A DNA stretch of 64,000 nucleotides from Escherichia phage MRostami-2023e. Of this stretch, positions 1 through 64,000 are shown piece after piece. The notes below the pieces were generated by a model. The model worked only from the letters and a program-made list of their open reading frames with translations, did not search any database and was not told the DNA's origin. The stretch is from the sequence record OQ031495. The stretch is one strand, 5' to 3'. Within the stretch, counting starts at the first letter, position 1. Each line of letters begins with the position of its first letter. The position numbers were made by a program, and so were the translations under genes.

Positions 1-377
1 CTTTAGCCGTAGCTAAAGCTGAACTTGACAGAATGATCGGACGTAAATGCAACGGTACAATTACCCTTGATGAGGCCGAAAAGCTATTTAATGAAGACGT
101 TGATAAAGCCGTTCGCGGAATCTTGGGTAATGCTAAACTTAAACCGGTATATGATTCTTTAGATGCGGTTCGTCGTTGTGCATTGGTCAATATGGTCTTC
201 CAAATGGGTGTAGCAGGCGTCGCCGGTTTTACTAATTCTCTTCGTATGCTTCAACAGAAACGTTGGGATGAAGCGGCAGTAAATCTAGCCCAATCTAAAT
301 GGTATCGTCAGACACCTAATCGCGCGAAACGCGTAATCTCAACATTTAAAACAGGAACTTGGAAAGCGTATATATGA
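1..377 (+). CDS. e: Endolysin (T4-type lysozyme), 5'-partial; coding frame enters from the window edge
   Basis: Translation ...[29 protein letters not shown]...[40 protein letters not shown]...TGTWKAYI matches the C-terminal two-thirds of T4 lysozyme; stop at 375-377. Confidence 0.9.
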
Positions 378-655
378 AAACATATAGTGAATTTTTATCA
401 GAATCTATTCTTAACGAAGCTACTGACACATTTGCAACTAAGCTAGGTGCAGCTTTGGTTGAAGCCGAAAGTCTACTAGCACGTATTTCTGAACTTGCTA
501 GTAAGATAGATACTCGCAAATTTGAACGTACTAGCGATATCGCTAAGCTTGAAGCCTTGTTACGTATGTGCAATAAACCGGAAGAAATCGCTAAGAACGG
601 CTCGCTGATGAAACAACGTCTTGAAAAATATATTTCAGGCGCTTCAGAAAAATAG
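374..655 (+). CDS. Internal-protein-like head protein with N-terminal capsid-targeting sequence
   Basis: Starts [10 protein letters not shown], like the T4 IP capsid-targeting sequence MKTYQEFIAE; ATG overlaps the e stop (ATGA). Confidence 0.55.
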
Positions 656-713
656 TGTTTACTTCCTCCAAGGGTTTTGATACTATACATTCATCAACTA
701 CTTGGAGGAAATT

Positions 714-1250
714 ATGACTCGTATCAATTTAACACTTGTTTCTGAACTGACCGACCAACATCTTATGGCTGAGTATCGTGAATTACCACGCGTATTTGGT
801 GCAGTCCGTAAACATGTTCAAAACGGTAAACGTGTAAAGGATTTTAAAATCTCTCCAACATTTATCTTAGGCACAGGTCACGTAACATTCTTTTACGACA
901 AACTTGAATTTTTACGTTTAAGACAAATCGAGCTAATCGCTGAATGTTTGAAACGTGGTTTCAAAATCAAGGACACGACAGTCCAGGATATTTCCGACAT
1001 CCCTGCCGAATTTCGTAATAATTATGTCCCGTCCGAAGCGTCCATTGCGATAAGTCAAGCACGCTTAGATGAAAAAATTGCTCAACGTCCGACTTGGTAC
1101 AAATACTATGGTAAATCAATTTACCAAGGAAAAATGAAAATGTATCAAGAATTTATCATTGAAGCAGATGCCAAAGGTCCTAAAGTAGATGTTGACGATA
1201 TTGGATACGATTTTAACAACTTCGGAATTATTTCTGGCGGTAAAGCTTAA
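714..1250 (+). CDS. denV: Endonuclease V (pyrimidine-dimer DNA glycosylase/AP lyase) with about 40-aa C-terminal extension
   Basis: [35 protein letters not shown]...[10 protein letters not shown] is near-identical to T4 DenV; SD GGAGGA at 704-709; ORF continues about 40 codons past the T4 terminus. Confidence 0.85.
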
Positions 1251-1313
1251 ATTGTTTACGCTTAAGTATTAATATGGTATAATTACTCTATCAAAACAAA
1301 CAAGGAAACAAAA

Positions 1314-1631
1314 ATGAAAACATATAAAGAATTTATCGCCGAATCTGCTGCAGGACAACGTGTAGAAGGTGGTTATATCTGGATTGAACAAGTTGAGCCG
1401 CCAAGTCGCACTTCTACAGGTAAATGGAAAATCACTGTTGATGGTCCTGGTGGTAAACGTAGGACTCTTAAAGAAATTAATGGGTACTATGAAGAAGCTC
1501 TTTCTGACGCGGGTACTTATATGATGCAAATCATGATTAAAAACCCAGAAAATCGTTTTGCGGCTAGAGTTTTCCGCCGTATTGGAAATAAGCTTTATGA
1601 TGCATATTCTAAAAACTTCCCTAAAGAATAA
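1314..1631 (+). CDS. Internal protein (IPII/IPIII-like) with capsid-targeting sequence
   Basis: Starts MKTYKEFIAE; 105 aa; sits at the T4 ipII/ipIII position next to denV. Confidence 0.6.
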   Translation: MKTYKEFIAESAAGQRVEGGYIWIEQVEPPSRTSTGKWKITVDGPGGKRRTLKEINGYYEEALSDAGTYMMQIMIKNPENRFAARVFRRIGNKLYDAYSKNFPKE

Positions 1632-1647
1632 AAATTAAAGGAAACAT

Positions 1648-1679
1648 ATGAAAACATATCAAGAATTTATTACTGAAGC
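1648..1679 (+). CDS. Internal-protein-like gene, 5' end only; body lost in masked N-run
   Basis: Starts MKTYQEFITE with SD AAAGGAAA upstream; sequence becomes N at 1680. Confidence 0.4.
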
Positions 1680-2283
1680 NNNNNNNNNNNNNNNNNNNNN
1701 NNNNNNNNNNNNNNNNNNNNNNNNNNNNNNNNNNNNNNNNNNNNNNNNNNNNNNNNNNNNNNNNNNNNNNNNNNNNNNNNNNNNNNNNNNNNNNNNNNNN
1801 NNNNNNNNNNNNNNNNNNNNNNNNNNNNNNNNNNNNNNNNNNNNNNNNNNNNNNNNNNNNNNNNNNNNNNNNNNNNNNNNNNNNNNNNNNNNNNNNNNNN
1901 NNNNNNNNNNNNNNNNNNNNNNNNNNNNNNNNNNNNNNNNNNNNNNNNNNNNNNNNNNNNNNNNNNNNNNNNNNNNNNNNNNNNNNNNNNNNNNNNNNNN
2001 NNNNNNNNNNNNNNNNNNNNNNNNNNNNNNNNNNNNNNNNNNNNNNNNNNNNNNNNNNNNNNNNNNNNNNNNNNNNNNNNNNNNNNNNNNNNNNNNNNNN
2101 NNNNNNNNNNNNNNNNNNNTATTTACATTCAAATAACATGGGAACAACCTGGACCTCATGATTCTATGAGGGATTCCCGCCAACCTGTAATAAGGTCGAG
2201 CCCAAGTGCGGTAATGGGTTTACATAGCGAGTCGAAGGACCTAACATGTGCCACGGAATGGCCCAAACCTTAAGAGAAATAAT

Positions 2284-2823
2284 ATGAGAACATTTTTAAC
2301 TGGACCTTATCTATCCCTGATGAATGCTTTTACACACCATTCTGATGCTAGAGTAGAAGAAATTTGTAAGAACGGATATGTCCCACCATTTGAAGACGTA
2401 CTCAAGCAGTACTGTACACTTCGTTTAGACGGCGGCCGACAATCAGGTAAATCAATTGCTGTGACTAACTTTGCTGCTAATTGGCTGTATGATGGTGGAA
2501 CGGTTATTGTTCTTTCTAATACTTCAGCTTATGCTAAAATTTCTGCTGGCAACATTGAAAAAGAATTTTCTCGTTATTCTAGCGACGATATTCGATTCCG
2601 TTTATTTACTGATTCTGTTCGTAGTTTTATTGGCAATGAAGGTTCTAAATTCCGTGGATTAACGCTTTCTCGTATTCTGTATATAATTGACGAGCCTATT
2701 AAAGCTCCTGATATGGATAAGATTTACAATGTCCATATTAAAACAGTACAGTACTGCTGTAAAAGCAAATATTGCATCGGCGGTAATGCTCGTCCTCAAT
2801 TTTTTGTGATTGGAATGCAATGA
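2284..2823 (+). CDS. Hypothetical protein with Walker-A-like motif
   Basis: 179-aa ORF; GGRQSGKS resembles a P-loop; track ORF begins at GTG 2248, first ATG at 2284. Confidence 0.45.
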   Translation: MRTFLTGPYLSLMNAFTHHSDARVEEICKNGYVPPFEDVLKQYCTLRLDGGRQSGKSIAVTNFAANWLYDGGTVIVLSNTSAYAKISAGNIEKEFSRYSSDDIRFRLFTDSVRSFIGNEGSKFRGLTLSRILYIIDEPIKAPDMDKIYNVHIKTVQYCCKSKYCIGGNARPQFFVIGMQ

Positions 2824-3128
2824 TGACCACTATTGAAGTTTTTGAATATTGTTATAACAGTCCAGTATGCAATAAAAGGGCCCTTGTAGAAAATTACGAG
2901 ATTTACCATTTTAAACCTAAACGATATCGTTTGACTAAAGGTCCGTTCGCAGGGCAGCAGGTTCTTTGTACTGCTCCTAATGCACGACTGATGACTAGTA
3001 TTCCACATTTCAAAATGGAATTTATTGATGGGCCATTTAAGGGATTAATCACTCAAAGTTTAATGGCGTTTAATTCCGTCCCATTTTTGATTAAAGAAAA
3101 AACTTGGATAAATTTATTTTCTAATTGA
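2820..3128 (+). CDS. Hypothetical protein
   Basis: 102-aa ORF, start overlaps upstream stop (ATGA). Confidence 0.45.
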   Translation: MMTTIEVFEYCYNSPVCNKRALVENYEIYHFKPKRYRLTKGPFAGQQVLCTAPNARLMTSIPHFKMEFIDGPFKGLITQSLMAFNSVPFLIKEKTWINLFSN

Positions 3129-3134
3129 GGTTAT

Positions 3135-3497
3135 ATGAAAGCATATCAAATTCTTGAAGGCACACACAAAGGCACTATTTATTTTGAAGACGGTACTCAA
3201 GCCCGGATTATTGTCTCTAAGACTTTTAAAGAAGACGCTATTGTAGACCCGGAAATTTTCTACGGTTTGCATGCCCGTGAAATTGAAATTGAACATCAAC
3301 CTAAAGTTAAAATTGAAGGTGGTCAACATCTGAACGTTAACGTTCTGCGTCGTGAAACTCTGGAAGATGCAGTTAAGCATCCAGAAAAATATCCGCAGTT
3401 GACCATCCGTGTATCCGGTTATGCAGTTCGCTTTAACTCTCTGACTCCGGAACAGCAGCGCGACGTTATCGCTCGTACCTTTACTGAGAGTCTATAA
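3135..3497 (+). CDS. Autonomous glycyl-radical cofactor (GrcA/YfiD-like; T4 Y06I-type)
   Basis: C-terminal [60 protein letters not shown] carries the RVSGY glycyl-radical motif; SD GAGG upstream. Confidence 0.85.
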
Positions 3498-3721
3498 TGG
3501 CTAAATTGATTATAGAAGGGTCTGAAGATGTTTTAAAATGTTTTGCCGCCTGGTTTAGTTGCTCAGGCGAGCAATCATTCATTGAAGCATTTAGAATGGG
3601 TGATATTACTGGAAACTATCCGGCAACTGATATCACTGTACGTGGATATGGTATTAATGAGCCTATCCAATTGGTCGAATATGACCTTGCCACCGATGAG
3701 GAAATTCCTTATGTCGATTGA
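3497..3721 (+). CDS. Hypothetical protein
   Basis: 74-aa ORF, start overlaps previous stop. Confidence 0.45.
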   Translation: MAKLIIEGSEDVLKCFAAWFSCSGEQSFIEAFRMGDITGNYPATDITVRGYGINEPIQLVEYDLATDEEIPYVD

Positions 3722-3977
3722 AGATATTAAAGGCTACAAGCCACATACCGACGATAAAATCGGTAAAGTGAACGCTATTAAAGATGCAGAAGTCCGTCTT
3801 GGATTGTTGTTTGATGCTCTGATTGAAGAAGCATATATCTTGAAAGAAAATGAAACAGAGCAACAAACCAAAGAAGATATGGATGCAGTACAGGCTCTTA
3901 AGTATGCTAAGCAACATCTAAAAGAAGCCAGCATGTGGGCCTGTCGTGCAGTATTTCGACCTGAGGAAAAATACTAA
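3711..3977 (+). CDS. Hypothetical protein
   Basis: 88-aa ORF from internal ATG (MSIEDIKGY...) preceded by GAGGAAA; the longer track ORF from 3543 overlaps the upstream gene. Confidence 0.4.
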   Translation: MSIEDIKGYKPHTDDKIGKVNAIKDAEVRLGLLFDALIEEAYILKENETEQQTKEDMDAVQALKYAKQHLKEASMWACRAVFRPEEKY

Positions 3978-4252
3978 TGGCTNNNNNNNNNNNNNNNNNN
4001 NNNNNNNNNNNNNNNNNNNNNNNNNNNNNNNNNNNNNNNNNNNNNNNNNNNNNNNNNNNNNNNNNNNNNNNNNNNNNNNNNNNNNNNNNNNNNNNNNNNN
4101 NNNNNNNNNNNNNNNNNNNNNNNNNNNNNNNNNNNNNNNNNNNNNNNNNNNNNNNNNNNNNNNNNNNNNNNNNNNNNNNNNNNNATCAAAGAGTAGTTTA
4201 CTTCTCCTCTAGTTGTGTTACTATAGACCTGTCAACTAGAGGAGAAATCAAA

Positions 4253-4711
4253 ATGACTATCAATTCAGACGTTTTTATCCGCCGTAATAAACTCCGTCGA
4301 ATCTTTGAAACGGAGTTCCGCAAAATAAATGCCAGTATAAAAGATGCTGCAAAGTCTCTTGGACTACCAGGCTTTCATATCAAGTATTCTCAACATCTCT
4401 TAGATCGTGCCATCCAGAGAGAAATAGATGAGAATTACGTTTTTGAATTATTTCGTAAAGTAAAAAATCATGTTAAAGAAGTTGCAGAATTTTTATCAAT
4501 GCCGGCACGTCCAGATGTTGATGAAGATTTTGTCGAAGGCGTCGAATATCGCCCAGGCCGTTTAGAAATAACTGATGGAAATCTTTGGTTAGGACTTACA
4601 GTCTGTCGCGAAAATCCAGCATTCAAAATGAAGACTCTTCAATGCAGAATGGCTATTATTAACAGTAAACGACTACCAGGAAAAGCTTCTAAAGCCGTGA
4701 TTAAAATCTAG
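4253..4711 (+). CDS. regB: Sequence-specific endoribonuclease RegB
   Basis: MTINSDVFIRRNKLRR...HIKYSQHLLDRAIQREIDE...GRLEITDGNLWLG...CRMAIINSKRLPGKASKAVIK closely matches T4 RegB; SD GAGGAGA at 4240-4246. Confidence 0.9.
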   Translation: MTINSDVFIRRNKLRRIFETEFRKINASIKDAAKSLGLPGFHIKYSQHLLDRAIQREIDENYVFELFRKVKNHVKEVAEFLSMPARPDVDEDFVEGVEYRPGRLEITDGNLWLGLTVCRENPAFKMKTLQCRMAIINSKRLPGKASKAVIKI

Positions 4712-4719
4712 AGGTAAAC

Positions 4720-5262
4720 ATGAGAAAAGCACTACTCGCTGGTCTATTTGCTCTTTCATTATCAGCACATAGCTCCGAGCATACTTTTAGTAATGTCCAA
4801 CTCGATAACTTGAATTATGCTTATCAGTTTGGGGAACAGTTTTCTAAGGATGGAAAATTTAAAACGCATGAAAATATGCATAAGAAAGGACTTGGATACA
4901 TAATGGCCGCAATACTATGGCAAGAATCATCTGCCGGTATTAATCTTAAAGATAAGAAAGGTCACCATGCGTATGGAATGTTCCAAAATTATCTACCAAC
5001 AATGAGGGCAAGAATTAACCAGCTTGGTTACAATATGACTGATGCCCAAATTAAGAAAATGCTATCTAAGCGGTCTAATTCAGCCAGATGGGCTTATATA
5101 GAATTTTCTTATTGGTTAAATATACATAACGGGGATATAAGAAAAGCTATATCCTCATATAATGCGGGATGGAAGACAAGTGCTGGAAGTAAATATGCTT
5201 CTGAAGTCCTAGAAAAGGCTAATTACCTTAAATCAAATAAACTACTGGAAATAAAAGAATGA
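4720..5262 (+). CDS. Secreted lytic-transglycosylase-like protein
   Basis: N-terminal signal peptide (MRKALLAGLFALSLSAHS); WQESSAG...AYGMFQ...YNAGW resembles SLT-domain catalytic motifs. Confidence 0.5.
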   Translation: MRKALLAGLFALSLSAHSSEHTFSNVQLDNLNYAYQFGEQFSKDGKFKTHENMHKKGLGYIMAAILWQESSAGINLKDKKGHHAYGMFQNYLPTMRARINQLGYNMTDAQIKKMLSKRSNSARWAYIEFSYWLNIHNGDIRKAISSYNAGWKTSAGSKYASEVLEKANYLKSNKLLEIKE

Positions 5263-5606
5263 CCAAAATGTTGGCTTTAATAGTTGGCTTGGTTTCATTT
5301 AACGCTCTTGCTAATACTACATATACTGATGTAACGGAGTATACAAACAGAACGGCGTCTGATTATTGTGGTAAAAGTCAAGAGTGTAAAGTAGATTTTT
5401 CACAAAAATTGTTATATGCGTATAAAGACGGAGAAAAAGATGGGGCGTCTAGTAGGTTCAAGGCGTCTACCTTAATTAAAAGATACTATAAAAAATGGCA
5501 AATATTAGAATGCTCGGTGGCGGAACCTAAAGATAAGGCAGCATGCAATTCTATGGTGGACCGTCTAGTTGACTCTTATAATAGAGGACTTGCAGCAAGT
5601 GATTAA
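5259..5606 (+). CDS. Secreted hypothetical protein
   Basis: Signal peptide MTKMLALIVGLVSFNALA; Cys-containing 115-aa ORF. Confidence 0.45.
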   Translation: MTKMLALIVGLVSFNALANTTYTDVTEYTNRTASDYCGKSQECKVDFSQKLLYAYKDGEKDGASSRFKASTLIKRYYKKWQILECSVAEPKDKAACNSMVDRLVDSYNRGLAASD

Positions 5607-6057
5607 AAACTATATCAAGGGCGATATTGTCGCCCTGTTTTCTAAAGGTAATAATATTGCTCATGGGTGTAATTGTTTTCATACAATGGGCGCCGGTGTA
5701 GCAGGCCAATTAGCAAAGGCTTATCCAAAAATTTTAGAAGCCGATAAACTTCAAACTGCATATGGAGACGAGTCTAAACTCGGGTCTTATTCGGTTTATG
5801 AAAAATATTTTAAGACCCATAAAGCTTATTGCTTTAATCTTTATACGCAGTTTGAGCCTGGACCTAATTTTGAGTACTCTGCTTTAATGAATTGTATAAT
5901 AGAATTAAATGAATTCGGAAAGAATAAGATAACAAAGCCTGTAATTTATATGCCAAGAATTGGTGCCGGTATTGGTGGTGGAAACTGGGATGTCATCGAA
6001 GAGATTTTAGATACGTATTCCACTAAACTAGAAATTGTGATTGTTGATTGGGAACCN
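5599..6057 (+). CDS. Macro-domain protein (TARG1/Poa1p-like), 3' end lost in masked run
   Basis: IAHGCNCFHTMGAGVAGQLAKAYP and MPRIGAGIGGGNWDV match macro-domain ADP-ribose-binding loops; start uncertain (GTG 5599 or TTG 5590). Confidence 0.55.
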
Positions 6058-6480
6058 NNNNNNNNNNNNNNNNNNNNNNNNNNNNNNNNNNNNNNNNNNN
6101 NNNNNNNNNNNNNNNNNNNNNNNNNNNNNNNNNNNNNNNNNNNNNNNNNNNNNNNNNNNNNNNNNNNNNNNNNNNNNNNNNNNNNNNNNNNNNNNNNNNN
6201 NNNNNNNNNNNNNNNNNNNNNNNNNNNNNNNNNNNNNNNNNNNNNNNNNNNNNNNNNNNNNNNNNNNNNNNNNNNNNNNNNNNNNNNNNNNNNNNNNNNN
6301 NNNNNNNNNNNNNNNNNNATGGACTGTTTTTTTTACTTTATGTAACGATGAAATGATATGTGATTTTGATTATTGGTGTTATTGCTATTGATACAATAAA
6401 GGATGTACAAATCATACAGGTGAAGGTTTCTATTCCGGGTTTCAACCGTATCCAGACTTTGTNNNNNNNNGTGAACCTAA

Positions 6481-6663
6481 ATGAAATTAACTAAAGAAGA
6501 GAAAGCTAAACTGTTCGAACTTATCCATGACCTATTGGACGAGCAAGCAGCCACCAATGCGTACGATGAATATGCTCCTTTAACAGATGAAGAATATCAA
6601 GCATTGATGGAATCATTTGACAGGAAAGAACAAGAACTCATTGACTACGTGAATTCACTATAA
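6481..6663 (+). CDS. Hypothetical acidic protein
   Basis: 60-aa ORF. Confidence 0.45.
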   Translation: MKLTKEEKAKLFELIHDLLDEQAATNAYDEYAPLTDEEYQALMESFDRKEQELIDYVNSL

Positions 6664-6672
6664 GGGACTCTT

Positions 6673-7254
6673 ATGGCTAGTTTAATTTTTACATATGCCG
6701 CTATGAATGCTGGTAAGTCTGCTTCATTACTTACTGCCGCACATAACTATAAAGAACGTGGCATGGGTGTATTAGTTCTTAAACCGGCTATTGATACTCG
6801 CGATTCAAAAGGTGAAATAGTCTCTCGTATTGGTATTCGTCAGGATGCCAATATAATTACAAAAGACATGGATATCTTTGAATTCTATAAATGGGCTGCA
6901 GCACAAAAGGATATTCACTGTGTATTTGTTGACGAAGCTCAGTTCTTAACTACTGAAAAGGTGTATCAACTTAGTCGTATTGTTGACGTATACAATGTGC
7001 CGGTAATGGCATATGGACTACGAACAGATTTTAAAGGTAATCTATTTGAAGGTTCTCAAGCATTAATGGCTATTGCCGATAAGCTTGTTGAACTTAAAGG
7101 TGTCTGTCATTGTGGTAAAAAGGCCACAATGGTAGCTAGAGTCACGGAAGACGGACTTCCAATTACAGATGGCAGTCAAATTGAAATTGGTGATACCGAT
7201 AGATATGTGTCATTATGCCGGAAGCATTGGAATGATTTGACAGGGTTGTTATAA
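6673..7254 (+). CDS. tk: Thymidine kinase
   Basis: MASLIFTYAAMNAGKSASLL...VFVDEAQF...CHCGKKA... near-identical to T4 Tk; P-loop and zinc-ribbon cysteines present. Confidence 0.92.
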   Translation: MASLIFTYAAMNAGKSASLLTAAHNYKERGMGVLVLKPAIDTRDSKGEIVSRIGIRQDANIITKDMDIFEFYKWAAAQKDIHCVFVDEAQFLTTEKVYQLSRIVDVYNVPVMAYGLRTDFKGNLFEGSQALMAIADKLVELKGVCHCGKKATMVARVTEDGLPITDGSQIEIGDTDRYVSLCRKHWNDLTGLL

Positions 7255-7257
7255 ATA
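7250..7257 (+). promoter_or_regulatory. Candidate T4-type late promoter (TATAAATA)
   Basis: Exact TATAAATA octamer about 25 nt upstream of the 7282 start. Confidence 0.4.
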
Positions 7258-7281
7258 CTAATATCTAACCAAGAGGTATAT

Positions 7282-7494
7282 ATGCAGCAATTAAACGAAA
7301 GACAACTTCGTAATCTTACTGTAACCCAATTGGATGAAATCCGAAGAGAATTAGGACATTCTATTTCTCATTTAAACGAGGATATCCGTCAAACTGGTTC
7401 TAAAGCTGATTATACACGCAAGCGCAAGCTGGAAAAATACCTCACAGATGTTAAGGCCGTCCAAAGGCGAAAAATAAATACTGGCCAAAATTAA
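7282..7494 (+). CDS. Hypothetical protein
   Basis: 70-aa ORF with SD GAGG upstream. Confidence 0.5.
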
Positions 7495-7506
7495 CAGGAG
7501 GCCTAT

Positions 7507-7809
7507 ATGGCCTTAAGAGCGATAGCTGTCATGGCGATGCTGGGGTTTTTTGCAGCAACAACTCCTAACGTTGGTACTGCATATGTTGACCCATATTTTG
7601 ATAACTTTATGGAATCAGGGATTAAAAACGTATATACTTTGTTTGAAATTCAAAATGTCGAGAATTCTGAAAAATTCTATAAGTATATGGCAAAGCATTA
7701 CAAAAATAGCCCCTGTGATGATGCATTTGAATGTCATGAACAAGGCATAAAAACTGCCAGACAATTTGCCGAGTTCATGAAAATAAAATTAGAGCCTACA
7801 TCTATCTAA
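7507..7809 (+). CDS. Secreted hypothetical protein
   Basis: Signal-peptide-like N-terminus MALRAIAVMAMLGFFAA; SD AGGAGG upstream. Confidence 0.5.
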   Translation: MALRAIAVMAMLGFFAATTPNVGTAYVDPYFDNFMESGIKNVYTLFEIQNVENSEKFYKYMAKHYKNSPCDDAFECHEQGIKTARQFAEFMKIKLEPTSI

Positions 7810-7815
7810 TTTACT

Positions 7816-7844
7816 AGCCCCTTCCTTATGGTTGGGGCTTTTTG
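7816..7844 (+). terminator. Rho-independent terminator
   Basis: AGCCCC / GGGGCT stem with 12-nt loop followed by TTTTT. Confidence 0.6.
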
Positions 7845-7854
7845 GCATCTATCA

Positions 7855-7905
7855 GTTTACTTCTCCTCAGGTTGTGTTATAGTAAACCTTACTTACTAGA
7901 GGAGA
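7855..7905 (+). promoter_or_regulatory. Early promoter / stem-loop cassette
   Basis: GTTTAC 7855-7860, 17-bp spacer, TATAGT 7878-7883; inverted repeat TCTCCTC / GAGGAGA places the SD in the 3' arm. Confidence 0.55.
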
Positions 7906-7910
7906 ACGTT

Positions 7911-8090
7911 ATGACACGTAAAGAAAAAATTTCTAAGTTAATGTTTTTGATTGAAGAGTACGCTAATGCGGTATCTGATTGGGAAAATGCTCATGGTTGC
8001 GAAGATGGAGACATCGACATTAACAGAGCTATGAAAAAGATGGCTGACGCCCACACCGAATTGCAAATGTATGTTAACGAGATTATGTGA
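7911..8090 (+). CDS. Hypothetical protein
   Basis: 59-aa ORF downstream of the cassette. Confidence 0.45.
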   Translation: MTRKEKISKLMFLIEEYANAVSDWENAHGCEDGDIDINRAMKKMADAHTELQMYVNEIM

Positions 8091-8097
8091 GGATATT

Positions 8098-8190
8098 ATG
8101 CTTTACGATTATACTGGAAAATCTGAAGACGGTGTACTTGAACTTTTACCTGAAAGCGCTGAAGATGATGATATGGTGGTGATGTTTTGT
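8098..8190 (+). CDS. Hypothetical protein, 5' part only (runs into masked run)
   Basis: MLYDYTGKSEDGVLELLPESAEDDDMVVMFC then N-run. Confidence 0.3.
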
Positions 8191-8571
8191 NNNNNNNNNN
8201 NNNNNNNNNNNNNNNNNNNNNNNNNNNNNNNNNNNNNNNNNNNNNNNNNNNNNNNNNNNNNNNNNNNNNNNNNNNNNNNNNNNNNNNNNNNNNNNNNNNN
8301 NNNNNNNNNNNNNNNNNNNNNNNNNNNNNNNNNNNNNNNNNNNNNNNNNNNNNNNNNNNNNNNNNNNNNNNNNNNNNNNNNNNNNNNNNNNNNNNNNNNN
8401 NNNNNNNNNNNNNNNNNNNNNNNNNNNNNNNNNNNNNNNNNNNNNNNNNNNNNNNNNNNNNNNNNNNNNNNNNNNNNNNNNNNNNNNNNNNNNNNNNNNN
8501 NNNNNNNNNNNNNNNNNNNNNNNNNNNNNNCAAGTTGAAGAACTTTATCGACATTTAAAACACAATCGGTA

Positions 8572-8601
8572 GTTTACATCTTGGTAGGATTATGTTATAG
8601 T
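8572..8601 (+). promoter_or_regulatory. Early promoter
   Basis: GTTTAC 8572-8577, about 18-bp spacer, TATAGT 8596-8601. Confidence 0.45.
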
Positions 8602-8736
8602 AGTCCTATCAAAACGAACGGAGACCAAAATGAAACTTTTGCTTATCGCTTATGTTGTAGTACAATATAATTATCCGATGTTTACTTATAACATGGTAAA
8701 CGGCATAGTGAATCTTATTGAAACGAGTATGGTAAA

Positions 8737-8916
8737 ATGACCCGTGAACAAGCTAATAAATTGATGGACCTTATCCGTGACTTACGTGAAGCCGATTCAG
8801 ATTTGAATGATGTAGCTTATCATGCGGTAAATGATAACGGAGATTTTTATGAAAATCAGGTTGACGCTTGCCAGAATGCTTTGGTGAATTTTGTTGAAAC
8901 TTTAATTGGTGAATAA
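8737..8916 (+). CDS. Hypothetical small protein
   Basis: 59-aa ORF MTREQANKLMDLIRDLREADSD...; not in the track (below 60 aa). Confidence 0.35.
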   Translation: MTREQANKLMDLIRDLREADSDLNDVAYHAVNDNGDFYENQVDACQNALVNFVETLIGE

Positions 8917-8917
8917 T

Positions 8918-9448
8918 ATGAAAACTGTAATTGAAACAACCGAGTTGTTTGGCGATTTATGTATCGAAAAACGTGGTTATGCTTACGTTCTGACACAAGA
9001 AGATGATGCTGTTACTATTCTTCCTATGGAACTGGACAAGATTTTGAAACTCAATCCGCCCGGCCATGCATCTGTAATTAACATTGATGAAGACCTTCAA
9101 GTTCGTTTTTATCACGGTCTTTATAGTGGGGTTAATATCGAAACAGAAGATGAATGCCTTTCTATCAATAATTGGAAAACATTCGTCACTAAGGTGAAAG
9201 AATTCATAGAATCTGAAACTGCCAAAAAGGCCAAACTTCAATGGGCTAAATGCCGTAATGCTTTTATTACAAATCAGGACCGCCCTGACTATACAACAGT
9301 CCTAGGCGTTAATCCTTCTTATGAAGACGGTGATGTCGTAGTTATTCGCCAAATTGATGACCTTCGTCAACATATCATTACATTAGACAAAGATGAGGCA
9401 GTTGCTCTTAAAGCTTATCTCGATTCTATTATCCCAACTTTGAAATAA
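8918..9448 (+). CDS. Hypothetical protein
   Basis: 176-aa ORF (MKTVIETTELFGD...); start right after upstream stop. Confidence 0.5.
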   Translation: MKTVIETTELFGDLCIEKRGYAYVLTQEDDAVTILPMELDKILKLNPPGHASVINIDEDLQVRFYHGLYSGVNIETEDECLSINNWKTFVTKVKEFIESETAKKAKLQWAKCRNAFITNQDRPDYTTVLGVNPSYEDGDVVVIRQIDDLRQHIITLDKDEAVALKAYLDSIIPTLK

Positions 9449-9457
9449 GGAATTATT

Positions 9458-9931
9458 ATGATTATCAATGAAAACTCTTGGCACTTTAAACTTTATGCAG
9501 CGTTCAATAGTACATGGAATCGCCCGAAAACATTATGTGCTTATTTTTGGAAAACGTTAATCCCAGTATTGGCTGTTTCAATTATTGGATTTGCGATTTT
9601 AGCAGCAGTCACAATTATTGGCCAGGAAATTTTAACTAGATTCTTTGTTTTTAGCAGTCTATGGACATTAGTTCCGGCCTCAATTGGCGTAGGCATTTTA
9701 ATGGTAGCAGTCATGGCTTTTATTTCTGTAGGGTTGGTAATTGGCCCGTCTTGGTTGTTAGACAAATATAACGACAGAAAATATTATAAAGAAATTGAGT
9801 TCATTGCACAAAACCAAGAACGAATTAAAAATGGACTTGAACCTATTGAACGTAAGAAATCATTAATAGGTGAATACCTTAAAGCTCGTAAAGAAAAAGT
9901 CTGTCCTACTCTTGAATATAAGGCTAAATGA
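9458..9931 (+). CDS. Hypothetical membrane protein
   Basis: Two long hydrophobic segments; SD AAGGAA upstream. Confidence 0.5.
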   Translation: MIINENSWHFKLYAAFNSTWNRPKTLCAYFWKTLIPVLAVSIIGFAILAAVTIIGQEILTRFFVFSSLWTLVPASIGVGILMVAVMAFISVGLVIGPSWLLDKYNDRKYYKEIEFIAQNQERIKNGLEPIERKKSLIGEYLKARKEKVCPTLEYKAK

Positions 9932-10917
9932 TGAAAACAATTATGAAAGGCTACTTTGGTAGTCACCTTTATGGAACGTCCACTCCTGAATCTGACGTCG
10001 ATTTTAAAGAAATTTATGTCCCTCATGCTCGTGATATCTTGACCGGTAACGTTAAAGAACACATGAGCAAGAACACGAATAACACATCTTCTAAGAACAC
10101 AAAAGACGACGTGGACCATGAGTTGTATAGTCTCAAATATTTCTTTAAACTAGCTGCGGATGGTGAAACTGTCGCATTAGATATGCTTCACACTCCACCA
10201 AGCCTAGTAGTTAAATCTGATTTGCCTGATGTATGGAAGTATATTCAAGATAACAGGTCTCGTTTCTATACCACTAACATGAAATCTTATTTAGGGTATG
10301 TCCGTAAGCAAGCTTCTAAATACGGTGTCAAGGGTTCTCGACTGGCTATTCTTCGACAAGCCCTTAAACGTTCTAATGAATGGGGACAATACTTTGATAA
10401 TGGTGCAGTAATTCGTTTATCACATATGAAGAATGTTCTGCCTGTAGGTGAATTTGCTTCGTGGGTTGAAACCGAAAACGAGAAAACAGGTAAGCAAACA
10501 TTCTATAATCTGTTGGACCGTAAATTCCAAGACACGTTAACCAATAAAGAGTTCAATGCCATCCTGGTTAAACTGGAAGAGAACTACGGTGAACGTGCTC
10601 GTAAGGCAGAAGCTAACGAAGGTATTGACTGGAAAGCATTGAGTCATGCGTGTCGTGGTGGACTTCAATTATTGGAAATTTACAAAACCGGCGACCTGGT
10701 TTACCCACTTCAGGATGCTCCATTTATTCTCGATGTTAAGCTTGGTAAACATACGTTTAAAACTGTACAAGAATTCCTAGAAGATATCGTTGACCAAGTT
10801 GAACATGCATCGGAACAAGCCGCTAAGAACGGTATGCAACAAAAAGTAGATATGAGTTTCTGGGATGATTTCCTTGAGCAAGTCTATCTCGAAAATCATA
10901 ATTCTTACTATAAATAA
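9928..10917 (+). CDS. Pol-beta-superfamily nucleotidyltransferase-like protein
   Basis: GSHLYGTSTPESDVDF fits the GS-x9-13-DxD nucleotidyltransferase signature; 329 aa. Confidence 0.5.
   Translation: MMKTIMKGYFGSHLYGTSTPESDVDFKEIYVPHARDILTGNVKEHMSKNTNNTSSKNTKDDVDHELYSLKYFFKLAADGETVALDMLHTPPSLVVKSDLPDVWKYIQDNRSRFYTTNMKSYLGYVRKQASKYGVKGSRLAILRQALKRSNEWGQYFDNGAVIRLSHMKNVLPVGEFASWVETENEKTGKQTFYNLLDRKFQDTLTNKEFNAILVKLEENYGERARKAEANEGIDWKALSHACRGGLQLLEIYKTGDLVYPLQDAPFILDVKLGKHTFKTVQEFLEDIVDQVEHASEQAAKNGMQQKVDMSFWDDFLEQVYLENHNSYYK
10909..10916 (+). promoter_or_regulatory. Candidate late promoter (TATAAATA)
   Basis: Exact TATAAATA overlapping the upstream stop, about 33 nt before the 10949 start. 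Confidence 0.35.
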
Positions 10918-10948
10918 ATAGATAAATAACCATTAACTTGAGGTAAAT

Positions 10949-11227
10949 ATGAAAAAATTAGTAATTGGTTTATTCGCAGTAATGATGGCATTCTCTGTTG
11001 GTGCTACCACGGGTGCAGCCAGCGGTGCAGGAGCTGGTGGTAACCAGTCTTCTGGGCCTTCCAATGGTTCGGTAAATGCATCACATTCTCAAGGTATTGA
11101 GAACATTAAATCAAGCTATATTAATAGCACGGCCGGACAAGCAACTGAAGCATGGTCAAAGGGTCGAGTAGTTACTCACTCCGTATTCTGTGATATGCCT
11201 AATTATGTTGCTAAGTGCGATAAGTAA
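10949..11227 (+). CDS. Secreted Gly/Ser-rich hypothetical protein
   Basis: Signal peptide MKKLVIGLFAVMMAFSVGA; SD GAGG upstream. Confidence 0.5.
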   Translation: MKKLVIGLFAVMMAFSVGATTGAASGAGAGGNQSSGPSNGSVNASHSQGIENIKSSYINSTAGQATEAWSKGRVVTHSVFCDMPNYVAKCDK

Positions 11228-11232
11228 ATGTG

Positions 11233-11251
11233 GGGACCTTCGGGTCCCTTT
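11233..11251 (+). terminator. UUCG-tetraloop hairpin (terminator-like)
   Basis: GGGACC ttcg GGTCCC followed by TTTAGGGGG; weak U-tract. Confidence 0.35.
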
Positions 11252-11279
11252 AGGGGGTTAAAATATTTTTAAAAAGTAG

Positions 11280-11310
11280 TGTACATGCTTTTAGGATATG
11301 TTATTATAGA
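11280..11310 (+). promoter_or_regulatory. Early promoter
   Basis: TGTACA 11280-11285 then TATTATAGA -10 region. Confidence 0.45.
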
Positions 11311-11345
11311 CCTATCGAAACGAAATGAGTAAATTGGAGAATAAA

Positions 11346-12326
11346 ATGTTCAACGTTCAAATCAAAAAAGGTATCTATCGTAATAACGAAATCTCTGGTT
11401 CTTATGTTGCCACAAAGACCTGGTTCCCAGCAAAGCTTAATCCTGAATGTTCCCACTTAGGTGACGGTAAAATTTTCGTTATGATTGATGGTTCTGAACG
11501 TGGAGTATGGGTCTTCAAATCAGACATCGTAATGGAAGGAGTTGAGACATCACCAGTTGCAGTTGTTGAAAGCACTGAAGATATGAAAACTCGTATCAAC
11601 AAACGCTTTAAAGTAATGAACATGATGACGAATGGCATTATCGATGGCAAAATTCGTTCACTCATTATTTCAGGTGCAGCCGGTATTGGTAAGACGTATT
11701 CTCTGGATAAAGCACTTAATAATGCTAATGATAATGGTTTCATCAAATACAAAAGCATTAATGGTAAAATCTCTGGTATTGGCCTTTACGAACAACTTTG
11801 GCTCAACCGTGATGCAGACAGCGTTCTCTTAATCGATGACGTTGACGTATTCTCAGATATGGACATCTTGAATCTTCTTAAAGCAGCATTAGATACTGGA
11901 GATAAACGCAAAGTTTGTTGGAGCACTGCGTCATCTTATCTCGATGATAAGGGTATTGATAAAGAATTTGAGTTTGAAGGTACTATCGTTTTCATTACAA
12001 ACGTTGATATCGATAAAGAGTTAGAACGCGGTTCGAAACTTGCTCCACACCTTCAAGCTTTAGTATCTCGCTCAGTGTATCTCGACCTTGGAGTACACTC
12101 TAATGAAGAGATTATGGTTCGAGTTGAAGATGTAATATTATCTACTGACATGATGCAGAAACGTGGTCTGACTGATGCAGAAACGTATAAAGCATTGTCC
12201 TGGATGAAGGCTAATGTATCTCGTCTTCGCAATGTATCATTACGTACCGCTCTTTATGTAGCAGATTTTATTTCAACTGATAAAGATGGTTGGGAGGAAA
12301 TCTCTGAAGTAACTTTACTGAAATAA
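11346..12326 (+). CDS. P-loop NTPase (AAA-like) with distinct N-terminal domain
   Basis: Walker A ISGAAGIGKT and Walker B VLLIDDVD; SD GGAGA before ATG 11346. Confidence 0.55.
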   Translation: MFNVQIKKGIYRNNEISGSYVATKTWFPAKLNPECSHLGDGKIFVMIDGSERGVWVFKSDIVMEGVETSPVAVVESTEDMKTRINKRFKVMNMMTNGIIDGKIRSLIISGAAGIGKTYSLDKALNNANDNGFIKYKSINGKISGIGLYEQLWLNRDADSVLLIDDVDVFSDMDILNLLKAALDTGDKRKVCWSTASSYLDDKGIDKEFEFEGTIVFITNVDIDKELERGSKLAPHLQALVSRSVYLDLGVHSNEEIMVRVEDVILSTDMMQKRGLTDAETYKALSWMKANVSRLRNVSLRTALYVADFISTDKDGWEEISEVTLLK

Positions 12327-12464
12327 GCTTATAGGAAGTTCTGAGGTAACAAAAGCCATAAAGATGAATAATCATATGGCTTACCTCAAAGAAGGACACC
12401 AGGAACCTACTGAGGGCATAGAAATATTTAAAAATAATGATGTACAAATCAAAGAGGATATGTT

Positions 12465-12752
12465 ATGGATTTTATGCAAAAAATTAAAGCCGCAGTCGAA
12501 CTCTATGCTCATCGTATGGTTAGTTCTACAATGCAATATAGCGAGGAGGTTCGCCAGGACTCTTCCTTGAAAGGAAAAACTAAAGCCTTAATTACCTTAG
12601 ACCGTTTGCAAAAGAATGCCATAGAGATGCTCCAGTACGACAAGGGTGTATATAAGAAAGAACTGGAAGAGAAACTTAAATCTGAAAAATTACAAAAAAT
12701 CCCGAAGTCTGTTTGGTTCAGTGGAAAAAATACCGAAAAAAGTTTCTTTTAG
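12465..12752 (+). CDS. Hypothetical protein
   Basis: 95-aa ORF; overlaps alternative ORF 12364-12570. Confidence 0.35.
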   Translation: MDFMQKIKAAVELYAHRMVSSTMQYSEEVRQDSSLKGKTKALITLDRLQKNAIEMLQYDKGVYKKELEEKLKSEKLQKIPKSVWFSGKNTEKSFF

Positions 12753-12754
12753 TT

Positions 12755-12789
12755 GTTTACAAGGTCTATAGTTATGTTATTATAGACCT
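12755..12789 (+). promoter_or_regulatory. Early promoter / stem-loop cassette
   Basis: GTTTAC 12755-12760, 17-bp spacer, TATTAT 12778-12783; inverted repeat AGGTCTATA / TATAGACCT around the -10. Confidence 0.55.
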
Positions 12790-12810
12790 ATCAACTACTG
12801 GAGGTAAAAC

Positions 12811-13338
12811 ATGAACGCTAAAGATATTTTCAACCTGGTAAATTATAACGACGGTAAATTTAAATCTGAAGCACAAAGCAAGTTCTTTAATGACGTTGCT
12901 TATGGTAACGAGATTACCGTGGACGGAGGTCAGATTTTCAAATCTCGCTGGAATTGGATTGTTATCATCGATTCAGTTGGAATTGTGGAAGTCTACAAAA
13001 ACACTAACAAAAAACGTACATTATTCTGGTCTCGTGAAACTAACGAGCAGTACAAAAAGGATAAAGCATCTCGTTTATCCAAAGTAACCCAGGAAGATAT
13101 CGAGTTTATCAAGAAAGATATCGAGATGTACGAAAATTTAATCGCTGAAGACCAGGCCGTACTCGATAAGTTTGATGAAATTAAAGCTTCTCGTGAAATC
13201 CCTGACTTCATGAAAGAAACAGTAAACGAACGATACGCTCTCACTTCAGAACGTATTGCAAACTATACAAAACAGAAAGCAGAACGTATTAGTACTCTTC
13301 GGAAATTTGAAGAACGTTTAAAGACGGTTCACGCATAA
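12811..13338 (+). CDS. Hypothetical protein
   Basis: 175-aa ORF with SD GGAGG upstream. Confidence 0.5.
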   Translation: MNAKDIFNLVNYNDGKFKSEAQSKFFNDVAYGNEITVDGGQIFKSRWNWIVIIDSVGIVEVYKNTNKKRTLFWSRETNEQYKKDKASRLSKVTQEDIEFIKKDIEMYENLIAEDQAVLDKFDEIKASREIPDFMKETVNERYALTSERIANYTKQKAERISTLRKFEERLKTVHA

Positions 13339-13340
13339 AC

Positions 13341-13365
13341 GCTTTACCCAAGGACGGGTTATAAT
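13341..13365 (+). promoter_or_regulatory. Middle-type (MotA-box) promoter
   Basis: GCTTTA 13341-13346, 13-bp spacer, TATAAT 13360-13365. Confidence 0.5.
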
Positions 13366-13400
13366 GGTTCTGAGTTCCAATTCAATCTGAGGAAATAGTT

Positions 13401-14396
13401 ATGAGCATTACATCTGATGCGGTAAAACATGAAATTAACGGTTTATGTGCTTCACAGATTAAAGTGTGGTTTAAAGACCATAACGATCGCAGAGCACTTA
13501 ATTATGAACAAATTGCTATCCAAGTTCATCAATTACTGGTTAGTAAATTTGATTTTCATATGCCGTCTGAAATCTATACTAATCTGCCGCGAGCACTTAT
13601 TAAAGCGTGTAAAGGTTATGGAAAATCAATGGCTGATGGAATCTTCAGCGCGCTGAATAAACTTAACGTTCTGTCGATGATTAACTCTAACAACATCCTG
13701 CGTAATCTAGGACGTACTGATTTGTTCGGTCGTGAACAGTGTAAAATGCCTTTGAAATGGATTGTTGCTCATCTTAACGAGAACCAAACACGTTTTATGG
13801 CCGTAACAGCACGCTTACAAATGGGCCTAGATCGTCAGATGAACTTTAAAACTCATCCACGTTATTCAGGTTCAACTGACTTTTATAAATGTGAGCTTCA
13901 AAAGGTTGCAGGTAAAACTGTCTTAGTAGTTCGTGTAACGTTTGAAGGACGACGTCAAGGATATTTTGACATAATCGGCTCCGGGCTTAAACATTGCGGA
14001 TTTATCGACGAAGTTGATATCAAGCGAGACGGCACCGGATATCGTATTGGGTATGTTTGTACTCTTAAAGAAGAGATTTCAGGACCAGCACCAGGACTAA
14101 AAGACGTTAGATATAAAGACGAGCTCGTTGAAGAAATAAAAGAAGTTGAATATGATATCAACCAAGAAGATGCTCTTAAAGACCTTATTGATGAACTGAA
14201 CCAAGACGTTATTCCTGTTCAGAAATTTGAATCAAAACATGCTGAGCAAATCAAATACTTTGAAGCTTTGATTAACGAACTTAATGTAACTATTCAACAG
14301 ACTGACGATGAAATCTCACGATTAGCAGGCTTAAATGGTAAAAATAAAACAGAACGAGCTAATCTTATTCAGGTAGTAAAACTTCTTAAGGAATGA
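13401..14396 (+). CDS. Hypothetical protein with C-terminal coiled-coil-like tail
   Basis: 331-aa ORF, SD GAGG upstream. Confidence 0.55.
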   Translation: MSITSDAVKHEINGLCASQIKVWFKDHNDRRALNYEQIAIQVHQLLVSKFDFHMPSEIYTNLPRALIKACKGYGKSMADGIFSALNKLNVLSMINSNNILRNLGRTDLFGREQCKMPLKWIVAHLNENQTRFMAVTARLQMGLDRQMNFKTHPRYSGSTDFYKCELQKVAGKTVLVVRVTFEGRRQGYFDIIGSGLKHCGFIDEVDIKRDGTGYRIGYVCTLKEEISGPAPGLKDVRYKDELVEEIKEVEYDINQEDALKDLIDELNQDVIPVQKFESKHAEQIKYFEALINELNVTIQQTDDEISRLAGLNGKNKTERANLIQVVKLLKE

Positions 14397-14425
14397 TGTA
14401 CAACCAAGGATGGTTGGAGTATAAT
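14397..14425 (+). promoter_or_regulatory. Early promoter with embedded hairpin (repeat copy 1 of 4)
   Basis: TGTACA, hairpin CAACCA-agga-TGGTTG, then GAGTATAAT (-10 at 14420-14425). Confidence 0.55.
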
Positions 14426-14451
14426 AAATTTTTCAACATGAGGAATATAAA

Positions 14452-15387
14452 ATGGCTTTTATTACACGTAAAGAACTTATCAAAGAATTTACCTCGAACG
14501 CATATACTCCAGGACCTAATCCTATCCGTATGCCTGTAAAGACTCCTGAAGAGATTGAGGAAGTCTGTTCATATTATGGGATTACTTCTCGTAAGTTTAC
14601 TCAATTTGAATGCGTTACTAACACACCCGTTAAAGAGTTCATTAAAAATGGTGAGTTCAGCCGTTTATTAGCCAAACAGAAACTTCGTAATTTTTGTATT
14701 GGCGGTGAAGGACAATATTTCGCTAAGCAGTTCCGGAATAACCTTAACAATCTGATGGCCATTGCTTCTCGTATTCGTCCTCAAGCAATTAACATGAAAC
14801 ATTTGAAATATACTTACGATAAGTTGGAAATCATGGTTATCAGTGAGAATGAGTTCACTCTTACGTATAAACCTAAGAATGATAACGTTGCTCGTGTATT
14901 TCACCAAGCGTTGGAAGTTTTAGGTGATAATATCCACCAGATTAAAGCAATTTATTCACGTGAGCTTAATATTATCAACCCCATCAAGAATAAGGGTCAT
15001 ATTGCTATCCAGGCTCGTGTATCTATTGGTAAAAAGGTTCCTGCGCCATGGTGGCACAAAGACTCTGAATACTATCAAAATCTTAAAAAGGAAAATGCAT
15101 TGTTTGAAGCATCGCTTACTGGAACCCCAATTGAACAGGCCGAAGTCCTAAGTGCTTATTCTACTTCTNNNNNNNNNNNNNNNNNNNNNNNNNNNAAACT
15201 AAAAGTTTCTAATGACCTTCTTCCGGCCGAAGATTACCATTACAATCAAATCAAGGCCACTATGGACCAACTGTCTGTTGAACTTGACAAAGCACAAGCT
15301 AAGCTTCGTGATGCTCAAAGTGTTGTAACGAATCTCCAGTTGCAGTATTCTAAACTTTTTAACGCAATGAATGCATTAAAATCATAA
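14452..15387 (+). CDS. Hypothetical protein (contains a 27-nt masked run)
   Basis: 311-aa ORF with SD GAGGA upstream. Confidence 0.5.
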   Translation: MAFITRKELIKEFTSNAYTPGPNPIRMPVKTPEEIEEVCSYYGITSRKFTQFECVTNTPVKEFIKNGEFSRLLAKQKLRNFCIGGEGQYFAKQFRNNLNNLMAIASRIRPQAINMKHLKYTYDKLEIMVISENEFTLTYKPKNDNVARVFHQALEVLGDNIHQIKAIYSRELNIINPIKNKGHIAIQARVSIGKKVPAPWWHKDSEYYQNLKKENALFEASLTGTPIEQAEVLSAYSTSXXXXXXXXXKLKVSNDLLPAEDYHYNQIKATMDQLSVELDKAQAKLRDAQSVVTNLQLQYSKLFNAMNALKS

Positions 15388-15391
15388 AATA

Positions 15392-15421
15392 GTTTACAAC
15401 CAAGGATGGTTGGAGTATAAT
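15392..15421 (+). promoter_or_regulatory. Early promoter with embedded hairpin (repeat copy 2 of 4)
   Basis: GTTTAC 15392-15397, CAACCA-agga-TGGTTG, TATAAT 15416-15421. Confidence 0.55.
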
Positions 15422-15449
15422 GAATCTATCTTAACGAGAGGAAAATATT

Positions 15450-16400
15450 ATGACACGTTCACATTACATTGAATACTTTGCAGGTCTTATCGCTAACGTT
15501 CACGCCCAACGTGCTTCTGGTGCACTAGGATTTGATGTTCCACACCGAGATGTAGTAAGTGGTATTCTTCGCGATTTTGGTACATACATAGGCCAAGAAA
15601 ATCATATCTGTAAAGATACTCAAAATGCGTATTCTCATTCGTTAGGGACGTTGCTTCAATGGTTCAAACGTTCTCGTTTATTATCTTCTACTGTAGCTCG
15701 CGATAACATTAAAAACTTTATGAAACCGAGCTTTATTAAATCTGTGACATCTAAAACTGATTTGGTTGAATTCACTATTGTTAATGATGTTAAAAAGACT
15801 CATTTGGCTGATTGGTTATCTACCATTCCTGAAACTAAATTTGCTGATAAATTTGCTTGTGAATTCAATAACCAAGTGAATATGCTTTTTAAACATTCTC
15901 GTAAATTATTCACAGGCGGCGATGATCGTACAAATAAAGTTCATGTTAAAGATTGGGTTACTGCAGTATTCAAACCAACCGGTAATGGTAACGCATCATT
16001 ATCAATTGATATCCAGGTTCCTTATTACTACTCACGTAATCTCGGTACCATGAAAGCCGAAGAAATTAATAAGCGCAACAAAACCATTCGTTCGCTGTCT
16101 TATAAACTTCGCATGATGTTAAGAATCATGGACGTGGTAGAAATGTATGATGAAACCGAAGATAATGGTTCAATGTTATACAGTTCTCGCATTCAAATTA
16201 AGTTGAAGAACCCTAACGAGTATAAGCCTAAGCCTATTAAAGAACCTAAAGTAGAAAAAGTTGATAACTTAAGAGAAGAACGCGAATATCTCAAATCTCG
16301 TCTGAAAGAAGTCGAAGCCCAGATTGCAGAACAAACTAAATCGTTAAAAGCTCTGAATGCGAAAGCGGATGGTTTACGAAATGCCATTGAGGTGTTATAA
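15450..16400 (+). CDS. Hypothetical protein with C-terminal coiled-coil-like tail
   Basis: 316-aa ORF, SD GAGAGG upstream. Confidence 0.55.
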   Translation: MTRSHYIEYFAGLIANVHAQRASGALGFDVPHRDVVSGILRDFGTYIGQENHICKDTQNAYSHSLGTLLQWFKRSRLLSSTVARDNIKNFMKPSFIKSVTSKTDLVEFTIVNDVKKTHLADWLSTIPETKFADKFACEFNNQVNMLFKHSRKLFTGGDDRTNKVHVKDWVTAVFKPTGNGNASLSIDIQVPYYYSRNLGTMKAEEINKRNKTIRSLSYKLRMMLRIMDVVEMYDETEDNGSMLYSSRIQIKLKNPNEYKPKPIKEPKVEKVDNLREEREYLKSRLKEVEAQIAEQTKSLKALNAKADGLRNAIEVL

Positions 16401-16705
16401 TGAAACTACGTCTTTTAGAGGATATTGATATGAGCACTAATCATGGCTTGGTTAAGTTTATTGACGATAGTTCAAAGATCGAATTTGTTCAGCGAGATAA
16501 AATCCACGGTGAAGAAGAGTTCGTTCCTCCGGCATGGAACGAAATAATGAAAATGGTTGAACGACGTGAAAATGCTGCCAAATCGGCAGCAAAACATCCA
16601 TGTCCGGAATGTGGAACTATCCAAGTCCAACTGGTTAACTGGACCAGTGATAACTTGAAATTGAAATGCCGTAAATGCTTCCACAAATTTGAGAGAACAT
16701 TATAA
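16400..16705 (+). CDS. Zinc-ribbon hypothetical protein
   Basis: CPECG...CRKC cysteine pairs; start overlaps upstream stop. Confidence 0.5.
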   Translation: MKLRLLEDIDMSTNHGLVKFIDDSSKIEFVQRDKIHGEEEFVPPAWNEIMKMVERRENAAKSAAKHPCPECGTIQVQLVNWTSDNLKLKCRKCFHKFERTL

Positions 16706-17118
16706 TGAGATATAGCCTTCGTTGTTTTATCGCAGCTTTAGTTTTTGCTATTATTCCATTCATTTGGAACAGCCAGAATACTTACATGGAAACTAAAGTA
16801 ATTCCTGTGGAGGTAGTGGAATTAATTTCAGGTCAATCTACAGGAAAATATTCTAAATTAGAATTTATTGCAGTTTATAAAGATGAGCAAGGACGAGTTT
16901 TTGACAGGCGTGTATCTCCATCATTTTATACGCTTCTGAATAAAGGTGATACGATAGCTATAGAAATTCGTGAGATGGATATCAAACAAACTACTAAAGA
17001 TAACTTGATTTGGTTCTTTGGTACAGTGTTGTTGGTTTCTATCTGTATCACAGGTTTTATTACATGTATTGTATTTGGCATTGCATATTTAATCGATGAA
17101 AGGAAAAATAATGTTTAA
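16705..17118 (+). CDS. Hypothetical membrane protein
   Basis: Hydrophobic N- and C-terminal segments. Confidence 0.5.
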   Translation: MRYSLRCFIAALVFAIIPFIWNSQNTYMETKVIPVEVVELISGQSTGKYSKLEFIAVYKDEQGRVFDRRVSPSFYTLLNKGDTIAIEIREMDIKQTTKDNLIWFFGTVLLVSICITGFITCIVFGIAYLIDERKNNV

Positions 17119-17374
17119 AGTGTACGGGTATGACTCTACTATTCATAAATGCATTTATTGTGATAATGCGAAACGATTGCTGGCTGTTAAGAAACAGCCG
17201 TTCGAATTCATTAATGTTATGCCAGAAAAAGGTGTTTTTGATGATGAGAAAATTGCTGAGCTTCTGGTTAAGCTTGGACGTGAATCACAAGTCGGATTGA
17301 CTATGCCTCAAGTGTTTGCTCCTGATGGAACTTCGATCGGTGGCTTTGACCAACTACGAGAATATTTTAAATGA
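17111..17374 (+). CDS. nrdC: Thioredoxin/glutaredoxin NrdC
   Basis: MFKVYGYDSTIHKCIYCDNAKRLL...LTMPQVFAPDG...FDQLREYFK closely matches T4 NrdC; CIYC active site; SD AGGAAA. Confidence 0.9.
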   Translation: MFKVYGYDSTIHKCIYCDNAKRLLAVKKQPFEFINVMPEKGVFDDEKIAELLVKLGRESQVGLTMPQVFAPDGTSIGGFDQLREYFK

Positions 17375-17727
17375 CATATTCATTAAATCTTAAAGATTTC
17401 CAAGATGTATACGAAGTTTGTGCCAATGAACTTGGTCCTGATGCTCCAACTATTATTGAAGTTTTAAATGTGCTCCCTTCATCATTAGCTTACGAAGCCA
17501 AATCATGGGGTTGGAACGACACTGTCGTTCGTGATGACCTTTACGTCCTGATGAACGATATGATGGTTAAAAAGGCAGAACCGGTTGCACCAATGGTTAC
17601 CATTACCGTTGAAGAATATAATCGCCTGCAAGCCATTGAAGAGCTTCTGTGGAATATTGAATGTGACCTGCCGTCAGGGCTAGAATCCTGGATTGATTAT
17701 GAAGAGCTCAATAAACTCCGGGGTTAA
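17371..17727 (+). CDS. Hypothetical protein
   Basis: 118-aa acidic ORF, start overlaps nrdC stop. Confidence 0.5.
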   Translation: MTYSLNLKDFQDVYEVCANELGPDAPTIIEVLNVLPSSLAYEAKSWGWNDTVVRDDLYVLMNDMMVKKAEPVAPMVTITVEEYNRLQAIEELLWNIECDLPSGLESWIDYEELNKLRG

Positions 17728-17776
17728 ACCGTGGTATTCTGCTCGTTGGGAGACTGTCGAGCCAGACGTTGAAACA

Positions 17777-17806
17777 GTTTACAACGACGAAGAAACGTGT
17801 TATGAT
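17777..17806 (+). promoter_or_regulatory. Early promoter
   Basis: GTTTAC 17777-17782, 18-bp spacer, TATGAT 17801-17806. Confidence 0.45.
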
Positions 17807-17855
17807 GAACCTTCAATAAATGAATTAATTGATATGGAAATGGGAAGAGATTATT

Positions 17856-18026
17856 ATGCAAGTTAAATTATTGTACCGTTTATTAAAAAATGGCAAACAT
17901 GATTGGTATTTGCTTATTAAAACCGATCCGAATTTTTTCTCTGGACAACCATTTACAGTTCGTCCTACTAAACGTCAGCTTCGCAAAGCTAAACGTTCTC
18001 ATCGTAACTTTTATAGAGAATATTGA
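17856..18026 (+). CDS. Small basic hypothetical protein
   Basis: RPTKRQLRKAKRSHR tail, shared with ORF 46429-46641. Confidence 0.4.
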   Translation: MQVKLLYRLLKNGKHDWYLLIKTDPNFFSGQPFTVRPTKRQLRKAKRSHRNFYREY

Positions 18027-18027
18027 T

Positions 18028-18441
18028 ATGAATATTTCTGAAACTCGCGGTAAATGGTTCAAGATTGTTAAAGAAGATGAAGAACTACAAGTCAAGTTTC
18101 CTGAATTAAAGAAAGATACGATCATCAAGGTAATTGGTACTACTACCGAAGATGGTTATGGCGACCATGGCATTATCGAAGTGATGTTGAACACAGGTGA
18201 GAAACTTTGCATCTATGACCGTGATACTTCTCTTTGGTGCTTCTGGGAATCCCATTCAATAGATGAACTCGAAGAAATTGACCAAGTAGTTTGTGATGGT
18301 GGACTTGGCGAATTCGAAGGTGAACGTATTTCTTATGCTTTAGCTAAATTAGCCGGACAAGAAAATAACGACGGCTATGAAGGTAACCTGATGCAAGCAG
18401 CCGCAGAATACATTGAATATTTAGAAAGACGTTTAAGTTAA
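18028..18441 (+). CDS. Hypothetical acidic protein
   Basis: 137-aa ORF MNISETRGKWFKIVKED... Confidence 0.5.
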   Translation: MNISETRGKWFKIVKEDEELQVKFPELKKDTIIKVIGTTTEDGYGDHGIIEVMLNTGEKLCIYDRDTSLWCFWESHSIDELEEIDQVVCDGGLGEFEGERISYALAKLAGQENNDGYEGNLMQAAAEYIEYLERRLS

Positions 18442-18640
18442 NNNNNNNNNNNNNNNNNNNNNNNNNNNNNNNNNNNNNNNNNNNNNNNNNNNNNNNNNNN
18501 NNNNNNNNNNNNNNNNNNNNNNNNNNNNNNNNNNNNNNNNNNNNNNNNNNNNNNNNNNNNNNNNNNNNNNNNNNNNNNNNNNNNNNNNNNNNNNNNNNNN
18601 NNNNNNNNNNNNNNNNNNNNNNNNNNTTAAGTTAATAAAT

Positions 18641-18665
18641 ACCCTTATCTATTTAAGGTAAGGGT
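18641..18665 (+). promoter_or_regulatory. Stem-loop over the gene 49 ribosome-binding region
   Basis: ACCCTTA / TAAGGGT inverted repeat ending 5 nt before the 49 start codon. Confidence 0.45.
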
Positions 18666-18670
18666 TTATC

Positions 18671-19144
18671 ATGTTATTATCAGGCGCAAAATATAAAGAA
18701 GAAAAACAAAAATTTTATGATGCACAGAACGGTAAGTGTCCTATTTGCCACCGTGAATTAGACCCTGATGTTCAAGGTAACCATCTTGACCACGACCATG
18801 AATTAAACGGGCCAAAAGCCGGTAGAGTTCGTGGATTACTCTGTAATCTGTGCAACGCAGCAGAAGGTCAAATGAAGCATAAGTTCAACCGTTCTGGTCT
18901 TAAAGGCCGTGATGTCGACTACCTAGAATGGCTTGAAGCTCTTCTCGCTTATTTGAAACAAGATTATTCTGATAATAATATCCATCCTAATTTTGTTCCA
19001 GACAAAACTAAAGAGTTCTCAAGACTAGGTAAAGAGGAAATGATGACCGAGATGCTTCAAAGAGGATTTGAATATAATGAATCAGATACTAAAACACAAT
19101 TAATAGCTTCATTCAAAAAGCAGCTTAGAAAGAGTTTAAAATGA
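18671..19144 (+). CDS. 49: Endonuclease VII (Holliday-junction resolvase)
   Basis: MLLSGAKYKEEKQKFYDAQNGKCPICHREL...HLDHDHELNGPKAGRVRGLLCNLCNAAEGQ... near-identical to T4 gp49. Confidence 0.92.
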   Translation: MLLSGAKYKEEKQKFYDAQNGKCPICHRELDPDVQGNHLDHDHELNGPKAGRVRGLLCNLCNAAEGQMKHKFNRSGLKGRDVDYLEWLEALLAYLKQDYSDNNIHPNFVPDKTKEFSRLGKEEMMTEMLQRGFEYNESDTKTQLIASFKKQLRKSLK

Positions 19145-20958
19145 AAATTGAAAAAGAAATTGAAGGATTAATTCATAAAACTAATAAAGACCTTTTAAAC
19201 GAGAATGCTAATAAAGATTCTCGTGTTTTTCCAACTCAACGGGACCTTATGGCTGGTATTGTGTCTAAGCACATTGCCAAAAATATGGTCCCGTCTTTTA
19301 TTATGAATGCGCATGAAAGCGGAATCATTCACATGCATGATATTGATTATTCTCCTGCTCTTCCATTTACTAATTGCTGTTTAGTCGATTTAAAGGGGAT
19401 GCTTGAGAATGGATTTAAATTAGGCAATGCTCAAATTGAAACGCCTAAATCTATTGGCGTTGCTACTGCAATTATGGCACAAATTACCGCACAAGTTGCT
19501 TCACACCAATATGGCGGAACTACATTTGCGAATGTCGATAAAGTTCTTTCTCCTTATGTTAAACGCACATACGCTAAACATATTGAGGACGCAGAAAAAT
19601 GGCAAATCGCTGATGCGTTGAATTATGCCCAATCTAAAACAGAAAAAGACGTATACGATGCATTCCAAGCTTATGAATATGAAGTAAATACTCTCTTTAG
19701 TTCAAACGGACAGACTCCTTTTGTAACAATTACATTTGGTACAGGAACCGACTGGACTGAACGAATGATTCAGAAAGCAATTCTTAAAAACCGCATTAAA
19801 GGCCTTGGTCGTGATGGAATAACTCCTATTTTCCCTAAGCTTGTTATGTTCGTTGAAGAAGGTGTTAATCTTTATAAAGACGATCCGAACTATGATATTA
19901 AGCAGCTTGCTTTAGAATGTGCAAGCAAAAGAATGTATCCTGACATCATTTCGGCTAAGAACAATAAAGCTATCACCGGCTCATCTATTCCTGTTTCTCC
20001 AATGGGTTGCCGTAGTTTCTTGAGCGTATGGAAAGATTCAACTGGCAATGAAATTCTTGATGGACGCAATAATCTTGGCGTTGTAACACTGAATCTTCCT
20101 CGTATTGCGTTAGATTCTTATATTGGAACACAATTCAATGAACAGAAATTTGCCGAATTGTTCAATGAACGAATGGACCTGTGTTTTGAAGCTTTGATGT
20201 GTAGAATTAGTTCCTTAAAAGGAGTTAAAGCGACTGTTGCTCCTATTCTTTACCAAGAAGGTGCATTTGGGGTTCGTCTTAAACCTGACGACGATATAAT
20301 TGAGTTATTTAAAAACGGTAGAAGTTCAGTGTCTTTAGGATACATCGGTATTCATGAATTGAATATTCTTGTCGGCCGTGATATTGGACAAGAAATTTTA
20401 ACTAAAATGAATGCTCATCTTAAACAGTGGACTGAAAGAACCGGTTTTGCTTTTAGCTTGTATTCTACTCCTGCTGAAAACCTGTGCTATCGCTTCTGTA
20501 AACTTGATACTGAAAAATATGGAAGTGTAAAAGATGTTACTGATAAAGGCTGGTACACTAACAGTTTCCATGTTTCAGTAGAAGAAAATATTACTCCGTT
20601 TGAAAAGATTTATCGCGAAGCCCCATATCATTTCATTTCGNNNNNNNNNNNNNNNNNNNNNNNNNNNNNNNNNNNNNNNNNNNNNNNNNNNNNNNNNNNN
20701 NNNNNNNNNNNNNNNNNNNNNNNNNNNNNNNNNNNNNNNNNNNNNNNNNNNNNNNNNNNNNNNNNNNNNNNNNNNNNNNNNNNNNNNNNNNNNNNNNNNN
20801 NNNNNNNNNNNNNATTTGTTTGTTCTATGTGTGGAGAAACTGATCCTAAAAAGATGAACACAATAAGAAGAACGTGTGGTTATCTTGGAAACCCGAACGA
20901 ACGCGGATTTAATCTAGGCAAAAATAAAGAAATCATGCATAGGGTTAAACACCAATGA
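19141..20958 (+). CDS. nrdD: Anaerobic ribonucleoside-triphosphate reductase (class III; 173 nt masked inside)
   Basis: 605 aa; NCCLVDLKGML and C-terminal RRTCGYLG glycyl-radical motif with zinc-ribbon cysteines. Confidence 0.9.
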   Translation: MKIEKEIEGLIHKTNKDLLNENANKDSRVFPTQRDLMAGIVSKHIAKNMVPSFIMNAHESGIIHMHDIDYSPALPFTNCCLVDLKGMLENGFKLGNAQIETPKSIGVATAIMAQITAQVASHQYGGTTFANVDKVLSPYVKRTYAKHIEDAEKWQIADALNYAQSKTEKDVYDAFQAYEYEVNTLFSSNGQTPFVTITFGTGTDWTERMIQKAILKNRIKGLGRDGITPIFPKLVMFVEEGVNLYKDDPNYDIKQLALECASKRMYPDIISAKNNKAITGSSIPVSPMGCRSFLSVWKDSTGNEILDGRNNLGVVTLNLPRIALDSYIGTQFNEQKFAELFNERMDLCFEALMCRISSLKGVKATVAPILYQEGAFGVRLKPDDDIIELFKNGRSSVSLGYIGIHELNILVGRDIGQEILTKMNAHLKQWTERTGFAFSLYSTPAENLCYRFCKLDTEKYGSVKDVTDKGWYTNSFHVSVEENITPFEKIYREAPYHFISXXXXXXXXXXXXXXXXXXXXXXXXXXXXXXXXXXXXXXXXXXXXXXXXXXXXXXXXXXFVCSMCGETDPKKMNTIRRTCGYLGNPNERGFNLGKNKEIMHRVKHQ

Positions 20959-21425
20959 ATTATGATAGAATTTATCCTTGTGATTTTGTGAATGGCCCTG
21001 GTTGCAGGGTCGTTCTTTTCGTTACAGGTTGTTTGCATAAATGTGAAGGGTGTTATAATAAATCAACATGGAATGCTAGAAATGGTATTCCATTCACTGG
21101 TGAAACACTAAAACAATTAATTGAAATTTTGAATAATGATTAAATAGAAGGATTAACTATAACTGGAGGAGACCCTCTCTATCCTGATAACCGAGATGTT
21201 ATTCATTGCATTGTTCAAACTATTAAAAATCTTTATCCCAATAAAAGCATTTGGTTGTGGACAGGATATAAGTTTGAAGATATTAAACAACTAGAAATGC
21301 TTAAATATGTTGATGTTATTATTGATGGGAAGTATGAGAAAAATCTTCCGACCAAAAAGATATGGCGAGGATCAGATAATCAGCGACTTTGGTCAAATAC
21401 CGATGGGGTGTGGAAACATGATTAA
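20955..21425 (+). pseudogene. nrdG: Anaerobic RNR activase (radical SAM) interrupted by in-frame TAA at 21141-21143
   Basis: MNYDRIYPCDFVNGPGCRVVLFVTGCLHKCEGCYN... then TAA; same frame continues IEGLTITGGDPLYP...WLWTGYKFEDIKQLEMLKYVDVIIDGKYEKNLP...WKHD, matching the rest of T4 NrdG. Confidence 0.6.
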
Positions 21426-21535
21426 ATTGAATTATATTATGGATACTATAAATGATATGATTTTTCGTTTTGGTCCAGAATTTTATTCCCAATATAGTTT
21501 AGTGCTTATCAATGCTTAGTTAATTAAGGGTAAAT

Positions 21536-21751
21536 ATGTATAAATTTCGTAAAGGTTTAGCTGATTTTCTTACAACTGTAACGTTCTTTTTGTTTATGGC
21601 AGTTGGAGCTATTTTTCTTATTCCTTTTACTGGAGTATTTTTCGTGATTAGTTTAATTTCTCCAGAAAAGGGTTTATCCTCCAGCGAATTCAATGAACGT
21701 TTGGACAAAATTACTAATAAACTGAATTCTGTTCTTGATAAAAAGGCTTAA
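21536..21751 (+). CDS. Small membrane protein
   Basis: Two hydrophobic helices. Confidence 0.45.
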   Translation: MYKFRKGLADFLTTVTFFLFMAVGAIFLIPFTGVFFVISLISPEKGLSSSEFNERLDKITNKLNSVLDKKA

Positions 21752-21753
21752 TT

Positions 21754-22071
21754 ATGATTAGTTTTGAGCGGTATGTGGTAGAGAGTTGGAAAGGTTTTGA
21801 TATGTTCGGTAATGACTATTATTTCTATGAATGTAGTCTAAATCCTAGTTTTTGGGCTGGACGTGAACGAGATCTCGAAGAAATTAATGCTCGTGCCGAA
21901 TTGTTAGGTGAATTGCCTACGGTTTATTTTACCTTTGATGAGTCTGGATTTGTTATCCAGGTTTATTTTCCTGAAGAAAACTCTGGTGAGGATTCTGTTA
22001 ATCCTCCTTATTGGGCTTACCAAGGAATTATTTCTCGTGGAACAAAACTCGAACTTAAAGAACAAGATTGA
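21754..22071 (+). CDS. Hypothetical protein
   Basis: 105-aa ORF. Confidence 0.5.
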   Translation: MISFERYVVESWKGFDMFGNDYYFYECSLNPSFWAGRERDLEEINARAELLGELPTVYFTFDESGFVIQVYFPEENSGEDSVNPPYWAYQGIISRGTKLELKEQD

Positions 22072-22360
22072 AATCTATGGCATCCCTGAAGAAGTAGGAC
22101 GTTGTCCAGGATGTTATGCTGTTACAAAACTTTTAAAGGAGCTCAATGCTCCTTATACATTTTATAAAGTCCTCACTAATAATGGTAAGATTGAATATGA
22201 CCGTCCTTTAATCGTATCTCTGGCTAAACGTGCAGGATTCACTTCACTTAATATTCGTTATCCTGTCATATTTTTAAATGATAAGAAACAAAAGAATATT
22301 GCAGAGTTTAAAAAGTCCTTGATTTCATTAGGATATGACTCTGATATCATAGAAGATTGA
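22037..22360 (+). CDS. nrdH: Glutaredoxin-like protein (NrdH-like); start codon uncertain
   Basis: IEIYGIPEEVGRCPGCYAVTKLLKEL... with CPGC redox motif; no in-frame ATG near the N-terminus (GTG at 22037 is the nearest). Confidence 0.5.
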   Translation: MEQNSNLKNKIEIYGIPEEVGRCPGCYAVTKLLKELNAPYTFYKVLTNNGKIEYDRPLIVSLAKRAGFTSLNIRYPVIFLNDKKQKNIAEFKKSLISLGYDSDIIED

Positions 22361-22383
22361 CCAGGTGCCGCCTGGTCTTCTTT
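22359..22383 (+). terminator. Terminator-like hairpin
   Basis: GACCAGG tgccg CCTGGTC followed by T-rich TCTTCTTTAT. Confidence 0.5.
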
Positions 22384-22468
22384 ATCTCATTTCTAATATA
22401 ATCCATTGGAATCTTCACTTCATTATCTCCTTGTGCCCCTCTCAAATCAAAAATATTTTCATAAAACA

Positions 22469-22498
22469 GTTTACATCCTCGATAGATATGTTAAGATT
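22469..22498 (+). promoter_or_regulatory. Early promoter
   Basis: GTTTAC 22469-22474, 18-bp spacer, TAAGAT 22493-22498. Confidence 0.45.
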
Positions 22499-22526
22499 AG
22501 CACCATCTACCACAGAGGAAAACAAA

Positions 22527-22709
22527 ATGACAATTGAAGATAAAGAAATTAAGGTTGACCAGTACTATTCTGTCAATGGTAATGCCATACAGATAACCAG
22601 AGTTTCAAGCCTGGATGTTTGGTACCGTTCAATCAAATATCCAGAAATTGGTGAAATGCTTTGTGACCGTGGTATCTTCTGTTCAATTGCGAAGGAAATT
22701 AAGCCATGA
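22527..22709 (+). CDS. Hypothetical protein
   Basis: 60-aa ORF with SD GAGGAAA upstream. Confidence 0.45.
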   Translation: MTIEDKEIKVDQYYSVNGNAIQITRVSSLDVWYRSIKYPEIGEMLCDRGIFCSIAKEIKP

Positions 22710-22954
22710 TTAGTTTAGATTCAAAGAAAGTTGTTCTAACCCTTAAAGTTGATGACGAGCGTCTGGTATTCGTTACCATTTCCGATTTGCATGTTGAAAT
22801 TGCTAATGGCGTTCGTACTTATCAAGCAAATAAAACTCAATGGGATTATATCCCGATGTTGACGCTTACTCAGCGTTTAGAATCAATCGGTCTTAAAGAC
22901 CTTTCAGTAAGTGAAGTGAATTTTATCAAACGCATTGTATCAATCAACCTCTGA
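22706..22954 (+). CDS. Hypothetical protein
   Basis: 82-aa ORF. Confidence 0.5.
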   Translation: MISLDSKKVVLTLKVDDERLVFVTISDLHVEIANGVRTYQANKTQWDYIPMLTLTQRLESIGLKDLSVSEVNFIKRIVSINL

Positions 22955-22961
22955 GGTACTT

Positions 22962-23255
22962 ATGGGTAAAACATATCGTCGTAAAGATTTGAAAGTTCGC
23001 GATTACGACTATTTTGGTAAGCGTAAAGCTCCTGACGGTGTTAGCCACAAAGACATGGTTGAAAACATTTTCCGCTCAGATAAATGGAAACGTATGAAAG
23101 GCGTTGATTCTGAAGTCAAGAATGAAATGAATCGACAACTCCGCAAAGAAGTTCGTAAGTTGAAAAAAGATGTTTACAGTAAAGAAGATTATGATTATAA
23201 TACTTCTCATACTGAAGCCAAACGTAAAGCTAACGAATGTTATCGTTACAGTTGA
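22962..23255 (+). CDS. Hypothetical basic protein
   Basis: 97-aa Lys/Arg-rich ORF. Confidence 0.5.
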   Translation: MGKTYRRKDLKVRDYDYFGKRKAPDGVSHKDMVENIFRSDKWKRMKGVDSEVKNEMNRQLRKEVRKLKKDVYSKEDYDYNTSHTEAKRKANECYRYS

Positions 23256-23262
23256 GGAAATT

Positions 23263-23397
23263 ATGAATATCAAACGAATGCTTTTTAAGCAGGGATTATA
23301 TACTTTAAATGTTAATCCAAAGGGCGATACAACTAAATGGTCTGTAAATGACTGGATTAAGTTCATCGATGAAAATGGGGCGTGGAACACAAAATGA
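23263..23397 (+). CDS. Small hypothetical protein
   Basis: 44-aa ORF with SD GAGGAAA. Confidence 0.3.
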   Translation: MNIKRMLFKQGLYTLNVNPKGDTTKWSVNDWIKFIDENGAWNTK

Positions 23398-23594
23398 ATC
23401 CTGAAAATATTGTGTCATGGCAACTTCGTGAAGAACGTGCCGAATTCTTTGCCAATATGAAACTCAACGGCGTTGAGGATGAAGACTTCTTACGCTGGTT
23501 CTGGATTTACAAATACAAAGAATGCCAGCACGTTGTACTACTGACTTGTGCAGTTATGTACGAAGGCTGGAAAGGCGCTAAAAAGTTCGGTTAA
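23394..23594 (+). CDS. Hypothetical protein
   Basis: 66-aa ORF, start overlaps upstream stop. Confidence 0.45.
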   Translation: MNPENIVSWQLREERAEFFANMKLNGVEDEDFLRWFWIYKYKECQHVVLLTCAVMYEGWKGAKKFG

Positions 23595-23597
23595 TAA

Positions 23598-23637
23598 TGT
23601 ACAACGATAGGAAGACATGTTATTATCTTCCTATCGT
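23598..23637 (+). promoter_or_regulatory. Early promoter / stem-loop cassette
   Basis: TGTACA 23598-23603; 12-bp inverted repeat ACGATAGGAAGA / TCTTCCTATCGT with TATTAT in the loop. Confidence 0.55.
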
Positions 23638-23657
23638 CTTAAAATGAGTAAAATATC

Positions 23658-23897
23658 ATGGCCCAAGAATTAGATTTTATCAAATTCAAAAAACACCTCG
23701 ACGTTAAAATTGGGGATTCAATTGTTAGGATTGAGTATGACATTTTAACAGATGCTATTACTGTTAGTTGTGATGGAAATAGTTTCAGCTTCGATACAAC
23801 CGAAAACAAATACCCAATCTATAAAGGCATCTTTGATATGGGTGTTGATATTACTCCACGTGATACAAATTACTTACTTTTCATGCTTAAAAAATAA
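23658..23897 (+). CDS. Hypothetical protein
   Basis: 79-aa ORF. Confidence 0.5.
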   Translation: MAQELDFIKFKKHLDVKIGDSIVRIEYDILTDAITVSCDGNSFSFDTTENKYPIYKGIFDMGVDITPRDTNYLLFMLKK

Positions 23898-23932
23898 TAT
23901 ACAAACTCTTGAGAGATGAGTATAATTCTCTC
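23898..23932 (+). promoter_or_regulatory. Early promoter with inverted repeat around the -10
   Basis: GAGAGA / TCTCTC flanking TATAAT 23921-23926. Confidence 0.4.
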
Positions 23933-23963
23933 GTTGGATAATAAAATAACCGAGGAAAATAAT

Positions 23964-24296
23964 ATGTCTACTAAAATCAAAAACGTAGTTAATTCTTTCG
24001 CTTTCGATAAAGTTGTTGCTCTTCTGGAATCCGGCAATATTGTTACTCCTCAAGTTCTTGACGCGTGGGAATTCCGTCTTTATGAAATCATGCAAAAACA
24101 CGACCAGAAAATTGGACGTAATTCTATTCGTGAAATTCTAGTACAATATATTCTTTCTGAATTTGACGTTGCTGCATTTGGTGTTGAATCTAAAGCTTAT
24201 CAGAAACATGAAATCTCTGAAAAGACTATCCGTCGTATGAAAAATCAACGTAAGAAAAAATTCGTTGACCTGAAAATTGTTAAGGCGGTAAAATGA
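23964..24296 (+). CDS. Hypothetical protein
   Basis: 110-aa ORF with SD GAGGAAA. Confidence 0.5.
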   Translation: MSTKIKNVVNSFAFDKVVALLESGNIVTPQVLDAWEFRLYEIMQKHDQKIGRNSIREILVQYILSEFDVAAFGVESKAYQKHEISEKTIRRMKNQRKKKFVDLKIVKAVK

Positions 24297-24520
24297 GCGT
24301 ATTAACAGAAACTTTGATTAATGACCTGCGTCTAGCTGGTTACGAAGTTGGTACAAATAGCCTAGGTCTTCCTCAGATTGAAGGGCCTGGATTTATCCTA
24401 GAATACGAATTCAAACAATGGTGGTTATATGCTACGGTTGACGATGCGTTGAATATTGATTTCGTTGACCAATTTGATTCGCTGGATGCTGCTCTTGAAG
24501 CAGCAAAGGAACTAGAATGA
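24293..24520 (+). CDS. Hypothetical acidic protein
   Basis: 75-aa ORF. Confidence 0.5.
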   Translation: MSVLTETLINDLRLAGYEVGTNSLGLPQIEGPGFILEYEFKQWWLYATVDDALNIDFVDQFDSLDAALEAAKELE

Positions 24521-24786
24521 AAATAACTCGAATCAGTATAACTGAAGAAAAGCTGGGCGAATTTTATGTTGACGAATACATGAAAGTCACGTATTTTCCA
24601 TTCGTTAAAGGTGTTGGTTTTTGGGAAACTCATGTATCTCAATTAAACGAAGGCGACTATAACGAAACACATGAGAACTTTTTAGATTTTCTTTATAATG
24701 CCGGTCTTACCGAGCTTTATATCGATATCCATGAGTTCAAACGTTTAATGGAAAAAGTGTTTCAGGCTTATTGTTTGATCCGATAG
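24517..24786 (+). CDS. Hypothetical protein
   Basis: 89-aa ORF. Confidence 0.5.
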   Translation: MKITRISITEEKLGEFYVDEYMKVTYFPFVKGVGFWETHVSQLNEGDYNETHENFLDFLYNAGLTELYIDIHEFKRLMEKVFQAYCLIR

Positions 24787-24793
24787 TATCTCG

Positions 24794-24837
24794 TGCTTTA
24801 AGATAGGTCTCTAAATATTATGATATAATAGACCTAT
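24794..24837 (+). promoter_or_regulatory. Promoter region for gene 55 (MotA-box-like GCTTTA plus TATAAT inside an inverted repeat)
   Basis: GCTTTA 24795-24800; ATAGGTCT / AGACCTAT flanking TATAAT 24824-24829. Confidence 0.45.
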
Positions 24838-24858
24838 GAATTGAGCCAAGAGGTACTT

Positions 24859-25416
24859 ATGACTGAACAAAAACCTAAAAATAACTATGTGAATAATAAA
24901 GAGCTTCTCGCCGCTATAATCGAGTGGAAAAAGGAGCTCTTAAATAATAAAGACCCAAACAAAATTATTCGTCAGAATGATACCATCGGTTTAGCAATTA
25001 TGCTTATCGCCGAAGGCCTGTCCAAACGTTTCAACTTTTCAGGATATACCCAGTCTTGGAAGCAGGAGATGATTGCAGATGGGATTGAAGCCTCTATTAA
25101 GGGACTTCATAATTTCGACGAAACTAAGTACAATAACCCACATGCATACATAACTCGAGCTTGTTTTAATGCTTTTGTCCAACGTATCAAAAAAGAACGT
25201 AAGGAAGTTGCAAAGAAATATAGTTACTTCGTTCATAATGTCTACGACAGTCATGACGATGATATGGTAGCGTTGGTAGATGAAACGTTTATTCAAGACA
25301 TCTACGATAAAATGACGCATTATGAAGAATCCGCTTATAAAGCTCCTGGGGCTGAAAAGAAGGAAGTTGTTAGCGATTCGCCTAGTTTGGATTTTTTATA
25401 TGAGGATGACAATTGA
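24859..25416 (+). CDS. 55: Late-transcription sigma factor gp55
   Basis: ...[27 protein letters not shown]...[48 protein letters not shown]... matches T4 gp55. Confidence 0.92.
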
Positions 25417-25615
25417 CATCTCTAACTACTTAGAAGAACCTTTTGACGAAGCAATCCCTTATTTGGTAAAACTGTTGGGTCGTGAATTTAAAATTAATTT
25501 TGACATCGACCCTTTGAACCCACATGACGTGTCATTTTCGATAAATGGGACTCCGGTTGAGTACGAGTTCTGCATTGAAGAGGACGGACGTTTTTATTTT
25601 AATTTAATGAGATAA
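25406..25615 (+). CDS. Hypothetical protein
   Basis: 69-aa ORF, start overlaps the gene 55 end. Confidence 0.4.
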
Positions 25616-25616
25616 T

Positions 25617-25940
25617 ATGACTACCGAGATTATTGAAAATAAAGAAGCAGAAGATGCAGTAGCTAAAATGCTACAAGAAATCCAAAAGAAAAATGAAGCT
25701 GAAGCACGTAAAAAATCCGAAAAGATTCTTAAAAAGAATCGTTTTGAACTAAACCGTCTTTATGCTCATGCTCAAGAAGCAGCAATTCAAAACAACTTCG
25801 AAGCTTACGAATATGCTATTAAGAAATCTCGGGATATTCTACGACAACCATATAATGACAAGTTAATTAAAATCCAGTGGGTTACTACTCGTCAGGCTAT
25901 TGAGGACATCATTAATGGCGCTAGTTCAAACAAAGTTTAA
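25617..25940 (+). CDS. Hypothetical protein
   Basis: 107-aa ORF. Confidence 0.5.
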   Translation: MTTEIIENKEAEDAVAKMLQEIQKKNEAEARKKSEKILKKNRFELNRLYAHAQEAAIQNNFEAYEYAIKKSRDILRQPYNDKLIKIQWVTTRQAIEDIINGASSNKV

Positions 25941-26121
25941 ACGTCTTAAGCTGAATGCAGGGTTCACCCTTAAATTGGGAGGTCCTCTTTGTGTTAAAAT
26001 TTCTGAAAAGGAATATCACGACGGTTCTATTACAGAAATTTGTCCGCCTATTGTAAAGGCAGACCCAAAACAACTCGTATGGGTTGATTCATTTCAAGTT
26101 AAGAAATGGTGGAAACGATGA
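25915..26121 (+). CDS. Hypothetical protein
   Basis: 68-aa ORF. Confidence 0.4.
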   Translation: MALVQTKFKRLKLNAGFTLKLGGPLCVKISEKEYHDGSITEICPPIVKADPKQLVWVDSFQVKKWWKR

Positions 26122-26160
26122 GAGAAATCGATTTAGGCATTTTCTGAGAGGTGCTTATGC

Positions 26161-26334
26161 ATGACGAACATCCCGACTTCTGAAAATTTCGATAAAATCC
26201 GTAAAGGCAAAGCAGAAAGAATGAGACGTTTTAAAGAGTCTTATGATAAAGCTAAAGCCGAAGGAACTATTACGTACAAGCCCATTCGATTTAAAAGTTC
26301 AAATGAGCCTCTGTACGGTGTACTATGTGGATAG
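26161..26334 (+). CDS. Small hypothetical protein
   Basis: 57-aa ORF (MTNIPTSENFDKIRKGKAERMRRFKES...) with SD GAGAGG; terminator follows; below track cutoff. Confidence 0.35.
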   Translation: MTNIPTSENFDKIRKGKAERMRRFKESYDKAKAEGTITYKPIRFKSSNEPLYGVLCG

Positions 26335-26357
26335 GAACTCTTCGGAGTTCCTTTTTT
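26334..26357 (+). terminator. Rho-independent terminator
   Basis: GGAACTC ttcg GAGTTCC followed by TTTTTT. Confidence 0.65.
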
Positions 26358-26403
26358 GCTTTATAAACGGATGATAGAATGAATTAACTAATGAGGAAAT
26401 AAT

Positions 26404-27423
26404 ATGAAAATTTTGCACTTAGGCGATTGGCATTTAGGTGTTAAAGCCGATGATGAGTGGGTTCAATCTATTCAGCTGGATGGAATTAAACAAGCAATAG
26501 AATATTCTAAGAAAAACGGAATTACTGTATGGATTCAATACGGCGATATTTTTGATGTGCGAAAAGCAATCACACATAAAACTATGGAGTTCGCTCGTGA
26601 AATAGTTCAAATGCTTGATGATGCTGGTATTACCCTACATACTGTTGTAGGAAACCATGATATGCACTTTAAAAATACTTTAACTCCAAATGCTTCTACT
26701 GAGCTTTTGGCTAAATATCCTAATGTTAAAGTATATGATAAGCCAACTACTGTAGATTTTGACGGATGTCTGATTGATATCGTTCCATGGATGTGTGAAG
26801 AAAATACAGGTGAAATCTTAGAGCACATCAAGACTTCTTCCGCAGCGTATTGTGTTGGTCACTGGGAACTGAATGGCTTTTATTTCTATAAAGGAATGAA
26901 GTCTCATGGGCTTGAACCTGATTTCTTAAAGACTTATAAACAAGTCTGGTCTGGCCACTTCCACACAATCTCTGAAGCTGCTAACGTCAAATATATTGGG
27001 ACACCATGGACCCTTACTGCAGGTGATGAGAACGATCCGCGCGGATTCTGGGTATTTGACACTGATGTTGAACGTATGGAATTTATTCCTAATGAAACAA
27101 CATGGCATCGACGAATCACTTATCCGTTTAAAGGCAAAATTAATTATTCTGATTATACTAATCTAGCCGTACGTGTTATAGTATCAGAAATTGATTCAGA
27201 GTTGACTAAGTTTGAATCTGAACTTGAAAAAGTAGTTCACTCTCTTCGTATGGTTTCTAAAGTTGATAACAGTGTTGAATCTGATGACGACCAGGAAATC
27301 GAGATTAAATCACTTCAAGATATCATTAAAGAATATATTGACGCGATTCCAGATATCTCAGACGAAGACAGAGAAGCGCTGGTCAAATATTCCAACGAAC
27401 TTTATATTGAGGCAACACAATGA
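26404..27423 (+). CDS. 47: Recombination nuclease subunit gp47 (Mre11-like)
   Basis: MKILHLGDWHLG...GNHDMH...GHWELNG...GHFH phosphoesterase motifs; matches T4 gp47. Confidence 0.92.
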   Translation: MKILHLGDWHLGVKADDEWVQSIQLDGIKQAIEYSKKNGITVWIQYGDIFDVRKAITHKTMEFAREIVQMLDDAGITLHTVVGNHDMHFKNTLTPNASTELLAKYPNVKVYDKPTTVDFDGCLIDIVPWMCEENTGEILEHIKTSSAAYCVGHWELNGFYFYKGMKSHGLEPDFLKTYKQVWSGHFHTISEAANVKYIGTPWTLTAGDENDPRGFWVFDTDVERMEFIPNETTWHRRITYPFKGKINYSDYTNLAVRVIVSEIDSELTKFESELEKVVHSLRMVSKVDNSVESDDDQEIEIKSLQDIIKEYIDAIPDISDEDREALVKYSNELYIEATQ

Positions 27424-27677
27424 CTTTAGATGAATTTAACAATGCTGGACTCAACCTTGAAGTTGAAATTGACGTTAAAGATGATGATGGATTCGAGAAC
27501 ACTATCAAGTATTGGATTGAGCCATTACGCGTTGAAGGCAATGAAGTTAAAGCAGTTAATGTCTGCACCGACTGGGCTATTGAATTTAGCTTTAATATAA
27601 TGGACAACGATACTCCTGGCTCTATTCTTAAAATGGCTGAAGCGTGTATTGAGGATGCGTATAATGACGAAGACTGA
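27420..27677 (+). CDS. Hypothetical acidic protein
   Basis: 85-aa ORF. Confidence 0.5.
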   Translation: MTLDEFNNAGLNLEVEIDVKDDDGFENTIKYWIEPLRVEGNEVKAVNVCTDWAIEFSFNIMDNDTPGSILKMAEACIEDAYNDED

Positions 27678-27903
27678 TTATGAAATCCATCGTCATGAAT
27701 TTAGTATTGGTGACGGTTATATTGGTATCGTTGAATGGACCGAGAATTACGAGGAATCAACTCCTCGTTTCTTTGGAACAATGTATGTTACCTGTGAGTA
27801 CGCCCCAGGTGTTGTTATGTATGCAGAACTAGATGAATATTTTGCTGATAGGGATGACATGTTAAAATATGTAGAGGACTTCATTCGAAGAGAATACATA
27901 TGA
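27664..27903 (+). CDS. Hypothetical protein
   Basis: 80-aa ORF; start chosen at ATG after SD GAGGA. Confidence 0.45.
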   Translation: MTKTDYEIHRHEFSIGDGYIGIVEWTENYEESTPRFFGTMYVTCEYAPGVVMYAELDEYFADRDDMLKYVEDFIRREYI

Positions 27904-29588
27904 AATCATTTAAATTAAATCGTGTTCGTTATCAAAATATCATGTCGGTAGGTGGGAATCCTATTGATATCCAATTAGATAAAGTCCAAAAGACATTAAT
28001 CACTGGTAAAAATGGTGGTGGTAAATCTACGATGTTAGAAGCCATCACTTTTGGACTTTTCGGTAAACCATTTCGTGATGTTAAGAAAGGACAAATCATT
28101 AATAGCACGAACAAGAAAGAGCTCTTAGTTGAGCTTTGGATGGAATTCGATGATAAAAAATACTTCATTAGACGTGGCCAAAAGCCCAATATTTTCGAAA
28201 TCTCCGTTGACGGTGTTCGTCTCGATGAATCTGCCAGCAGTCGTGACTTCCAAGAAGAATTTGAACGTAGCATCGGAATGTCATACGCGTCTTTTAAACA
28301 GATCGTTGTGCTTGGGACGGCAGGGTATACCCCTTTCATGGCTCTTAGCACCCCTGCTCGTAGAAAACTTGTCGAAGACCTTTTAGAAGTCGGCACACTC
28401 GCTGAAATGGATAAAATCAATAAGTCTCAAGTTCGAGAACTTAATTCCCAGGGACAAGTTCTCGATGCCAAGAAAGATGGTGTTATCCAACAAATTAAGA
28501 TTTATAACGAGAATATCGAACGTCAAAAGAAATTATCTGGTGATAATGTAGCGCGTCTACAGAATATGTATGACGACCTAGCCAAAGAAGCTCGTTCATT
28601 AAAAGCAGAAATCGAAGAAGCTAATGAGCGACTACTTAATATCGTTCTTGATGAAGACCCTACTGAGGCATTCAACAAGATCGGACAAGAAGCATTCTTG
28701 ATTAAATCTAAAATCGACTCATATAACAAAGTTATTAAGATGTATCATGATGGTGGTACATGTCCTACTTGTGCATCACAGTTGCACCAGGGTGATCCTA
28801 TTGTCTCTAAGATTACCGATAAGCTTCACGAATGTAATCACTCATTCGAGCAACTTACATGTCACAGAGATAACCTGAGTGTCCTAGTGGACGAATATAG
28901 AGCTAATGTTAAGACTAAACAGGACCTTGCATCTGATATTCGTACCAAGAAACAAGCAATGATTGCCACTATTGATAAAGCTAAGAAAGTTAAAGCTGCA
29001 ATAGAACAAGCCTCGGCGGAATTTATCGACCATGCCGATGAGATAGCTTTGCTTCAAAAAGAACTTGATAAAATCATTAAAACAAAATCGGATATCGTTC
29101 TTGAAAAATACCATCGTGGTATTATCACAGATATGTTAAAAGATTCTGGTATTAAAGGTGCTATCATTAAAAAATATGTGCCTTTGTTCAATAAGCAGAT
29201 TAACCAGTATCTTAAAATCATGGAAGCTGATTACGTGTTTTCTATTGATGAAGAATTCAATGAATCTATAAAATCACGTGGTCGTGAAGATTTTAGTTAT
29301 GCTTCATTTAGTCAAGGTGAAAAGGCACGTATCGATATCGCATTGTTGTTTACATGGCGAGATATTGCTGAAAAGGTTTCTGGTGTTAAAATCAACACGT
29401 TGATTCTTGATGAGGTTTTTGATGGTGCTGTCGATTCTGAGGCTGTTAAGGCTATAGATACCATTCTTGGAAGTTTACAAAATACTAATGTGTTCATTAT
29501 CTCTCATCGAGACCATGACCCTCAACGTTATGGACAACATCTTCAGATGAGCAAAGTTGGACGATTTACGGTAATGACTGTTTCATAA
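27900..29588 (+). CDS. 46: Recombination ATPase gp46 (Rad50/SbcC-like)
   Basis: Walker A TGKNGGGKST, zinc hook CPTC, signature FSQGEK, Walker B LILDEVFDG. Confidence 0.92.
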   Translation: MKSFKLNRVRYQNIMSVGGNPIDIQLDKVQKTLITGKNGGGKSTMLEAITFGLFGKPFRDVKKGQIINSTNKKELLVELWMEFDDKKYFIRRGQKPNIFEISVDGVRLDESASSRDFQEEFERSIGMSYASFKQIVVLGTAGYTPFMALSTPARRKLVEDLLEVGTLAEMDKINKSQVRELNSQGQVLDAKKDGVIQQIKIYNENIERQKKLSGDNVARLQNMYDDLAKEARSLKAEIEEANERLLNIVLDEDPTEAFNKIGQEAFLIKSKIDSYNKVIKMYHDGGTCPTCASQLHQGDPIVSKITDKLHECNHSFEQLTCHRDNLSVLVDEYRANVKTKQDLASDIRTKKQAMIATIDKAKKVKAAIEQASAEFIDHADEIALLQKELDKIIKTKSDIVLEKYHRGIITDMLKDSGIKGAIIKKYVPLFNKQINQYLKIMEADYVFSIDEEFNESIKSRGREDFSYASFSQGEKARIDIALLFTWRDIAEKVSGVKINTLILDEVFDGAVDSEAVKAIDTILGSLQNTNVFIISHRDHDPQRYGQHLQMSKVGRFTVMTVS

Positions 29589-29590
29589 AC

Positions 29591-29623
29591 GCTTTAACAC
29601 GATGTGGTTATAATGACCACATC
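29591..29623 (+). promoter_or_regulatory. Middle-type (MotA-box) promoter with inverted repeat around the -10
   Basis: GCTTTA 29591-29596, 12-bp spacer, TATAAT 29609-29614; GATGTGGT / ACCACATC flank the -10. Confidence 0.5.
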
Positions 29624-29642
29624 AAATTAAATGGAGAACAAC

Positions 29643-29831
29643 ATGGAGTATTCAACCGGTCAACATCTTCTCGTTGTCCCTGAAATTAAAAAATATGTTT
29701 TGACCAATACGTTTTCAGGTGAAGAACATATTGTTACTGAACAAATGCTCAAATCTGCTTTTAAAGATGAGTATAATAAAATAATGTCTAATCGCAATTC
29801 CGCATGGACAGTTACCGACTTCTACGAATAA
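29643..29831 (+). CDS. Hypothetical protein
   Basis: 62-aa ORF with SD GGAGA upstream. Confidence 0.45.
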   Translation: MEYSTGQHLLVVPEIKKYVLTNTFSGEEHIVTEQMLKSAFKDEYNKIMSNRNSAWTVTDFYE

Positions 29832-29843
29832 GAGAGAAATAAT

Positions 29844-30260
29844 ATGTTTACTACTGCTAAAGGTTTCACTGCTGCTGATCTGAAAGTTACTTCTATCCGT
29901 ACTGACGCTAACCCACATAACCATAATCGTGTTCGTAAAGCATGGGTCCTGCATTGTGATGACGCAAGTGCTAAAAAACTCCAATCTTTGCCACAAGAAA
30001 CTCGTTTTATGATTTATGGTTTTATTGATAACGATGTATCTGATATGTGGATTCATCTGATGCGTAAGCATTATAAAGATTCTATTGAAGCTGGCGGAAA
30101 AATCGTTCTTGATAAAGACGGTTCTGAGCGTCTTGAAGATTTCTACTGTGTTGATGCCGACGAACAACTAATTGCAGCTGGTGAAATTGTTGCTTCTAAA
30201 ATTCCAGAATATATTGAATCACTGCCTGAAGCTATTAAAAAGCAGATGGTTGCTGCATAA
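29844..30260 (+). CDS. rpbA: RNA-polymerase-binding protein RpbA-like (by position)
   Basis: 138-aa ORF between 46 and 45, the T4 rpbA position. Confidence 0.45.
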   Translation: MFTTAKGFTAADLKVTSIRTDANPHNHNRVRKAWVLHCDDASAKKLQSLPQETRFMIYGFIDNDVSDMWIHLMRKHYKDSIEAGGKIVLDKDGSERLEDFYCVDADEQLIAAGEIVASKIPEYIESLPEAIKKQMVAA

Positions 30261-30302
30261 TAAATTTGTTATAAACTTTGAATTGTCTTGAAAGGAAATA
30301 AA

Positions 30303-30989
30303 ATGAAACTGTCTAAAGATACTATCGCTATTCTGAAAAACTTTGCCTCTATTAACTCCGGCATTCTGCTGAGTCAAGGTAAATTTATTATGACTCGTGC
30401 AGTTAATGGCACCACTTATGCGGAAGCAAATATCTCTGATGAAATTGATTTTGACGTAGCACTTTATGATTTGAATAGCTTCTTAAGCATTTTGAGTCTA
30501 GTGTCTGATGATGCTGAAATTTCAATGCACACTGATGGCAACATTAAAATTGCAGATACACGTTCCACAGTTTATTGGCCTGCCGCTGACAAGAGCACCA
30601 TTGTTTTTCCTAATAAGCCAATTCAATTCCCAGTGGCTTCTGTGATTACTGAAATTAAAGCTGAAGACCTTCAACAATTGCTTCGAGTTTCACGTGGTCT
30701 TCAGATTGATACAATTGCTATTACAAATAAAGATGGTAAAATTGTTATCAACGGTTACAATAAAGTTGAAGATTCTGGCTTGACTCGTCCTAAGTATTCT
30801 TTGACTCTTACTGATTATGATGGTTCTAACAACTTTAACTTCGTAATCAATATGGCTAATATGAAAATCCAGCCAGGTAACTATAAAGTAATGTTGTGGG
30901 GAGCTGGTGATAAAGTTGCAGCTAAGTTTGAAAGCTCTCAAGTGAGTTATGTTATTGCGATGGAAGCCGATTCTACTCACGACTTCTAA
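30303..30989 (+). CDS. 45: Sliding clamp gp45
   Basis: MKLSKDTIAILKNFASINSGILL...VASVITEIKAEDLQQLLRVSRGLQIDTIAIT... matches T4 gp45. Confidence 0.92.
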   Translation: MKLSKDTIAILKNFASINSGILLSQGKFIMTRAVNGTTYAEANISDEIDFDVALYDLNSFLSILSLVSDDAEISMHTDGNIKIADTRSTVYWPAADKSTIVFPNKPIQFPVASVITEIKAEDLQQLLRVSRGLQIDTIAITNKDGKIVINGYNKVEDSGLTRPKYSLTLTDYDGSNNFNFVINMANMKIQPGNYKVMLWGAGDKVAAKFESSQVSYVIAMEADSTHDF

Positions 30990-30994
30990 GTCAA

Positions 30995-31038
30995 AGCTTT
31001 ACGTTTAATGTAGTACGATTATGGAGGAGAAATCCTCC
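30995..31038 (+). promoter_or_regulatory. Candidate middle promoter and leader hairpin for gene 44
   Basis: GCTTTA 30995-31000 with TACGAT 13 bp downstream; GGAGG / CCTCC hairpin 31024-31038 in the leader. Confidence 0.35.
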
Positions 31039-31064
31039 AGTTTAATGATAATGAGGAAAATTAC

Positions 31065-32027
31065 ATGATTACTATCAATTCCAAAGAACACATTCTAGAA
31101 CAGAAATATCGTCCTTCTTCCATTGACGAATGTATTCTGCCTGCGTATGACCATGAAACATTCAAGTCTTTAGTATCTAAAGGAAAACTTCCTCATATTA
31201 TTTTGCACTCTCCTTCTCCTGGCACCGGTAAAACAACCGTAGCAAAAGCATTATGTAACGATATCAACGCTGAAATGATGTTCGTCAACGGTTCTGATTG
31301 TAAAATTGATTTTGTACGCGGTCCGTTAACTGCATTCGCTCGTTCAGTCTCAATGGAAGGCAAGCCGAAAGTTATCGTTATCGATGAATTTGACCGTAGT
31401 GGCCTCGCCGAATCACAACGTCACCTTCGTACGTTTATGGAAGAATTCTCTAGTAACTGTTCTATTATTATTACTGCCAACAACATCGATGGAATTATCG
31501 AACCGTTACGTAGTCGTTGTCGAGTTATCGAATTCGGACGTCCAACCGAAGAAGATAAAATCTCGATGATGAAGAAAATGATTCATCGTATGGTTGAAAT
31601 CTGTAAGAATGAAAATATCGAAATCGCTGATATGAAAGTTGTTGCAGCTCTGGTTAAAAAGAACTTCCCGGACTTTCGTCGTACAATTGGTCAATTAGAC
31701 CAGTACTCGTCTAAAGGTGTTCTTGATGCAGGTATTTTGTCTATCGTAACTAATGACCGTGGCACAGTCTCTGATGTTATCGAAGCAATGAAGAACAAAG
31801 ATATCAAACAACTTCGTGCATTAGCTCCAAAATACGCCGCAGATTATTCATGGTTCATCGATAAATTAGTTTCAGAATGTTATGACCAAGTTGCACCTGG
31901 TAAAAGTATTATTTCGCTTTACGAAATTGCAGGCGAAAATAATAAGTTTCATGGACTAGCAAGTAATATTGAATTACATGTTATGTATATGCTTCTTCAA
32001 CTGACCTGCGAACTGACTTGGAAATAA
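31065..32027 (+). CDS. 44: Clamp-loader large subunit gp44
   Basis: [17 protein letters not shown]...[11 protein letters not shown]...VIVIDEFDR... matches T4 gp44. Confidence 0.92.
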
Positions 32028-32028
32028 T

Positions 32029-32592
32029 ATGAACTTATTTGATGATGACGTCCAACTTAACGAGCACCAAATCGCATGGAAGTCTAATGACGCTGATGCG
32101 ATTCAAAAATGTGCTGACATGTTTAAAGAAAAACCTGAGAATGAATTCTTTAAAATCATTAATGCTATTAATGAAAAGAAATCTGTGTCAATTGCTCAGG
32201 TCGACTACTCAAAATTTATGGTTGAGAACTCATTATCCCAGTTCCCGGAATGTATGCCAGCTGTTTACATGATGAACTTAGTCGGTTCTGAATTAAGTGA
32301 TGAAGCGCACTTCAACTATATGATGGCGGCAATTCCACGTGGCCGACGATTCTCTAAATGGGCTAAACTAGTCGAAGACACTTCAGAGTTACTAGTTATC
32401 AAACTGTTGATGAAACGTTACACAATCAACATGAATGATGCTACCGAGTATAAGCGGCTCCTTGAAAAAAATAACAAGCTGCCAATAGTCCTTAAAGAAC
32501 TGAAGGCCATGGTCACTGATGAGTTTCTCAAAGAAGTTACAAAAAATGTGAAAGAACAAAAACAATTTAAAAAATTAGCATTGGAATGGTAA
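32029..32592 (+). CDS. 62: Clamp-loader small subunit gp62
   Basis: 187-aa ORF immediately after 44; position and size as T4 gp62. Confidence 0.85.
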
Positions 32593-32594
32593 AA

Positions 32595-32963
32595 ATGATC
32601 GAAATTAAATTGAAGAACCCCGAAGATTTTCTTAAAGTCAAAGAGACTCTGACCCGTATGGGCATCGCTAATAACAAGGATAAAGTTCTTTATCAGTCCT
32701 GTCATATCCTCCAAAAGCAAGGTAAATATTACATCGTCCACTTTAAAGAAATGTTGCGTATGGACGGGCGTCAAGTTGATATTGATGGTGAAGACTACCA
32801 ACGACGTGATTCGATTGCCCAGTTGCTTGAAGACTGGGGATTGATTGTTATTGAAGACTCTGCTCGTGAAGATCTGTTTGGCCTGACTAATAACTTCCGA
32901 GTTATCTCTTTTAAACAGAAAGATGACTGGACTTTGAAAGCAAAATATACAATTGGTAATTAA
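32595..32963 (+). CDS. regA: Translational repressor RegA
   Basis: MIEIKLKNPEDFLKVKETLTRMGIANNKDKVLYQSCHILQKQGKYYIVHFKEMLRMDGRQV... matches T4 RegA. Confidence 0.9.
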   Translation: MIEIKLKNPEDFLKVKETLTRMGIANNKDKVLYQSCHILQKQGKYYIVHFKEMLRMDGRQVDIDGEDYQRRDSIAQLLEDWGLIVIEDSAREDLFGLTNNFRVISFKQKDDWTLKAKYTIGN

Positions 32964-32967
32964 AGCA

Positions 32968-32997
32968 ATGGGACTTCGGTCCCATTTGGAGTATAAT
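32968..32997 (+). promoter_or_regulatory. UUCG hairpin followed by -10-like element upstream of gene 43
   Basis: ATGGGAC ttcg GTCCCAT then GGAGTATAAT 32988-32997. Confidence 0.4.
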
Positions 32998-33044
32998 AAG
33001 TTCATCAACAAACAAAAGACAATAACTCGTCTAAAGGAAATTAA

Positions 33045-35756
33045 ATGAAAGAATTTTACTTAACGGTTGAACAGATTGGTGATTCAATTTTTGAACGTTA
33101 CATCGATTCTAATGGCCGTGAACGTACTCGTGAAGTAGAATATAAACCATCACTGTTTGCTCATTGTCCAGAAAGTCAGGCTACGAAATATTTCGATATC
33201 TACGGTAAGCCGTGTACTCGTAAGTTGTTCGCCAATATGCGTGATGCCTCCCAATGGATTAAACGCATGGAAGATATCGGACTTGAAGCACTTGGCATGG
33301 ACGATTTCAAATTGGCGTATTTGTCTGACACTTATAACTATGAAATCAAATACGACCATACAAAAATTCGTGTGGCTAACTTCGACATCGAAGTAACATC
33401 TCCGGATGGGTTCCCTGAGCCTTCACAAGCAAAACATCCTATTGATGCTATCACCCATTATGACTCAATTGACGACAGGTTCTACGTATTTGATCTATTG
33501 AATTCTCCATATGGTAATGTAGAAGAATGGTCTATTGAAATCGCTGCTAAGCTTCAAGAACAAGGCGGTGATGAAGTTCCATCTGAAATTATCGATAAAA
33601 TCATTTATATGCCGTTCGATAACGAAAAAGAATTGTTGATGGAATATCTCAACTTCTGGCAACAGAAAACTCCTGTCATTTTGACTGGATGGAACGTTGA
33701 GTCATTTGATATTCCATATGTGTATAACAGAATCAAGAATATTTTTGGCGAATCTACTGCGAAACGGTTGTCACCACATCGTAAAACTCGTGTTAAAGTT
33801 ATCGAAAACATGTATGGTTCTCGTGAAATCATTACATTGTTCGGTATCTCTGTTCTTGATTACATTGACCTTTACAAAAAATTCTCTTTCACAAACCAAC
33901 CGTCGTATTCTCTGGATTACATTTCAGAATTTGAATTGAACGTTGGTAAACTGAAATATGACGGCCCTATTTCTAAGCTTCGTGAAAGCAATCACCAACG
34001 ATATATTTCTTATAACATTATCGACGTGTATCGTGTATTGCAAATTGATGCTAAGCGTCAGTTCATCAACTTGAGTTTAGACATGGGTTATTATGCTAAG
34101 ATACAGATTCAATCTGTGTTTAGCCCAATTAAAACATGGGATGCTATTATTTTTAATAGCCTTAAAGAGCAGAACAAGGTGATTCCACAAGGTCGTTCGC
34201 ATCCAGTTCAACCTTACCCGGGTGCTTTTGTTAAGGAACCTATTCCAAATCGATACAAATATGTAATGAGTTTCGACCTTACATCTCTGTATCCAAGTAT
34301 TATTCGCCAAGTGAATATTAGCCCAGAAACAATAGCAGGAACGTTTAAAGTAGCTCCATTGCATGATTATATTAACGCTGTTGCTGAACGTCCTTCAGAT
34401 GTGTACAGTTGCTCTCCTAACGGCATGATGTATTATAAAGACCGTGACGGTGTAGTTCCAACTGAAATCACTAAGGTCTTTAATCAACGTAAAGAACATA
34501 AAGGTTACATGCTTGCAGCTCAACGTAATGGTGAAATAATTAAAGAGGCATTGCATAATCCTAATCTTTCTGTTGACGAACCATTAGATGTTGATTATCG
34601 TTTCGACTTCAGCGATGAGATTAAAGAAAAGATTAAAAAGTTGTCTGCTAAATCTCTTAATGAAATGTTGTTTAGAGCTCAACGTACTGAAGTTGCAGGT
34701 ATGACTGCCCAAATTAACCGTAAATTGCTTATCAACTCACTTTATGGTGCACTTGGAAACGTTTGGTTCCGTTATTACGATTTGCGTAATGCAACTGCAA
34801 TCACAACATTTGGTCAAATGGCTTTACAGTGGATTGAACGTAAAGTTAATGAATATCTGAATGAAGTTTGTGGTACAGAAGGTGAAGCTTTCGTTCTTTA
34901 TGGTGATACAGACTCTATTTACGTATCTGCTGATAAAATTATCGATAAGGTTGGTGAATCTAAATTCCGTGATACTAACCATTGGGTAGACTTCTTAGAT
35001 AAGTTTGCACGTGAACGTATGGAACCAGCTATTGATAGAGGTTTCCGTGAAATGTGTGAATACATGAACAATAAACAACACTTAATGTTCATGGACCGAG
35101 AAGCTATCGCTGGTCCTCCACTCGGTTCTAAAGGTATTGGTGGATTCTGGACTGGTAAGAAACGTTATGCATTAAACGTGTGGGATATGGAAGGTACTCG
35201 TTACGCTGAGCCTAAACTCAAAATCATGGGTCTAGAGACTCAGAAATCTTCGACCCCTAAAGCAGTACAGAAAGCTCTTAAAGAATGTATTCGTCGTATG
35301 CTTCAAGAAGGTGAAGAATCATTACAAGAATATTTTAAAGAGTTTGAAAAAGAATTCCGTCAATTGAATTATATTAGCATCGCGTCGGTATCTTCTGCGA
35401 ATAACATTGCTAAATATGACGTCGGTGGATTCCCTGGTCCCAAATGCCCGTTCCATATTCGTGGAATTCTGACGTATAACCGGGCTATCAAAGGTAATAT
35501 CGATGCGCCGCAAGTTGTAGAAGGTGAAAAAGTATATGTTCTGCCTTTACGTGAAGGAAACCCATTCGGTGATAAATGTATCGCATGGCCTTCTGGTACT
35601 GAAATCACAGATTTAATTAAAGACGACGTACTTCATTGGATGGACTACACTGTTCTCCTTGAGAAGACATTTATTAAACCACTTGAAGGATTCACATCAG
35701 CAGCGAAACTCGATTACGAGAAGAAAGCATCTCTGTTCGATATGTTCGATTTTTGA
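33045..35756 (+). CDS. 43: DNA polymerase gp43 (family B)
   Basis: 903 aa; exonuclease FDIE, polymerase motifs SLYPSII and YGDTDS. Confidence 0.95.
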   Translation: MKEFYLTVEQIGDSIFERYIDSNGRERTREVEYKPSLFAHCPESQATKYFDIYGKPCTRKLFANMRDASQWIKRMEDIGLEALGMDDFKLAYLSDTYNYEIKYDHTKIRVANFDIEVTSPDGFPEPSQAKHPIDAITHYDSIDDRFYVFDLLNSPYGNVEEWSIEIAAKLQEQGGDEVPSEIIDKIIYMPFDNEKELLMEYLNFWQQKTPVILTGWNVESFDIPYVYNRIKNIFGESTAKRLSPHRKTRVKVIENMYGSREIITLFGISVLDYIDLYKKFSFTNQPSYSLDYISEFELNVGKLKYDGPISKLRESNHQRYISYNIIDVYRVLQIDAKRQFINLSLDMGYYAKIQIQSVFSPIKTWDAIIFNSLKEQNKVIPQGRSHPVQPYPGAFVKEPIPNRYKYVMSFDLTSLYPSIIRQVNISPETIAGTFKVAPLHDYINAVAERPSDVYSCSPNGMMYYKDRDGVVPTEITKVFNQRKEHKGYMLAAQRNGEIIKEALHNPNLSVDEPLDVDYRFDFSDEIKEKIKKLSAKSLNEMLFRAQRTEVAGMTAQINRKLLINSLYGALGNVWFRYYDLRNATAITTFGQMALQWIERKVNEYLNEVCGTEGEAFVLYGDTDSIYVSADKIIDKVGESKFRDTNHWVDFLDKFARERMEPAIDRGFREMCEYMNNKQHLMFMDREAIAGPPLGSKGIGGFWTGKKRYALNVWDMEGTRYAEPKLKIMGLETQKSSTPKAVQKALKECIRRMLQEGEESLQEYFKEFEKEFRQLNYISIASVSSANNIAKYDVGGFPGPKCPFHIRGILTYNRAIKGNIDAPQVVEGEKVYVLPLREGNPFGDKCIAWPSGTEITDLIKDDVLHWMDYTVLLEKTFIKPLEGFTSAAKLDYEKKASLFDMFDF

Positions 35757-35796
35757 TATAATGCCATGGACGGTAAACTAATTAAATGAGAGAAAT

Positions 35797-36432
35797 ATGA
35801 AAACTACTCCTATTACTATCGCTATTGACGCAATCATAAAACAAGCTTCTTCTTTGGCCGCTATGGCCAAAGTAATTAGTCAAAACCCTGCTCGTTATAA
35901 TGCTATTCTAGAAACTCTTCGACGCCCTGGACTTAGTAATTATGAAAGCCGAGTAATTATTACAGGTGTTGGTAAGAATGCTAATATTGCAACTAAAGCG
36001 TCTGAGACATTTGCTTCACTCGGTATCCCGAGTATGTACTTGAACACTGGGCATTATTCTCACGGTGATGCAGGATTTATTGCGCCTAATGATGTGTTGA
36101 TTCATATTAGTCGTTCTGGTAAAACTGAAGAAATGATAGGCGTGGCTAAGCATCTTAAAATGATTCGCCCGAACGTCAAACAGATTCTGTTGCATTGTAA
36201 CCCAGACATTCCACAAGAATACGAAGCCCTTTTTGATTACTCTTTCTGTACAGGCATCGCGGTAGAAGTTGATGAGAATTCTCTGGCTCCGACTATGTCC
36301 ACTACATTGTTGTTAGCGCTTATCGATACGTTTGCTATCAACCTTTCGTCTGAACGTGGATTTACCTCTAATGACTTCCTTAAGTTCCACCCTGGCGGTG
36401 CACTAGGTGCCATGTTACGAGGCGAACAATGA
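35797..36432 (+). CDS. SIS-domain sugar-phosphate isomerase, KdsD/GutQ-like (putative D-arabinose-5-phosphate isomerase)
   Basis: VIITGVGKNANIA...GHYSHGDAG...HISRSGKTEE...LAPTMSTTLLLAL...HPGGALG align with the KdsD SIS domain as recalled; no CBS domains. Confidence 0.75.
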   Translation: MKTTPITIAIDAIIKQASSLAAMAKVISQNPARYNAILETLRRPGLSNYESRVIITGVGKNANIATKASETFASLGIPSMYLNTGHYSHGDAGFIAPNDVLIHISRSGKTEEMIGVAKHLKMIRPNVKQILLHCNPDIPQEYEALFDYSFCTGIAVEVDENSLAPTMSTTLLLALIDTFAINLSSERGFTSNDFLKFHPGGALGAMLRGEQ

Positions 36433-36572
36433 AAGCAATAACAATAGGACTTTTACTATTGATGCTTGTCATGACTATCTACTGGAGCTTAACGGCTCCA
36501 GTAATGATTCCAACACTTGTAATTGGATGGATTATGATTGGACTACAAGCAAAGTATGAATGCTTTAACTAG
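36429..36572 (+). CDS. Small hydrophobic protein
   Basis: 47-aa ORF with two hydrophobic stretches; below track cutoff. Confidence 0.3.
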   Translation: MKAITIGLLLLMLVMTIYWSLTAPVMIPTLVIGWIMIGLQAKYECFN

Positions 36573-36613
36573 AATAGTGTACAATACTCCTACTTACCAA
36601 TGAGGACCACAAC

Positions 36614-38299
36614 ATGAAAAAAGCTGTTATTCTTGGTGCTGGACTGGCAACTCGTTTGTATCCAATAACGCATCATATTCCTAAGGTGCTTGTTAACTAT
36701 AAACAAGACACTATTCTGAGCAATTTGTATACAATTTATTCTGACCTTGGCGCAGATGAAATTATTGTAGTAGTTCATTCAAAATTTGCTGAAACTGTTC
36801 GAGCTTATTGTGAGCAAGAAGGGTTCAATGTGACTATTCGTACAGTTGATGAAGCGTATGGTTCTGCTTATGCTCTTGCTAAATTACACAAAGATTTAGA
36901 CGGCCATAATGTAATTGTTAACTGGTGTGATATTATTCCGGATTTTGGTTCATGGTCTTGGAATGTTAACGCAATCTATGTTAAGGGTGACGAATGTCGA
37001 TATAATTTCGACGGTGAAAATATCACTAACGTAGGTTCAACAGGTGGTAATGTTGTAGGAATTTATCAGTTCAAAGACTGGGAATTCTATATGGGTTCTA
37101 CCGATGAGGAAATTCATGAATACTGCAAAGGACGTGATTTCGTAGAATTCCTTTACGGCAGCGCATTCAATAAATCAGAGCTTATGAATCTAATTGATTT
37201 AGGTGATATGCCTAAACTTGAAAAAGCTCATGAAGTTCGTGAACTTAATCGTAGTTTTAATGCAGTTGAAATTGGTGAAGAAACTGTAACTAAATTCGCA
37301 TTAACCGAACAGGGTCGAGCTCTTCAGAAAGATGAGATTTCATGGTATCTTAAAGTGAAATCAGATTCAGTTCCTCAGTTAGTTTCTGTTAATGAAAATA
37401 ACTTTGAAATGGAACGCATTAAAGGTAAGCCGGCATTTGAATATATTAAATCAAAATCAAGTCTTGCTCGTCCACAAATTATTGATGCAATTTTAGATGC
37501 ACTGAAATTCAGCACAGACACTTATTTTGTAAGTCCTGAAACTGTTCGCCGTGATTTCACTAAAGAATTCTATACGAAAGTTATTGATCGTTGTGAAAGT
37601 ATTCAACCATTGATTGATTCATTTGGTAAAATCACACATGTGAACTACACTAAGATTGGGCGTCTGAAGCCAATGTTGAAACAAGCTTTAGAACATCTTA
37701 TTCGTTATCATAACCGTTCTCAGGGACAGTACTCTGTTATTCACGGTGACCCGAACTTCAGTAATACTATGATTACTGATAACGGCGAAGTCAAGTTTAT
37801 CGACCCTCGTGGATATTTTGGCGAAACCAAGATTTACGGGCCAAAATTGTATGATGAAGCTAAAGTGCTTTATGCTGTTTCAGGTTATGATGAATTCAAT
37901 GCTAATCCGGCCTGGGGACAGTTTACTATTGATGAAACAACTTGTAATGTGACTATTAACATCAATCCATTAGTTTACAAATATGGAAAGATGAGTTCGT
38001 TTAACGAGTATCATCATTTGGCAGTGGCAATTATCTGGATTGCATTAGGTGGTTATTTCAAGAATAATCCACTTAAAGCGGTTGCCGCATATTATAAAGG
38101 TATGGAACTTCTGACTAAGCAATTACGTAACATGGGCCGTGTACTTCAAGACGGCTCTATTAGTTATGACGTAGCAGAACCTGTAACGGCTACTCTGATT
38201 ACAAAAAATCCGGGTAAATGGGTACTAACTGATAAAGAAACTGGTGTTTCCTATCGTCCAATCGGTGGCGATATCACTCATCAATGGGAACGAATCTAA
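36614..38299 (+). CDS. Bifunctional sugar-1-phosphate nucleotidyltransferase / sugar kinase
   Basis: N-terminal AVILGAGLATRL nucleotidyltransferase signature; C-terminal VIHGDPNFSN and VKFIDPRG kinase motifs (APH/choline-kinase type). Confidence 0.7.
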   Translation: MKKAVILGAGLATRLYPITHHIPKVLVNYKQDTILSNLYTIYSDLGADEIIVVVHSKFAETVRAYCEQEGFNVTIRTVDEAYGSAYALAKLHKDLDGHNVIVNWCDIIPDFGSWSWNVNAIYVKGDECRYNFDGENITNVGSTGGNVVGIYQFKDWEFYMGSTDEEIHEYCKGRDFVEFLYGSAFNKSELMNLIDLGDMPKLEKAHEVRELNRSFNAVEIGEETVTKFALTEQGRALQKDEISWYLKVKSDSVPQLVSVNENNFEMERIKGKPAFEYIKSKSSLARPQIIDAILDALKFSTDTYFVSPETVRRDFTKEFYTKVIDRCESIQPLIDSFGKITHVNYTKIGRLKPMLKQALEHLIRYHNRSQGQYSVIHGDPNFSNTMITDNGEVKFIDPRGYFGETKIYGPKLYDEAKVLYAVSGYDEFNANPAWGQFTIDETTCNVTININPLVYKYGKMSSFNEYHHLAVAIIWIALGGYFKNNPLKAVAAYYKGMELLTKQLRNMGRVLQDGSISYDVAEPVTATLITKNPGKWVLTDKETGVSYRPIGGDITHQWERI

Positions 38300-38685
38300 T
38301 GCACCGTGTAGAAAACATGCTTAATCTTTATTTTGATGTCGATGATTGTATAACAGAGTGGAATAACAATCGTGATTACGTGAACTTCAAGCCAGACGTC
38401 GAAATGGTGTCTGCCATTAATGCCCTGTATGATGCAGGGCATACCATAACGCTTTACACTGCTCGCGGTATGAAGTCAGTAGGTCCTGGACGTATAGCAA
38501 TTGACATTCTCCCAAGTCTGATTCAGAACTTGGCAAACATTGGCTTGAAGTACCATAATTTGCTAACACATAAACCAGTATATGATTGGATTATCGACGA
38601 CAAAGCTATGCGTCCTGACGAATTCAAAGCTCTTATGAATAAAGGCGAATTCGAAACATTTAAATCATATAAACCGAATCTATAA
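38299..38685 (+). CDS. Small HAD-like phosphatase (KdsC-like)
   Basis: LYFDVDDCITEW (DxD motif I), ITLYTARG (motif II), HKP...WIIDDKA (K and DD motifs); 128 aa. Confidence 0.5.
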   Translation: MHRVENMLNLYFDVDDCITEWNNNRDYVNFKPDVEMVSAINALYDAGHTITLYTARGMKSVGPGRIAIDILPSLIQNLANIGLKYHNLLTHKPVYDWIIDDKAMRPDEFKALMNKGEFETFKSYKPNL

Positions 38686-38742
38686 TAATTTAAGTAAGAC
38701 CTGCAAAAACCATCGCATCAATTAACGTGAGATGCAAAAAAA

Positions 38743-39903
38743 ATGAATACTTTTAAAATCGGAACGAATTTTGATTTAGCTCTTCTTGATAAAATCGTAG
38801 AGCTCAATAAAACTTATCCTAATAGCTTGATAAACGAAGTATACGGCTCTACAAGAGAAATGGCTTTTGTAGCAGCCAGACCTGATTTTAGGCTTCCTGA
38901 CGTTGACAAAAAGATGTTAGAAGATTACGTTAAACGTTGTAACGAATTAGGTATTTGCTTTAACTATACACTCAACACGATAAATCCGGGTTCAAAAAGA
39001 GAACTAGTTGAGTGGAAGAAGAAAGCTATTCAGGACTATGTTCAGTATCTTTGGTCAATAGGCGTATGGCGTATTACTATCGCTAACCCTGTTGTTATGG
39101 AAATTGTTCGTGAAGTCAATAAAGACATTGAGATTGAAGTTTCAACAATTCTACATGTCGATGCTGTAACTCAAATCAAATACTTGCATGACCAGTATAA
39201 TATCAAAAAGGTCTGCTGTGGAATTCATAAGAACCGTTCAGTTTCTTTCCTGAAGCGTGCAGCAGAGTTTTGCAATAAGAACAATATAATATTTGAAGTT
39301 CTTGTAAATGAGTTCTGTTCTAATGCTGGTAAAGGGTATACAACACATTGTAGCTATCGTGACTCTTGCTATATTTTCCATAGTACTGATGTTACAGCTG
39401 ATGATGCTAAATCCTTAAATGGATATCCTATGCAGCACTGTATTAAAGCTCGTGATACAGACCCATTTAACTGGTTGAGAACTCGTTTTGTTCGTCCACA
39501 AGATTTGAAACTTTATAATGATATTGGTATCACTCAATTTAAAGTTTCGGGACGTACAGGTAGCACAGACTACATTTTGAAAGTTCTTGAAGCATACGCT
39601 TCTGAAAAGTTTGAAGGTAATTTGTTAGAATTGTGGAAGCCTTTAGAGACCATTTTCACTCTTGAAAATGAGACCGAGTTTTCACATACGGTAAATATTG
39701 AAACCTCTTTGTTAGATGGCTTTTTAGAAAAAAGGTGGTTCAGACATCCAGATTTCGATTGTGCTAATGAAATCTGCGGGACGACGTGTACATATTGTGA
39801 AAGATATTATAAACGTCAGTTATCTAAAAACGGGTTAGCAGAAAACTCTATATCTATTATTGATATAACTAACTCTGATGACGCTTTGAGGTACCCGGAA
39901 TGA
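38743..39903 (+). CDS. Cys-rich hypothetical protein (possible U32-like Fe-S fold)
   Basis: 386 aa; EVLVNEFCSNAGKGYTTHCSYRDSC and C-terminal CANEICGTTCTYC clusters. Confidence 0.5.
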   Translation: MNTFKIGTNFDLALLDKIVELNKTYPNSLINEVYGSTREMAFVAARPDFRLPDVDKKMLEDYVKRCNELGICFNYTLNTINPGSKRELVEWKKKAIQDYVQYLWSIGVWRITIANPVVMEIVREVNKDIEIEVSTILHVDAVTQIKYLHDQYNIKKVCCGIHKNRSVSFLKRAAEFCNKNNIIFEVLVNEFCSNAGKGYTTHCSYRDSCYIFHSTDVTADDAKSLNGYPMQHCIKARDTDPFNWLRTRFVRPQDLKLYNDIGITQFKVSGRTGSTDYILKVLEAYASEKFEGNLLELWKPLETIFTLENETEFSHTVNIETSLLDGFLEKRWFRHPDFDCANEICGTTCTYCERYYKRQLSKNGLAENSISIIDITNSDDALRYPE

Positions 39904-40139
39904 TTTCTAGAAAAACTTTTAATTATAATCTTAACGAAGAGATTTTGACTATTAAACTGAACACTAACGAACAAATTCTTAAAAAGGCCCTTATGGGCCT
40001 GTTTGAAACCAAAGCGGCTAAAGTGATTAAAGAACCTGTTCAATTGGAATACTACACTGATGCATTCCTTCATAGTGTTCTTGGAAGTATAGATTCTGAA
40101 GCTTTACGTTATATCAACATTGCCAAGAAATTCAAATAA
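39900..40139 (+). CDS. Hypothetical protein
   Basis: 79-aa ORF. Confidence 0.45.
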   Translation: MISRKTFNYNLNEEILTIKLNTNEQILKKALMGLFETKAAKVIKEPVQLEYYTDAFLHSVLGSIDSEALRYINIAKKFK

Positions 40140-40180
40140 GCTTTATGAATTGAGTATATAATAACTGTATTGAGGTAAAC

Positions 40181-40897
40181 ATGGGAAAACATAACACAAT
40201 GAAATATATCAAAGCCGCAGATTTTCAAACCGCATTTAAAGCAGTCAATCGTGAAATTTTAGAAAACCCGGAATTCGTAACTGATTCTCGTATTGGACGT
40301 TGTAATGAAATTGGGTCTATGACAGTAGTTGTTGACACTCCATCATCATTCAAAATGACCGACCCACGTATTAACCGCATCTCTTATGAATATGCCGAAG
40401 ACTTCTGGAAGTTTATGATTTCTGGTGGTACTGATGCAGAAGAAGCGTTTAAGGCATATCCTAATGTCGCTAAATTTATTTCTAAACCTAAATCAGACGC
40501 TTTGCCTGCAAACTTCAACACTTTCTACGGTCCTCGCATTGCGGCCCAATTACCGGCTCTTCTAAAAGAACTTAAAGAGAAGCCTAACTCTCGAAGAGTT
40601 GTGTTCCAAATTCTAGAAAGTTCTGATCAGGCTTTGCTTGATTCGGACGAAACGCTTGAATATCCATGTACTGACTCAGTGACTTATTATATTCGCGATG
40701 GTAAGCTTTATACCCACTGTCATATGCGTTCTCAGAACTGTGCTGTTGTTATGCAGTTGGATTTTTATCTCCAAGGAAAATTACTTCATTATATCGCTAA
40801 CGAATGTGGTGTAGAAGTTGGTGATTATACTCATACCATGGTAAGTGCCCATGTGTTTGAACGTGATTTTGATTATGTTAAAGGGTTTCTTGACTAA
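40181..40897 (+). CDS. 42: dCMP hydroxymethylase (thymidylate-synthase fold)
   Basis: TS-like core with nucleophile Cys in YPCTDSVTYY and RSQNCAVVMQLDF carrying Asp at the pyrimidine-specificity position; T4 gene 42 position. Confidence 0.7.
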   Translation: MGKHNTMKYIKAADFQTAFKAVNREILENPEFVTDSRIGRCNEIGSMTVVVDTPSSFKMTDPRINRISYEYAEDFWKFMISGGTDAEEAFKAYPNVAKFISKPKSDALPANFNTFYGPRIAAQLPALLKELKEKPNSRRVVFQILESSDQALLDSDETLEYPCTDSVTYYIRDGKLYTHCHMRSQNCAVVMQLDFYLQGKLLHYIANECGVEVGDYTHTMVSAHVFERDFDYVKGFLD

Positions 40898-41796
40898 TGG
40901 CTATTTTCCGCGTACCTATTTTGAGTATGCGGTCTTATGAAACTGGACAGTATGCTATCCTTAAGGATGGCAACTTCCAACTTCATTTGCACCGTGCTAA
41001 TCCAGGCGATGTGATTACATATCCACGTAATGCATCTGATATTAAAGAATGTGAACGTCTTTTCCCAGAATTTAAGTTTGTTCCATTATGGTATAAAGAT
41101 AACGCGTATAACACTCGTAAATATTTCTGGTCTGAAAATGAATTTGTGGTTGATTCATTAATTGCTTATTATGATTGTGATTTTCTAATCACAGATATCA
41201 CTGGATATGATGGCGCTTTTGACGTAGAATTCAATTTCAATATCACTGCAGACCCTAATAAACCACGTTTTTATATTGACGAATTCTTAAAAACCGACAT
41301 GTTGTCGGTTAATCGTTCACTTCAAACTACTGTGTTGAATGAACGTCAAAAAGAAGTGCTGGTTAACGCAGGTGCAGATGGTAATAAGATTATCGTAACG
41401 CAGAAAGTTATACGTCCTTCCGTCATGCAGCGTCTTGTAGGTGATTTGGCTCCTATTCATCTAGATGGTATTTTTCATCCATTTCGAATTAGTGACCCAT
41501 GCTATCGTTTTGAACAAGTTGTTGAATGCGCAATTCAATTAGGTCAACCGCTTTATATAACTGATCCAAATAATAGTTTCGACAGAAATAAGTATCCTGA
41601 AGAAGCGCTGATTCGAATTTTTAATCCAACTAAAACTGAGTACTATCAAATTCTTAAAGGACGTCCGAAGATTCAATATTTCGAAAATCCTGAAGAAGTA
41701 TTCCATCCAGGTCTTGGTGAGTTCATCTACTTTAACGCTTTAATTTCTTCGCCGTATAATATACCTAAATACGAAGATGTCGTAATCGAGGAATAA
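40897..41796 (+). CDS. Hypothetical protein at the T4 beta-glucosyltransferase position
   Basis: 299-aa ORF, no resemblance to T4 Bgt by eye. Confidence 0.5.
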   Translation: MAIFRVPILSMRSYETGQYAILKDGNFQLHLHRANPGDVITYPRNASDIKECERLFPEFKFVPLWYKDNAYNTRKYFWSENEFVVDSLIAYYDCDFLITDITGYDGAFDVEFNFNITADPNKPRFYIDEFLKTDMLSVNRSLQTTVLNERQKEVLVNAGADGNKIIVTQKVIRPSVMQRLVGDLAPIHLDGIFHPFRISDPCYRFEQVVECAIQLGQPLYITDPNNSFDRNKYPEEALIRIFNPTKTEYYQILKGRPKIQYFENPEEVFHPGLGEFIYFNALISSPYNIPKYEDVVIEE

Positions 41797-41797
41797 A

Positions 41798-42346
41798 ATG
41801 GCTAAAATTATTTTAGTAGATGGCCCAGATAATGCTGGTAAAACAACTTTCATTAATGACATAATGGAAATTAGTGAAAGATATGTAAAGATTGATTTCC
41901 CTAAACGAACAGTTGATGGACGTTTCGATGTTAAGTCTCGAAATGAAGTTGGCTGTTTCGAAACGATGTTGAATTATTTAGACCCTACTAAGATTTATCT
42001 GTTAGACCGTGGATATATTAGTAACTGGGTTTATGGACGTATTCGACAAGATGCGGATTCGGTTCTTGACGTTTATGAACAGGATTATATTCGTCTTTGC
42101 CAAAACCATGATGTGTTCACAATTATTTTAACACGTAACGAAATGACTGAAAGTTTTGAAGACGACCTTATTACTTTGTCTTCATTCGGTTTTAATACAG
42201 TCATTTCACATTTTGAAGAGTTTGCAATTCATAACAAAATCCAAACGTATCAATTACTTAATCATGATGGTGCTAACAAAGTTATAGGATTTAATGCAAG
42301 CGAACGTAATGATTTGATTACAGAAATCATCAAATGGGCTCGTTAA
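41798..42346 (+). CDS. P-loop kinase-like protein
   Basis: ILVDGPDNAGKTT Walker A near N-terminus, 182 aa. Confidence 0.5.
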   Translation: MAKIILVDGPDNAGKTTFINDIMEISERYVKIDFPKRTVDGRFDVKSRNEVGCFETMLNYLDPTKIYLLDRGYISNWVYGRIRQDADSVLDVYEQDYIRLCQNHDVFTIILTRNEMTESFEDDLITLSSFGFNTVISHFEEFAIHNKIQTYQLLNHDGANKVIGFNASERNDLITEIIKWAR

Positions 42347-42444
42347 GAGCCATTTAAAGTTTTAAATGCTGTATAACCATTAGTATATAATCGTCTTATC
42401 TTTTAAACATGAGTAAAATATAATGATGCCTATGGAAAAATACA

Positions 42445-43617
42445 ATGTCTGATTTAAAATCTCGTCTGATTAAAGCTTCTACTTCTAAAATGACTGCAGA
42501 CTTGACTAAGTCTAAGCTGTTTAATAATCGTGATGAAGTCCCTACTCGTATTCCGATGTTGAATATCGCACTAGGTGGTGCTCTGAATGCAGGATTGCAA
42601 TCAGGCTTGACTATTTTTGCTGCTCCTTCTAAACACTTTAAAACGTTGTTTGGGCTGACTATGGTCGCAGCGTATATGAAGAAATATAAAGATGCAATCT
42701 GTTTGTTTTATGACTCAGAATTCGGTGCTTCAGAATCTTATTTTCGTTCAATGGGTGTTGATTTAGACCGTGTAGTTCATACTCCGATTCAATCTGTCGA
42801 ACAACTTAAAGTTGATATGACTAATCAGCTTGACGCGATTGAACGCGGTGATAAAGTTATTATCTTTATCGATTCAATTGGTAATACTGCATCTAAGAAA
42901 GAAACCGAAGATGCGTTGAACGAGAAAGTTGTAGGTGATATGTCTCGTGCTAAGGCACTTAAATCTCTTTTCCGTATTGTGACTCCTTATCTGACTATTA
43001 AAGATATTCCGTGTGTTGCAATCAACCATACAGCAATGGAAATCGGCGGACTATATCCTAAAGAGATTATGGGTGGCGGTACAGGTATTCTTTACTCTGC
43101 TAACACTGTATTCTTTATCTCTAAACGTCAGGTTAAAGAAGGTACAGAATTGACCGGTTATGACTTCACGTTGAAAGCAGAAAAATCTCGTACAGTTAAA
43201 GAGAAATCTACTTTCCCGATCACGGTTAATTTTGATGGCGGTATTGATCCATTCAGTGGCTTGTTAGAAATGGCAACTGAAATTGGTTTTGTAGTTAAGC
43301 CTAAAGCTGGTTGGTATGCTCGTGAATTCCTTGACGAAGAAACAGGTGAAATGATTCGTGAAGAGAAATCGTGGCGTGCTAAAGCTACTGATTGTGTAGA
43401 ATTCTGGGGTCCGTTGTTTAAACACAAACCTTTCCGAGATGCAATTGAAACTAAATATAAACTAGGTGCTATCTCTTCTATTAAAGAAGTTGATGACGCT
43501 GTTAATGACCTTATTAATTGCAAAGCAACAACTAAAGTTCCTGTTAAAACTTCTGATGCTCCGTCTGCAGCAGATATAGAAAACGACCTTGACGAAATGG
43601 AAGATTTCGATGAATAA
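42445..43617 (+). CDS. uvsX: Recombinase UvsX (RecA-like)
   Basis: MSDLKSRLIKAS...IPMLNIALGG...FAAPSKHFKT...; 390 aa, matches T4 UvsX. Confidence 0.95.
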   Translation: MSDLKSRLIKASTSKMTADLTKSKLFNNRDEVPTRIPMLNIALGGALNAGLQSGLTIFAAPSKHFKTLFGLTMVAAYMKKYKDAICLFYDSEFGASESYFRSMGVDLDRVVHTPIQSVEQLKVDMTNQLDAIERGDKVIIFIDSIGNTASKKETEDALNEKVVGDMSRAKALKSLFRIVTPYLTIKDIPCVAINHTAMEIGGLYPKEIMGGGTGILYSANTVFFISKRQVKEGTELTGYDFTLKAEKSRTVKEKSTFPITVNFDGGIDPFSGLLEMATEIGFVVKPKAGWYAREFLDEETGEMIREEKSWRAKATDCVEFWGPLFKHKPFRDAIETKYKLGAISSIKEVDDAVNDLINCKATTKVPVKTSDAPSAADIENDLDEMEDFDE

Positions 43618-43951
43618 TCTCGATGATTTAAATCTAGAAATCGTTGATGAATCCCCTTCTTCGGAAGGGGAAGACTTTCGCAAAGAACGAGTGTTTAATG
43701 AATCTCTTAAAATTGTCCGTTCAGCAATGGAAAATGTCATTCAAGAGATTCTGATTACGCTTGAAGATGGTTCTCATCATATAGTCTATATTACAAAACT
43801 AGACTGGGTTGATGGTAAAATCGTAATGGACTTTGCAGTTCTTGACCAGGACAGAAAAGCAGAACTTGCACCACATGTTGAAAAATGTGTTACAATGCAA
43901 GTACAACAAGCTTTTAATGAACGAACCAAGAAAAAATTTAAATTCTTTTAA
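43610..43951 (+). CDS. 40: Head-assembly protein gp40 (by position)
   Basis: 113-aa ORF between uvsX and 41. Confidence 0.5.
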   Translation: MNNLDDLNLEIVDESPSSEGEDFRKERVFNESLKIVRSAMENVIQEILITLEDGSHHIVYITKLDWVDGKIVMDFAVLDQDRKAELAPHVEKCVTMQVQQAFNERTKKKFKFF

Positions 43952-43960
43952 GGAGTTATC

Positions 43961-45403
43961 GTGGTAGAAATTATTTTGTCTCATCTAGTATACGACCAGG
44001 CTTATTTTTCTAAGGTCTGGCCTTATATGGATTCTGAGTATTTTGAGCGTGGACCGGCAAAAAATGTCTTTAAAATTATAAAGAGCCACGTTAACGAATA
44101 TAATGCAATGCCATCTATCAATGCGTTAAAGGTGGCTTTAGATAACAGTTCTTTAACTGAAGCCGAATATAAAGGAACTTCAGACCTAATTGAAAAATTG
44201 GCTGATACTCCTGAAGACCATGAATGGCTGGTTAAAGAAACTGAGAAATATGTCCAGCAAAAAGCGATGTATAATGCTACATCCAAAATCATTGAGATTC
44301 AGTCTAATGCTGAACTACCTCCAGAACAACGTAACAAGAAAATGCCTGATGTAGGAGCTATTCCTGATATTATGCGTCAAGCACTTTCAATTTCGTTTGA
44401 TAGTTATGTTGGACATGACTGGATGGAAGACTACGAAGCACGCTGGCTTTCTTATCTAAATAAAGCACGTAAGGTCCCGTTCAAATTAAACATTCTGAAT
44501 AAAATCACTAAAGGTGGTGCTGAAACCGGTACACTGAATGTTTTAATGGCCGGTGTTAACGTTGGTAAATCTTTAGGCCTTTGTTCACTTGCTGCAGATT
44601 ATCTTCAAACAGGTCATAATGTTCTTTATATTTCCATGGAAATGGCTGAAGAAGTTTGTGCTAAGCGTATAGATGCAAACATGCTTGACGTATCGCTCGA
44701 TGATATCGATGATGGTAACGTATCTTATGCTGAATATAAAGCCAAGATGGAAAAATGGCGTTCAAAATCCACATTAGGACGTTTAGTAGTTAAACAGTAT
44801 CCTACTGGTGGAGCTAATGCTAATACATTCCGTGCATTGCTTAATGAGTTAAAACTTAAGAAGAACTTTGTGCCGTCTGTAATCATGGTTGATTACTTAG
44901 GTATTTGTGGGTCTTGTCGTATCAGAGTTTACACTGAAAATAGCTACACATTAGTTAAAGCTATCGCAGAAGAACTTCGTGCATTAGCAGTAGAATCTGA
45001 AACAGTTCTATGGACTGCAGCTCAAGTAGGACGTGCAGCATGGGATGCTTCAGACATGAACATGAGTGATATCGCAGAATCAGCAGGTTTACCAGCAACG
45101 GCAGATTTCATGTTGGCCGTAATTGAAACCGAAGAACTTGCACAAGCTGAACAACAACTTATCAAACAAATAAAATCACGATATGGTGATAAGAATAAGT
45201 GGAATAAATTCCTGATGGGTGTACGTAAAGGCAACCAGAAATGGATTGAGATTGAGCAAGAAGGCATGAACACACCTAACACAGTAAATGAAAACGCAGG
45301 TGCTCAGATGCGTCAGGCAGAGGTGAATCGTACGGAACGCGTAGGTAAAGCCAAAGCAACACGTGCTGACCTAGATAGCTTAGCCAATGAGTTAAAATTT
45401 TAA
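43961..45403 (+). CDS. 41: Replicative DNA helicase gp41 (DnaB-like)
   Basis: GTG start; MVEIILSHLVYDQAYFSKVWPYMDSEYF...GVNVGKSLGLCSLAADY...YISMEMAEE matches T4 gp41. Confidence 0.93.
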   Translation: MVEIILSHLVYDQAYFSKVWPYMDSEYFERGPAKNVFKIIKSHVNEYNAMPSINALKVALDNSSLTEAEYKGTSDLIEKLADTPEDHEWLVKETEKYVQQKAMYNATSKIIEIQSNAELPPEQRNKKMPDVGAIPDIMRQALSISFDSYVGHDWMEDYEARWLSYLNKARKVPFKLNILNKITKGGAETGTLNVLMAGVNVGKSLGLCSLAADYLQTGHNVLYISMEMAEEVCAKRIDANMLDVSLDDIDDGNVSYAEYKAKMEKWRSKSTLGRLVVKQYPTGGANANTFRALLNELKLKKNFVPSVIMVDYLGICGSCRIRVYTENSYTLVKAIAEELRALAVESETVLWTAAQVGRAAWDASDMNMSDIAESAGLPATADFMLAVIETEELAQAEQQLIKQIKSRYGDKNKWNKFLMGVRKGNQKWIEIEQEGMNTPNTVNENAGAQMRQAEVNRTERVGKAKATRADLDSLANELKF

Positions 45404-45409
45404 TAAAAA

Positions 45410-45428
45410 GGAGACTTCGGTCTCCTTT
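45410..45428 (+). terminator. UUCG hairpin (terminator-like)
   Basis: GGAGAC ttcg GTCTCC followed by TTT. Confidence 0.4.
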
Positions 45429-45433
45429 CGGGG

Positions 45434-45462
45434 TTTACATCTTCCTCTAGGCATGATATGAT
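45434..45462 (+). promoter_or_regulatory. Early promoter
   Basis: GTTTAC 45434-45439, 17-bp spacer, TATGAT 45457-45462. Confidence 0.5.
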
Positions 45463-45491
45463 GTACTTACACAAACCAAGAGGAAAACATT

Positions 45492-45866
45492 ATGAATATG
45501 TCTCAAGCAATTTTTACTGCAATCACCGAAAACACAACTGTTGAAGTAGTTTCTCCGCTGGCAACCTACGTTATTCTTGCTCCTAAAACTATTGTATCTC
45601 GTATGGAAAACATGGGCAAACGTATCGTACAAATAGTTGGAGCTGGAAATCAAAAACTTGATTATCTGCGAACCATCAAAGCTTATGAACATTTCCAACT
45701 CGAAAAAGGTTCTCCTATCCAGGTAGAACTCGTAAATGGTGATATCGTTCGAGCAATGTTCCATCATTTCTATGCATTGAATGACCCATCTAAAGCGGTT
45801 CGTTTAATTGCATATGACGCGAACCAAAACGAAATCAACGCAGATATATCTAAATTACGTTTTTAA
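45492..45866 (+). CDS. Hypothetical protein
   Basis: 124-aa ORF with SD AGAGGAAA. Confidence 0.5.
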   Translation: MNMSQAIFTAITENTTVEVVSPLATYVILAPKTIVSRMENMGKRIVQIVGAGNQKLDYLRTIKAYEHFQLEKGSPIQVELVNGDIVRAMFHHFYALNDPSKAVRLIAYDANQNEINADISKLRF

Positions 45867-45867
45867 G

Positions 45868-45915
45868 TTTACTTCTCCAGTAGTTGTGTTATTATAGACC
45901 TATCAACTACTGGAG
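45868..45915 (+). promoter_or_regulatory. Early promoter / stem-loop cassette
   Basis: GTTTAC 45868-45873; TCCAGTAGTTG / CAACTACTGGA inverted repeat flanking TATTATAGACC. Confidence 0.55.
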
Positions 45916-45921
45916 AACAAA

Positions 45922-46239
45922 ATGAAAACCATCGATTGTAAAGCAGAATTTAAGATTTTTTATCACGGTTCAAGTAGTTCAGCTAACATCGAAAACATGC
46001 TTTGTCCTCCTGAGGAAACAGGAGTTCTGTCTGAAACTGGACGTAAGAAAAACTTGGATCGTGTATTCTTTACTGAAGATATCGGTTTAGCAAAGATTTA
46101 TGCAGGACGAGCTGCACGCTCTTATGGAGGTGAACCACGTCTCTATCGAGTAATTTCTCCGGTAGATGTAGTTCAAATGAATGATACTAAAGGTGCTACA
46201 GTTTATCACGCTGAATGGGCATTTTGCGAGGAAATATGA
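45922..46239 (+). CDS. Hypothetical protein
   Basis: 105-aa ORF (FYHGSSSSANIENM...); no confident family call. Confidence 0.5.
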   Translation: MKTIDCKAEFKIFYHGSSSSANIENMLCPPEETGVLSETGRKKNLDRVFFTEDIGLAKIYAGRAARSYGGEPRLYRVISPVDVVQMNDTKGATVYHAEWAFCEEI

Positions 46240-46427
46240 GCAAATTAACTAAAGTTACTTTTATCGGTTGGTTTAAAAGCGGTGAGATGTTCACTAAAGA
46301 TATCATGTTATCAGGTGATCGCGAAGAAATCGAGTGGGTTACGGTACAACTTGCTGAAGTGAACAAAGCATTAGTTAAAGCATTTGTTAATGACGAGAAA
46401 GTTTTCGAAGCTGATTTCAGAGGATAA
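46236..46427 (+). CDS. Hypothetical protein
   Basis: 63-aa ORF overlapping upstream stop. Confidence 0.4.
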   Translation: MSKLTKVTFIGWFKSGEMFTKDIMLSGDREEIEWVTVQLAEVNKALVKAFVNDEKVFEADFRG

Positions 46428-46428
46428 T

Positions 46429-46641
46429 ATGTATTCAACTGTGTTTAAACCATCAACATACGAATTTGCATCAACTACACAATGGAAAGCTCTTATTCTA
46501 GAAGGATGGGAACTAATGATGGACTGTGAAGCATCTGAAAAGTTTCCACACGGCAAAGTGGACTTCGTTAAATTTGCTGTACGTCCGACTAAACGACAAA
46601 TTCGTCAAGAAAAACGCAAATTTCGCAAAAGTTTAAAATAG
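46429..46641 (+). CDS. Small basic hypothetical protein
   Basis: RPTKRQIRQEKRKFRK tail, paralogous to 17856-18026. Confidence 0.45.
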   Translation: MYSTVFKPSTYEFASTTQWKALILEGWELMMDCEASEKFPHGKVDFVKFAVRPTKRQIRQEKRKFRKSLK

Positions 46642-46643
46642 CT

Positions 46644-46673
46644 GTTTACAAGCCCCACATACTGTGTTACTAT
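46644..46673 (+). promoter_or_regulatory. Early promoter
   Basis: GTTTAC 46644-46649, 18-bp spacer, TACTAT 46668-46673. Confidence 0.5.
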
Positions 46674-46701
46674 CTTTCTATCAACTACAGAGGAAATTGA
46701 A

Positions 46702-47070
46702 ATGAAAAAATTAATCGCTTTAGCAATGGTATTCGGATTAACCGGATGTGGTGCCCATGGCTTTATCCCTAATAACGTTGGCCAACTGATTTACAATCCA
46801 AATGTTAAACAGTATGACCAACCTAAAGTTGAAGTGGAAGACCCAGTTACTGTAGGTAATCGAATGATTCAAGCTGATGCTCATGCTCAACGTTATCGTG
46901 ACTCTGATACTGTAGCATTGTCAAAAGAACAACGCGTTAAAGAACATTGTCTACAGGCTACTGAAATCGCATTCATTCGCTATGTTGAAACAACCGGTAA
47001 AGAGCCTACCCAGAAACAAATCGCGAATAACTACATCCAGTGTATTGAACGTTTAAACAAATTTAACTAA
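46702..47070 (+). CDS. Putative lipoprotein
   Basis: Signal peptide with lipobox-like LTGC. Confidence 0.5.
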   Translation: MKKLIALAMVFGLTGCGAHGFIPNNVGQLIYNPNVKQYDQPKVEVEDPVTVGNRMIQADAHAQRYRDSDTVALSKEQRVKEHCLQATEIAFIRYVETTGKEPTQKQIANNYIQCIERLNKFN

Positions 47071-47131
47071 TTGGTTTACGCCAAAGCCAAAACAAGATAT
47101 TATAAACATAACAAATCAAGAGGAAATTAAC

Positions 47132-47380
47132 ATGGAATTATTCGTAGCTAGTTCAATAGCAGTTTTAATCGCAGGTATTGGTTCAATCATCATTTACATG
47201 TTGCCTTGGGTAATCGCACTTATTCGTGGCACAAAAAGCACAACAGCAATCTTCTTTGTATCTTTACTCTTTAACTGGACGATGGTTGGTTGGATTGGAA
47301 CTTTAATTTGGTCTATCGTTGCCGAAAAGAAATCTGCTCAGCAGCCTCAACAAGTAATTATTATTCGCGAAAAAGAATAA
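47132..47380 (+). CDS. Small membrane protein
   Basis: Two hydrophobic helices, 82 aa. Confidence 0.5.
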   Translation: MELFVASSIAVLIAGIGSIIIYMLPWVIALIRGTKSTTAIFFVSLLFNWTMVGWIGTLIWSIVAEKKSAQQPQQVIIIREKE

Positions 47381-47383
47381 ACT

Positions 47384-47413
47384 TGTTTACATTATAGATG
47401 GACTATAGTATAG
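47384..47413 (+). promoter_or_regulatory. Early promoter / stem-loop cassette
   Basis: GTTTAC 47384-47389; GGACTAT / ATAGTCC inverted repeat around TATAGT. Confidence 0.5.
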
Positions 47414-47443
47414 TAGTCCTATCAAATCAACTAAGGAGTTAAA

Positions 47444-47737
47444 ATGAAAAAGTTATCATTGGCAGCAATCTTACTTGCAGTATCATGTGCACCAGCTCCA
47501 GTTACGGCAGGTTATGATAAAGACCTCTGTGAGTGGTCAATGACTGCAAATCAAGAAGATGTTGAACAACAAATCTTCTCTGATATCATGAACATCACTA
47601 AACGAGACCGTCCTAATATGGTTAATAAAGTTGTTGAACAACTTAAGTCTGGCGGTATCATGCAGTACAATTATGTTTTGTATTGTGACCCTAATTTCGA
47701 TAACAAAGATATCGTAACCGAAATCACAGGTGAATAA
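47444..47737 (+). CDS. sp: Secreted protein, possibly Spackle-like
   Basis: 97-aa ORF with signal peptide MKKLSLAAILLAVSCAPAPVTA, between 41 and 61 where T4 sp lies; assigned by size and position only. Confidence 0.4.
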   Translation: MKKLSLAAILLAVSCAPAPVTAGYDKDLCEWSMTANQEDVEQQIFSDIMNITKRDRPNMVNKVVEQLKSGGIMQYNYVLYCDPNFDNKDIVTEITGE

Positions 47738-47738
47738 T

Positions 47739-48389
47739 ATGATTTATTACATGCACAAAAACGCACCATTTAAATATGGTAAATTTCCTAATGCACAATG
47801 TTATAATATAACGCCGAATGAAAATAATAACGGATACCATATTGGTGTAATTTTTGTAATTGTTAAAGATAACGAAATCGTTGCCTGGGCAGATTTTAAA
47901 GGTACAACATATGATGTTAATCCTGTGCCTTTCACGTATTACAATATAATGGATTTGGCATATGATTATAATTGGTTTACTCATGACACGTTGGCTCATA
48001 TTGAAGGTGTAGGATTTGACATCTCTTATTCTAGTTATTCATTATGTCCTATGAGCCGAGCTCACGGTAAAGATGTATCATATCTTTCAATTCGGAAACG
48101 TGTAAACTTCAAACGTAGCACAGAGTATGTTGGTGGACTCTTTGTTAAAGATAATAAAATAATCCGTATTAGTTATCCTTTAAGTGTAGGTCAAAAAGAT
48201 GTTGATGTTGATTTAGACTTAACCGAAAATAACATTAATCGTATTGCTTCTGTATATTTTGATATCGATGAAAAAATTGTAGTGTGTGGATACGAATTAC
48301 CACCTGAAGAAAAGGCTGAAGCAATTGAAGTCGAATTAGAAATTTCTGTTGATGACCAAATATTTAATGCATTTATGAATCGAGGTTAA
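47739..48389 (+). CDS. Hypothetical protein
   Basis: 216-aa ORF. Confidence 0.5.
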   Translation: MIYYMHKNAPFKYGKFPNAQCYNITPNENNNGYHIGVIFVIVKDNEIVAWADFKGTTYDVNPVPFTYYNIMDLAYDYNWFTHDTLAHIEGVGFDISYSSYSLCPMSRAHGKDVSYLSIRKRVNFKRSTEYVGGLFVKDNKIIRISYPLSVGQKDVDVDLDLTENNINRIASVYFDIDEKIVVCGYELPPEEKAEAIEVELEISVDDQIFNAFMNRG

Positions 48390-48390
48390 A

Positions 48391-48588
48391 ATGACTACTG
48401 CAATTTGCACTGGTTCTAAAATTAGTGTTTTTACAAGTTTTGAAGATTATGAAGTTGTTTCAAAACACCAATACCATATTAGCGTAAAAGCTAATGATGG
48501 GGTAATTTGGAATATTCCACAGTATGAAGGCACTACATATGAAGTCACAGATATAAATGGTGACAAAGCAATCTTTGTAATTGATTAA
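48391..48588 (+). CDS. Hypothetical protein
   Basis: 65-aa ORF. Confidence 0.45.
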   Translation: MTTAICTGSKISVFTSFEDYEVVSKHQYHISVKANDGVIWNIPQYEGTTYEVTDINGDKAIFVID

Positions 48589-48607
48589 ATATACTCAGGA
48601 GGTACCT

Positions 48608-49075
48608 ATGGGTATTATTAACACTGCAATAGATTCTGTTTATGCATATAAGTTTATTCGACTAATGCAAAAACCTTTTACCGAATGGAAAGCATACGAA
48701 GCCAAAATCATCGATGAACGTGGAAGTGTTCTTAAACGTCCTTCTACTCCCGAAGAAAAAGCGGCGTATACACCTTTTCATGCTTCAGTTCGTTCAATGA
48801 AGCGAATGATGAGCACTGTTCCAGGTCTTAATGGAATGGCCTCAATGATGTCTGCCTGGAGTGCTGTAGCTTCACGCTATAACATTACGGAAGAACAACA
48901 GAAAGAAATATTTAAAGAACTCCCTTTATTTGAGGATATGGTTGCTGGTGATTCAGGTGGCAACCCTCAAGCTATTGCATCAGGAACTACTTCAGGTGCA
49001 GTCGTAAATAAAGGTCCAGAACAAATTCCTTCCAAGAAAAGAAAGCGAATTAAAGTAAATATTAATAAGTTGTGA
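48608..49075 (+). CDS. Hypothetical protein
   Basis: 155-aa ORF with SD AGGAGG. Confidence 0.5.
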   Translation: MGIINTAIDSVYAYKFIRLMQKPFTEWKAYEAKIIDERGSVLKRPSTPEEKAAYTPFHASVRSMKRMMSTVPGLNGMASMMSAWSAVASRYNITEEQQKEIFKELPLFEDMVAGDSGGNPQAIASGTTSGAVVNKGPEQIPSKKRKRIKVNINKL

Positions 49076-49114
49076 TATGATGGCCTTAAATTAATAAGGC
49101 CTCTGGAGAATACT

Positions 49115-50137
49115 ATGGCTGAATGGATAGATAATGAATTTGCTTATCGTGCGTTTTCTCACCTACCTCGTTTTAGACAAATCAATAATTCAAGCACATT
49201 TAAATTAACATTTCGATGTCCAGTTTGTGGCGACTCCCAGACAGATGCAATGAAAGCTCGCGGATGGTATTATGGCGGTACTCCTGGTAATGTACATTGT
49301 TATAACTGTCAATACCATAATACAATTTCCGGATACTTAAAAGAGTATGATGAAGAGCTTTATCGTGAGTATCTAATGGAAGTTCGTAAAGAAAAAGCTA
49401 GAATGGAACCAAAGATTGAAAAGGTTTCTGAACATAAACCAGAACCGGAGAAAAAGACTATAAATTCTTTGCCGTCTTGTTCTCGTCTGGACAAGCTGCC
49501 TGAAGAGCATCCTATTGTGAAATATGTTAAGTCTAGATGCATTCCTAAAGAATCATGGAACAGATTATGGTTCACATTAGAATGGCCTAAATTGGTCAAC
49601 AAGATTCAACCTGGTACGTATAAGAAAGAGATTCCCGAACCACGTTTAGTTATTCCTATTTTTAATAAAGATGGGAAGGCCGAGTCATTTCAAGGACGTG
49701 CACTTCGTAAAGATGCTCCTCAGAAATATATCACTATTAAAGCGTTTGAGTCTGCAACAAAAATTTATGGTGTTGAACGTGTTAAGGAAGGAGACGTCTG
49801 GGTAATGGAAGGCCCTATTGATAGTTTATTCATACCCAATGCAATCGCTATTACAGGCGGCTCAATAGATTTAGATGTGGTACCATTTAAAGAGCGTCGG
49901 GTATGGGTAATGGATAATGAACCTAGGCATCCGGATACTATAGCTCGTATGAAGCGATTAGTTGATGCAGGCGAACGTGTCATGTTCTGGGACCGAGCTC
50001 CATGGAGATCAAAGGATGTGAATGATATGGTAATGAAAGAAAATGCAACACCACAAGAAATTTTAGAATATATGAAACAGAATATTTCAAGTGGGTTGCA
50101 TGCTAAAATGAGATTATCTCGTTATTCGAAGATTTAA
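49115..50137 (+). CDS. 61: DNA primase gp61
   Basis: N-terminal zinc ribbon CPVCGDS...CYNC and TOPRIM region; matches T4 gp61. Confidence 0.9.
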   Translation: MAEWIDNEFAYRAFSHLPRFRQINNSSTFKLTFRCPVCGDSQTDAMKARGWYYGGTPGNVHCYNCQYHNTISGYLKEYDEELYREYLMEVRKEKARMEPKIEKVSEHKPEPEKKTINSLPSCSRLDKLPEEHPIVKYVKSRCIPKESWNRLWFTLEWPKLVNKIQPGTYKKEIPEPRLVIPIFNKDGKAESFQGRALRKDAPQKYITIKAFESATKIYGVERVKEGDVWVMEGPIDSLFIPNAIAITGGSIDLDVVPFKERRVWVMDNEPRHPDTIARMKRLVDAGERVMFWDRAPWRSKDVNDMVMKENATPQEILEYMKQNISSGLHAKMRLSRYSKI

Positions 50138-50331
50138 ACAAGCCCTATAATAGCAAAGGCCAAATCAACTACAGTATCCAATGGAACAGAAGGAACTATA
50201 ATACCATGGGCAACTAACAATGGTGCAATCCCGAAGTTCCATGAAATAATGCCACCTACAACTATTGCAGCGATAGCAGTTTTCTTTTTATTGCCTTTAA
50301 TAGCGTTGATTAACGATGGAAGTTTAAACAT
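50134..50331 (-). CDS. Small membrane protein (only convincing minus-strand gene)
   Basis: 65-aa ORF, two hydrophobic helices; reverse-strand SD GGAGA 7 nt before ATG; sits in the 61-56 intergenic gap. Confidence 0.45.
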   Translation of the reverse strand: MFKLPSLINAIKGNKKKTAIAAIVVGGIISWNFGIAPLLVAHGIIVPSVPLDTVVDLAFAIIGLV

Positions 50332-50362
50332 AATATCTCCTTAGTTACCTATTATTTATTAC

Positions 50363-50386
50363 GCTTTATAAAATTAATGTTAGAAT
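50363..50386 (+). promoter_or_regulatory. Candidate middle promoter for gene 56
   Basis: GCTTTA 50363-50368, 12-bp spacer, TAGAAT 50381-50386. Confidence 0.4.
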
Positions 50387-50419
50387 TAACTCTCTTATAC
50401 TGAATTGAAAGGAAAAATA

Positions 50420-50941
50420 ATGGCACACTTTAACGAATGTTCACAACTTATTTCTGGTGTTGATAAAGCAGAAGAAGCTTATTTTAATGCTCTGATTCAC
50501 GAAGATAAAGACCCACTGCAGGTAATGCTTGATATGCAGAAATCTTTACAGGTTCGTCTGGCAAATGACAAGCCTGAACATAACAAACATCCTGATGAAT
50601 TGGCTACCGCTGGTGATGTTGTTGATTGGCTGCGTAATCAGAAAGATTATATTGATGATGAATTCCGCGAACTGCTGACTTCTCTTGGTGGTATGAGCAA
50701 TGGCGAAAAAGCCGCCAGCAGTGTATGGAAGCCGTGGAAGGCACAACATGCTGAATATCGAAATCGTCGTATCGATGAACTGTCTCCTGAAGACCAGCTT
50801 GAAATTAAATTCGAGATGATTGATATCCTCCACTTTGTTCTGAATATGTTCCAAGGTCTGGGTCTTTCCGCTGAAGAAATCTTTAAACTTTACTACTTGA
50901 AAAACCAACACAACTTTGAACGTCAGGATAATGGTTACTGA
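50420..50941 (+). CDS. 56: dCTP/dCDP pyrophosphatase gp56 (MazG-like)
   Basis: MAHFNECSQLISGVDKAEE...DPLQVMLDMQ...DVVDWLRNQKDYIDDEFRELLTSLGG...EIFKLYYLKN matches T4 gp56. Confidence 0.9.
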   Translation: MAHFNECSQLISGVDKAEEAYFNALIHEDKDPLQVMLDMQKSLQVRLANDKPEHNKHPDELATAGDVVDWLRNQKDYIDDEFRELLTSLGGMSNGEKAASSVWKPWKAQHAEYRNRRIDELSPEDQLEIKFEMIDILHFVLNMFQGLGLSAEEIFKLYYLKNQHNFERQDNGY

Positions 50942-50986
50942 TTAAGTTATAAATACACCTGTAATTAAACAACAAAGGAGTTAATT

Positions 50987-51223
50987 ATGGGTGGTTATGT
51001 AAACATCAAAACCTTTACGCATCCTGCTGGTGAAGGTAAAGAAGTTAAAGGTATGGAAGTTTCTGTACCGTTTGAGATTTATTCAAACGAACATCGGATT
51101 GCAGATTCTCATTACCAAATCTTTCCATCAGAAAAGGCAGCTTATTCTACTGTAGTTTCTGATGCAGCTGACTGGAAAACTAAGAACGCTGCAATGTTTA
51201 CCCCTACACCAGTAAGTGGTTAA
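50987..51223 (+). CDS. soc: Small outer capsid protein Soc
   Basis: GYVNIKTF...HYQIFPSEKAAYSTV resembles T4 Soc; 78 aa; strong terminator follows. Confidence 0.75.
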   Translation: MGGYVNIKTFTHPAGEGKEVKGMEVSVPFEIYSNEHRIADSHYQIFPSEKAAYSTVVSDAADWKTKNAAMFTPTPVSG

Positions 51224-51232
51224 ATAATTTAA

Positions 51233-51261
51233 GGAATCCTTCGGGATTCCTTTTTTTTTTT
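51233..51261 (+). terminator. Rho-independent terminator
   Basis: GGAATCC ttcg GGATTCC followed by 11 T. Confidence 0.8.
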
Positions 51262-51270
51262 GTTTCTACA

Positions 51271-51300
51271 GTTTACAACCACTAAAAACTGTGTTAAGAT
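51271..51300 (+). promoter_or_regulatory. Early promoter
   Basis: GTTTAC 51271-51276, 18-bp spacer, TAAGAT 51295-51300. Confidence 0.5.
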
Positions 51301-51328
51301 ATTCTTACTTACTCAAGAGGAGAACAAT

Positions 51329-51556
51329 ATGTTAAATCGTTGGATTAAACCTAATAACACATTAGGTGCTTTGATTGCTCAAGAAGTTTCGTTGAAATAC
51401 GGTCTTGGATATTACGATGATGTAGTCGTACACTCATTTATGATGGATGGTGAAGACGTCAAATTTAATGCCGAAATCCGTTGGGATGATGGTGGTGTTC
51501 GTTTTGTTCGAGGAACAATTAATGCTTACGATACTGAAGAAGTTATTTGCTGTTAA
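51329..51556 (+). CDS. Hypothetical protein
   Basis: 75-aa ORF with SD AGAGGAGAA. Confidence 0.45.
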   Translation: MLNRWIKPNNTLGALIAQEVSLKYGLGYYDDVVVHSFMMDGEDVKFNAEIRWDDGGVRFVRGTINAYDTEEVICC

Positions 51557-51569
51557 ACCAGGCGAAGGT

Positions 51570-51770
51570 ATGATGCCTATTCCTGATACACACGAAAAAA
51601 GTTGGGAATACATTGGTGACGGAATGATGGAAGAAGTTGTTCGTCCAAAAACAAAACAGGTTAATGCTTCAAGCTCTTCAAGTTATGATCATTCATACGT
51701 ATCGTCTTGGCCTGGTGATTCTGGGTCAAGTTATTCTGATTGTGGTTCAAGCTCAGGGAGCTGCGAATGA
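51570..51770 (+). CDS. Hypothetical Ser-rich protein
   Basis: 66-aa ORF with Ser-rich C-terminus. Confidence 0.4.
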   Translation: MMPIPDTHEKSWEYIGDGMMEEVVRPKTKQVNASSSSSYDHSYVSSWPGDSGSSYSDCGSSSGSCE

Positions 51771-51946
51771 ACAAGATAGTTAAATGGTTTAAAAGCTGGG
51801 ACGATGGTGTCGGTCCAGAAGATTGGCTGGATGTTCTTGAAGAGAATATGGCTAAAGAATTCCAGAAACACGAAGAGAAGCTCGTCGAAGATGAAGGCGA
51901 ACGTATTGTAAAACTTTATATGGGTGAACCATCGAGGAAATTATAA
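51767..51946 (+). CDS. Hypothetical protein
   Basis: 59-aa ORF overlapping upstream stop. Confidence 0.4.
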   Translation: MNKIVKWFKSWDDGVGPEDWLDVLEENMAKEFQKHEEKLVEDEGERIVKLYMGEPSRKL

Positions 51947-52410
51947 TGGATGCTATGTTATTTAAAATGTACTTGCTTGAAGCCAAGTCGTTTAAACATA
52001 TACCAGTAGAAGATAAGACTCCACTAGAAATAGCTATTCTCATTAACAAAAGTCTAAATAATCCGCAATATATCGTAGAAGAATTCTGCAAATTGCAGAT
52101 TCCTAAAGGTTACAAAATTCGTGTAGAGCGAGTTGGAGCTATTACTCATTCTAAAAATTCTCCGTTTAGTCTTGAAGAAGGCATAAAGGACTTAGGTTAT
52201 GAATCTACGGAAAATGCCGTTTATGTGAATCCAGAAAAGCGTTTAGACCTGTTTGAAAAGCGAGACCATAAGTATTTTGCCAAAAAATACTTTATTACAT
52301 CATTAGCAGATTTAACCCATTTGCAACGAGCTATTTGGAAATTTTTTAAGACAAAAGGTGTAGCGCTAGAAACATTCTCCGAGCAGCCTAGTTTTTATTT
52401 AGGTGAATAA
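51946..52410 (+). CDS. Hypothetical protein
   Basis: 154-aa ORF. Confidence 0.5.
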   Translation: MDAMLFKMYLLEAKSFKHIPVEDKTPLEIAILINKSLNNPQYIVEEFCKLQIPKGYKIRVERVGAITHSKNSPFSLEEGIKDLGYESTENAVYVNPEKRLDLFEKRDHKYFAKKYFITSLADLTHLQRAIWKFFKTKGVALETFSEQPSFYLGE

Positions 52411-52411
52411 T

Positions 52412-52591
52412 ATGGACCTTATGAGTATGTTTGACGAGCCTGAAGTTGAGGCTCCTAAAGTGCATCGTAGTGAACTTGTTGATGAACTAGATAGTATTAT
52501 ACAACGACACGGCTTTAGTTTACCTGTTGAAGCCCTGAAAGACCTTGCCTCTTATTATGACGACCCTCCACCATGGAGTCCTTGGAAATGA
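52412..52591 (+). CDS. Hypothetical acidic protein
   Basis: 59-aa ORF. Confidence 0.4.
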   Translation: MDLMSMFDEPEVEAPKVHRSELVDELDSIIQRHGFSLPVEALKDLASYYDDPPPWSPWK

Positions 52592-52752
52592 AAGAGAAAT
52601 TTAAAGAGAAATTCTTACTAGAAATCAAGGAAAAAGACTTTGAGACATGGTATCGAATGGTGAAAGGGTTGACATTGCTTTTTAAAGCATCGTTATTCAT
52701 GTTAGAACAACCTGGCCCTGATGGACCTTTAGTAGGAAAGCTTAAAAAGTAG
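52588..52752 (+). CDS. Small hypothetical protein
   Basis: 54-aa ORF overlapping upstream stop; below track cutoff. Confidence 0.3.
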   Translation: MKEKFKEKFLLEIKEKDFETWYRMVKGLTLLFKASLFMLEQPGPDGPLVGKLKK

Positions 52753-52780
52753 TTTACATTCCCTCCTCTCGTGTTATGAT
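52753..52780 (+). promoter_or_regulatory. Early promoter
   Basis: GTTTAC 52753-52758, 16-bp spacer, TATGAT 52775-52780. Confidence 0.5.
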
Positions 52781-52807
52781 AGGCTTATCTTTAAATGGAG
52801 GTCTATC

Positions 52808-53389
52808 ATGACATGTCAATCTGAACTTCAAGAACGTGAATACCTAACAAATCTGATTGATAGCAAATTCACCCGCCAAGAACAAAACATTCTCTGGGCT
52901 TGCACCGATTCTAAGGAAGACCCGGATTTCCACTATGAATTAGACCATCTTGTTCGTAAGCATATGACTTCTACAGTACCAGTAGAACTCTACCGTGGTG
53001 TAACTCCAGAAGAAGTAGAACGTCTTTCCCTTCTTTCTGTTGGATGCCATTGGTCTCCTGGGCGAGTAACATCGTTCACAACTGATTTCAGTACAGCTCG
53101 TCAATTCTCTGGGAGATGGGAATATCAGACGTACACTATTCTTAGTCTCAGGAATGCTCCATTCATTTTTGATTACTACCAAAACATGATTAACATTGTA
53201 CTCGCCGGAAAGAACCCTAAGCATGTTATGGAAGAAACGCGTGTTGACGTCCTAGATATGATTGAATCTGAACAAGAGTACATGGTCTCAGGCATCTCTC
53301 GATTTGAGATTGTGGAAATTGAAGACTTAGAATATGACCCTTTATCTCGATTATACAAAATCATTCATTTGAAAATGTTGAATTTTTAG
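52808..53389 (+). CDS. ADP-ribosyltransferase, ModA/ModB-like (paralog 1)
   Basis: R-S-E triad candidates: LYRGV, FSTARQF, EQEYMVSG; 193 aa. Confidence 0.6.
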   Translation: MTCQSELQEREYLTNLIDSKFTRQEQNILWACTDSKEDPDFHYELDHLVRKHMTSTVPVELYRGVTPEEVERLSLLSVGCHWSPGRVTSFTTDFSTARQFSGRWEYQTYTILSLRNAPFIFDYYQNMINIVLAGKNPKHVMEETRVDVLDMIESEQEYMVSGISRFEIVEIEDLEYDPLSRLYKIIHLKMLNF

Positions 53390-53418
53390 TGTACAAACTC
53401 TTTAGATGATGATACTAT
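53390..53418 (+). promoter_or_regulatory. Early promoter
   Basis: TGTACA 53390-53395, 17-bp spacer, TACTAT 53413-53418. Confidence 0.5.
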
Positions 53419-53446
53419 ACCTTTATCAACCACAGGAGAAACCTAA

Positions 53447-54055
53447 ATGTTTATGCCGTATAACGAGTGTGAAATTGAAGAAATGGTTCGTCGTGCTCAA
53501 AACCCCGAATATCAAGATGTATTGCAGTACGAAATTGATAGTCAATTCAACGATAATGAACAAAGCATCCTTTGGCAGTGTATGGAAAACAAGCCAGACT
53601 GTATTCAACAGGAGTTAAGTTCAATCGTTCGTAGAAATTGGACGTCTTCTGTTCCTGAGACAATGTATCGTGGAATCTCTAAGAAAACTATGGCCACACT
53701 TGATGATAAAGGCATTGGTAGTATTATTAAATTTGACAGAGTAATGAGCTTCAGCCCAGTGTTCGGTGTAGCACGTAACTTTGCTTCGTATAATTTTTAC
53801 GGAACATTTAATATGTTCTGCATCAAAGATGCACCATTTGCTTTCAACTTCCGTGAACATATGCTTAACATGATTCTGGCTGCGCCATCTTGTGAGTTCA
53901 ATGGAGCTTTCCCTGAAGCGACAAGACGGTCTAATGCTAGACTTATATCTGACGAATGTGAATTTATGCTCCCTATAGGGACTACACTGCGTGTAGATTC
54001 TATTATTCAAGATGGACGTTATACAATCTGGAATCTGTCTATTGTCAGTTACTGA
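53447..54055 (+). CDS. ADP-ribosyltransferase, ModA/ModB-like (paralog 2)
   Basis: MYRGI, MSFSPVFGVARNF, DECEFMLP; colinear with 52808-53389; 202 aa. Confidence 0.6.
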   Translation: MFMPYNECEIEEMVRRAQNPEYQDVLQYEIDSQFNDNEQSILWQCMENKPDCIQQELSSIVRRNWTSSVPETMYRGISKKTMATLDDKGIGSIIKFDRVMSFSPVFGVARNFASYNFYGTFNMFCIKDAPFAFNFREHMLNMILAAPSCEFNGAFPEATRRSNARLISDECEFMLPIGTTLRVDSIIQDGRYTIWNLSIVSY

Positions 54056-54089
54056 CTGAATTGGAATAACCGGATGGAACTCAGAACCA

Positions 54090-54113
54090 TTATAACACAT
54101 AAAAAATTAAAGC
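54090..54113 (-). promoter_or_regulatory. Candidate minus-strand middle-type promoter (antisense to the upstream ADP-ribosyltransferase gene)
   Basis: On the reverse strand GCTTTA (54113-54108), 12-bp spacer, TATAAT (54095-54090); 54076-54096 is the reverse complement of the start region at 13358-13378. Confidence 0.3.
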
Positions 54114-54130
54114 ATTTTATGAAAAAAGAG

Positions 54131-54159
54131 TGTACACTACCTGAGGGCATGATATTATA
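54131..54159 (+). promoter_or_regulatory. Early promoter
   Basis: TGTACA 54131-54136, 17-bp spacer, TATTAT 54154-54159. Confidence 0.45.
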
Positions 54160-54208
54160 AGCTTATCAGCTAAATGACCTTAACGTCCGTAAGACAGAGG
54201 AAAATATT

Positions 54209-54955
54209 ATGTTATCAAATAATAAAATTAACAAAATCAATCGTCGTCTTGACCACACCAGAGCTTCTGCGAAGAGACGCTCTAAGGATTTTAACTTAGA
54301 CTTTAATTACCTTAAAAACATTCTTGATCAAAAGGTCTGCGCTTACTCAGGTGAATCTTTTAATAACTCTGTTGAAGGTGAGAAATTATCCTTAGAACGT
54401 TTTAATAATGATATAGGCTACATTAAAGGTAATGTCATCCCAGTTAAGAAAAAATATAACACGGCTCGTTCTGATTTAACATTAGAAGAACTTATTGAGA
54501 AACGTGATGCCATTGCAAGACGTATCGCTAATCCTTCTGCCCGTAAAGTAGAGAAACTTAATCTCGACGAGAAGAAATGGGCCCAAATTAAAAAGGTTTA
54601 TGGCACTATTTTAAAAATCCGAGCAAAACGTGAAAATCGTGTTAAGCATATGGCGAACATGATGAAAAATCAACCTTTATCTAACGAATCTAAACTTAGA
54701 ATTGTTGCTTTGAAAGCACGCATTAATGGCTCACATCAAGCAGAAGGCCATGAACTTACTAAACTCAATGTTCTTCTTAAAGGCTCTGACTGGAAAACTA
54801 AAACTAAATTAACTGACGCTGAATCGCTTTTCGATACATATGATAAAGTTATCCAAGGTCTGCAACGTTTTGAAAAGATTGGTTTCATTGGTAAATTAAA
54901 ATTGAAACGTGGCTTACCACTTAGCGCATCATTATTCCAACTGATTAAAGGTTAA
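54209..54955 (+). CDS. Hypothetical basic protein at the T4 srd position
   Basis: 248 aa; N-terminal CAYSG...LERFNNDIGYIKGNVIPV is loosely HNH-like but lacks the catalytic His. Confidence 0.45.
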   Translation: MLSNNKINKINRRLDHTRASAKRRSKDFNLDFNYLKNILDQKVCAYSGESFNNSVEGEKLSLERFNNDIGYIKGNVIPVKKKYNTARSDLTLEELIEKRDAIARRIANPSARKVEKLNLDEKKWAQIKKVYGTILKIRAKRENRVKHMANMMKNQPLSNESKLRIVALKARINGSHQAEGHELTKLNVLLKGSDWKTKTKLTDAESLFDTYDKVIQGLQRFEKIGFIGKLKLKRGLPLSASLFQLIKG

Positions 54956-54957
54956 TT

Positions 54958-55269
54958 ATGGTTTATGTATATGCAATAGTTTATCGAGATATGGAAGGAT
55001 TTACTGTCCCGGTTCCACTTGATGAGCATCGTCCTGCAGTATTTTTTAGAAAGGATATTGCAGATAAAGTTTTCGATACTTTGAAAACACAGTATAAAAC
55101 AGATTTAAAAATGGGAGTTCTAAGAATGGTCGAAACTCCGCGTAAGTTCTGGTTTAATAAGCTCGAAATGAAACACATTAAACTAGATGCGGAGACGCAA
55201 AGGTTGTATCAACGAATCCTGGACACAGGCCGTATTGTTAGTATTCCAATTGCAGGGACTTTACGATGA
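54958..55269 (+). CDS. Hypothetical protein
   Basis: 103-aa ORF. Confidence 0.5.
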   Translation: MVYVYAIVYRDMEGFTVPVPLDEHRPAVFFRKDIADKVFDTLKTQYKTDLKMGVLRMVETPRKFWFNKLEMKHIKLDAETQRLYQRILDTGRIVSIPIAGTLR

Positions 55270-56579
55270 CATTTGATGATTTGACTGAAGGCCAGAAAAA
55301 CGCCTTCAACGTTGTTATGAAAGCTATTAAAGAAAAGAAACATCACGTAACTATTAATGGGCCTGCTGGTACAGGTAAAACAACCCTTACTAGATTCATC
55401 GTTGAAGCTCTTATTTCTGCCGGAGAATCAGGTATTATTTTAGCAGCCCCTACACATGCTGCTAAAAAGGTTCTAAGCAAACTTGCAGGTCAAGAAGCAT
55501 CGACTATTCATAGCATTCTTAAAATCAACCCAACTACATACGAAGAAAACGTATTGTTTGAACAGAAAAAGGTTCCCGACTTAGCCTTGTGTCGTGTACT
55601 GTTATTTGATGAAGCGTCAATGTGCGACCGTTCTCTGTTTAAAATAATGTTAGCTAGTATCCCTAAATGGTGTACAGTAATTGGAATCGGCGACCGATGC
55701 CAAATTCGTCCGGTAGACCCAGGCGAATCAACTGCGTATCTAAGTCCTTTCTTCACTCACAAAGACTTCGTGCAATGCAACCTTACAGAAGTTAAACGTA
55801 GCAATGCACCAATTATTGATGTTGCGACCGATATTCGTAATGGCAAATGGATTTACGATAAAGTAGTTGATGGACATGGTGTTCATGGATATACAGACCT
55901 TAAATCGTATATGATGAACTATTTTAACGTCGTTAAAACTCCTGAAGACCTTTTCGAAAATCGAATGATGGCATTCACAAATAAGTCGGTGGACAAGTTG
56001 AATTCAATTATTCGCCGAAAACTTCTTGAAACAGAAAAACCATTTATTAAAGACGAAGTCATTGTTCTACAAGAGCCGTTTACTAAGACATATAAGCTAG
56101 ATGGTAAAAATATGACTGAAATGCTTTTCAATAATGGGCAATTCGTTCGTATTCGAGATGCTGTAGAAACGTCTACATTCGTTAAAGCACGTGGTGTTTC
56201 AGGCGAATATATGATACGATACTGGAATCTTACAGTAGAAACATATGGTGATGATGAAGAATATATCCGAGAAGATATAAAGGTTATTTCTTCTGAAGAA
56301 GAGCTTTATAAATTCAATTTGTTTTTGGCTAAGACCGCAGAAACATACAAATTCTGGAATAAAGGTGGTAAAGCTCCATGGAGCGAATTCTGGGATGCTA
56401 AACGTATGTTCACTAAGGTGAAGGCACTACCGGTATCAACCTTCCATAAGGCCCAGGGTATGTCTGTTGACACTGCCTTTGTTTATACACCGTGTATCCA
56501 TTATGCCGATTCAGAATTAGCTAAACAGCTATTGTATGTCGGCACAACTCGTGGTCGTTTTGACGTCCATTTTATTTGA
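55266..56579 (+). CDS. dda: DNA helicase Dda (SF1B)
   Basis: MTFDDLTEGQKNAFNVVMKAIKEKKHHVTINGPAGTGKTTL... matches T4 Dda. Confidence 0.92.
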   Translation: MTFDDLTEGQKNAFNVVMKAIKEKKHHVTINGPAGTGKTTLTRFIVEALISAGESGIILAAPTHAAKKVLSKLAGQEASTIHSILKINPTTYEENVLFEQKKVPDLALCRVLLFDEASMCDRSLFKIMLASIPKWCTVIGIGDRCQIRPVDPGESTAYLSPFFTHKDFVQCNLTEVKRSNAPIIDVATDIRNGKWIYDKVVDGHGVHGYTDLKSYMMNYFNVVKTPEDLFENRMMAFTNKSVDKLNSIIRRKLLETEKPFIKDEVIVLQEPFTKTYKLDGKNMTEMLFNNGQFVRIRDAVETSTFVKARGVSGEYMIRYWNLTVETYGDDEEYIREDIKVISSEEELYKFNLFLAKTAETYKFWNKGGKAPWSEFWDAKRMFTKVKALPVSTFHKAQGMSVDTAFVYTPCIHYADSELAKQLLYVGTTRGRFDVHFI

Positions 56580-56588
56580 GAGAAAATT

Positions 56589-57266
56589 ATGAGCACTGAT
56601 GTTATTATAGATTTTGAAACATTCGGCAATACATCAAAAGCGGCTGTTATTGACCTTGCGGTTATTGCATATAATTCCGACCCTGAAGTTGTTGAATCAT
56701 TTGAAGAACTTGTTCAACGTGGTAAGCGAATTAAATTTAATTTAGCTTCTCAGAAAGGGAAGCGAGTTTTCGCTAAATCCACTATGAAATGGTGGAAAGA
56801 ACAATCGGCTGAAGCACGTAAAAACTTGGCCCCGTCTGAAGACGATGTCACTACGCTTGAAGGCATTAAAATCTTTTTAGATTATTGTCGAGCTAATAAA
56901 GTTGACCAATGGAAATCACAGATGTGGTGCCGTGGTATGAGCTTTGACTTCCCGATATTGGTCGATTTGATTCGTGACCTCTATCGTGATGAAGGTGTTC
57001 TTGAACCAGAGATTGATACTGATAAATTAGAACCGGTTAAATTCTGGGCTCAACGCGATATTCGTACGGCAATCGAAGCTTACTCGTTGACACGAGGATT
57101 AAGTATGTGTCCATTACCGATGGGTACGCTAAAAGGATTCGTTGCCCATGATAGTATTCATGATTGTGCTAAAGATATTTTGATGTTAAAATATGCTCAA
57201 CGTTATGCGCTTGGCCTTGAAGATGTCCCTGAGAATCCTGACCCGTTAAGTGTAAAACAGCGATAA
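56589..57266 (+). CDS. dexA: Exonuclease A (DEDD family)
   Basis: VIIDFETFGN exonuclease motif I; adjacent to dda as in T4. Confidence 0.8.
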   Translation: MSTDVIIDFETFGNTSKAAVIDLAVIAYNSDPEVVESFEELVQRGKRIKFNLASQKGKRVFAKSTMKWWKEQSAEARKNLAPSEDDVTTLEGIKIFLDYCRANKVDQWKSQMWCRGMSFDFPILVDLIRDLYRDEGVLEPEIDTDKLEPVKFWAQRDIRTAIEAYSLTRGLSMCPLPMGTLKGFVAHDSIHDCAKDILMLKYAQRYALGLEDVPENPDPLSVKQR

Positions 57267-57271
57267 AATCA

Positions 57272-57301
57272 GTTTACAACCAAGGATGGTTGGAGTATAA
57301 T
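57272..57301 (+). promoter_or_regulatory. Early promoter with embedded hairpin (repeat copy 3 of 4)
   Basis: GTTTAC 57272-57277, CAACCA-agga-TGGTTG, TATAAT 57296-57301. Confidence 0.55.
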
Positions 57302-57331
57302 CTTTCTATCTTAACCAAACTGGAAAACATT

Positions 57332-57826
57332 ATGAATATCAATACTACGGCTACTTACATCCTGAAAGATGAAAAACAAATTAACTGGTACGGTGCTTCA
57401 GTGCGAGCTTATGAAAAGTTTTGTGAAATTTTAGGTGCCACTCAAGGTAATAGTTTCACTATTGTTAACTTCATCAAACAAGCTGAAGGCCCTTGGTTAT
57501 TCTTAGAAATTAAAAATTCATATGGTACAATTTCTACTACCGCCCTTCCAAGCACCGACTTTGAACTGTTGATTGAAGAAGTAGAACCCGTTAAAGACAT
57601 CTGTATTGATATGGATATCGCTTGTATGTACGGTACTCTGATTAAGCCTATTGAGCCTACTGATTTGTTGTGTAAAGCTGTTTCAATTCGACGTCCGTTC
57701 GCAGGTCCAGTGAGTGGATGGGTAACTGATCAGTGGATTGAAGACGGTGTTGAACTTCTGAACGTTGTTCATGCAGGTGATTTTAGTGTAGTTCCACGTA
57801 GTGCTGTGGTTAATATTCTAAATTAA
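57332..57826 (+). CDS. Hypothetical protein, tandem paralog family member 1
   Basis: C-terminal GWVTDQWIEDGVELLNVVHAGDFSVVP shared with 57889 and 58363 ORFs. Confidence 0.5.
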   Translation: MNINTTATYILKDEKQINWYGASVRAYEKFCEILGATQGNSFTIVNFIKQAEGPWLFLEIKNSYGTISTTALPSTDFELLIEEVEPVKDICIDMDIACMYGTLIKPIEPTDLLCKAVSIRRPFAGPVSGWVTDQWIEDGVELLNVVHAGDFSVVPRSAVVNILN

Positions 57827-57829
57827 TGT

Positions 57830-57858
57830 TGTACATCCAAGGATGGATGGAGTATAAT
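57830..57858 (+). promoter_or_regulatory. Early promoter with embedded hairpin (repeat copy 4, compensatory variant)
   Basis: TGTACA, hairpin CATCCA-agga-TGGATG (both arms changed, pairing preserved), TATAAT 57853-57858. Confidence 0.55.
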
Positions 57859-57888
57859 GAATTCAACTTAAACAAAGAGAGAAAAATT

Positions 57889-58353
57889 ATGATTACTATT
57901 GGTGAAATTAAGCGTGTATCAACTGCATCCCGTTCTAAAGCCGCAGGTCGTCTGGTTGAAGTTGTCGGACTTCGCACAAATGGCATGGGACGTATTAAAG
58001 AAGTTAAAGTTCGAATCATTCCTAGCTTTGGACGTCAGGATACTCAGTACGCTTACGTAAGTCCTAAATTCCTGGAATCTCGTGTGAGTGCCCACTTTGC
58101 TTCAAGCGATATCGTTGAGCCTACTACACAGTTCAAATGGGCCTTGTGTAAAGGTGTTGAATTCCAGACTGATAAAGAATTTGACTTCATCGATGAATAC
58201 GGTTATCCAAACAAAACTGATATTATGTGTGGCTTCATTAGTGACCAATGGGTTGAAGATGGTGAAAAGTTATACAATATCGTATTCTTAGGTGACTTCC
58301 GAGTTGTTAAAGAATCTGAAATCACTCGCTATGTGTCTCCTCGTAAAGCTTAA
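57889..58353 (+). CDS. Hypothetical protein, tandem paralog family member 2
   Basis: IKRVSTASRSKAAGRLVEV...GFISDQWVEDGEKLYNIVFLGDFRVV. Confidence 0.5.
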   Translation: MITIGEIKRVSTASRSKAAGRLVEVVGLRTNGMGRIKEVKVRIIPSFGRQDTQYAYVSPKFLESRVSAHFASSDIVEPTTQFKWALCKGVEFQTDKEFDFIDEYGYPNKTDIMCGFISDQWVEDGEKLYNIVFLGDFRVVKESEITRYVSPRKA

Positions 58354-58362
58354 GGAATTATT

Positions 58363-58782
58363 ATGAATATTGTAAATCTCTCTACAGGTGATTACGTATA
58401 TGTATCTGTTGCTTCTCGCTCTAAAGTTGCCGGGAAGTTGGTTGAAGTTCTTTCTGTGAGTGATCCGGTTTTTGGTCGTAACGAAGTTAAAGTTCGTGAC
58501 GCCGATGGTAACATTGGTTACGTTAAAAGCCAATTCATTGAACCAGAAGAAAAAGCGTTCAAATGGGGACTATGCAGATCAGTTTCTGTTGAAAAAGACC
58601 ATGAATTCACTATTGCTGCGGCAACTGATGGAACACCGTGGAAAACTAAGCAAATCGCCGGATTTATTAGCGACCGTTGGGTAGAAGATGGTGTTAAGCT
58701 TTATAACATCGTTTTCGCTGGACAGTTCATGGTAGTTCCTGAATTCCAAATTAAAAAATATAGCCCAGCTGCTTTCGCATAA
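58363..58782 (+). CDS. Hypothetical protein, tandem paralog family member 3
   Basis: VSVASRSKVAGKLVEV...GFISDRWVEDGVKLYNIVFAGQFMVVP. Confidence 0.5.
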   Translation: MNIVNLSTGDYVYVSVASRSKVAGKLVEVLSVSDPVFGRNEVKVRDADGNIGYVKSQFIEPEEKAFKWGLCRSVSVEKDHEFTIAAATDGTPWKTKQIAGFISDRWVEDGVKLYNIVFAGQFMVVPEFQIKKYSPAAFA

Positions 58783-58786
58783 AATT

Positions 58787-58836
58787 GTTTACTTCTCCTC
58801 TGGTTTTGATATTATAACCATATCAACCAGAGGAGA
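58787..58836 (+). promoter_or_regulatory. Early promoter / stem-loop cassette
   Basis: GTTTAC 58787-58792, 17-bp spacer, TATTAT; inverted repeat TCTCCTCTGGTT / AACCAGAGGAGA with SD in the 3' arm. Confidence 0.55.
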
Positions 58837-58841
58837 ATAAT

Positions 58842-59366
58842 ATGTTAGTTTACCGCGTAGAACGTAGTTTTTGTACTCAACGTGAATCATTACCGGGAAT
58901 TGCTATCGAAGACGGTAAAGCCGTCAGAATTTGGGAAACCTCTTGGAATAAAGAACCTCGTTCGCCATATGGTTGGTCGGGCACCGACAACTCTGAAGAA
59001 ACATGGGAGTTCCTTGATAAGCATGGAATACTCTCAGGTAACTTCTACCATCACGGCGACAACTATAACGTCCCTAATCGTCCTACAGTAAATGAAGACA
59101 AAATCCTTGAACAAAATATCTTAAGATACTATAGAATTGAGCACACATTTGAATTGAGTGAAGATTGGGCTCAAGGGTTCTATTTTGGATTTGAAAGTGT
59201 TGACGCGGTTTATGCATGGTTTGATGACCAGGTGGATGTTGAACTCTTGAAAGCTAAAGGATACTACATCGCTGTCTATGAAGCACCTGATTTCATCCTC
59301 GGAAGTTGTCAATTAATGTTTAGACGTTCATTGGCAGAACAAGTTGATTTTATTTTGCTAAAATGA
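58842..59366 (+). CDS. Hypothetical protein
   Basis: 174-aa ORF. Confidence 0.5.
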   Translation: MLVYRVERSFCTQRESLPGIAIEDGKAVRIWETSWNKEPRSPYGWSGTDNSEETWEFLDKHGILSGNFYHHGDNYNVPNRPTVNEDKILEQNILRYYRIEHTFELSEDWAQGFYFGFESVDAVYAWFDDQVDVELLKAKGYYIAVYEAPDFILGSCQLMFRRSLAEQVDFILLK

Positions 59367-59400
59367 TGTACAACAACTATGGTCTATGATACTATAGACC
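59367..59400 (+). promoter_or_regulatory. Early promoter / stem-loop cassette
   Basis: TGTACA 59367-59372, 17-bp spacer, TACTAT; GGTCTAT / ATAGACC inverted repeat. Confidence 0.5.
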
Positions 59401-59423
59401 TATCAAAACAAGAGGAGAATATT

Positions 59424-59651
59424 ATGAAACGTCAAATCATTAAAAACGTAACTACTGATTCAAACATCGATGAGTTTGAAGATGTTCTGTTTAATCCTGA
59501 TTTAGTTGTTGTACAGAAAAACTGGACCGAATTTTTATGCTACACCGAAGTGGTTTACGTTTACGAAAAACTCGGTGATGAAATGCCTATCTATGGTATT
59601 TTCCGTGAAATCACTGAAAACGGTACAACTTATTGGAAGGAAACTTACTAA
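59424..59651 (+). CDS. Hypothetical protein
   Basis: 75-aa ORF with SD AGAGGAGAA. Confidence 0.45.
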
Positions 59652-60064
59652 TGGCTAATAAATTTGAAGTTAATAAATGGTATCAGTTCATAGATAAACG
59701 TGCCCAAGAAGAGTTTATTAAAGACCACACTGATAATGGGATTTATGCACGCCGTCTTGGCATGGAGCCATTTAAAGTATTAGATGTTGACCATCTTGGA
59801 CGTCCTACTAAACTTGTGACATCTACTGGCATGGTTGGATACGCAACAGGCGGTGATATTCTTGATGAAAACTTTATCTGGCTCTCCACGAATGAAGCAG
59901 AGTTCTTTGACGAAGTTGGAAATCCGTATCAAGCGTCCGAAGAGCAAGATTCTGATGAACTTGGCGAATTGTCTGAATTTCCTGCGATGACGATTACTAT
60001 CAAAAATAACGACCAGGCATGGTCTTTGTATCAAATGTTGAAAGCTCACTTTAAGGAACAATAA
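59651..60064 (+). CDS. Hypothetical protein
   Basis: 137-aa ORF. Confidence 0.5.
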
Positions 60065-60243
60065 TGCCGTTATACGACTATAAATGTCAATCTGAAGATT
60101 GTGGTCATGAATATGAAAAAATTAAAAGGATTTCTGAACGAGAAAACGATGTTTGCCCTGAATGTCATCGTCTGTCTACTCGTCGGGTTTCTGCTCCTAA
60201 ACATGTGAACGGTGGTTTTTACGACTTACTTAAGAAGGGTTAA
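60064..60243 (+). CDS. Small zinc-ribbon protein
   Basis: 59-aa ORF with CxxxxC...CxxC (YDYKCQSEDCGHEY...DVCPECHR); below track cutoff. Confidence 0.4.
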   Translation: MPLYDYKCQSEDCGHEYEKIKRISERENDVCPECHRLSTRRVSAPKHVNGGFYDLLKKG

Positions 60244-60245
60244 TT

Positions 60246-60671
60246 ATGGCTTTTAAAGGTTTTGAAGTTGGTAAGAAATATCGTATTATCAAAGGACAGG
60301 AAGATAATTTCTTGAGAATTCTTAATACGACTGGTAAACGTCTTAATACTAATCTGCATACTACTTTATTGTCTAAAGATTTTATTGTGGAAGAGATGAT
60401 TGGTTATGGTGTTTCAGTGATTGCCGTAGAAGCCGTAGGCGATTATGGCCGAACTATTCATAGTATGCAAGGTGATATTCTGATTTATGGTGCAGAATTT
60501 AAATTCTTTGAAGAAGTTCCGGAACCAGATACAGCTGTCGATTTCAAAAAAGGCTCTATAGAATTTGTTGATGGTTCGGTGATCGTATCAGGCGATGTGG
60601 TCATTACGGTTAAAAGTGAACAAGGGCGTTTAGCTGCAATTGATACACTTCAGAAAATTAAATTTAAATAA
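60246..60671 (+). CDS. Hypothetical protein
   Basis: 141-aa ORF. Confidence 0.5.
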   Translation: MAFKGFEVGKKYRIIKGQEDNFLRILNTTGKRLNTNLHTTLLSKDFIVEEMIGYGVSVIAVEAVGDYGRTIHSMQGDILIYGAEFKFFEEVPEPDTAVDFKKGSIEFVDGSVIVSGDVVITVKSEQGRLAAIDTLQKIKFK

Positions 60672-60688
60672 GGGCTCCGGCCCTTTTT
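60671..60688 (+). terminator. Rho-independent terminator
   Basis: AGGGC tccg GCCCT followed by TTTTT. Confidence 0.6.
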
Positions 60689-60734
60689 GCTTTAGATTTC
60701 GGATGATAGAATACCTTCATAACGAGGAGACAAC

Positions 60735-62552
60735 ATGATTAAAAATGAAATTAAGGTATTGTCGGATGTAGAACATATTAAGAAACGTAGTGGTATGTAT
60801 ATTGGTTCTTCGGCCAAAGAAGCACATGAGCGTTTTTTGTTTGGTAAATATCAACAAGTTGAATATGTTCCTGGTCTGGTTAAATTAATCGATGAGATTA
60901 TTGACAACTCGGTTGATGAAGCTATTCGTACATCATTTAAGTTTGCAAATAAAATTGATGTGCAAATTAAAAATAATCAAGTTTCTGTGGAAGATAACGG
61001 ACGTGGTATTCCTCAAGGTTTAGTTACCGACCAAACAGGTGAACAAATTCCTGGGCCTGTAGCAGCCTGGACTATTCCAAAGGCTGGTGGTAACTTTGGT
61101 GACGACTCTGAACGCAAGACTGGTGGTATGAACGGCGTCGGGAGTAGTTTAACTAATATCTTCTCTACGTTGTTTACAGGCATTACGTCAGATGGTGAAA
61201 ATGAAATCACTGTTAACTGTTCAAACGGAATGGAAAACAAATCATGGTCTTCTAAGAAATCTAAAGGTAAAGGCACTAAAGTAATCTTCACTCCTGATTT
61301 CACTTCATTTGAAGAGCATAATTTATCTCAAATTTATTTAGATATTACTTTAGACCGACTTCAAACATTGGCAGTCGTTTATCCTGACATCAAGTTCACA
61401 TTTAATGGTAAAAAGGTTGATGGTAATTTTAAACGATTTGCTAAACAATTTGGTGAAGATAATATCATTCAAGAAAATGATAAAGTCTCTATAGCATTCA
61501 CAACATCGCCAGATGGCTTCCGTCATTTAACTTATGTGAATAACATCCATACTAAAAATGGTGGTCATCATGTTGAATGCGTAATGGATGATATCTGCGA
61601 ACATCTTTTGCCCGGTATTAAAAAGAAATATAAGGGTATTGAAGTCACTAAAGCTCGTGTTAAAGAATGTCTCACAATGTTGATGTTTATTAGAGACATG
61701 AGCAACATGCGTTTTGATTCTCAGACTAAAGAACGTTTAACGTCAACGTATGGTGATATTCGTAATCATATCCAATTAGATGCTAAGAAAATTGCTCAGG
61801 CACTTCTTAAAAACGAAGCCTTGATTATGCCTATTGTTGAAGCAGCATTAGCTCGTAAATTGGCGGCAGAAAAGGCTGCAGAAACTAAAGCAGCTAAAAA
61901 GGCAACTAAAGCTAAGGTTCATAAGCATATTAAAGCTAACCAATGCGGTAAAGATGCAGATACGACATTGTTCTTAACAGAAGGTGATTCGGCAATTGGT
62001 TATCTCATTGATGTTCGTGACCGTGAACTACACGGTGGATTCCCATTACGTGGTAAGGTGATGAATAGCTGGGGTATGTCATATGCTGATATGATGAAGA
62101 ACAAAGAGCTCTTTGATATCTGTGCTATCACAGGTCTTATTCTTGGTGAAAAGGCAGAGAATACGAACTATCGTAATATTGCAATTATGACCGATGCCGA
62201 TCATGACGGTCTTGGAAGTATTTACCCGGCTTTGCTTGCTTTCTTTAGTAATTGGCCTGAATTGTTTGAACAAGGACGTATTCGCTTTGTTAAAACGCCT
62301 GTAATTATTGCACAAATTGGCAAAACTCAAAAATGGTTTTATACTGTAGCTGAGTATGAAGAAGTTAAAGATACACTGCCTAAGCATAGTATTAGATACA
62401 TCAAGGGATTAGGCTCCCTTGAAAAGTCAGAATATCGTGAAATGATTCAGAACCCTGTGTACGACGTAGTTAAACTTCCTGAAAATTGGAAAGAACTCTT
62501 TGAAATGTTGTTGGGTGATGATTCAGAACTTCGTAAAGAATGGATGTCCTAA
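60735..62552 (+). CDS. 39: DNA topoisomerase II large subunit (ATPase + TOPRIM), unsplit 39/60-type
   Basis: 605 aa; GHKL ATPase N-terminus and TOPRIM motifs LFLTEGDSA and IMTDADHDG in one reading frame. Confidence 0.9.
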   Translation: MIKNEIKVLSDVEHIKKRSGMYIGSSAKEAHERFLFGKYQQVEYVPGLVKLIDEIIDNSVDEAIRTSFKFANKIDVQIKNNQVSVEDNGRGIPQGLVTDQTGEQIPGPVAAWTIPKAGGNFGDDSERKTGGMNGVGSSLTNIFSTLFTGITSDGENEITVNCSNGMENKSWSSKKSKGKGTKVIFTPDFTSFEEHNLSQIYLDITLDRLQTLAVVYPDIKFTFNGKKVDGNFKRFAKQFGEDNIIQENDKVSIAFTTSPDGFRHLTYVNNIHTKNGGHHVECVMDDICEHLLPGIKKKYKGIEVTKARVKECLTMLMFIRDMSNMRFDSQTKERLTSTYGDIRNHIQLDAKKIAQALLKNEALIMPIVEAALARKLAAEKAAETKAAKKATKAKVHKHIKANQCGKDADTTLFLTEGDSAIGYLIDVRDRELHGGFPLRGKVMNSWGMSYADMMKNKELFDICAITGLILGEKAENTNYRNIAIMTDADHDGLGSIYPALLAFFSNWPELFEQGRIRFVKTPVIIAQIGKTQKWFYTVAEYEEVKDTLPKHSIRYIKGLGSLEKSEYREMIQNPVYDVVKLPENWKELFEMLLGDDSELRKEWMS

Positions 62553-62575
62553 GCTCCTTTGGGAGCTTCATTTTA
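62552..62575 (+). terminator. Terminator-like hairpin
   Basis: AGCTCC tttg GGAGCT followed by TCATTTT. Confidence 0.5.
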
Positions 62576-62594
62576 ATTTTAATAAGGCTTAATT

Positions 62595-63695
62595 ATGAAA
62601 GTTATGTTTATCCCATCTCGCGCAGTCCCATTTAATCCTGACCGTGTACAAGGTGGCCTTGAAGCAGTACATTTAAATGTGTTGAAATATTTAGTTTCTA
62701 TTGGTGCTGATATTGATTATATCGGCTTTGATAATGACACGTTTGGTGACTGGAAAGTTACACACCATCCTGTTGGTCATCTGACAAAATTCAGTCTAGG
62801 TATGAGTTATACTATGGCTCGTAAGATTGTTGAACTAGCCGGCATCCATGAATACGATTTTGTTGTTACTATGGAACCGACTAAACTAACCGTTCAGGCA
62901 ATTAAAGACGCAGGTCTCTCTAAAGTTCATAAGAATTTTATGGCAACACCATTTGAACCGGTATCTCGTGGTATTGTTCAAATTTGGGACCAGACTATTC
63001 AAATTCATAAGAATGGTGGTAAGAGTTATGCTCCCACTAAAGCCTTCCGTGAATTTGAACGCAAATATTGTTATATGACTTCAGGTCTGACTGACAAAAT
63101 TGATTATGATTATTGGCGAGCAAATCCGTTGTTTGAAGCCGAAGATTATCCGGTTATTTGTTTGAATGAGAAACCTGAAGTTCTTCCGGCGACTGATCTG
63201 ATTATTAGTGCACAACGTTATGACACTAAAATGCGTCGTACTGATGTTGCTCTTGAAGCAATTAAAGCACTAGGCGAAAATGGTATTGGTTATTGTCCTA
63301 GTAAATGGGCACCACCAGCTAAATATCCTGTTATTATTGATGCTCCACACAGTGAAATTATGGAACGTCTTAAAACAGCTAAAGCACTTATTAATACGTG
63401 TCCTGACACAGGTACGGTAGAGAATAGTTCTATTGAAGCCATCTCTAAAGGTGTCCCTGTAATCCAGTTAGTTTTTAAGGATTATCCTCATGCGACATTC
63501 GAATACGACCCAGATACTGTGCGTGTAGAAATTGATTCCTCTACTCCTAAGAAAGAAGTAGTTGCGCTTTACACAAAAGCTGTATTAGAATTCACTGACA
63601 CATACGAAGCTAGAGTTAAACGTGCTGAAGCAGTATGGAAGAAGTATAACCGAGATGCAGTTGTTGCGATGTGGGATAAAATCTTCACAGCGTAA
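62595..63695 (+). CDS. GT-B-fold glycosyltransferase (candidate DNA hydroxymethylcytosine glycosyltransferase)
   Basis: 366 aa; N-terminal MKVMFIPSRAVPFNPDRVQGGLEAVHLNVLKYL and C-terminal GTVENSSIEAISKGVPVI resemble GT4-type donor-binding motifs. Confidence 0.55.
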   Translation: MKVMFIPSRAVPFNPDRVQGGLEAVHLNVLKYLVSIGADIDYIGFDNDTFGDWKVTHHPVGHLTKFSLGMSYTMARKIVELAGIHEYDFVVTMEPTKLTVQAIKDAGLSKVHKNFMATPFEPVSRGIVQIWDQTIQIHKNGGKSYAPTKAFREFERKYCYMTSGLTDKIDYDYWRANPLFEAEDYPVICLNEKPEVLPATDLIISAQRYDTKMRRTDVALEAIKALGENGIGYCPSKWAPPAKYPVIIDAPHSEIMERLKTAKALINTCPDTGTVENSSIEAISKGVPVIQLVFKDYPHATFEYDPDTVRVEIDSSTPKKEVVALYTKAVLEFTDTYEARVKRAEAVWKKYNRDAVVAMWDKIFTA

Positions 63696-63787
63696 ATCCT
63701 GAATAGCCTGAGGCACTATTACACATAAGATGATAGATTATATGGTCTTTAGTAATAGTGCCCTAGGAATCTACTGAAGAGAATATT

Positions 63788-63988
63788 ATGAGAACATATA
63801 ACGTGGACTTGGAACTTTTTGATAAAGCAGTGCTCCGGGAATTCCGGCTTATCCAAAGATTTTTTGATATCGAGTCGGCAGAGTCCTTTAAAGAACGCTT
63901 TAAAGAAATTCGATATAAAATACAAACCGATACAGCTACTAAAGAAGAACTTCTTGAAGTAGCAGAAATTTTTAAACGTAACTTGTGA
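63788..63988 (+). CDS. Hypothetical protein
   Basis: 66-aa ORF with SD AGAGAA upstream. Confidence 0.45.
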   Translation: MRTYNVDLELFDKAVLREFRLIQRFFDIESAESFKERFKEIRYKIQTDTATKEELLEVAEIFKRNL

Positions 63989-64000
63989 TGAGAGAAAAAT

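Follow-up and report, generated by a model that had tools for sequence, protein, structure and literature searches.

The gene at positions 5599 to 6057 of the window, by which we mean the whole 64,000-nucleotide stretch of DNA from Escherichia phage MRostami-2023e analysed here (record OQ031495), encodes a real, intact, stand-alone macrodomain of 155 residues and, as judged by sequence comparison, is the Mosigvirus orthologue of T4 tk.4/adfM. By analogy with characterized enzymes, we consider it quite probable that the protein is an AdfM-type orphan antitoxin, removing the ADP-ribose added by DarT2 through an SCO6735-type active site. The gene is already known: a macro domain has been annotated in near-identical genomes, and the T4 orthologue has been assigned as AdfM. 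What the comparisons presented here add is an invariant glutamine (Q84) at the column of the catalytic lysine together with a conserved Asn25, the finding that the protein is not a DarG equivalog, and its placement in a lineage apart from that of PhiKZ AdfM. The gene and its surroundings comprise the following features of the window.

4253 to 4711, plus strand: regB endoribonuclease, the upstream landmark (Pfam REGB_T4 PF10715, E=3.1e-69).
4720 to 5262: vs.1-like SLT-type protein (phrog_600; weak SLT match under the Pfam cut-off).
5259 to 5606, plus strand: vs (valyl-tRNA synthetase modifier), directly upstream and co-directional (phrog_1256, E=1.8e-35; annotated in moskry, T4 and BW-1).
5584 to 5601, plus strand: ribosome-binding site GAGGA (5584-5588) and GTG start (5599-5601), read from the sequence.
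5599 to 6057, plus strand: macrodomain gene, orthologue of T4 tk.4/adfM (ORF and translation, 153 of 155 codons visible).
6058 to 6318, no strand: masked N-run, read in the sequence; its content is deduced from the moskry gene map (coordinate offset 1258).
6481 to 6663: tk.1-like DUF7438 protein (domain match).
6673 to 7254, plus strand: tk (thymidine kinase), the downstream landmark (Pfam TK PF00265, E=7.3e-57).
52808 to 53389 and 53447 to 54055: two Mod-type ADP-ribosyltransferase ORFs (phrog_832, 'RNA polymerase ADP-ribosylase').

The window is DNA of an RB69-like Mosigvirus. Megablast of positions 5259-6057 matched 377 phage records, the best being Escherichia phage vB_EQ1 (100%) and phage moskry (99%), a member of the genus Mosigvirus within the RB69-like T-even phages. 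In moskry the macro gene is annotated as 'macro domain protein' (moskry_131), and all 153 visible residues of the window protein are identical to it. The ORF was found exactly where the original prediction had placed it, in the regB-tk region, with regB and vs upstream and tk downstream according to Pfam and phrog matches. It begins with the GTG at 5599-5601 and stays open through 6057, where the N-run begins. The loss of its 3′ end in the masked run, also part of that prediction, is true but trivial: the gene has 155 codons plus a stop in both vB_EQ1 (100% identical) and moskry (99% identical), and the mask covers no more of it than residues 154-155 (LL) and the stop (about 6058-6066). Judging from moskry, the N-run covers the final 9 nt of the macro gene and extends through all of the tk.3-like gene into the beginning of the tk.2-like gene. 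On the opposite strand, all ORFs overlapping the macro gene are 52 aa or shorter, leaving no competing gene there.

A tblastn search retrieved T4 ORF 60.5 (155 aa, 84.5% identity), and comparison of the window protein with T4 Tk.4 gave 129 identities over 153 residues (84%). In the T4 record X04567, ORF 60.5 occupies the position of tk.4, flanked by ORF 60.9 (vs, 115 aa) on one side and, on the other, by ORFs 60.1, 59.9 and 59.7, after which comes tk. The gene order vs-macro-tk.3-tk.2-tk.1-tk is common to the window phage, moskry and T4. BW-1, at 58% identity, also has the order vs, macro, tk, as does Klebsiella phage Mexia, at 50%, though with one extra ORF between vs and the macro gene. Beyond their equal length and their shared place between vs and tk.3, the two T-even proteins match at H22, N25, Q84 and most of the loop glycines. 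They differ at position 127, which is Lys in T4 and Gly here, and their phages belong to different genera, Tequatrovirus and Mosigvirus, respectively.

Homologues were present in 2845 of 50,697 phage records, and Macro came out as the most frequent ADP-ribose-processing domain of phages in an independent 2022 survey (PMC9503650). In bacteria, a scan with one genome taken per species further detected 346 relatives on chromosomes, which have the same motifs and are no more than 45% identical. At 52 bacterial loci, the 95 ORFs lying nearest to the relatives were scanned against Pfam: they were heterogeneous housekeeping genes, along with three NADAR and two NUDIX genes, and DarT was absent from the families hit at least twice, of which the 25 commonest were covered. 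Since the bacterial contexts are heterogeneous and no DarT stands among these families, the distribution fits a source in a stand-alone housekeeping-type hydrolase like SCO6735 and not in a toxin-antitoxin module.

Assignment to the macrodomain family was evident from both profile and structure searches. The profile search that the original prediction had suggested as a check, with Pfam Macro PF01661, gave 28.5 bits (E=1.6e-6), above the gathering cut-off of 22, in an alignment that spans positions 2-117 of the 118 in the profile, and the protein also matched phrog_335 (E=5.8e-66). A search of 5.8 billion proteins retrieved 342 relatives, of which 87 were aligned (alignment A1). The AlphaFold2 model built on this alignment (pLDDT 96.5, pTM 0.91) showed an alternating beta/alpha pattern, with the three-layer alpha/beta/alpha fold and the two conserved glycine-rich ADP-ribose loops (aa 20-35 and 119-128) that characterize the macro fold. 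Foldseek against the PDB returned TARG1 (4e-10), Poa1p (9e-10), BT1257 (3e-9), Thermus aquaticus DarG (TaqDarG; 1e-7) and Mycobacterium tuberculosis DarG (MtbDarG; 2e-7) as the top matches, with a probability of 1.00 to TARG1, Poa1p, BT1257 and DarG; viral nsp3-type macrodomains ranked one to two orders of magnitude lower. Searched against PDB sequences, the A1 profile likewise gave BT1257 (1.5e-16), TARG1 (1.8e-16), MtbDarG (1.2e-14), Poa1p (2e-14) and SCO6735 (6e-14). The top 15 PDB matches (1.5e-16 to 2.8e-8) were all BT1257, TARG1, DarG, Poa1p or SCO6735, compared with 1.5e-4 for coronavirus nsp3 macrodomains. Profile and fold searches agree in supporting membership of the ALC1-like branch (TARG1/Poa1p/DarG) and not of the MacroD/viral nsp3 branch or of the PARG and macroH2A classes, as the original prediction had held in naming the TARG1/Poa1p type. 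TARG1/OARD1 and Poa1p were the best structural matches, agreeing with the window protein in overall length and in both ADP-ribose loops.

Both peptides that had been quoted as ADP-ribose loops are present, as the first and last of the three active-site features listed here.

5656 to 5727, plus strand: loop 1, substrate-binding, IAHGCNCFHTMGAGVAGQLAKAYP, aa 20-43, with H22, G23 and N25 (codon 5671-5673), from homologue conservation.
5836 to 5862, plus strand: motif NLYTQFEPG, aa 80-88, with the Q84 codon at 5848-5850, from alignment.
5950 to 5982, plus strand: loop 2, diphosphate-binding, MPRIGAGIGGG, aa 118-128, from alignment.

Among the 87 aligned homologues, loop 1 retains N25 in 86, H22 in 85, and G33 and A35 in all. 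N25 aligns with Asn27 of SCO6735 and N23 of PhiKZ gp104, each of which is needed for activity (PMC9411070; PMC13309987). N80, Y82 and Q84 of the central motif are invariant (87/87). Profile alignment with TARG1 and MAFFT alignment with reference enzymes placed Q84 at the column occupied by the catalytic lysine in TARG1 (K84), DarG (K80) and PhiKZ gp104, and by Gln85 in SCO6735. In loop 2, P119, I121, G122 and G124 are invariant across the same homologues, and G126 stands at the position of TARG1 D125, where the family has Ala (46) or Gly (41) and Asp in none of the 87. The catalytic K84/D125 dyad of TARG1 has no counterpart here, Q84 and G126 standing in its place, a replacement that the original prediction had missed. 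The alignments instead suggest an Asn/Gln site (N25/Q84) like that of SCO6735, and we infer that the window protein uses this pair for catalysis.

Among the closest known parallels are the Gln-type ALC1-like proteins SCO6735 of Streptomyces coelicolor and BT1257 of Bacteroides (PDB 5E3B, 2FG1), the latter being the best PDB sequence match of the window protein. Both have the Asn/Gln pair, N25 and Q84 corresponding to Asn27 and Gln85 of SCO6735, the position of the TARG1 Asp is Ala or Gly, and all of these proteins are stand-alone and not next to DarT. SCO6735 has been proven to cleave the thymidine-linked ADP-ribose made by DarT; its Q85A mutant is inactive and its N27S mutant nearly so, both losing hydrolysis of DarT-made dT-ADPr on single-stranded DNA, and the mechanism proposed in that work is water-mediated and backbone-assisted (PMC9411070). 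Nevertheless, identity to the two proteins is only about 22-27%, and their loop 1 reads HxCNDxGGWGKG, whereas that of the window protein reads HGCNCFHTMGAG. Of the features that define the subclass, the Gln at the Lys position and the loop 1 Asn were found, whereas the mobile loop that is longer by 5-6 residues and carries Lys89 in SCO6735 was not; the loop after Q84 has 7 residues in 71 of the 87 family members and 10 in 15, with a six-column gap relative to BT1257.

Functional evidence comes from T4. In a HIDEN-SEQ preprint (bioRxiv, 2025), tk.4 was the single significant hit among T4 genes needed on a DarTG2 host. Its clean knock-out proved sensitive to DarTG2, and the gene was renamed adfM (anti-DarT factor Macrodomain); the authors noted the structural similarity of Tk.4 to the M. 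tuberculosis DarG macrodomain and proposed, on genetic evidence, that AdfM enzymatically removes ADP-ribose from DNA (10.1101/2025.11.20.689424). Of the two roles that the original prediction had offered, the countering of DarT-type defences is supported genetically for the T4 orthologue by the same work (10.1101/2025.11.20.689424). A phage macrodomain with this activity is PhiKZ gp104, which in vitro strips an oligonucleotide of the ADP-ribose made by DarT2 and also rescues cells exposed to this toxin, and whose N23A mutant is impaired (PMC13309987). SCO6735, DarG and TARG1 are further precedents for the removal of ADP-ribose from DarT2-modified thymidine. By analogy, we infer that the window protein may itself remove ADP-ribose from DNA.

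In the mechanism that we propose, the protein would act on the phage side as an 'orphan antitoxin', countering DarTG2, a defence system of the host. DarT2 blocks replication by modifying thymidines in single-stranded phage DNA with ADP-ribose, and the macrodomain would scan the replicating single-stranded phage DNA for these marks. ADP-ribose would be bound between loop 1 (HGCNCFHTMGAG) and loop 2 (PRIGAGIGGG), with Gln84, held by Asn25, positioning the distal ribose. Cleavage of the thymine N3-ribose bond would then be water-mediated and backbone-assisted instead of lysine-based, yielding free ADP-ribose and intact DNA. Several findings count against this anti-DarT reading. The catalytic Lys of DarG and TARG1 and the Asp of TARG1 are missing from the window protein, as is the extended mobile loop that aids DNA activity in SCO6735; single-sequence similarity to Poa1p, an ADP-ribose-1′′-phosphate phosphatase, exceeds that to DarG; and DarG models give 32 bits, compared with 133 for PhiKZ gp104.

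The relation to DarG of DarTG2 (PDB 5M31, 5M3I, 7OMU) is one of class, loop 1 Asn and presumed substrate, dT-ADPr on single-stranded DNA, with fold matches of 1e-7 to 5e-7. The differences are that DarG Lys80 is Gln here and that the phage gene has neither a C-terminal DarT-binding domain nor an adjacent darT, its neighbours being vs and tk.3. The NCBIfam antitoxin_DarG model (NF048014) gave 32 bits against a cut-off of 250, and PADLOC DarG gave 32.3 bits for the window protein and 132.9 for PhiKZ gp104. The FPTK catalytic Lys, present at that column in TaqDarG, MtbDarG and PhiKZ gp104, is absent from the window protein, which has YTQF. Capture of a DarG gene was rejected because the DarG models score low and both the Lys and the C-terminal domain are missing.

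PhiKZ gp104 has also been named 'AdfM' (Cell Rep 2026, PMC13309987). Like Tk.4, it is a stand-alone phage macrodomain countering DarTG2, and it shares the loop 1 Asn (N23, corresponding to N25). It is, however, a close relative of DarG (E=9e-25 to MtbDarG) that keeps the FPTK Lys, whereas the window protein has Q84 and no such Lys, and the only BLASTP match between the two is a 23-residue stretch around loop 1. On this sequence evidence, the name AdfM covers two independently recruited enzymes of separate lineages, PhiKZ gp104 and the Tk.4 type. More tentatively, and with some doubt, we suggest that the T-even AdfM of the Tk.4 type may represent a separate Lys-less, short-loop, Gln-type TARG1-like branch, common to many stand-alone chromosomal bacterial genes and recruited independently of PhiKZ AdfM. 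If so, the branch would operate by a variant mechanism, water-mediated and without the long DNA-binding loop. Moreover, because the catalytic site resembles that of SCO6735, an enzyme whose further substrates are uracil-ADP-ribose in RNA and ADP-ribose on proteins, protection from more than one ADP-ribosylating defence would be possible.

The toxin of DarTG2, the system to which the T4 phenotype is specific, modifies DNA, and this phenotype would be left unexplained if the protein instead hydrolysed a small molecule, either as a Poa1p-like ADP-ribose-1′′-phosphate phosphatase or by acting on O-acetyl-ADP-ribose or ADP-ribose-based immune signals. We regard this alternative as improbable, although Poa1p was the second-best family both by single-sequence search (E about 1e-8) and by fold (9e-10), and although its H23 and S30 match H22 (85/87) and T29 (56/87). 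The name of phrog_335 is 'phosphatase', and the same label in several GenBank records stems from the Poa1p-like reading. To our knowledge, no Appr1p-generating pathway exists in the T4 life cycle. A review has argued that soluble ADP-ribose derivatives may be the substrates of many phage Macro domains (PMC9503650). Against this alternative, the invariant N..Q pair of the present family is the one on which SCO6735 depends to cleave dT-ADPr (PMC9411070). Poa1p, a small-molecule phosphatase, has Ser at the Q84 column.

Two Mod-type genes are present in the window, as the original prediction had stated in raising self-inflicted ADP-ribosylation as a possible target. T4 Alt and Mod enzymes modify arginine. 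That the macrodomain removes ADP-ribose or RNA-linked ADP-ribose placed by Alt, ModA or ModB on proteins of the host, among them RNA polymerase and ribosomal proteins, thereby tuning or recycling these marks, appears most unlikely to us, given that the closest enzymes act on thymine and uracil bases, acidic residues and Appr1p (PMC9411070, PMC13036486). With the substrates of the closest macrodomains lying elsewhere, the suggested reversal of the phage's own modification finds no support, and the macro gene is moreover unlinked to modA/modB, about 47 kb away in the window. We know of no tested TARG1-like macrodomain that cleaves arginine ADP-ribose. Arginine-specific macrodomains nonetheless exist in principle, MavL being the cited case (PMC13036486). 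TARG1 itself also removes thymine- and uracil-linked ADP-ribose (PMC13036486).

Protection without hydrolysis, by binding DarT2 or by shielding ADP-ribosylated sites, is suggested by the catalytically dead SCO6735 Q85A, DarG K80A and TARG1 K84A, which inhibit DarT in vitro, SCO6735 most strongly (PMC9411070), and by AdfA and AdfB, which appear to block the toxin and not to reverse the mark (PMC11825919), but it is very hard to credit here, since the window protein has no C-terminal DarT-binding domain (155 aa, matching only positions 4-140 of the 329-338 of DarG models) and since N25, Q84 and all ADP-ribose-contacting glycines are strictly conserved in 87 homologues, some of them encoded on bacterial chromosomes, which speaks for an enzyme.

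Taken as an orphan antitoxin, the protein would exemplify a general phage strategy in which an enzyme erases a DNA modification made by the host. The T4 NADAR protein AdfN (gene 30.3) counters DarTG1 and not DarTG2 (PMC11825919); in T-even phages, AdfN is the eraser of guanine marks, directed against DarTG1, and the macrodomain would be that of thymine marks, directed against DarTG2. A correct name would also be of use, as existing records read 'phosphatase', 'hypothetical protein', 'ADP-ribose binding module' or 'RNase III inhibitor', and, with homologues in so many phage records, any function assigned transfers widely.

The genes regB, vs.1, vs, tk.4, tk.3-tk.1 and tk form a tightly packed, co-directional cluster, and for this reason the macro gene is probably produced together with its neighbours. 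The regB-tk region of T4 is transcribed early. With its GTG start, the macro gene reaches 8 nt into the end of vs (stop codon TAA 5604-5606), which makes translational coupling of the two genes probable. The same codon is annotated as the start in moskry; in T4 the aligned position is an ATG, with a 4-nt overlap with vs compared with the 8-nt overlap here. A longer ORF from the TTG at 5569 was considered and rejected, because the T4 ATG aligns with GTG 5599, the Shine-Dalgarno sequence GAGGA precedes this GTG and GenBank annotations use it. A promoter scan of positions 4200-7400 returned 9 sigma-70-like sites against 10.9 expected. Separately, a terminator-like hairpin was observed at 5618-5636, identical in T4 and BW-1 but broken in Mexia, with a fold z-score of only -1.66.

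The name AdfM (anti-DarT factor Macrodomain) has been given by two papers to non-orthologous phage macrodomains, one of which is PhiKZ gp104 (PMC13309987). We set the gp104 sequence from that paper against the macrodomain ORF at window 5599-6057: gp104 is a DarG-like, Lys-type macrodomain enzyme, whereas the T4 Tk.4 family is of the Gln type. The shared name is therefore a nomenclature trap when annotations are transferred. Labels for the macro gene itself also differ by record ('phosphatase', 'hypothetical protein', 'ADP-ribose binding module' and 'RNase III inhibitor'). GenBank product names near the gene in the Mosigvirus phage moskry (L001) proved unreliable (L001 1032-4004 and 4805-5017): 'endoribonuclease' is attached to five separate ORFs, RegB being only L001:2995-3453, and the tk.3 homologue carries the label 'putative ABC transporter ATP-binding protein'.

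A terminator-like hairpin was observed 20 nt into the macro ORF:
5618-5636, + strand, AGGGCGAT-ATT-GTCGCCCT, followed by GTTTTCT
The fold z-score of this candidate was only -1.66. The 26-nt block TATATCAAGGGCGATATTGTCGCCCT showed no differences between the window, T4 and phage BW-1, where the macro protein is just 58% identical; in Klebsiella phage Mexia, the candidate hairpin was disrupted.

Stand-alone relatives at bacterial chromosomal loci (L003-L082) carry the HGCNC..MG and PxIGxGIxGG motifs, as does the macro ORF product; they occur commonly in Rhodobacterales, Desulfobacter, Verrucomicrobia and Hymenobacter, among other groups. Their nearest neighbours, among the 25 commonest Pfam families, included NADAR (3/95) and NUDIX (2/95) proteins, which hints that thymine- and guanine-specific ADP-ribose erasers are occasionally paired.

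The window also encodes ADP-ribosyltransferases, arranged in tandem and assigned to phrog_832; a Pfam search returned no match for either gene.
51946-52410, MRH-family gene, preceding the pair
52808-53389, + strand, ModA/ModB-like ADP-ribosyltransferase gene
53447-54055, + strand, ModA/ModB-like ADP-ribosyltransferase gene
54209-54955, Srd-like anti-sigma gene, after the pair

Upstream of the regB region lies a further ORF, presumably a denV homologue:
702-1250, + strand, pyrimidine dimer DNA glycosylase domain (PF03013, 4.5e-14)

Follow-up and report, generated by a model that had tools for sequence, protein, structure and literature searches.

The window analysed here, a 64-kb stretch (64,000 nucleotides) of Escherichia phage MRostami-2023e (OQ031495), carries at positions 9928-10917 on the + strand an ORF of 329 aa, complete from its ATG to a TAA stop, as shown by the ORF list and the sequence itself. 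A 328-aa form, the one used by most database entries, would start at a second in-frame ATG (9931), and the stop codon of the upstream ORF overlaps the start of the gene in an ATGA at 9928-9931. The phage is T4-type, of the RB69/PhAPEC2 kind (RB69-like, Mosigvirus); the nearest complete phage genome, that of Escherichia phage vB_EQ1, is 99.9% identical to the window over 3.5 kb, and many other phages reach about 98%. The T4-like gene order tk - rI - mobD.1 - nrdC.11 - nrdC.10 is kept. Synteny with T4 places tk at 6673-7254, with rI.1 and rI next in order, and mobD.1/y05I at 8906-9448, while the AAA ATPase gene nrdC.10 lies downstream of the 329-aa ORF at 11325-12326 and is followed by nrdC.9, nrdC.8 and onwards. 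T4 NrdC.11 (AAD42629; an 'uncharacterised 38.9 kDa protein', COG3541), which likewise lies downstream of tk and rI, in the interval from mobD.1 to nrdC.10, shares 78% identity with the window protein over its full length, with an eight-residue length difference within the insertion region described below. The immediate surroundings differ, the gene directly upstream being the HNH homing endonuclease gene mobD in T4 and the gene for a 157-aa membrane protein in the window, where nrdC.11 is moreover followed by a 92-aa secreted-protein ORF that is absent from T4. A promoter and terminator scan of 8500-12600 gave sites no more numerous than in shuffled sequence, and we therefore make no claim on transcription units.

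The protein matches the Pfam RlaP profile (PF10127) with E=8.4e-13 and 49 bits against a gathering cut-off of 23, residues 7-152 aligning to profile positions 23-148 of 249, and it matches PHROG 388, 'nucleotidyltransferase', over its full length (E=6.6e-126). Identity, synteny and these two profiles identify the gene, with practically no room for doubt, as the orthologue of T4 nrdC.11 and its product as a long-form Pol-beta nucleotidyltransferase of the RlaP family (PF10127). Such a Pol-beta-type enzyme is what the sequence-only reading had proposed, and the profile matches, together with the conserved active-site residues, uphold it. Proteins 100% identical to that of the window are already deposited in public databases, and nrdC.11 orthologues were assigned to the COG3541 nucleotidyltransferases in a 2006 publication. 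Many records wrongly name the nrdC.11-type gene 'thioredoxin', a name carried over from the nrdC gene. A tblastn search retrieved 1528 phage records with an NrdC.11-type gene, 1450 of them at a coverage of at least 80%; most of these phages belong to the Straboviridae and infect Escherichia, Klebsiella, Shigella, Aeromonas, Acinetobacter and Vibrio. By comparison, a short RlaP occurs in only 81 phage records, which come largely from jumbo phages and of which none is visibly T4-like. Searched exhaustively with HMMER, 1.84 billion cluster representatives yielded 3214 clusters at E<=1e-3, 738 of them at E<=1e-30.

The active-site segment GSHLYGTSTPESDVDF (residues 11-26; 9958-10005, + strand), delineated by sequence and conservation, consists of a G11-S12 turn, ten residues, and D23-x-D25, which would provide the first two catalytic aspartates. 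We assessed conservation in two alignments of full-length, diverse representatives at 34-56% identity, one of 54 and one of 94 sequences. G11, S12, S22, D23, D25, N57, Y132, K236, R243 and G273 are invariant in both, and further positions, D61, D85, R223 and H240 among them, reach 90% conservation or more. Conservation of the active site had been set beforehand as the refuting test for the nucleotidyltransferase assignment, and G11, S12, D23 and D25 are unchanged throughout the 54 and the 94 homologues. The GS-x10-DxD motif and the 329-aa ORF are real; the bare GS-x9-13-DxD pattern occurs five times in the six-frame translation of the 64-kb window and is for this reason not diagnostic, its significance coming from the profile matches and the conservation. 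Among the 94 diverse homologues, 93 individually match PF10127. Some variation is seen in bacteria: GA replaces GS in about 20 of 80 homologues, with the aspartates retained, and in one of them (L018) an Asn replaces the first Asp. A further segment, D61-V-D63-H-E65 (10108-10122, + strand), defined by conservation and hhalign, lies at the start of the strand formed by residues 62-68. D63 is invariant in the 54-sequence alignment, at least 90% conserved in the 94-sequence alignment, and is placed by hhalign opposite an invariant Asp of canonical short RlaPs, in 'LDxNGWD'; it is presumably the third catalytic carboxylate.

An AlphaFold2 model built from the 94-sequence alignment (pLDDT 93.3, pTM 0.84), for which a single-sequence model with pLDDT 41 was set aside, predicts a two-domain fold, nucleotidyltransferase plus helical, that carries a 100-residue insertion. 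The N-terminal Pol-beta-type domain (residues 1-131; 9928-10320, + strand) is supported by the Pfam match, hhalign and the modelled strands. It is alpha/beta in the model, with strands 3-10, 24-31, 45-49 and 62-68 and flanking helices. The Pol-beta fold is characterised by an hG[GS] turn with [DE]x[DE] on the strand that follows, and this arrangement is present in the window protein, where the model has strand 3-10, helix 12-15 and strand 24-31. The insertion module (residues 132-233; 10321-10626, + strand), delineated from the alignment with RB49-type orthologues and the modelled secondary structure, is predicted to form a helix, a three-stranded beta-meander (177-201) and a long helix with the conserved Y220-G221-x-R223; Y132, G136, Y220, G221 and R223 of this segment are conserved among long forms. 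The C-terminal helical domain (residues 234-329; 10627-10914, + strand) contains the motif D234-W-K236-x3-H240-x2-R243 and appears in the model as a helical bundle (235-328). This domain is typical of the RlaP family, so that the earlier statement of 'no other recognisable domain' in the protein has to be abandoned.

The comparison with canonical short RlaPs was carried out with a set of ten, 252-277 aa long, which match PF10127 full length at E=1e-62 to 1e-78. Profile-profile comparison (hhalign) aligned residues 4-130 of the window protein with this set at a probability of 94% (E=9.5e-8), at about 14% identity over 119 aligned columns. The homologous nucleotidyltransferase domain, the G-S turn and the three aspartates are shared, as is the architecture of PfRlaP and PaRlaP, a nucleotidyltransferase domain followed by a C-terminal helical domain. 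Short RlaPs measure about 250-275 aa, whereas the window protein has the 100-residue insertion and a divergent C-terminal domain. Neither the insertion nor the C-terminal part aligned significantly with short RlaPs in direct hhalign comparisons, the best local match of the latter being KALSHACR with KRYCYALR (E=0.4); a helix motif K-x3-[H/Y]-x2-R is common to NrdC.11 and short RlaPs. A natural bridge between NrdC.11 and canonical RlaP is provided by the insertion-less RB49-type NrdC.11. For example, the orthologue of phage kaaroe (RB49-type, Krischvirus; QHR66112, 232 aa) is 43% identical to residues 2-131 and 53% identical to residues 234-321 of the window protein, lacks exactly residues 132-233 and otherwise has the same motifs. 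It matches PF10127 at profile positions 24-207 of 249, which leads us to describe NrdC.11 as an RlaP whose nucleotidyltransferase and helical domains are split by a 100-residue insertion. The family-type C-terminal helical domain of the window protein is accordingly supported via this insertion-less orthologue, the direct comparison giving the E=0.4 mentioned above.

The phage gene context, examined in the window and in 79 viral loci, gives a weak local signal for RNA repair. The window encodes no Rnl1, Rnl2 or PseT, and in T4-like phages generally no RNA ligase or kinase gene adjoins nrdC.11; among the 79 loci, only 4 have Rnl1 or PseT within 10 kb. In the genome of vB_EQ1, polynucleotide kinase, RNA ligase 1 and RNA ligase 2 are encoded 50-85 kb away, and T4 likewise has them. 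We discarded a general association with tRNA genes, as the window has none and only 9 of the 79 viral loci have any within 10 kb. Individual cases of proximity are found: one roseophage homologue lies inside a tRNA/tmRNA cluster, one Ochrobactrum phage homologue is near a Ro60-like gene, and in Acinetobacter T4-like phages the nrdC.11-type gene has 5-19 tRNA genes within 10 kb. A functional link to the AAA ATPase NrdC.10 was also rejected, as its gene follows in only 34 of the 79 viral loci and turns up in unrelated phages too; NrdC.10 never adjoins the bacterial homologues of NrdC.11. Two metagenomic contigs that carry distant homologues yielded no information, owing to their short length or poor annotation.

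The neighbourhoods of the NrdC.11 clade in Bacteria and Archaea were scanned in one genome per prokaryotic species, which gave 80 loci with full-length homologues at 33-52% identity, by ORF calling, clustering of neighbours, Pfam searches on cluster representatives and a tblastn re-screen. Many of these loci lie on long chromosomal contigs of Desulfobacterales, Nitrospirota and Alphaproteobacteria. RNA-repair genes are present within 10 kb in 32 of the 80 bacterial or archaeal loci, and the other 48 have no RNA-repair neighbour within that distance. The most frequent partner is a short RlaP, found by the tblastn screen within 10 kb in 23 of the 80 loci. In 21 loci (a Nitrosospira locus, L032, included, in which the short copy was merged into the match interval) it follows on the same strand at a distance of 3-280 bp, and it is directly downstream in 19 of the 70 loci having at least 900 bp of downstream sequence. 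Within the same 10 kb, RtcB was found in 8/80 loci, a bacterial Pnkp (kinase-phosphatase-ligase) in 7/80, Hen1 in 6/80, Ro60/TROVE and T4-type Pnkp in 3/80 each, and an Rnl1-type ligase in 1/80. Frequencies of 8-10% of loci for repair genes within 10 kb are likely to be far above chance, for which we expect roughly 0.5%, an estimate rather than a computed control, because each repair gene occurs at most once or twice per genome. The Nitrosospira locus has the order Ro60 - RtcB - RtcA - long RlaP - short RlaP - Hen1 - AAA_5 ATPase - ... - Pnkp, and a second locus (L012) the order long RlaP - NT5C-like - T4-type Pnkp - ... - Rnl1-type ligase. The NrdC.11-type clade is thus linked to RNA healing and sealing genes, and the short RlaP and NrdC.11 clades are alike in their association with RNA-ligase and repair operons, the kind of association from which the family takes its name.

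The biochemistry of the family comes from a December 2025 preprint (PMC12776372), in which activity was demonstrated solely for short bacterial RlaPs, the PfRlaP and PaRlaP of Pseudomonas RtcB operons. These enzymes label RNA only, leaving DNA and protein unlabelled, and extend RNA 3'-OH ends by one or two NMPs (or dNMPs), with a preference for Mn2+ or Co2+ (PMC12776372). Their preferred substrate is the 5' half of a cleaved-tRNA mimic, full-length tRNAs and the 3' ends of single-stranded RNA are labelled as well, and RlaP raises the aminoacylation of repaired tRNA missing one anticodon-loop nucleotide (PMC12776372). The crystal structure of PfRlaP has a nucleotidyltransferase domain and a helical domain, three conserved aspartates and a basic cleft (PMC12776372). 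The same authors named T4 NrdC.11 an RlaP, in cluster 5 of their similarity network and 'of unknown function', and concede that random nucleotide addition gives the correct base in only a fraction of molecules (PMC12776372). The 'unknown target' assigned to the window enzyme at first has therefore given way to a more specific expectation, the protein being the orthologue of T4 NrdC.11 in a family whose bacterial members act on RNA 3'-OH ends (PMC12776372).

Membership in the RlaP family, the conserved catalytic residues, the biochemistry of the family and the neighbourhoods of the clade all support a role in RNA repair. By analogy with the assayed relatives, the window enzyme probably adds nucleotides to RNA 3' ends. 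As inferred by homology to the Pseudomonas RlaPs, it would use NTPs and a divalent metal (Mn2+ being preferred in the assayed enzymes) to place one or two nucleotides, untemplated, onto a broken RNA 3'-OH. It may in this way put back a nucleotide that a cleaved tRNA has lost, such as the wobble base cut out by RloC-type anticodon nucleases, after which the phage Pnkp and RNA ligase 1, whose genes lie elsewhere in the genome, would seal a functional tRNA; we give this gap-filling role of the window enzyme slightly less than an even chance. That RlaP could refill RloC-excised nucleotides before ligation is an idea that is credited to Burroughs & Aravind 2016, the paper in which RlaP was named, and repeated for jumbo phages. 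nrdC.11 would then be a counter-defence accessory, dispensable in ordinary laboratory hosts, which fits the viability of a T4 deletion spanning nrdC.11 to mobD.3. Against this reading count the Pfam match confined to the N-terminal half of the profile, the C-terminal comparison with short RlaPs at E=0.4, the lack of RNA ligase or kinase genes beside the phage gene, the 48 prokaryotic loci with no repair neighbour and the limited share of correct bases to be expected from random addition. Taken as a whole, the explanation of the NrdC.11-type RlaP as an accessory tRNA-repair enzyme is the one that we favour, with reasonable though limited confidence.

Three other explanations were weighed. NrdC.11 might act at the acceptor 3'-CCA end of tRNAs, in the repair of trimmed CCA or in the maturation of phage tRNAs, and not at anticodon-loop gaps. 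This would be a variant of the same nucleotide-adding chemistry, and it agrees with the labelling of full-length tRNAs and single-stranded RNA 3' ends by the assayed RlaPs, with the one phage homologue in a tRNA/tmRNA cluster and with the 5-19 tRNA genes near the gene in Acinetobacter T4-like phages. Against this, T4 tRNAs in which CCA is not encoded rely on the cca enzyme of the host. The profile of CCA-adding enzymes and poly(A) polymerases (PF01743) gave no Pfam match at E<=1, and CCA-adding enzymes are not among the top fold matches, which include only distant Cid1/CutA folds at a probability of at most 0.06. Moreover, the scarcity of tRNA genes in the window and in viral loci described above argues against such a general role, and the bacterial neighbours are end-healing and sealing enzymes for internal breaks, making an action at the acceptor end unlikely. 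A modification of a host factor or toxin by nucleotidylylation of a protein or small molecule, in the style of kanamycin and lincosamide nucleotidyltransferases or of the MNT antitoxin, is suggested by a weak fold similarity to KNTase, MNT and DrrA. For example, the best Foldseek match in the PDB is the ANT(4') kanamycin nucleotidyltransferase (1kny; E=2.8e-3), which likewise has a nucleotidyltransferase domain followed by a helical bundle, but differs in acting on a small-molecule substrate and in having no sequence-family relationship to the window protein (TM-score 0.30, 8% identity). The matches of this kind are all weak, with TM about 0.3 and 8-11% identity, and no close structural or sequence similarity of the window protein to antibiotic nucleotidyltransferases (KNTase/ANT(4'), LinB) was found. 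The minimal nucleotidyltransferase profiles also remain below their cut-offs (PF01909 with 13.3 against 21 bits, the NCBIfam MntA profile NF047752 with 12.9 against 60), and no HEPN toxin partner is adjacent to nrdC.11 in the window, the neighbours being the membrane protein and the small secreted protein. Since the protein belongs to the RlaP family, whose assayed members left E. coli proteins unlabelled (PMC12776372), we regard a protein or small-molecule target as quite unlikely.

The third explanation concerns signalling nucleotides, which NrdC.11 could make or intercept as a cyclic nucleotide or oligonucleotide synthase, or as a phage copy of a HalB-like oligo-dA synthase by which a Hailong-type defence would be held inactive; the sequence-only reading had likewise considered cyclic-nucleotide synthesis and interference with nucleotide signalling. 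HalB of the Hailong system (PDB 9dbh) is 16% identical to the window protein and undetectable by sequence, including with the 94-sequence profile. It makes oligodeoxyadenylate and works with the HalA channel, and no HalA-like partner lies beside the window gene. Searches of the PDB by sequence, both with the window protein and with that profile, found nothing credible in a copy that does not contain the PfRlaP structure, and HalB is probably just the nearest relative deposited there. No Pfam match to CD-NTase or cGAS was obtained, PADLOC gave no match, and CD-NTases and cGAS are absent among the top PDB fold matches of the window protein. The HMM and structure searches that had been suggested as a check thus recovered a nucleotidyltransferase family, PF10127 RlaP, but no cyclic-nucleotide synthase. 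Furthermore, the RlaPs that have been assayed lengthen RNA by no more than 1-2 nt and do not accept DNA, and the neighbours of the homologues are RNA-repair genes, not defence effectors. A signalling function is consequently very improbable, and this part of the initial proposal is not retained.

Coming back to tRNA repair, the tandem of long and short RlaPs in Bacteria allows a more specific and rather speculative proposal, which we hold to be doubtful: the long RlaP would be the missing third enzyme of T4-type tRNA repair, and its residues 132-233 would select the substrate or the nucleotide. Bacteria would have an obligate pair of the long form and the short RlaP encoded directly after it, working as a heteromer or in two steps, of which the T4-like phages would have kept the long member only. 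The segment 132-233, the proposed selection module, is absent from RB49-type orthologues and canonical RlaPs.

Since the nrdC.11 gene, the RlaP family and the functional hypothesis are all previously present in the literature and databases, we count the finding as already known; the delineation of residues 132-233 through the natural deletion of RB49-type phages, the frequent tandem of long and short RlaPs in Bacteria and the neighbourhood statistics for the NrdC.11 clade go slightly beyond the literature that we found. [quoted passage not shown] Should the phage enzyme restore nucleotides lost from cleaved tRNAs, the classic T4 heal-and-seal pathway of Pnkp plus Rnl1 would gain a third step, and there would be an answer to whether this excision truly defeats phage tRNA repair, for a gene that is carried by about 1500 sequenced phages.

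The nrdC.11 gene (9928-10917, + strand) is clear of all eight N runs in the window, which total 1637 bases (1680-2119, 3983-4184, 6057-6318, 6463-6470, 8191-8530, 15169-15195, 18442-18626 and 20641-20813) and interrupt it such that ORFs spanning them are translated as X. Its flanks differ on both sides from those in T4. Directly upstream, T4 carries the HNH homing endonuclease MobD, whereas the window carries a gene for a 157-aa multi-pass membrane protein (9458-9931, + strand, PHROG 944), with which the start of nrdC.11 shares an ATGA overlap. Downstream, only a 115-bp gap separates nrdC.11 from nrdC.10 in T4, whereas in the window this interval holds a gene coding for a 92-aa signal-peptide protein (10949-11227, + strand, PHROG 2243) and, after it, a terminator-like hairpin (11243-11259).

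The NrdC.10 orthologue (11325-12326, + strand, PHROG 1250) is a P-loop/AAA ATPase of 333 aa, for which Pfam returned only weak matches (AAA_22, AAA_16 and nSTAND3). Its gene follows nrdC.11 in 34 of the 79 viral loci. Vibrio siphophages, jumbo phages and a Klebsiella phage of 51 kb carry it as well, and none of the bacterial NrdC.11 homologues has an adjoining NrdC.10. Database names for NrdC.10 are frequently wrong, for example “thioredoxin” or “clamp loader”. The former is attached to many orthologues of both nrdC.11 and nrdC.10 in GenBank and UniRef and, since neither protein contains a thioredoxin domain, looks like an error spread from the nrdC.N locus names.

The RB49-type NrdC.11 of Escherichia phage kaaroe (Krischvirus RB49; L169:1504-2202) is only 232 aa long and lacks, with respect to the window protein, exactly residues 132-233, and is thus a natural variant without the insertion module. 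Its match to the Pfam RlaP model reaches much further towards the C-terminus. The homologue of Bacteriophage DSS3_MAL1 (30% identity, L003:6001-6972) is located mid-way in a large tRNA gene cluster that includes a tmRNA gene, and that of Ochrobactrum phage vB_OspM_OC (27% identity) adjoins a MazG-like gene, with a Ro60-related gene some 5 kb away (L004:1-1267 / 6004-6906). In vB_EQ1, the complete phage genome nearest to the window, the annotation divides RNA ligase 2 (rnlB) into two separate CDS (L089:8206-9205, record positions 64205-65204); a frameshift or an error in sequencing could account for the split, or the gene could be a pseudogene.

Among the bacterial homologues, a single one (L018:10001-10930) has the first catalytic Asp replaced by Asn (SNKD) and may be inactive. 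G-A replaces the G-S preceding the DxD motif in around 20 Desulfobacterales/Nitrospirota loci (e.g. L026, L027 and L031). An arrangement not mentioned in the RlaP preprint (PMC12776372) was identified in 21 of the 80 bacterial loci, where a canonical short RlaP gene lies 3-280 bp downstream of the long one on the same strand (L013, L017, L021, L029, L032, L033, L041, L044, L051, L052, L054, L058, L061, L066, L069, L071, L076, L078, L079, L082 and L085). The short proteins are 252-277 aa long and match PF10127 over their full length. Both the long and the short RlaP of these loci appear to retain the catalytic residues, and the tandem arrangement suggests a two-enzyme pair.

Follow-up and report, generated by a model that had tools for sequence, protein, structure and literature searches.

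A repeated, probable early-promoter element with a covarying spacer hairpin at the borders of genes lost or gained in a Mosigvirus phage

The 64-kb window, the whole stretch of DNA analysed here, is from a Mosigvirus phage (RB69-like, T4 family). Escherichia phage vB_EQ1 is 100% identical to it, other Mosigvirus genomes are 97-98% identical, and the gene names used below were taken over from RB69. Four copies of a short element are seated on the plus strand in gaps of 55-65 bp between early genes (Table 1). The sequence ACAACCAAGGATGGTTGGAGTATAAT is found exactly at 14400-14425, 15396-15421 and 57276-57301, and ACATCCAAGGATGGATGGAGTATAAT, with two mismatches to it, at 57833-57858; exact and mismatch searches thus confirm the three identical 26-mers and the one two-base variant reported in an earlier note. 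The starts given there (14397, 15392, 57272 and 57830) are 3-4 nt too low, while the end at 57858 is exact. Three of the four quoted starts coincide with the first base of the -35 hexamer. No further match to ACAACCAAGGATGGTTGGAGTATAAT with three or fewer mismatches was found in the window, 100 dinucleotide-preserving shuffles returned none, and in the complete vB_EQ1 genome the element is present at these four places only.

Table 1. Positions of the element copies, their parts and the open reading frames they flank
Feature	Position	Strand	Context	-35	Stem arms	Loop	-10	Other
Copy 1	14397-14425	+	nrdC.6 (stop 14394-14396) / nrdC.5 (ATG 14452)	TGTACA 14397-14402	14401-14406/14411-14416	AGGA 14407-14410	TATAAT 14420-14425	GGAG 14416-14419
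Copy 2	15393-15421	+	nrdC.5 (stop 15385-15387) / nrdC.3 (ATG 15450)	TTTACA 15393-15398	15397-15402/15407-15412	15403-15406	15416-15421	
Copy 3	57273-57301	+	dexA (stop 57264-57266) / motB.1-like ORF (ATG 57332)	TTTACA 57273-57278	57277-57282/57287-57292	57283-57286	57296-57301	
Copy 4	57830-57858	+	motB.1-like ORF (stop 57824-57826) / motB (ATG 57889)	TGTACA	CATCCA/TGGATG 57834-57839/57844-57849	57840-57843	57853-57858	
Compact fifth relative	13343-13365	+	between nrdC.8 and nrdC.6		ACCC/GGGT 13346-13349/13356-13359	AAGGAC	13360-13365	CTTTAC-CC AAGGAC GGGT-TATAAT
nrdC.5-like ORF	14452-15387	+	flanked by copies 1 and 2					311 aa; masked N run 15169-15195
motB.1-like ORF	57332-57826	+	flanked by copies 3 and 4					164 aa; paralog of motB

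The copies are associated with two gene sets 42 kb apart, and the claim that these sets are unrelated holds in a BLASTP comparison of nrdC.6, nrdC.5 and nrdC.3 with the motB group, which detected no similarity. The members of the motB group are paralogs by protein comparison. The three nrdC-linked genes have no detectable similarity to one another or to the motB group, and tandem gene duplication was rejected as the origin of the copies. The compact fifth relative has orthologs in RB69, JS98, VR20 and IME08, and its -35-like hexamer stands only ~11 nt from the -10.

All four copies fit the pattern T(T/G)TACA-17 nt-TATAAT of a sigma70-type early promoter at 10-11 of 12 positions, each match being the best or joint-best in its own neighbourhood. 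An ATG follows 26-30 nt past the -10 in each copy, preceded by an SD of the GAGG/GGAA type, and the 24 nt upstream of the -35 contain 67-79% A+T against 63% for the window. This upstream A+T excess is modest, and the 24-nt stretch overlaps the end of the upstream ORF. Early promoters of the T4 type, as compiled for RB69, share with the copies a GTTTAC-type -35, a 17-nt spacer, TATAAT and an A-rich upstream region (Nolan et al. 2006, PMC1524935). The orthologous RB69 sites are themselves in the HMM-based list of predicted early promoters from that study, where the counterparts of copies 1-4 are, in order, Pe:52042, Pe:51019, Pe:8947 and Pe:8387 (PMC1524935, Additional file 3). Phage NBG1 carries the annotation 'promoter' at the counterparts of copies 2 and 3, and the T4 motB promoter, the counterpart of copy 4, displays primer-extension stops in vivo (PMC1702504, Figure 5 legend). 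The GenBank and RefSeq records of T4 contain no annotated promoter features, and a literature search for genome-wide start-site maps of T4 or RB69 returned nothing usable. The consensus match, the RB69 predictions and the T4 motB stops support the earlier proposal that the copies are promoters, and from these three lines we infer early promoter activity. Unmodified host sigma70 RNA polymerase would initiate ~7 nt past TATAAT right after infection, and the resulting mRNA would consist of a leader of 20-25 nt and the small early gene downstream.

The spacer of each copy holds a 6-bp stem with an AGGA loop. The changes that set copy 4 apart, A to T at 57836 and T to A at 57847, affect the two partners of one base pair and convert the stem CAACCA/TGGTTG of copies 1-3 into CATCCA/TGGATG, so the double change preserves pairing, as previously claimed. 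Two random substitutions in the 26-mer would have a chance of ~0.006 of striking one of the six pairs with complementarity kept. In thermodynamic terms the hairpin is weak: the isolated folds reach -6.9 and -7.3 kcal/mol (z = -2.9 and -2.7), contexts of ~70 nt fold no better than shuffles (z of -0.9 to -1.5), and copies 3 and 4 favour alternative pairings in such contexts. In the MFE structure of copy 3 the -35 region pairs over a long range with the leader; this pairing was rejected, since the RB69 and NBG1 orthologs break it.

Relatives of the element were searched for in the GenBank phage collection and in one metagenome scan. Across 14 sequences, 92.9% of the cells in the stem alignment were paired. 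In an unbiased set of 10, gathered by similarity or orthology and not by pairing, the value was 95%, with four of the six pairs changed on both sides. None of 500 shuffles reached the covariation score, and slid controls gave 13-47% pairing. The motif CAAGGA is invariant while the stem covaries across four genera, the alleles CAACCA/TGGTTG, CATCCA/TGGATG, CTTCCA/TGGAGG, CAGCCA/TGGTTG, AGCCA/TGGCT and CCACA/TGTGG being distributed over Mosigvirus, Dhakavirus, Gaprivervirus and T4. The suggestion that the stem-loop itself is under selection, drawn earlier from a single compensated pair, is thereby backed across genera, and the covariation indicates that the stem itself is constrained. Since CATCCA/TGGATG is common to NBG1, RB69 and the Dhakaviruses IME08 and JS98, where it sits at the nrdC locus, the compensated allele is old and not a recent change in this genome. 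The distance from loop to -10 is shifted by 4-6 nt in T4 and JS98 relatives; hairpin and promoter are therefore separable modules. Embedded hairpins were found at 8 of the 11 intergenic early promoters of the genome, with a mean z of -1.96 against -0.21 for controls (p = 2e-4). A degenerate-stem pattern gave a single match in IMG/VR, in a giant-virus MAG, which was judged to be due to chance; Rfam gave no match at gathering score in the whole window and, at E <= 1, none on the elements within 57150-57950 (copies 3 and 4).

The palindrome might alternatively be an operator that lets a dimeric DNA-binding protein silence the promoter, for instance a host factor or one of the MotB-like proteins whose genes follow directly. 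The inverted repeat lies precisely in the spacer of the -35 and -10, where operators are classically found, MotB-family genes follow copies 3 and 4, and the symmetric change in copy 4 would keep the site symmetric. However, the invariant CAAGGA with its adjacent pairs is asymmetric and differs from its reverse complement, whereas the symmetric arms are the variable part, in which complementarity is kept. One stem position has accommodated five standard pair types (U-A, A-U, C-G, G-C and G-U), and two variants are sense-strand G.T wobbles, that is, A.C mismatches as far as the symmetry of a site is concerned. The hairpin has also moved relative to both the -10 and the -35 in relatives, by the same 4-6 nt, and unrelated hairpins are present at other early promoters in the window. 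With a conserved core that is asymmetric and arms that covary, in place of symmetric half-sites, the operator was rejected, and we regard it as very improbable.

Both genes flanked by the copies are missing from some related phages. The nrdC.5 gene is absent from 21 of 153 matching phage records (p000v and 20 others), and one hybrid element stands in its place, exactly at the junction. The motB.1 gene is absent from at least six isolates (PTK, VIPECOMC06, ST2, AV115, AV118 and S143_2), each with one hybrid element at the junction, and from one metagenome contig. The same hybrid-junction pattern is seen in two metagenome contigs, L017 and L012, and, in all, no fewer than 27 isolate records have it. 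Because a single hybrid element is located exactly at each ORF-less junction, these comparisons show the copies acting as recombination breakpoints, where the bracketed ORFs have been lost or gained. Since their cores of 27-31 bp are near-identical direct repeats, the copies serve as substrates of homologous recombination, which deletes or inserts the intervening ORF and homogenises copies 42 kb apart. In this genome 31 nt are identical between copies 2 and 3, and in RB69 48 nt, a difference that indicates gene conversion between the two loci. Against such exchange, between copies 3 and 4 the longest identical tract for a crossover is only ~11 bp. Morons of lambdoid phages are small accessory ORFs that come and go as units, each with a promoter of its own and a boundary signal downstream. 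The cassettes described here are likewise accessory ORF units with promoter and boundary signal. In contrast to morons, whose G+C is unlike that of the host phage and whose arrival is thought to proceed by illegitimate recombination, these cassettes match the phage composition and recombine via the repeated promoter element. T4-like ORFs have been contrasted with morons before (PMC1524935).

Conversion between copies also enters into a reading in which the hairpin is functionless: promoter selection and gene conversion would keep the copies alike, and templated mutation would keep the palindrome. Such mutation copies the change of one arm as its complement into the other, without selection on pairing, and its quasipalindrome strand-switch form was reportedly first described in T4, by Ripley. 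The signs of conversion, the short and thermodynamically modest stem and the absence of a terminator signature all agree with a lack of function. Nevertheless, the loop is invariant while pairing has survived in six or more different stem sequences from four genera, and the sense strand tolerates G.U variants. Early promoters across the genome are also enriched in embedded hairpins whose sequences are unrelated, and without selection a 6-bp palindrome should have decayed since T4 and RB69 diverged. We therefore consider a functionless hairpin unlikely.

The design of the element is already published, and the copies are cassettes of the PeSL (promoter-early stem-loop) type known from T4-like phages (Arbiol et al. 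2010, PMC2839356; Comeau et al. 2014, PMC4122927). The promoter, the embedded stem-loop, the AT-rich upstream region, the SD and ATG, and exchange points inside the element were all found in the copies. In PeSLs as in the present elements, a sigma70-like early promoter with an AT-rich upstream region is combined with a stem-loop that occupies the -35/-10 spacer or covers the -10, and a small gene with its SD and ATG comes next. Both kinds of element have intergenic positions within hyperplastic regions, recur in the genome and border ORF indels among close relatives. Another trait associated with PeSL cassettes is the excision of mini-circles by copies in tandem. PeSLs have been described for RB49/phi1, T4/PST and KVP40/nt-1, and not for Mosigvirus. 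The RB49 stems contain polyG/polyC tracts, and the published drawings for T4/PST place the stem-loops immediately ahead of the promoter; the present subfamily differs by a stem that is short and of mixed sequence, a loop AAGGA that does not vary and the absence of a terminator signature. The RB69 study of Nolan et al. 2006 (PMC1524935) modelled the promoter alone and did not note the spacer hairpin, its covariation or a role as breakpoint.

For the RB49/phi1 PeSLs the hairpin has been proposed to act mainly as a rho-independent terminator or attenuator against transcription from the upstream cassette, on the strength of one reporter test, in which an RB49 stem-loop cut expression about as much as a strong terminator (PMC2839356). 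A position directly past the upstream stop codon would suit such a role here as well. Unlike the tested stem-loop with its polyG/polyC tracts, though, the present hairpin has a 6-bp stem with three G-C pairs and -7 kcal/mol, and is followed by GAGUAUAAU instead of a U run; a terminator scan over the elements did not detect it. Termination as the main function was rejected on account of the weak stem and the absent U tract, and seems improbable, and so this subfamily lends no support to the terminator role that has been claimed for PeSLs.

The hairpin is located between -35 and -10, upstream of the transcription start of its own promoter, and is therefore absent from the RNA of that promoter; its formation is limited to read-through RNA or single-stranded DNA. 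Covariation demonstrates the pairing, and we infer both read-through and the exact role of the hairpin. Polymerase reading through from the upstream gene would transcribe the hairpin, which would fold 4-15 nt past the upstream stop codon and mark the 3' boundary of the upstream message. Most likely it would serve to uncouple adjacent cassettes, as a signal for RNA end protection, for processing or for weak attenuation. A PeSL-type cassette uniting promoter, hairpin and recombination substrate is the best explanation of the copies, and in our judgement a probable one.

The nature of a processing signal might be linked to RegB, which is encoded in the window (PF10715, E = 1.5e-68). The characterised RegB/S1 cleavage site GGAGUAUAAAA, the minimal T4 motB substrate (Durand et al. 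2006, PMC1702504), is located in the motB.1/motB spacer of T4 and is closely resembled by GGAG-UAUAAU, which starts at the last stem base of the element. All four copies carry the element's 3' half as GGAGUAUAAU, which agrees with the motB site at 9 of its first 10 positions; the T4 site occupies the equivalent motB.1/motB spacer. In contrast to the T4 target, the motif of the element is upstream of its own start and would be present in read-through RNA only, as a candidate site, with its first G in the stem and positions 10-11 off consensus. A RegB/S1 site is defined by single-stranded GGAG with a 7-nt A-rich, C-free stretch (consensus GGAGAAUAAAA). The copies have A at positions 6 and 8; at position 11, A is confined to copy 1, and copy 3 has C. 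RegB requires single-stranded RNA, yet the outermost base of the stem is the first G of GGAG, which is paired. Cleavage at the GGAU of the loop was rejected in view of the resistance to RegB of 28 of 30 intergenic GGAU sequences in T4 (PMC1702504).

A tentative and rather doubtful possibility is that hairpin-GGAGUAUAAU constitutes a programmed RNA-processing site doubling as the -10 region, and not a terminator, with RegB/S1 cutting the read-through RNA. The cut GG^AG would fall one base past the stem in read-through early transcripts, leaving the upstream message with a protective 3' hairpin cap and detaching the downstream cistron, which would be expressed from its own promoter alone. The invariant AAGGA loop might then be a recognition feature for RegB, ribosomal protein S1 or the 30S subunit, and the same processing could extend to hairpin+GGAGTATAAT at the regA/43 junction (32966-32997). 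If true, this would explain why the motB sequence that serves as the model RegB substrate of T4 resembles a relic -10 box.

What is new with respect to the literature is the covariation of the stem across genera with CAAGGA invariant, the old allele shared with Dhakavirus and the hybrid elements at junctions. A subfamily from Mosigvirus, Dhakavirus and Gaprivervirus is added to the PeSL concept, previously based on three phage pairs, together with two kinds of evidence missing in the original descriptions: base-pair covariation that shows the stem itself to be constrained, and population-level evidence, from dozens of sequenced isolates, of crossovers inside the element. The label 'terminator' appears unfit for some PeSLs. 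The tie between the 3' half of the element and a characterised RegB site provides a testable idea of how early cassettes may be insulated in T4-like phages. In therapeutic T4-like phages, short repeats of this kind would be predictable points of deletion and rearrangement.

Three exact copies of the 26-mer ACAACCAAGGATGGTTGGAGTATAAT lie on the + strand of the window, and its two-mismatch variant ACATCCAAGGATGGATGGAGTATAAT forms a fourth copy. No further match at up to 3 mismatches was found in the window, and none of 100 shuffled sequences contained a match. All four copies listed in the earlier note are present; its end coordinate is correct, and its starts were placed 3-4 nt too low. Each element wholly occupies a gap of 55-65 bp between genes (Table), named here after the RB69 annotation; nearly all genes of the window lie on the + strand, the early-gene strand. 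The window matches Escherichia phage vB_EQ1, whose whole genome holds these same four copies only, at 100% identity, and numerous further Mosigvirus (RB69-like, T4-family) phages at 97-98%. Masked N sequence (1637 bases in eight runs) overlaps none of the four elements; one run falls within the ORF bracketed by copies 1 and 2, which is nrdC.5-like.

BLASTP finds no similarity among the nrdC proteins or between them and the motB group, so the copies had been correctly described as preceding two unrelated gene sets. The motB.1-like ORF forms, with motB and the ORF that follows, a tandem set of paralogs with a common C-terminal domain (BLASTP E = 2e-9 to 4e-31); the RB69 version of the first is broken into two ORFs, of 132 aa and 29 aa. 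A sub-threshold Rfam match to Y_RNA within the motB.1-like ORF (27 bits, E = 0.004; the family's gathering score is 38) is probably due to chance.

Table. Positions in the window of the repeated elements and their compact relative (all on the + strand), other hairpins and associated features
Feature	Position	26-mer start	Setting or sequence
Copy 1	14397-14425	14400	nrdC.6 / nrdC.5
Copy 2	15393-15421	15396	nrdC.5 / nrdC.3
Copy 3	57273-57301	57276	dexA / motB.1-like ORF
Copy 4	57830-57858	57833	motB.1-like ORF / motB
Compact relative	13343-13365		nrdC.8 / nrdC.6; ACCC-AAGGAC-GGGT-TATAAT
Second hairpin family	4202-4246
Second hairpin family	45873-45917
Second hairpin family	58793-58837
Second hairpin family, weaker	7859-7905
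Hairpin straddling -10	8584-8609
Hairpin straddling -10	12762-12789
Hairpin straddling -10	23911-23932
Hairpin straddling -10	47400-47419
Terminator-like hairpin	45410-45428		gene 41 / early-promoter -35 (45434)
regA hairpin	32966-32997		regA / gene 43
RegB ORF as listed	3977-4711
motB-group paralogs	57332-58782
Y_RNA match	57481-57574		within motB.1-like ORF
Masked N runs	1680-2119, 3983-4184, 6057-6318, 6463-6470, 8191-8530, 15169-15195, 18442-18626, 20641-20813

The copies have the anatomy of a promoter: the stop codon of the upstream gene is followed, after 0-8 nt, by the -35 sequence T(T/G)TACA, a 17-nt spacer, TATAAT, and 26-30 nt with a Shine-Dalgarno sequence leading to the ATG. The hairpin, a 6-bp stem with the 4-nt loop AGGA, lies within the promoter spacer, and a GGAG whose first G is the final base of the stem adjoins the -10. 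Identity between copies is greatest between -35 and -10 and falls off outside; copies 2 and 3 are 90% identical over 50 nt despite being separated by 42 kb. A fifth, compact relative lies upstream in the nrdC region. The sigma70 match of all four sites is the best or joint-best in its own neighbourhood. The RB69 orthologs, Pe:52042, 51019, 8947 and 8387, are among the early promoters listed by Nolan et al. 2006 (PMC1524935), copies 2 and 3 are annotated as promoters in phage NBG1, and the T4 motB promoter, situated like copy 4 in the motB.1/motB spacer, has been detected by primer extension (PMC1702504). We infer that the copies are active promoters in the window phage.

The stem is constrained. 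Both differences in copy 4 strike partners of one stem pair (CAACCA/TGGTTG to CATCCA/TGGATG), as had been noticed before; the chance of such a paired, complementary outcome from two random substitutions in the 26-mer is about 0.006. Elements gathered by sequence similarity or orthologous position, with pairing not used, display differing stems around the same loop, and the motif CAAGGA is invariant. The stem is CAACCA/TGGTTG in Mosigvirus; CATCCA/TGGATG in Mosigvirus copy 4 and at the nrdC locus of Dhakavirus IME08; CATCC..GGATG, with the loop AAGGAC, in RB69 copy 4 and JS98; CTTCCA/TGGAGG in Gaprivervirus VR20, Yersinia phage P8 and one metagenome contig; CAGCCA/TGGTTG in one metagenome contig; and AGCCA/TGGCT and CCACA/TGTGG in T4. 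In this unbiased set (n=10), 95% of cells are paired, against 13-47% in slid controls, four of the six stem pairs have changed on both sides, and the covariation score was reached by none of 500 shuffles; a 14-sequence set agrees. The pairing and covariation across genera therefore support the proposal that the stem-loop itself is under selection. The compensated allele is, however, old and widely shared, and not a recent event in the window genome. The distance from loop to -10 is shifted by 4-6 nt in the T4 and JS98 relatives, and hairpin and promoter are therefore separable modules.

Folded in isolation, the hairpin reaches -6.9/-7.3 kcal/mol (z about -2.8), and its fold in 70-nt contexts is not exceptional. 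No U run follows it, a terminator scan does not detect it, and the elements have no Rfam match. A dimeric operator is disfavoured, since the conserved core is asymmetric and the symmetric arms are variable.

The copies are also sites of recombination. A metagenome scan yielded two contigs, each with a single hybrid element: one joins the end of nrdC.6 and the left flank of copy 1 to the right flank of copy 2 and the start of nrdC.3, the other the end of dexA and the left flank of copy 3 to the right flank of copy 4 and motB. Junctions of both types are present in sequenced isolates as single unbroken matches, with the switch point, by inspection, within the shared core. The nrdC.5 gene is missing in 21 of 153 records (p000v, G2469, WFK, AV109-118, FL18, F2 and others), and the motB.1-like ORF in at least six (PTK, VIPECOMC06, ST2, AV115, AV118, S143_2). 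At the level of sequence, these records demonstrate a polymorphism of element-bounded ORFs, as deletion or insertion. The identical tract of copies 2 and 3 measures 48 nt in RB69 against 31 nt in the window, which marks sequence conversion between these loci.

Hairpins in or across the promoter core are found at 8 of the 11 intergenic early promoters of the window, with a mean z of -1.96 against -0.21 in coding controls (p = 2e-4). This arrangement is the PeSL (promoter-early stem-loop) design published for RB49/phi1, T4/PST and KVP40/nt-1 (PMC2839356, PMC4122927). A second, much stronger family, with one copy 5' of regB and one 5' of motB.2, has a 14-bp stem (-21 to -24 kcal/mol, z -3.6 to -5.6) with compensatory changes distinguishing the copies. 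Its promoter spacer UUCUCCUCUAGUUG, directly 3' of GTTTAC, pairs with the Shine-Dalgarno region CAACUAGAGGAGAA of the downstream gene. Read-through RNA would thus have its ribosome-binding site sequestered, whereas RNA begun at the cassette's own promoter would have it free. At other early promoters, unrelated hairpins straddle the -10 hexamer, for instance AGGTCTATA...TATAGACCT, and are of the PeSL type overlapping the -10. The terminator-like hairpin GGAGAC TTCG GTCTCC, followed by TTT and adjoining both gene 41 and the next promoter, forms with that promoter a PeSL of the type with the stem-loop upstream. The regA stop codon is directly followed by a UUCG-loop hairpin of 8 bp (AATGGGAC TTCG GTCCCATT), then TGGAGTATAATAAG; this hairpin+GGAGTATAAT arrangement is that of the four copies without a recognisable -35, and could represent a terminator joined to a -10, or else a site of the RegB type.

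The window encodes the RegB endoribonuclease (PF10715, E = 1.5e-68). The listed ORF crosses a masked N stretch, and translation probably begins at the ATG at 4253, for which the 3' arm of the long second-family hairpin supplies the GGAG Shine-Dalgarno. The 3' half of the element, GGAGUAUAAU, resembles the minimal RegB/S1 substrate of T4 motB, GGAGUAUAAAA, located in the T4 motB.1/motB spacer. Processing by RegB at the elements is nevertheless doubtful, as GGAG has its first G base-paired in the stem and the consensus is not matched at positions 10-11. The T4 spacer (T4 7141-7291) contains an active-looking promoter, GTTTACA-N17-TATAAT, with its -10 enclosed by a hairpin, GGGACC...GGTCCC; the second, -10-like motif after it, GGAGTATAAAA, is the model RegB substrate, which therefore resembles a vestigial duplicate of the 3' half of this promoter.

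The feature is genuine, and its earlier interpretation was essentially right. The promoter would fire early, and the hairpin would be present only in RNA read through from the upstream gene, where it may mark the 3' limit of that gene's message, possibly serving as a signal for end protection, processing or weak attenuation. The copies belong to a known class, the PeSL early-promoter cassettes, and their RB69 orthologs were already known as predicted promoters; what is new is the subfamily with its conserved loop, the evidence from covariation, the evidence of recombination among isolates and the resemblance to RegB sites.

Follow-up and report, generated by a model that had tools for sequence, protein, structure and literature searches.

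The window analysed here, a stretch of 64,000 nucleotides from Escherichia phage MRostami-2023e (OQ031495), comes from a T4-like coliphage of the genus Mosigvirus. A megablast search returned 816 records of T-even-like coliphages, and the nearest full genomes are those of Mosigvirus, with identities of 97.7% for moskry and 99.6% for Escherichia phage vB_EQ1 (PQ516281.1). The window carries the genes for the catalytic subunit (nrdD) and the activase (nrdG) of a class III ribonucleotide reductase, adjacent to each other and in the same arrangement as in relatives. The stop codon of nrdD overlaps the nrdG start codon, the ATG at 20955, in the tetranucleotide ATGA. The activase gene is interrupted by an in-frame stop codon, and the features of the locus are as follows:

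18671–19144: gene for T4 endonuclease VII (gp49), upstream of nrdD
19141–20958, + strand: nrdD, catalytic subunit of the class III (anaerobic) ribonucleotide reductase, 605 codons, frame open
20955–21425, + strand: nrdG, activase, entire reading frame of 156 codons plus stop, broken at codon 63
20955–21143, + strand: translatable ORF for a 62-residue N-terminal fragment with the radical-SAM cluster motif Cys26-X3-Cys30-X2-Cys33
21111–21143, + strand: four substitutions within 33 nt that are unique to this sequence
21141–21143, + strand: in-frame ochre codon TAA (codon 63) in the context TAA-A; TAT (Tyr63) in relatives
21144–21425, + strand: untranslated C-terminal remnant of 93 codons, containing the GGDPL motif
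3' of nrdG: the 55.x genes, then gp55

Read from the ATG at 20955, the frame encodes MNYDRIYPCDFVNGPGCRVVLFVTGCLHKCEGCYNKSTWNARNGIPFTGETLKQLIEILNND and then reaches the TAA at 21141–21143, beyond which it continues as IEGLTITGGDPLYP...GVWKHD up to the terminal TAA at 21423–21425. With codon 63 included, the 156 codons equal the length of NrdG in relatives. The conceptual protein carrying Tyr63 scores 199.1 bits against the NCBIfam model TIGR02491, for which the curated NrdG cut-off is 126.1 bits; the 62-residue N-terminal fragment alone (80.0 bits) and the 93-residue C-terminal remnant alone (108.2 bits) both fall under this cut-off. An earlier note on this DNA, made from its letters and open reading frames, had named the gene nrdG, read the radical-SAM motif CLHKCEGC in its frame, seen the TAA at 21141–21143 in that same frame, and recognised conserved NrdG sequence past it as far as WKHD. 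The read-through translation confirms the identity by its TIGR02491 score, the motif is in frame within the first 62 codons, and the TAA is followed by 93 more codons of NrdG sequence. The gene shares with T4 NrdG (gene 55.9; TIGR02491, Pfam PF13353/PF04055) its position straight after nrdD, the ATGA overlap, the length of 156 codons, the CX3CX2C and GGDPL motifs and all invariant residues of the family, and it has 95–98.5% nucleotide identity to the nrdG genes of Mosigvirus and Tequatrovirus. It differs from T4 NrdG in that codon 63 is TAA rather than TAT, leaving only the first 62 residues that can be made, and in the changes E53K and C/R58I.

In an alignment of 28 phage and bacterial NrdG sequences, the invariant cysteines C26, C30 and C33 are encoded 5' of the stop, whereas the other invariant positions named here are encoded 3' of it: G66, G71, G72, D73, P74, N79, K97, W100, T103, G104, Y105, D120, D124, G125, T133, R138, G139, S140, N142 and Q143. 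The TAA thus splits the CX3CX2C iron-sulfur motif, on the 62-residue side, from the GGDPL SAM-binding motif and the remaining fold, and in this allele GGDPL and the C-terminal conserved core are not on one polypeptide with the cluster motif. The only relative of NrdG found in the PDB by sequence is pyruvate formate-lyase activase (3c8f), which aligns over residues 8–75, a segment that spans the cluster motif and the GG(D/E) motif. As the 62-residue product would have little of the fold and no SAM-binding motif, it is predicted to be inactive. Translation of the remnant by restart also appears improbable. There is no canonical in-frame start after the stop before a TTG at codon 101, and no Shine-Dalgarno sequence precedes this TTG. 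At codon 69 (21159) there is a near-cognate ATA with AAGGA 6 nt before it, and this AAGGA-ATA combination is also found in relatives with an intact gene, so it is not an adaptation. With no usable restart after the TAA, the nrdG allele would be null, provided that the base call is right.

Comparison with close relatives, which the earlier note had put forward as a check, finds the stop in none of them. Codon 63 is TAT in 34 of 34 aligned related loci (31 full-length and 3 partial), among them those of ECO26.1, ST2 and T2, so that the interruption corresponds to a single T>A change at 21143; all 31 related full-length copies of nrdG are intact. When the 86 nt around the site were searched with blastn against 50,697 phage records, 655 matches were returned, none of them with the TAA. 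The best of these is identical at 82 of 86 positions, meaning that no record has either the TAA or any of the three neighbouring changes described below. The viral, genome and metagenome contig collections contained neither the exact TAA pattern nor a TAA/TAG pattern, and a TAY control pattern matched nine viral contigs. The 62-residue product has no entry in the gene-position index, and a megablast search of complete E. coli genomes and plasmids gave no match to the allele. Contigs of the same lineage were also sought by way of gp55.8, gp49 and the 183-residue form of PinA, which yielded 21 further relatives, all with TAT; the sole carrier of the 183-residue PinA, MZ234025.1, is about 96% identical and belongs to another lineage. 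The 99.6% identical vB_EQ1 is uninformative on codon 63, as its linear record does not include the site.

The stop codon is one of four private substitutions. These are G>A at 21111 (E53K), TG or CG>AT at 21126–21127 (C/R58I) and T>A at 21143 (Y63stop), where all 34 related loci have G at 21111, T or C followed by G at 21126–21127, and T at 21143. All four changes are non-synonymous or nonsense and extend a run of A or T; three of them are transversions. A further candidate, L136I (21360), was dropped from the list of private changes as MZ234025.1 also has A there. Templated mutation by a hairpin or quasi-palindrome was considered and rejected, since the derived sequence folds no better than the ancestral one, and no donor copy for the patch is present in the window within 3 mismatches.

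Relative to ECO26.1, which has the nearest allele, the differences in nrdG number 1.5 synonymous and 5.5 non-synonymous, a pN/pS of 0.93 that is based on small counts and would be given equally by random errors. In gp49, both halves of nrdD and the ORF at 21754–22071, pN/pS is 0.02–0.07, and the contrast with nrdG is the pattern predicted by relaxed constraint. If nrdG is a pseudogene, the ratio of about 0.9 against 0.02–0.07 in its neighbours may mean, within the limits of the small counts, that it is not a fresh one. A second disabling lesion was not found in nrdG, which has the one stop, no frameshift and no indel. The 3' part of nrdD has about 24 synonymous and 3.5 non-synonymous differences from relatives (pN/pS 0.04). 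Between this part and nrdG, the pS against ECO26.1 falls sharply, from 0.215 to 0.016, which points to a recombination junction at the nrdD/nrdG boundary.

The earlier note had described nrdD as intact. Its frame is open, the RRTCGYLGNP glycyl-radical motif is kept, and it aligns at equal length with NrdD of moskry and ECO26.1; its C-terminus is near-identical to that of T4 NrdD (PDB 1h78), and a pN/pS of 0.03–0.06 indicates purifying selection. The description therefore stands for the readable part of the gene, 173 nt (20641–20813) being masked as N. The private NrdD changes S491Y and A500S, beside this N run, were considered as a sign of sequence errors and found not to be diagnostic, because these positions vary in distant NrdD proteins and the pN/pS of the segment is natural. 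Homing endonucleases of the seg and mob types are known to target nrdD as well as nrdG, and in T4 mobC sits between the two genes (PMC2988022). Among the relatives, a GIY-YIG ORF splits nrdD in several, and an HNH/NUMOD3 ORF lies between nrdD and nrdG in one.

The quality of the sequence bears directly on how the stop is to be read. All eight runs of N in the window fall within 1680–20813, and the last ends 330 nt upstream of the internal TAA; if the window is a scaffold of contigs, as it looks to be, nrdG would lie 140–610 nt from a contig end. Relative to vB_EQ1 the N runs are mostly not length-preserving, the exception being the run in nrdD; at the run 18442–18626, the 9-mer TTAAGTTAA is duplicated on the flanks and single-copy in vB_EQ1, as in an unmerged contig join. 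The vB_EQ1 record itself, labelled a complete genome, has its two ends at 20246 and 21367 of the window; its contig thus failed over the 1.1 kb that hold the stop. Over most of about 60 kb the window and vB_EQ1 do not differ at all (100% identity), the exceptions being a few recombination-like patches. These are 19582–20007 (nrdD), 26427–26742 (5' end of gene 47) and 50668–50704, together with indels at 11026 and 60256. At the other N runs, the flanking sequence agrees fully with vB_EQ1 as far as the N, with one mismatch at 15204. The window and moskry have in common 108 ORFs that are 80 codons or longer; an internal stop occurs in nrdG alone, and a frameshift in none of them. The base-level quality of the window is otherwise high.

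Besides a fresh pseudogene or an error of sequencing, the earlier note had offered read-through of the stop as a third option. In E. coli, UAA is the stop codon that leaks least. TAA is the commonest genuine stop in the window, where it terminates 53 of the 89 ORFs of 80 or more codons on the + strand, which led us to reject a genome-wide reassignment of TAA; the context TAA-A ends 21 ordinary ORFs of this length. Folded with DNA energy parameters, the 71 nt that surround the stop give −0.7 kcal/mol (z = +0.79 against shuffled sequences), and no stable structure is seen there. ARAGORN detects no tRNA in the window, and the tRNA cluster of the sister genome contains no suppressor tRNA, only Arg-UCU and Met-CAU. 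With a stop that is not conserved, no downstream structure and no suppressor tRNA, programmed read-through is unsupported, and this option was not borne out. The likeness to known read-through and bypass in phages (the Q-beta A1 protein and T4 gene 60) is superficial, lying in an in-frame stop beyond which conserved coding sequence goes on without a change of frame. The stop of the window differs from those systems in being absent from relatives and without downstream structure, in being UAA and not the leaky UGA or UAG, and in having no gap and no pair of take-off and landing codons.

We regard a genuine nonsense allele of nrdG as the likeliest explanation and give it about an even chance, judging from the sequence comparisons above. 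In this account, a T>A transversion in this Mosigvirus lineage would have turned Tyr63 (TAT) of nrdG into the ochre codon TAA. Ribosomes coupled from nrdD would start at 20955, stop at 21143 and release the 62-residue peptide, which would have the three cluster cysteines and be without GGDPL and the later radical-SAM strands, leaving the phage with no activase of its own. The glycyl radical of the phage NrdD would then be formed only by the NrdG of the host, if at all. Such a loss would be tolerated because the class III reductase is auxiliary, the phage also has an aerobic class I ribonucleotide reductase, and phages are isolated and propagated in air. We infer here a correct base call, a truncated product without activity and a neutral loss. 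The near-complete identity of the remaining window to the independent vB_EQ1 record argues for the nonsense allele. Against it, four unique substitutions in 33 nt on an otherwise near-ECO26.1 allele look unlike independent point mutations, a second disabling lesion is lacking, the changes lie in a part of the sequence that has the appearance of a draft, and the allele seems to occur in no other assembly, read set or protein record. A more specific version, in which the allele is real and circulating in a Mosigvirus lineage without its own activase, nrdD stays constrained, the host NrdG activates its product, as it must in the many phages with nrdD alone, and the patch is a single repair or conversion scar in a homing-endonuclease hotspot, we consider improbable.

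It is a serious possibility, to which we give somewhat less than an even chance, that the stop was produced by sequencing or assembly and that the phage itself has TAT. The TAA and its three neighbours would then come from sequence with poor support, for example the tip of a contig, a stretch with low coverage or without polishing, or a read that is chimeric or in the minority, and the region would be one that resists assembly in this lineage. The N runs that mostly do not keep length, one of them with the duplicated 9-mer, make the window resemble a scaffold of contigs, and the same 1.1 kb is unassembled in vB_EQ1. The make-up of the patch, with its clustering, its lack of synonymous changes, its transversions, its lengthened A/T runs and its absence from all 655 records, is what errors may produce, and the near-neutral pN/pS of nrdG suits random errors as well as relaxed constraint. 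However, the N-run flanks agree with vB_EQ1 apart from 15204, the 108 ORFs show no indel or frameshift and 107 of them no internal stop, the 3' part of nrdD has a natural substitution pattern even though it lies in the same unassembled stretch, and four random errors would be unlikely to create a stop by chance. The two options of the earlier note, fresh pseudogene and sequencing error, are thus both viable, with the freshness of the pseudogene in doubt given a pN/pS of about 0.9 on small counts.

Two further explanations are far less probable. A scar of one multi-nucleotide event, with the stop as its by-product, is a sub-case of a real mutation that we hold to be very unlikely; it could have arisen by error-prone repair or gene conversion after cleavage by a homing endonuclease, or by recombination with an unsampled divergent allele. 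The clustering of the four changes, the recombination breakpoint at the nrdD/nrdG junction, the standing of both genes as seg and mob targets and the endonuclease ORFs in or near nrdD of some relatives are consistent with it, but the window contains neither a donor copy nor a quasi-palindrome able to template the changes, the endonuclease-bearing relative L032 has ordinary sequence at the site, and a divergent natural donor should bring mainly synonymous changes, of which the patch has none. It is also very doubtful that the stop is real and a functional NrdG is made all the same, whether by read-through or suppression of UAA or as two fragments with a restart at the ATA of codon 69, with only a slight chance for either route. 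An ochre-suppressing host tRNA-Tyr, for example, would give the wild-type protein. The downstream frame is open and conserved, AAGGA stands 6 nt ahead of the ATA at 21159, and purifying selection on nrdD would make sense if the system still worked. An open frame 3' of the stop is expected in any case for a recent mutation, however, and the AAGGA-ATA combination is not specific to this allele. The absence of the stop from all 34 related loci and 655 records argues that no recoding site has evolved, and the standing of TAA and TAA-A as the main terminator, the unstructured surroundings and the lack of a suppressing tRNA in the window or the sister cluster all weigh on the same side. Neither a nonsense allele nor an artefact, the two leading explanations, would be a new kind of feature.

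Outside annotation the consequences are small. If the allele is real, it would add one more T4-like phage that is losing an auxiliary gene of anaerobic metabolism, and would provide a natural nrdG-null, nrdD-positive phage with which to ask if the host activase serves the phage class III reductase, and of what importance the module is in the anoxic gut. An artefact would be a warning on this assembly and on the sister GenBank record that is without the same 1.1 kb. In either case we suggest annotating the gene as nrdG interrupted by an internal stop until this is confirmed in the reads, rather than as a case of recoding. We found no paper on vB_EQ1 in the literature, and nothing on a host activase activating T4 NrdD.

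Loss of the activase would fit what has been described for other phages. Among the T4 relatives, nrdG is one of the auxiliary-metabolism quasi-core (non-core) genes (PMC2993671), and a survey of 128 RNR-bearing phage genomes lists many with nrdD and without nrdG, and none with an interrupted nrdG (PMC3653736). A real allele would make the phage of the window functionally like these nrdD-only phages and presumably dependent on the host NrdG. It differs from them in that its activase gene is still there and almost intact, suggesting that the loss, if there was a loss at all, would be very recent.

Synonymous divergence from ECO26.1, the phage with the closest nrdG allele, is 0.215 over the 3′ part of nrdD (20248-20958) and drops to 0.016 over nrdG (20955-21425), and a recombination junction is therefore placed at the nrdD/nrdG boundary. 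The record of the sister phage vB_EQ1 (PQ516281.1) has its ends at window positions 20246 and 21367 (loci L004 and L006), such that approximately 1.1 kb, comprising the 3′-terminal third of nrdD together with the initial 412 nt of nrdG, is missing from it, despite its GenBank label “complete genome”. This absence is either an assembly break or, if the ends of the record are contiguous, a real deletion.

Three NrdD changes are unique to the window sequence (S491Y, A500S and V/I563M, at 20612, 20638 and 20829, respectively), of which S491Y and A500S were not found in 895 phage records. None of the three is more than 30 nt from the masked stretch of nrdD, and the corresponding positions are variable among distant NrdD proteins. 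In four relatives (loci L019, L021, L023 and L032) nrdD is carried as two ORFs, of 181 and approximately 443 amino acids, interrupted by a GIY-YIG (SegE-like) ORF of 254-256 amino acids, which is presumably an intron or homing-endonuclease insertion; an insertion of this type is absent from nrdD of the window. In some relatives, a free-standing HNH endonuclease gene occupies the nrdD/nrdG boundary.

A divergent patch is also found in gene 47:

26404-27423, SbcD-like ORF, gene 47, with the divergent patch 26427-26742 in its 5′ end

Identity of the patch to vB_EQ1 and to the Mosigvirus relative moskry is only about 71%, but an IMG/VR contig (L010) matches it at 94.7%, while the surrounding backbone is otherwise 100% identical. 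The patch has the appearance of a recombination mosaic with sharp borders within an essential recombination-nuclease gene.

The interval that separates the pinA-like gene from gene 49 contains a 185-nt run of Ns (18442-18626), with the direct repeat TTAAGTTAA on both sides (18433-18441 and 18627-18635). In both vB_EQ1 and MZ234025.1, a PinA-183 carrier, the junction has a single copy of this motif. The run marks either two contigs that were joined with their overlap left unmerged, or a masked insertion of approximately 185 nt accompanied by a 9-bp target-site duplication.

Relative to vB_EQ1, the window also has an insertion at 6057-6472, largely composed of Ns (6057-6318 and 6463-6470), the unmasked 144 nt of which have their match in a hypothetical gene carried by Tequatrovirus phages (e.g. 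teqhad, 95.8%); this is a further mosaic cassette of the hyperplastic region. In the same comparison the window lacks 3 bp at 11026 and 21 bp at 60256, and at the latter site it agrees with moskry rather than vB_EQ1.
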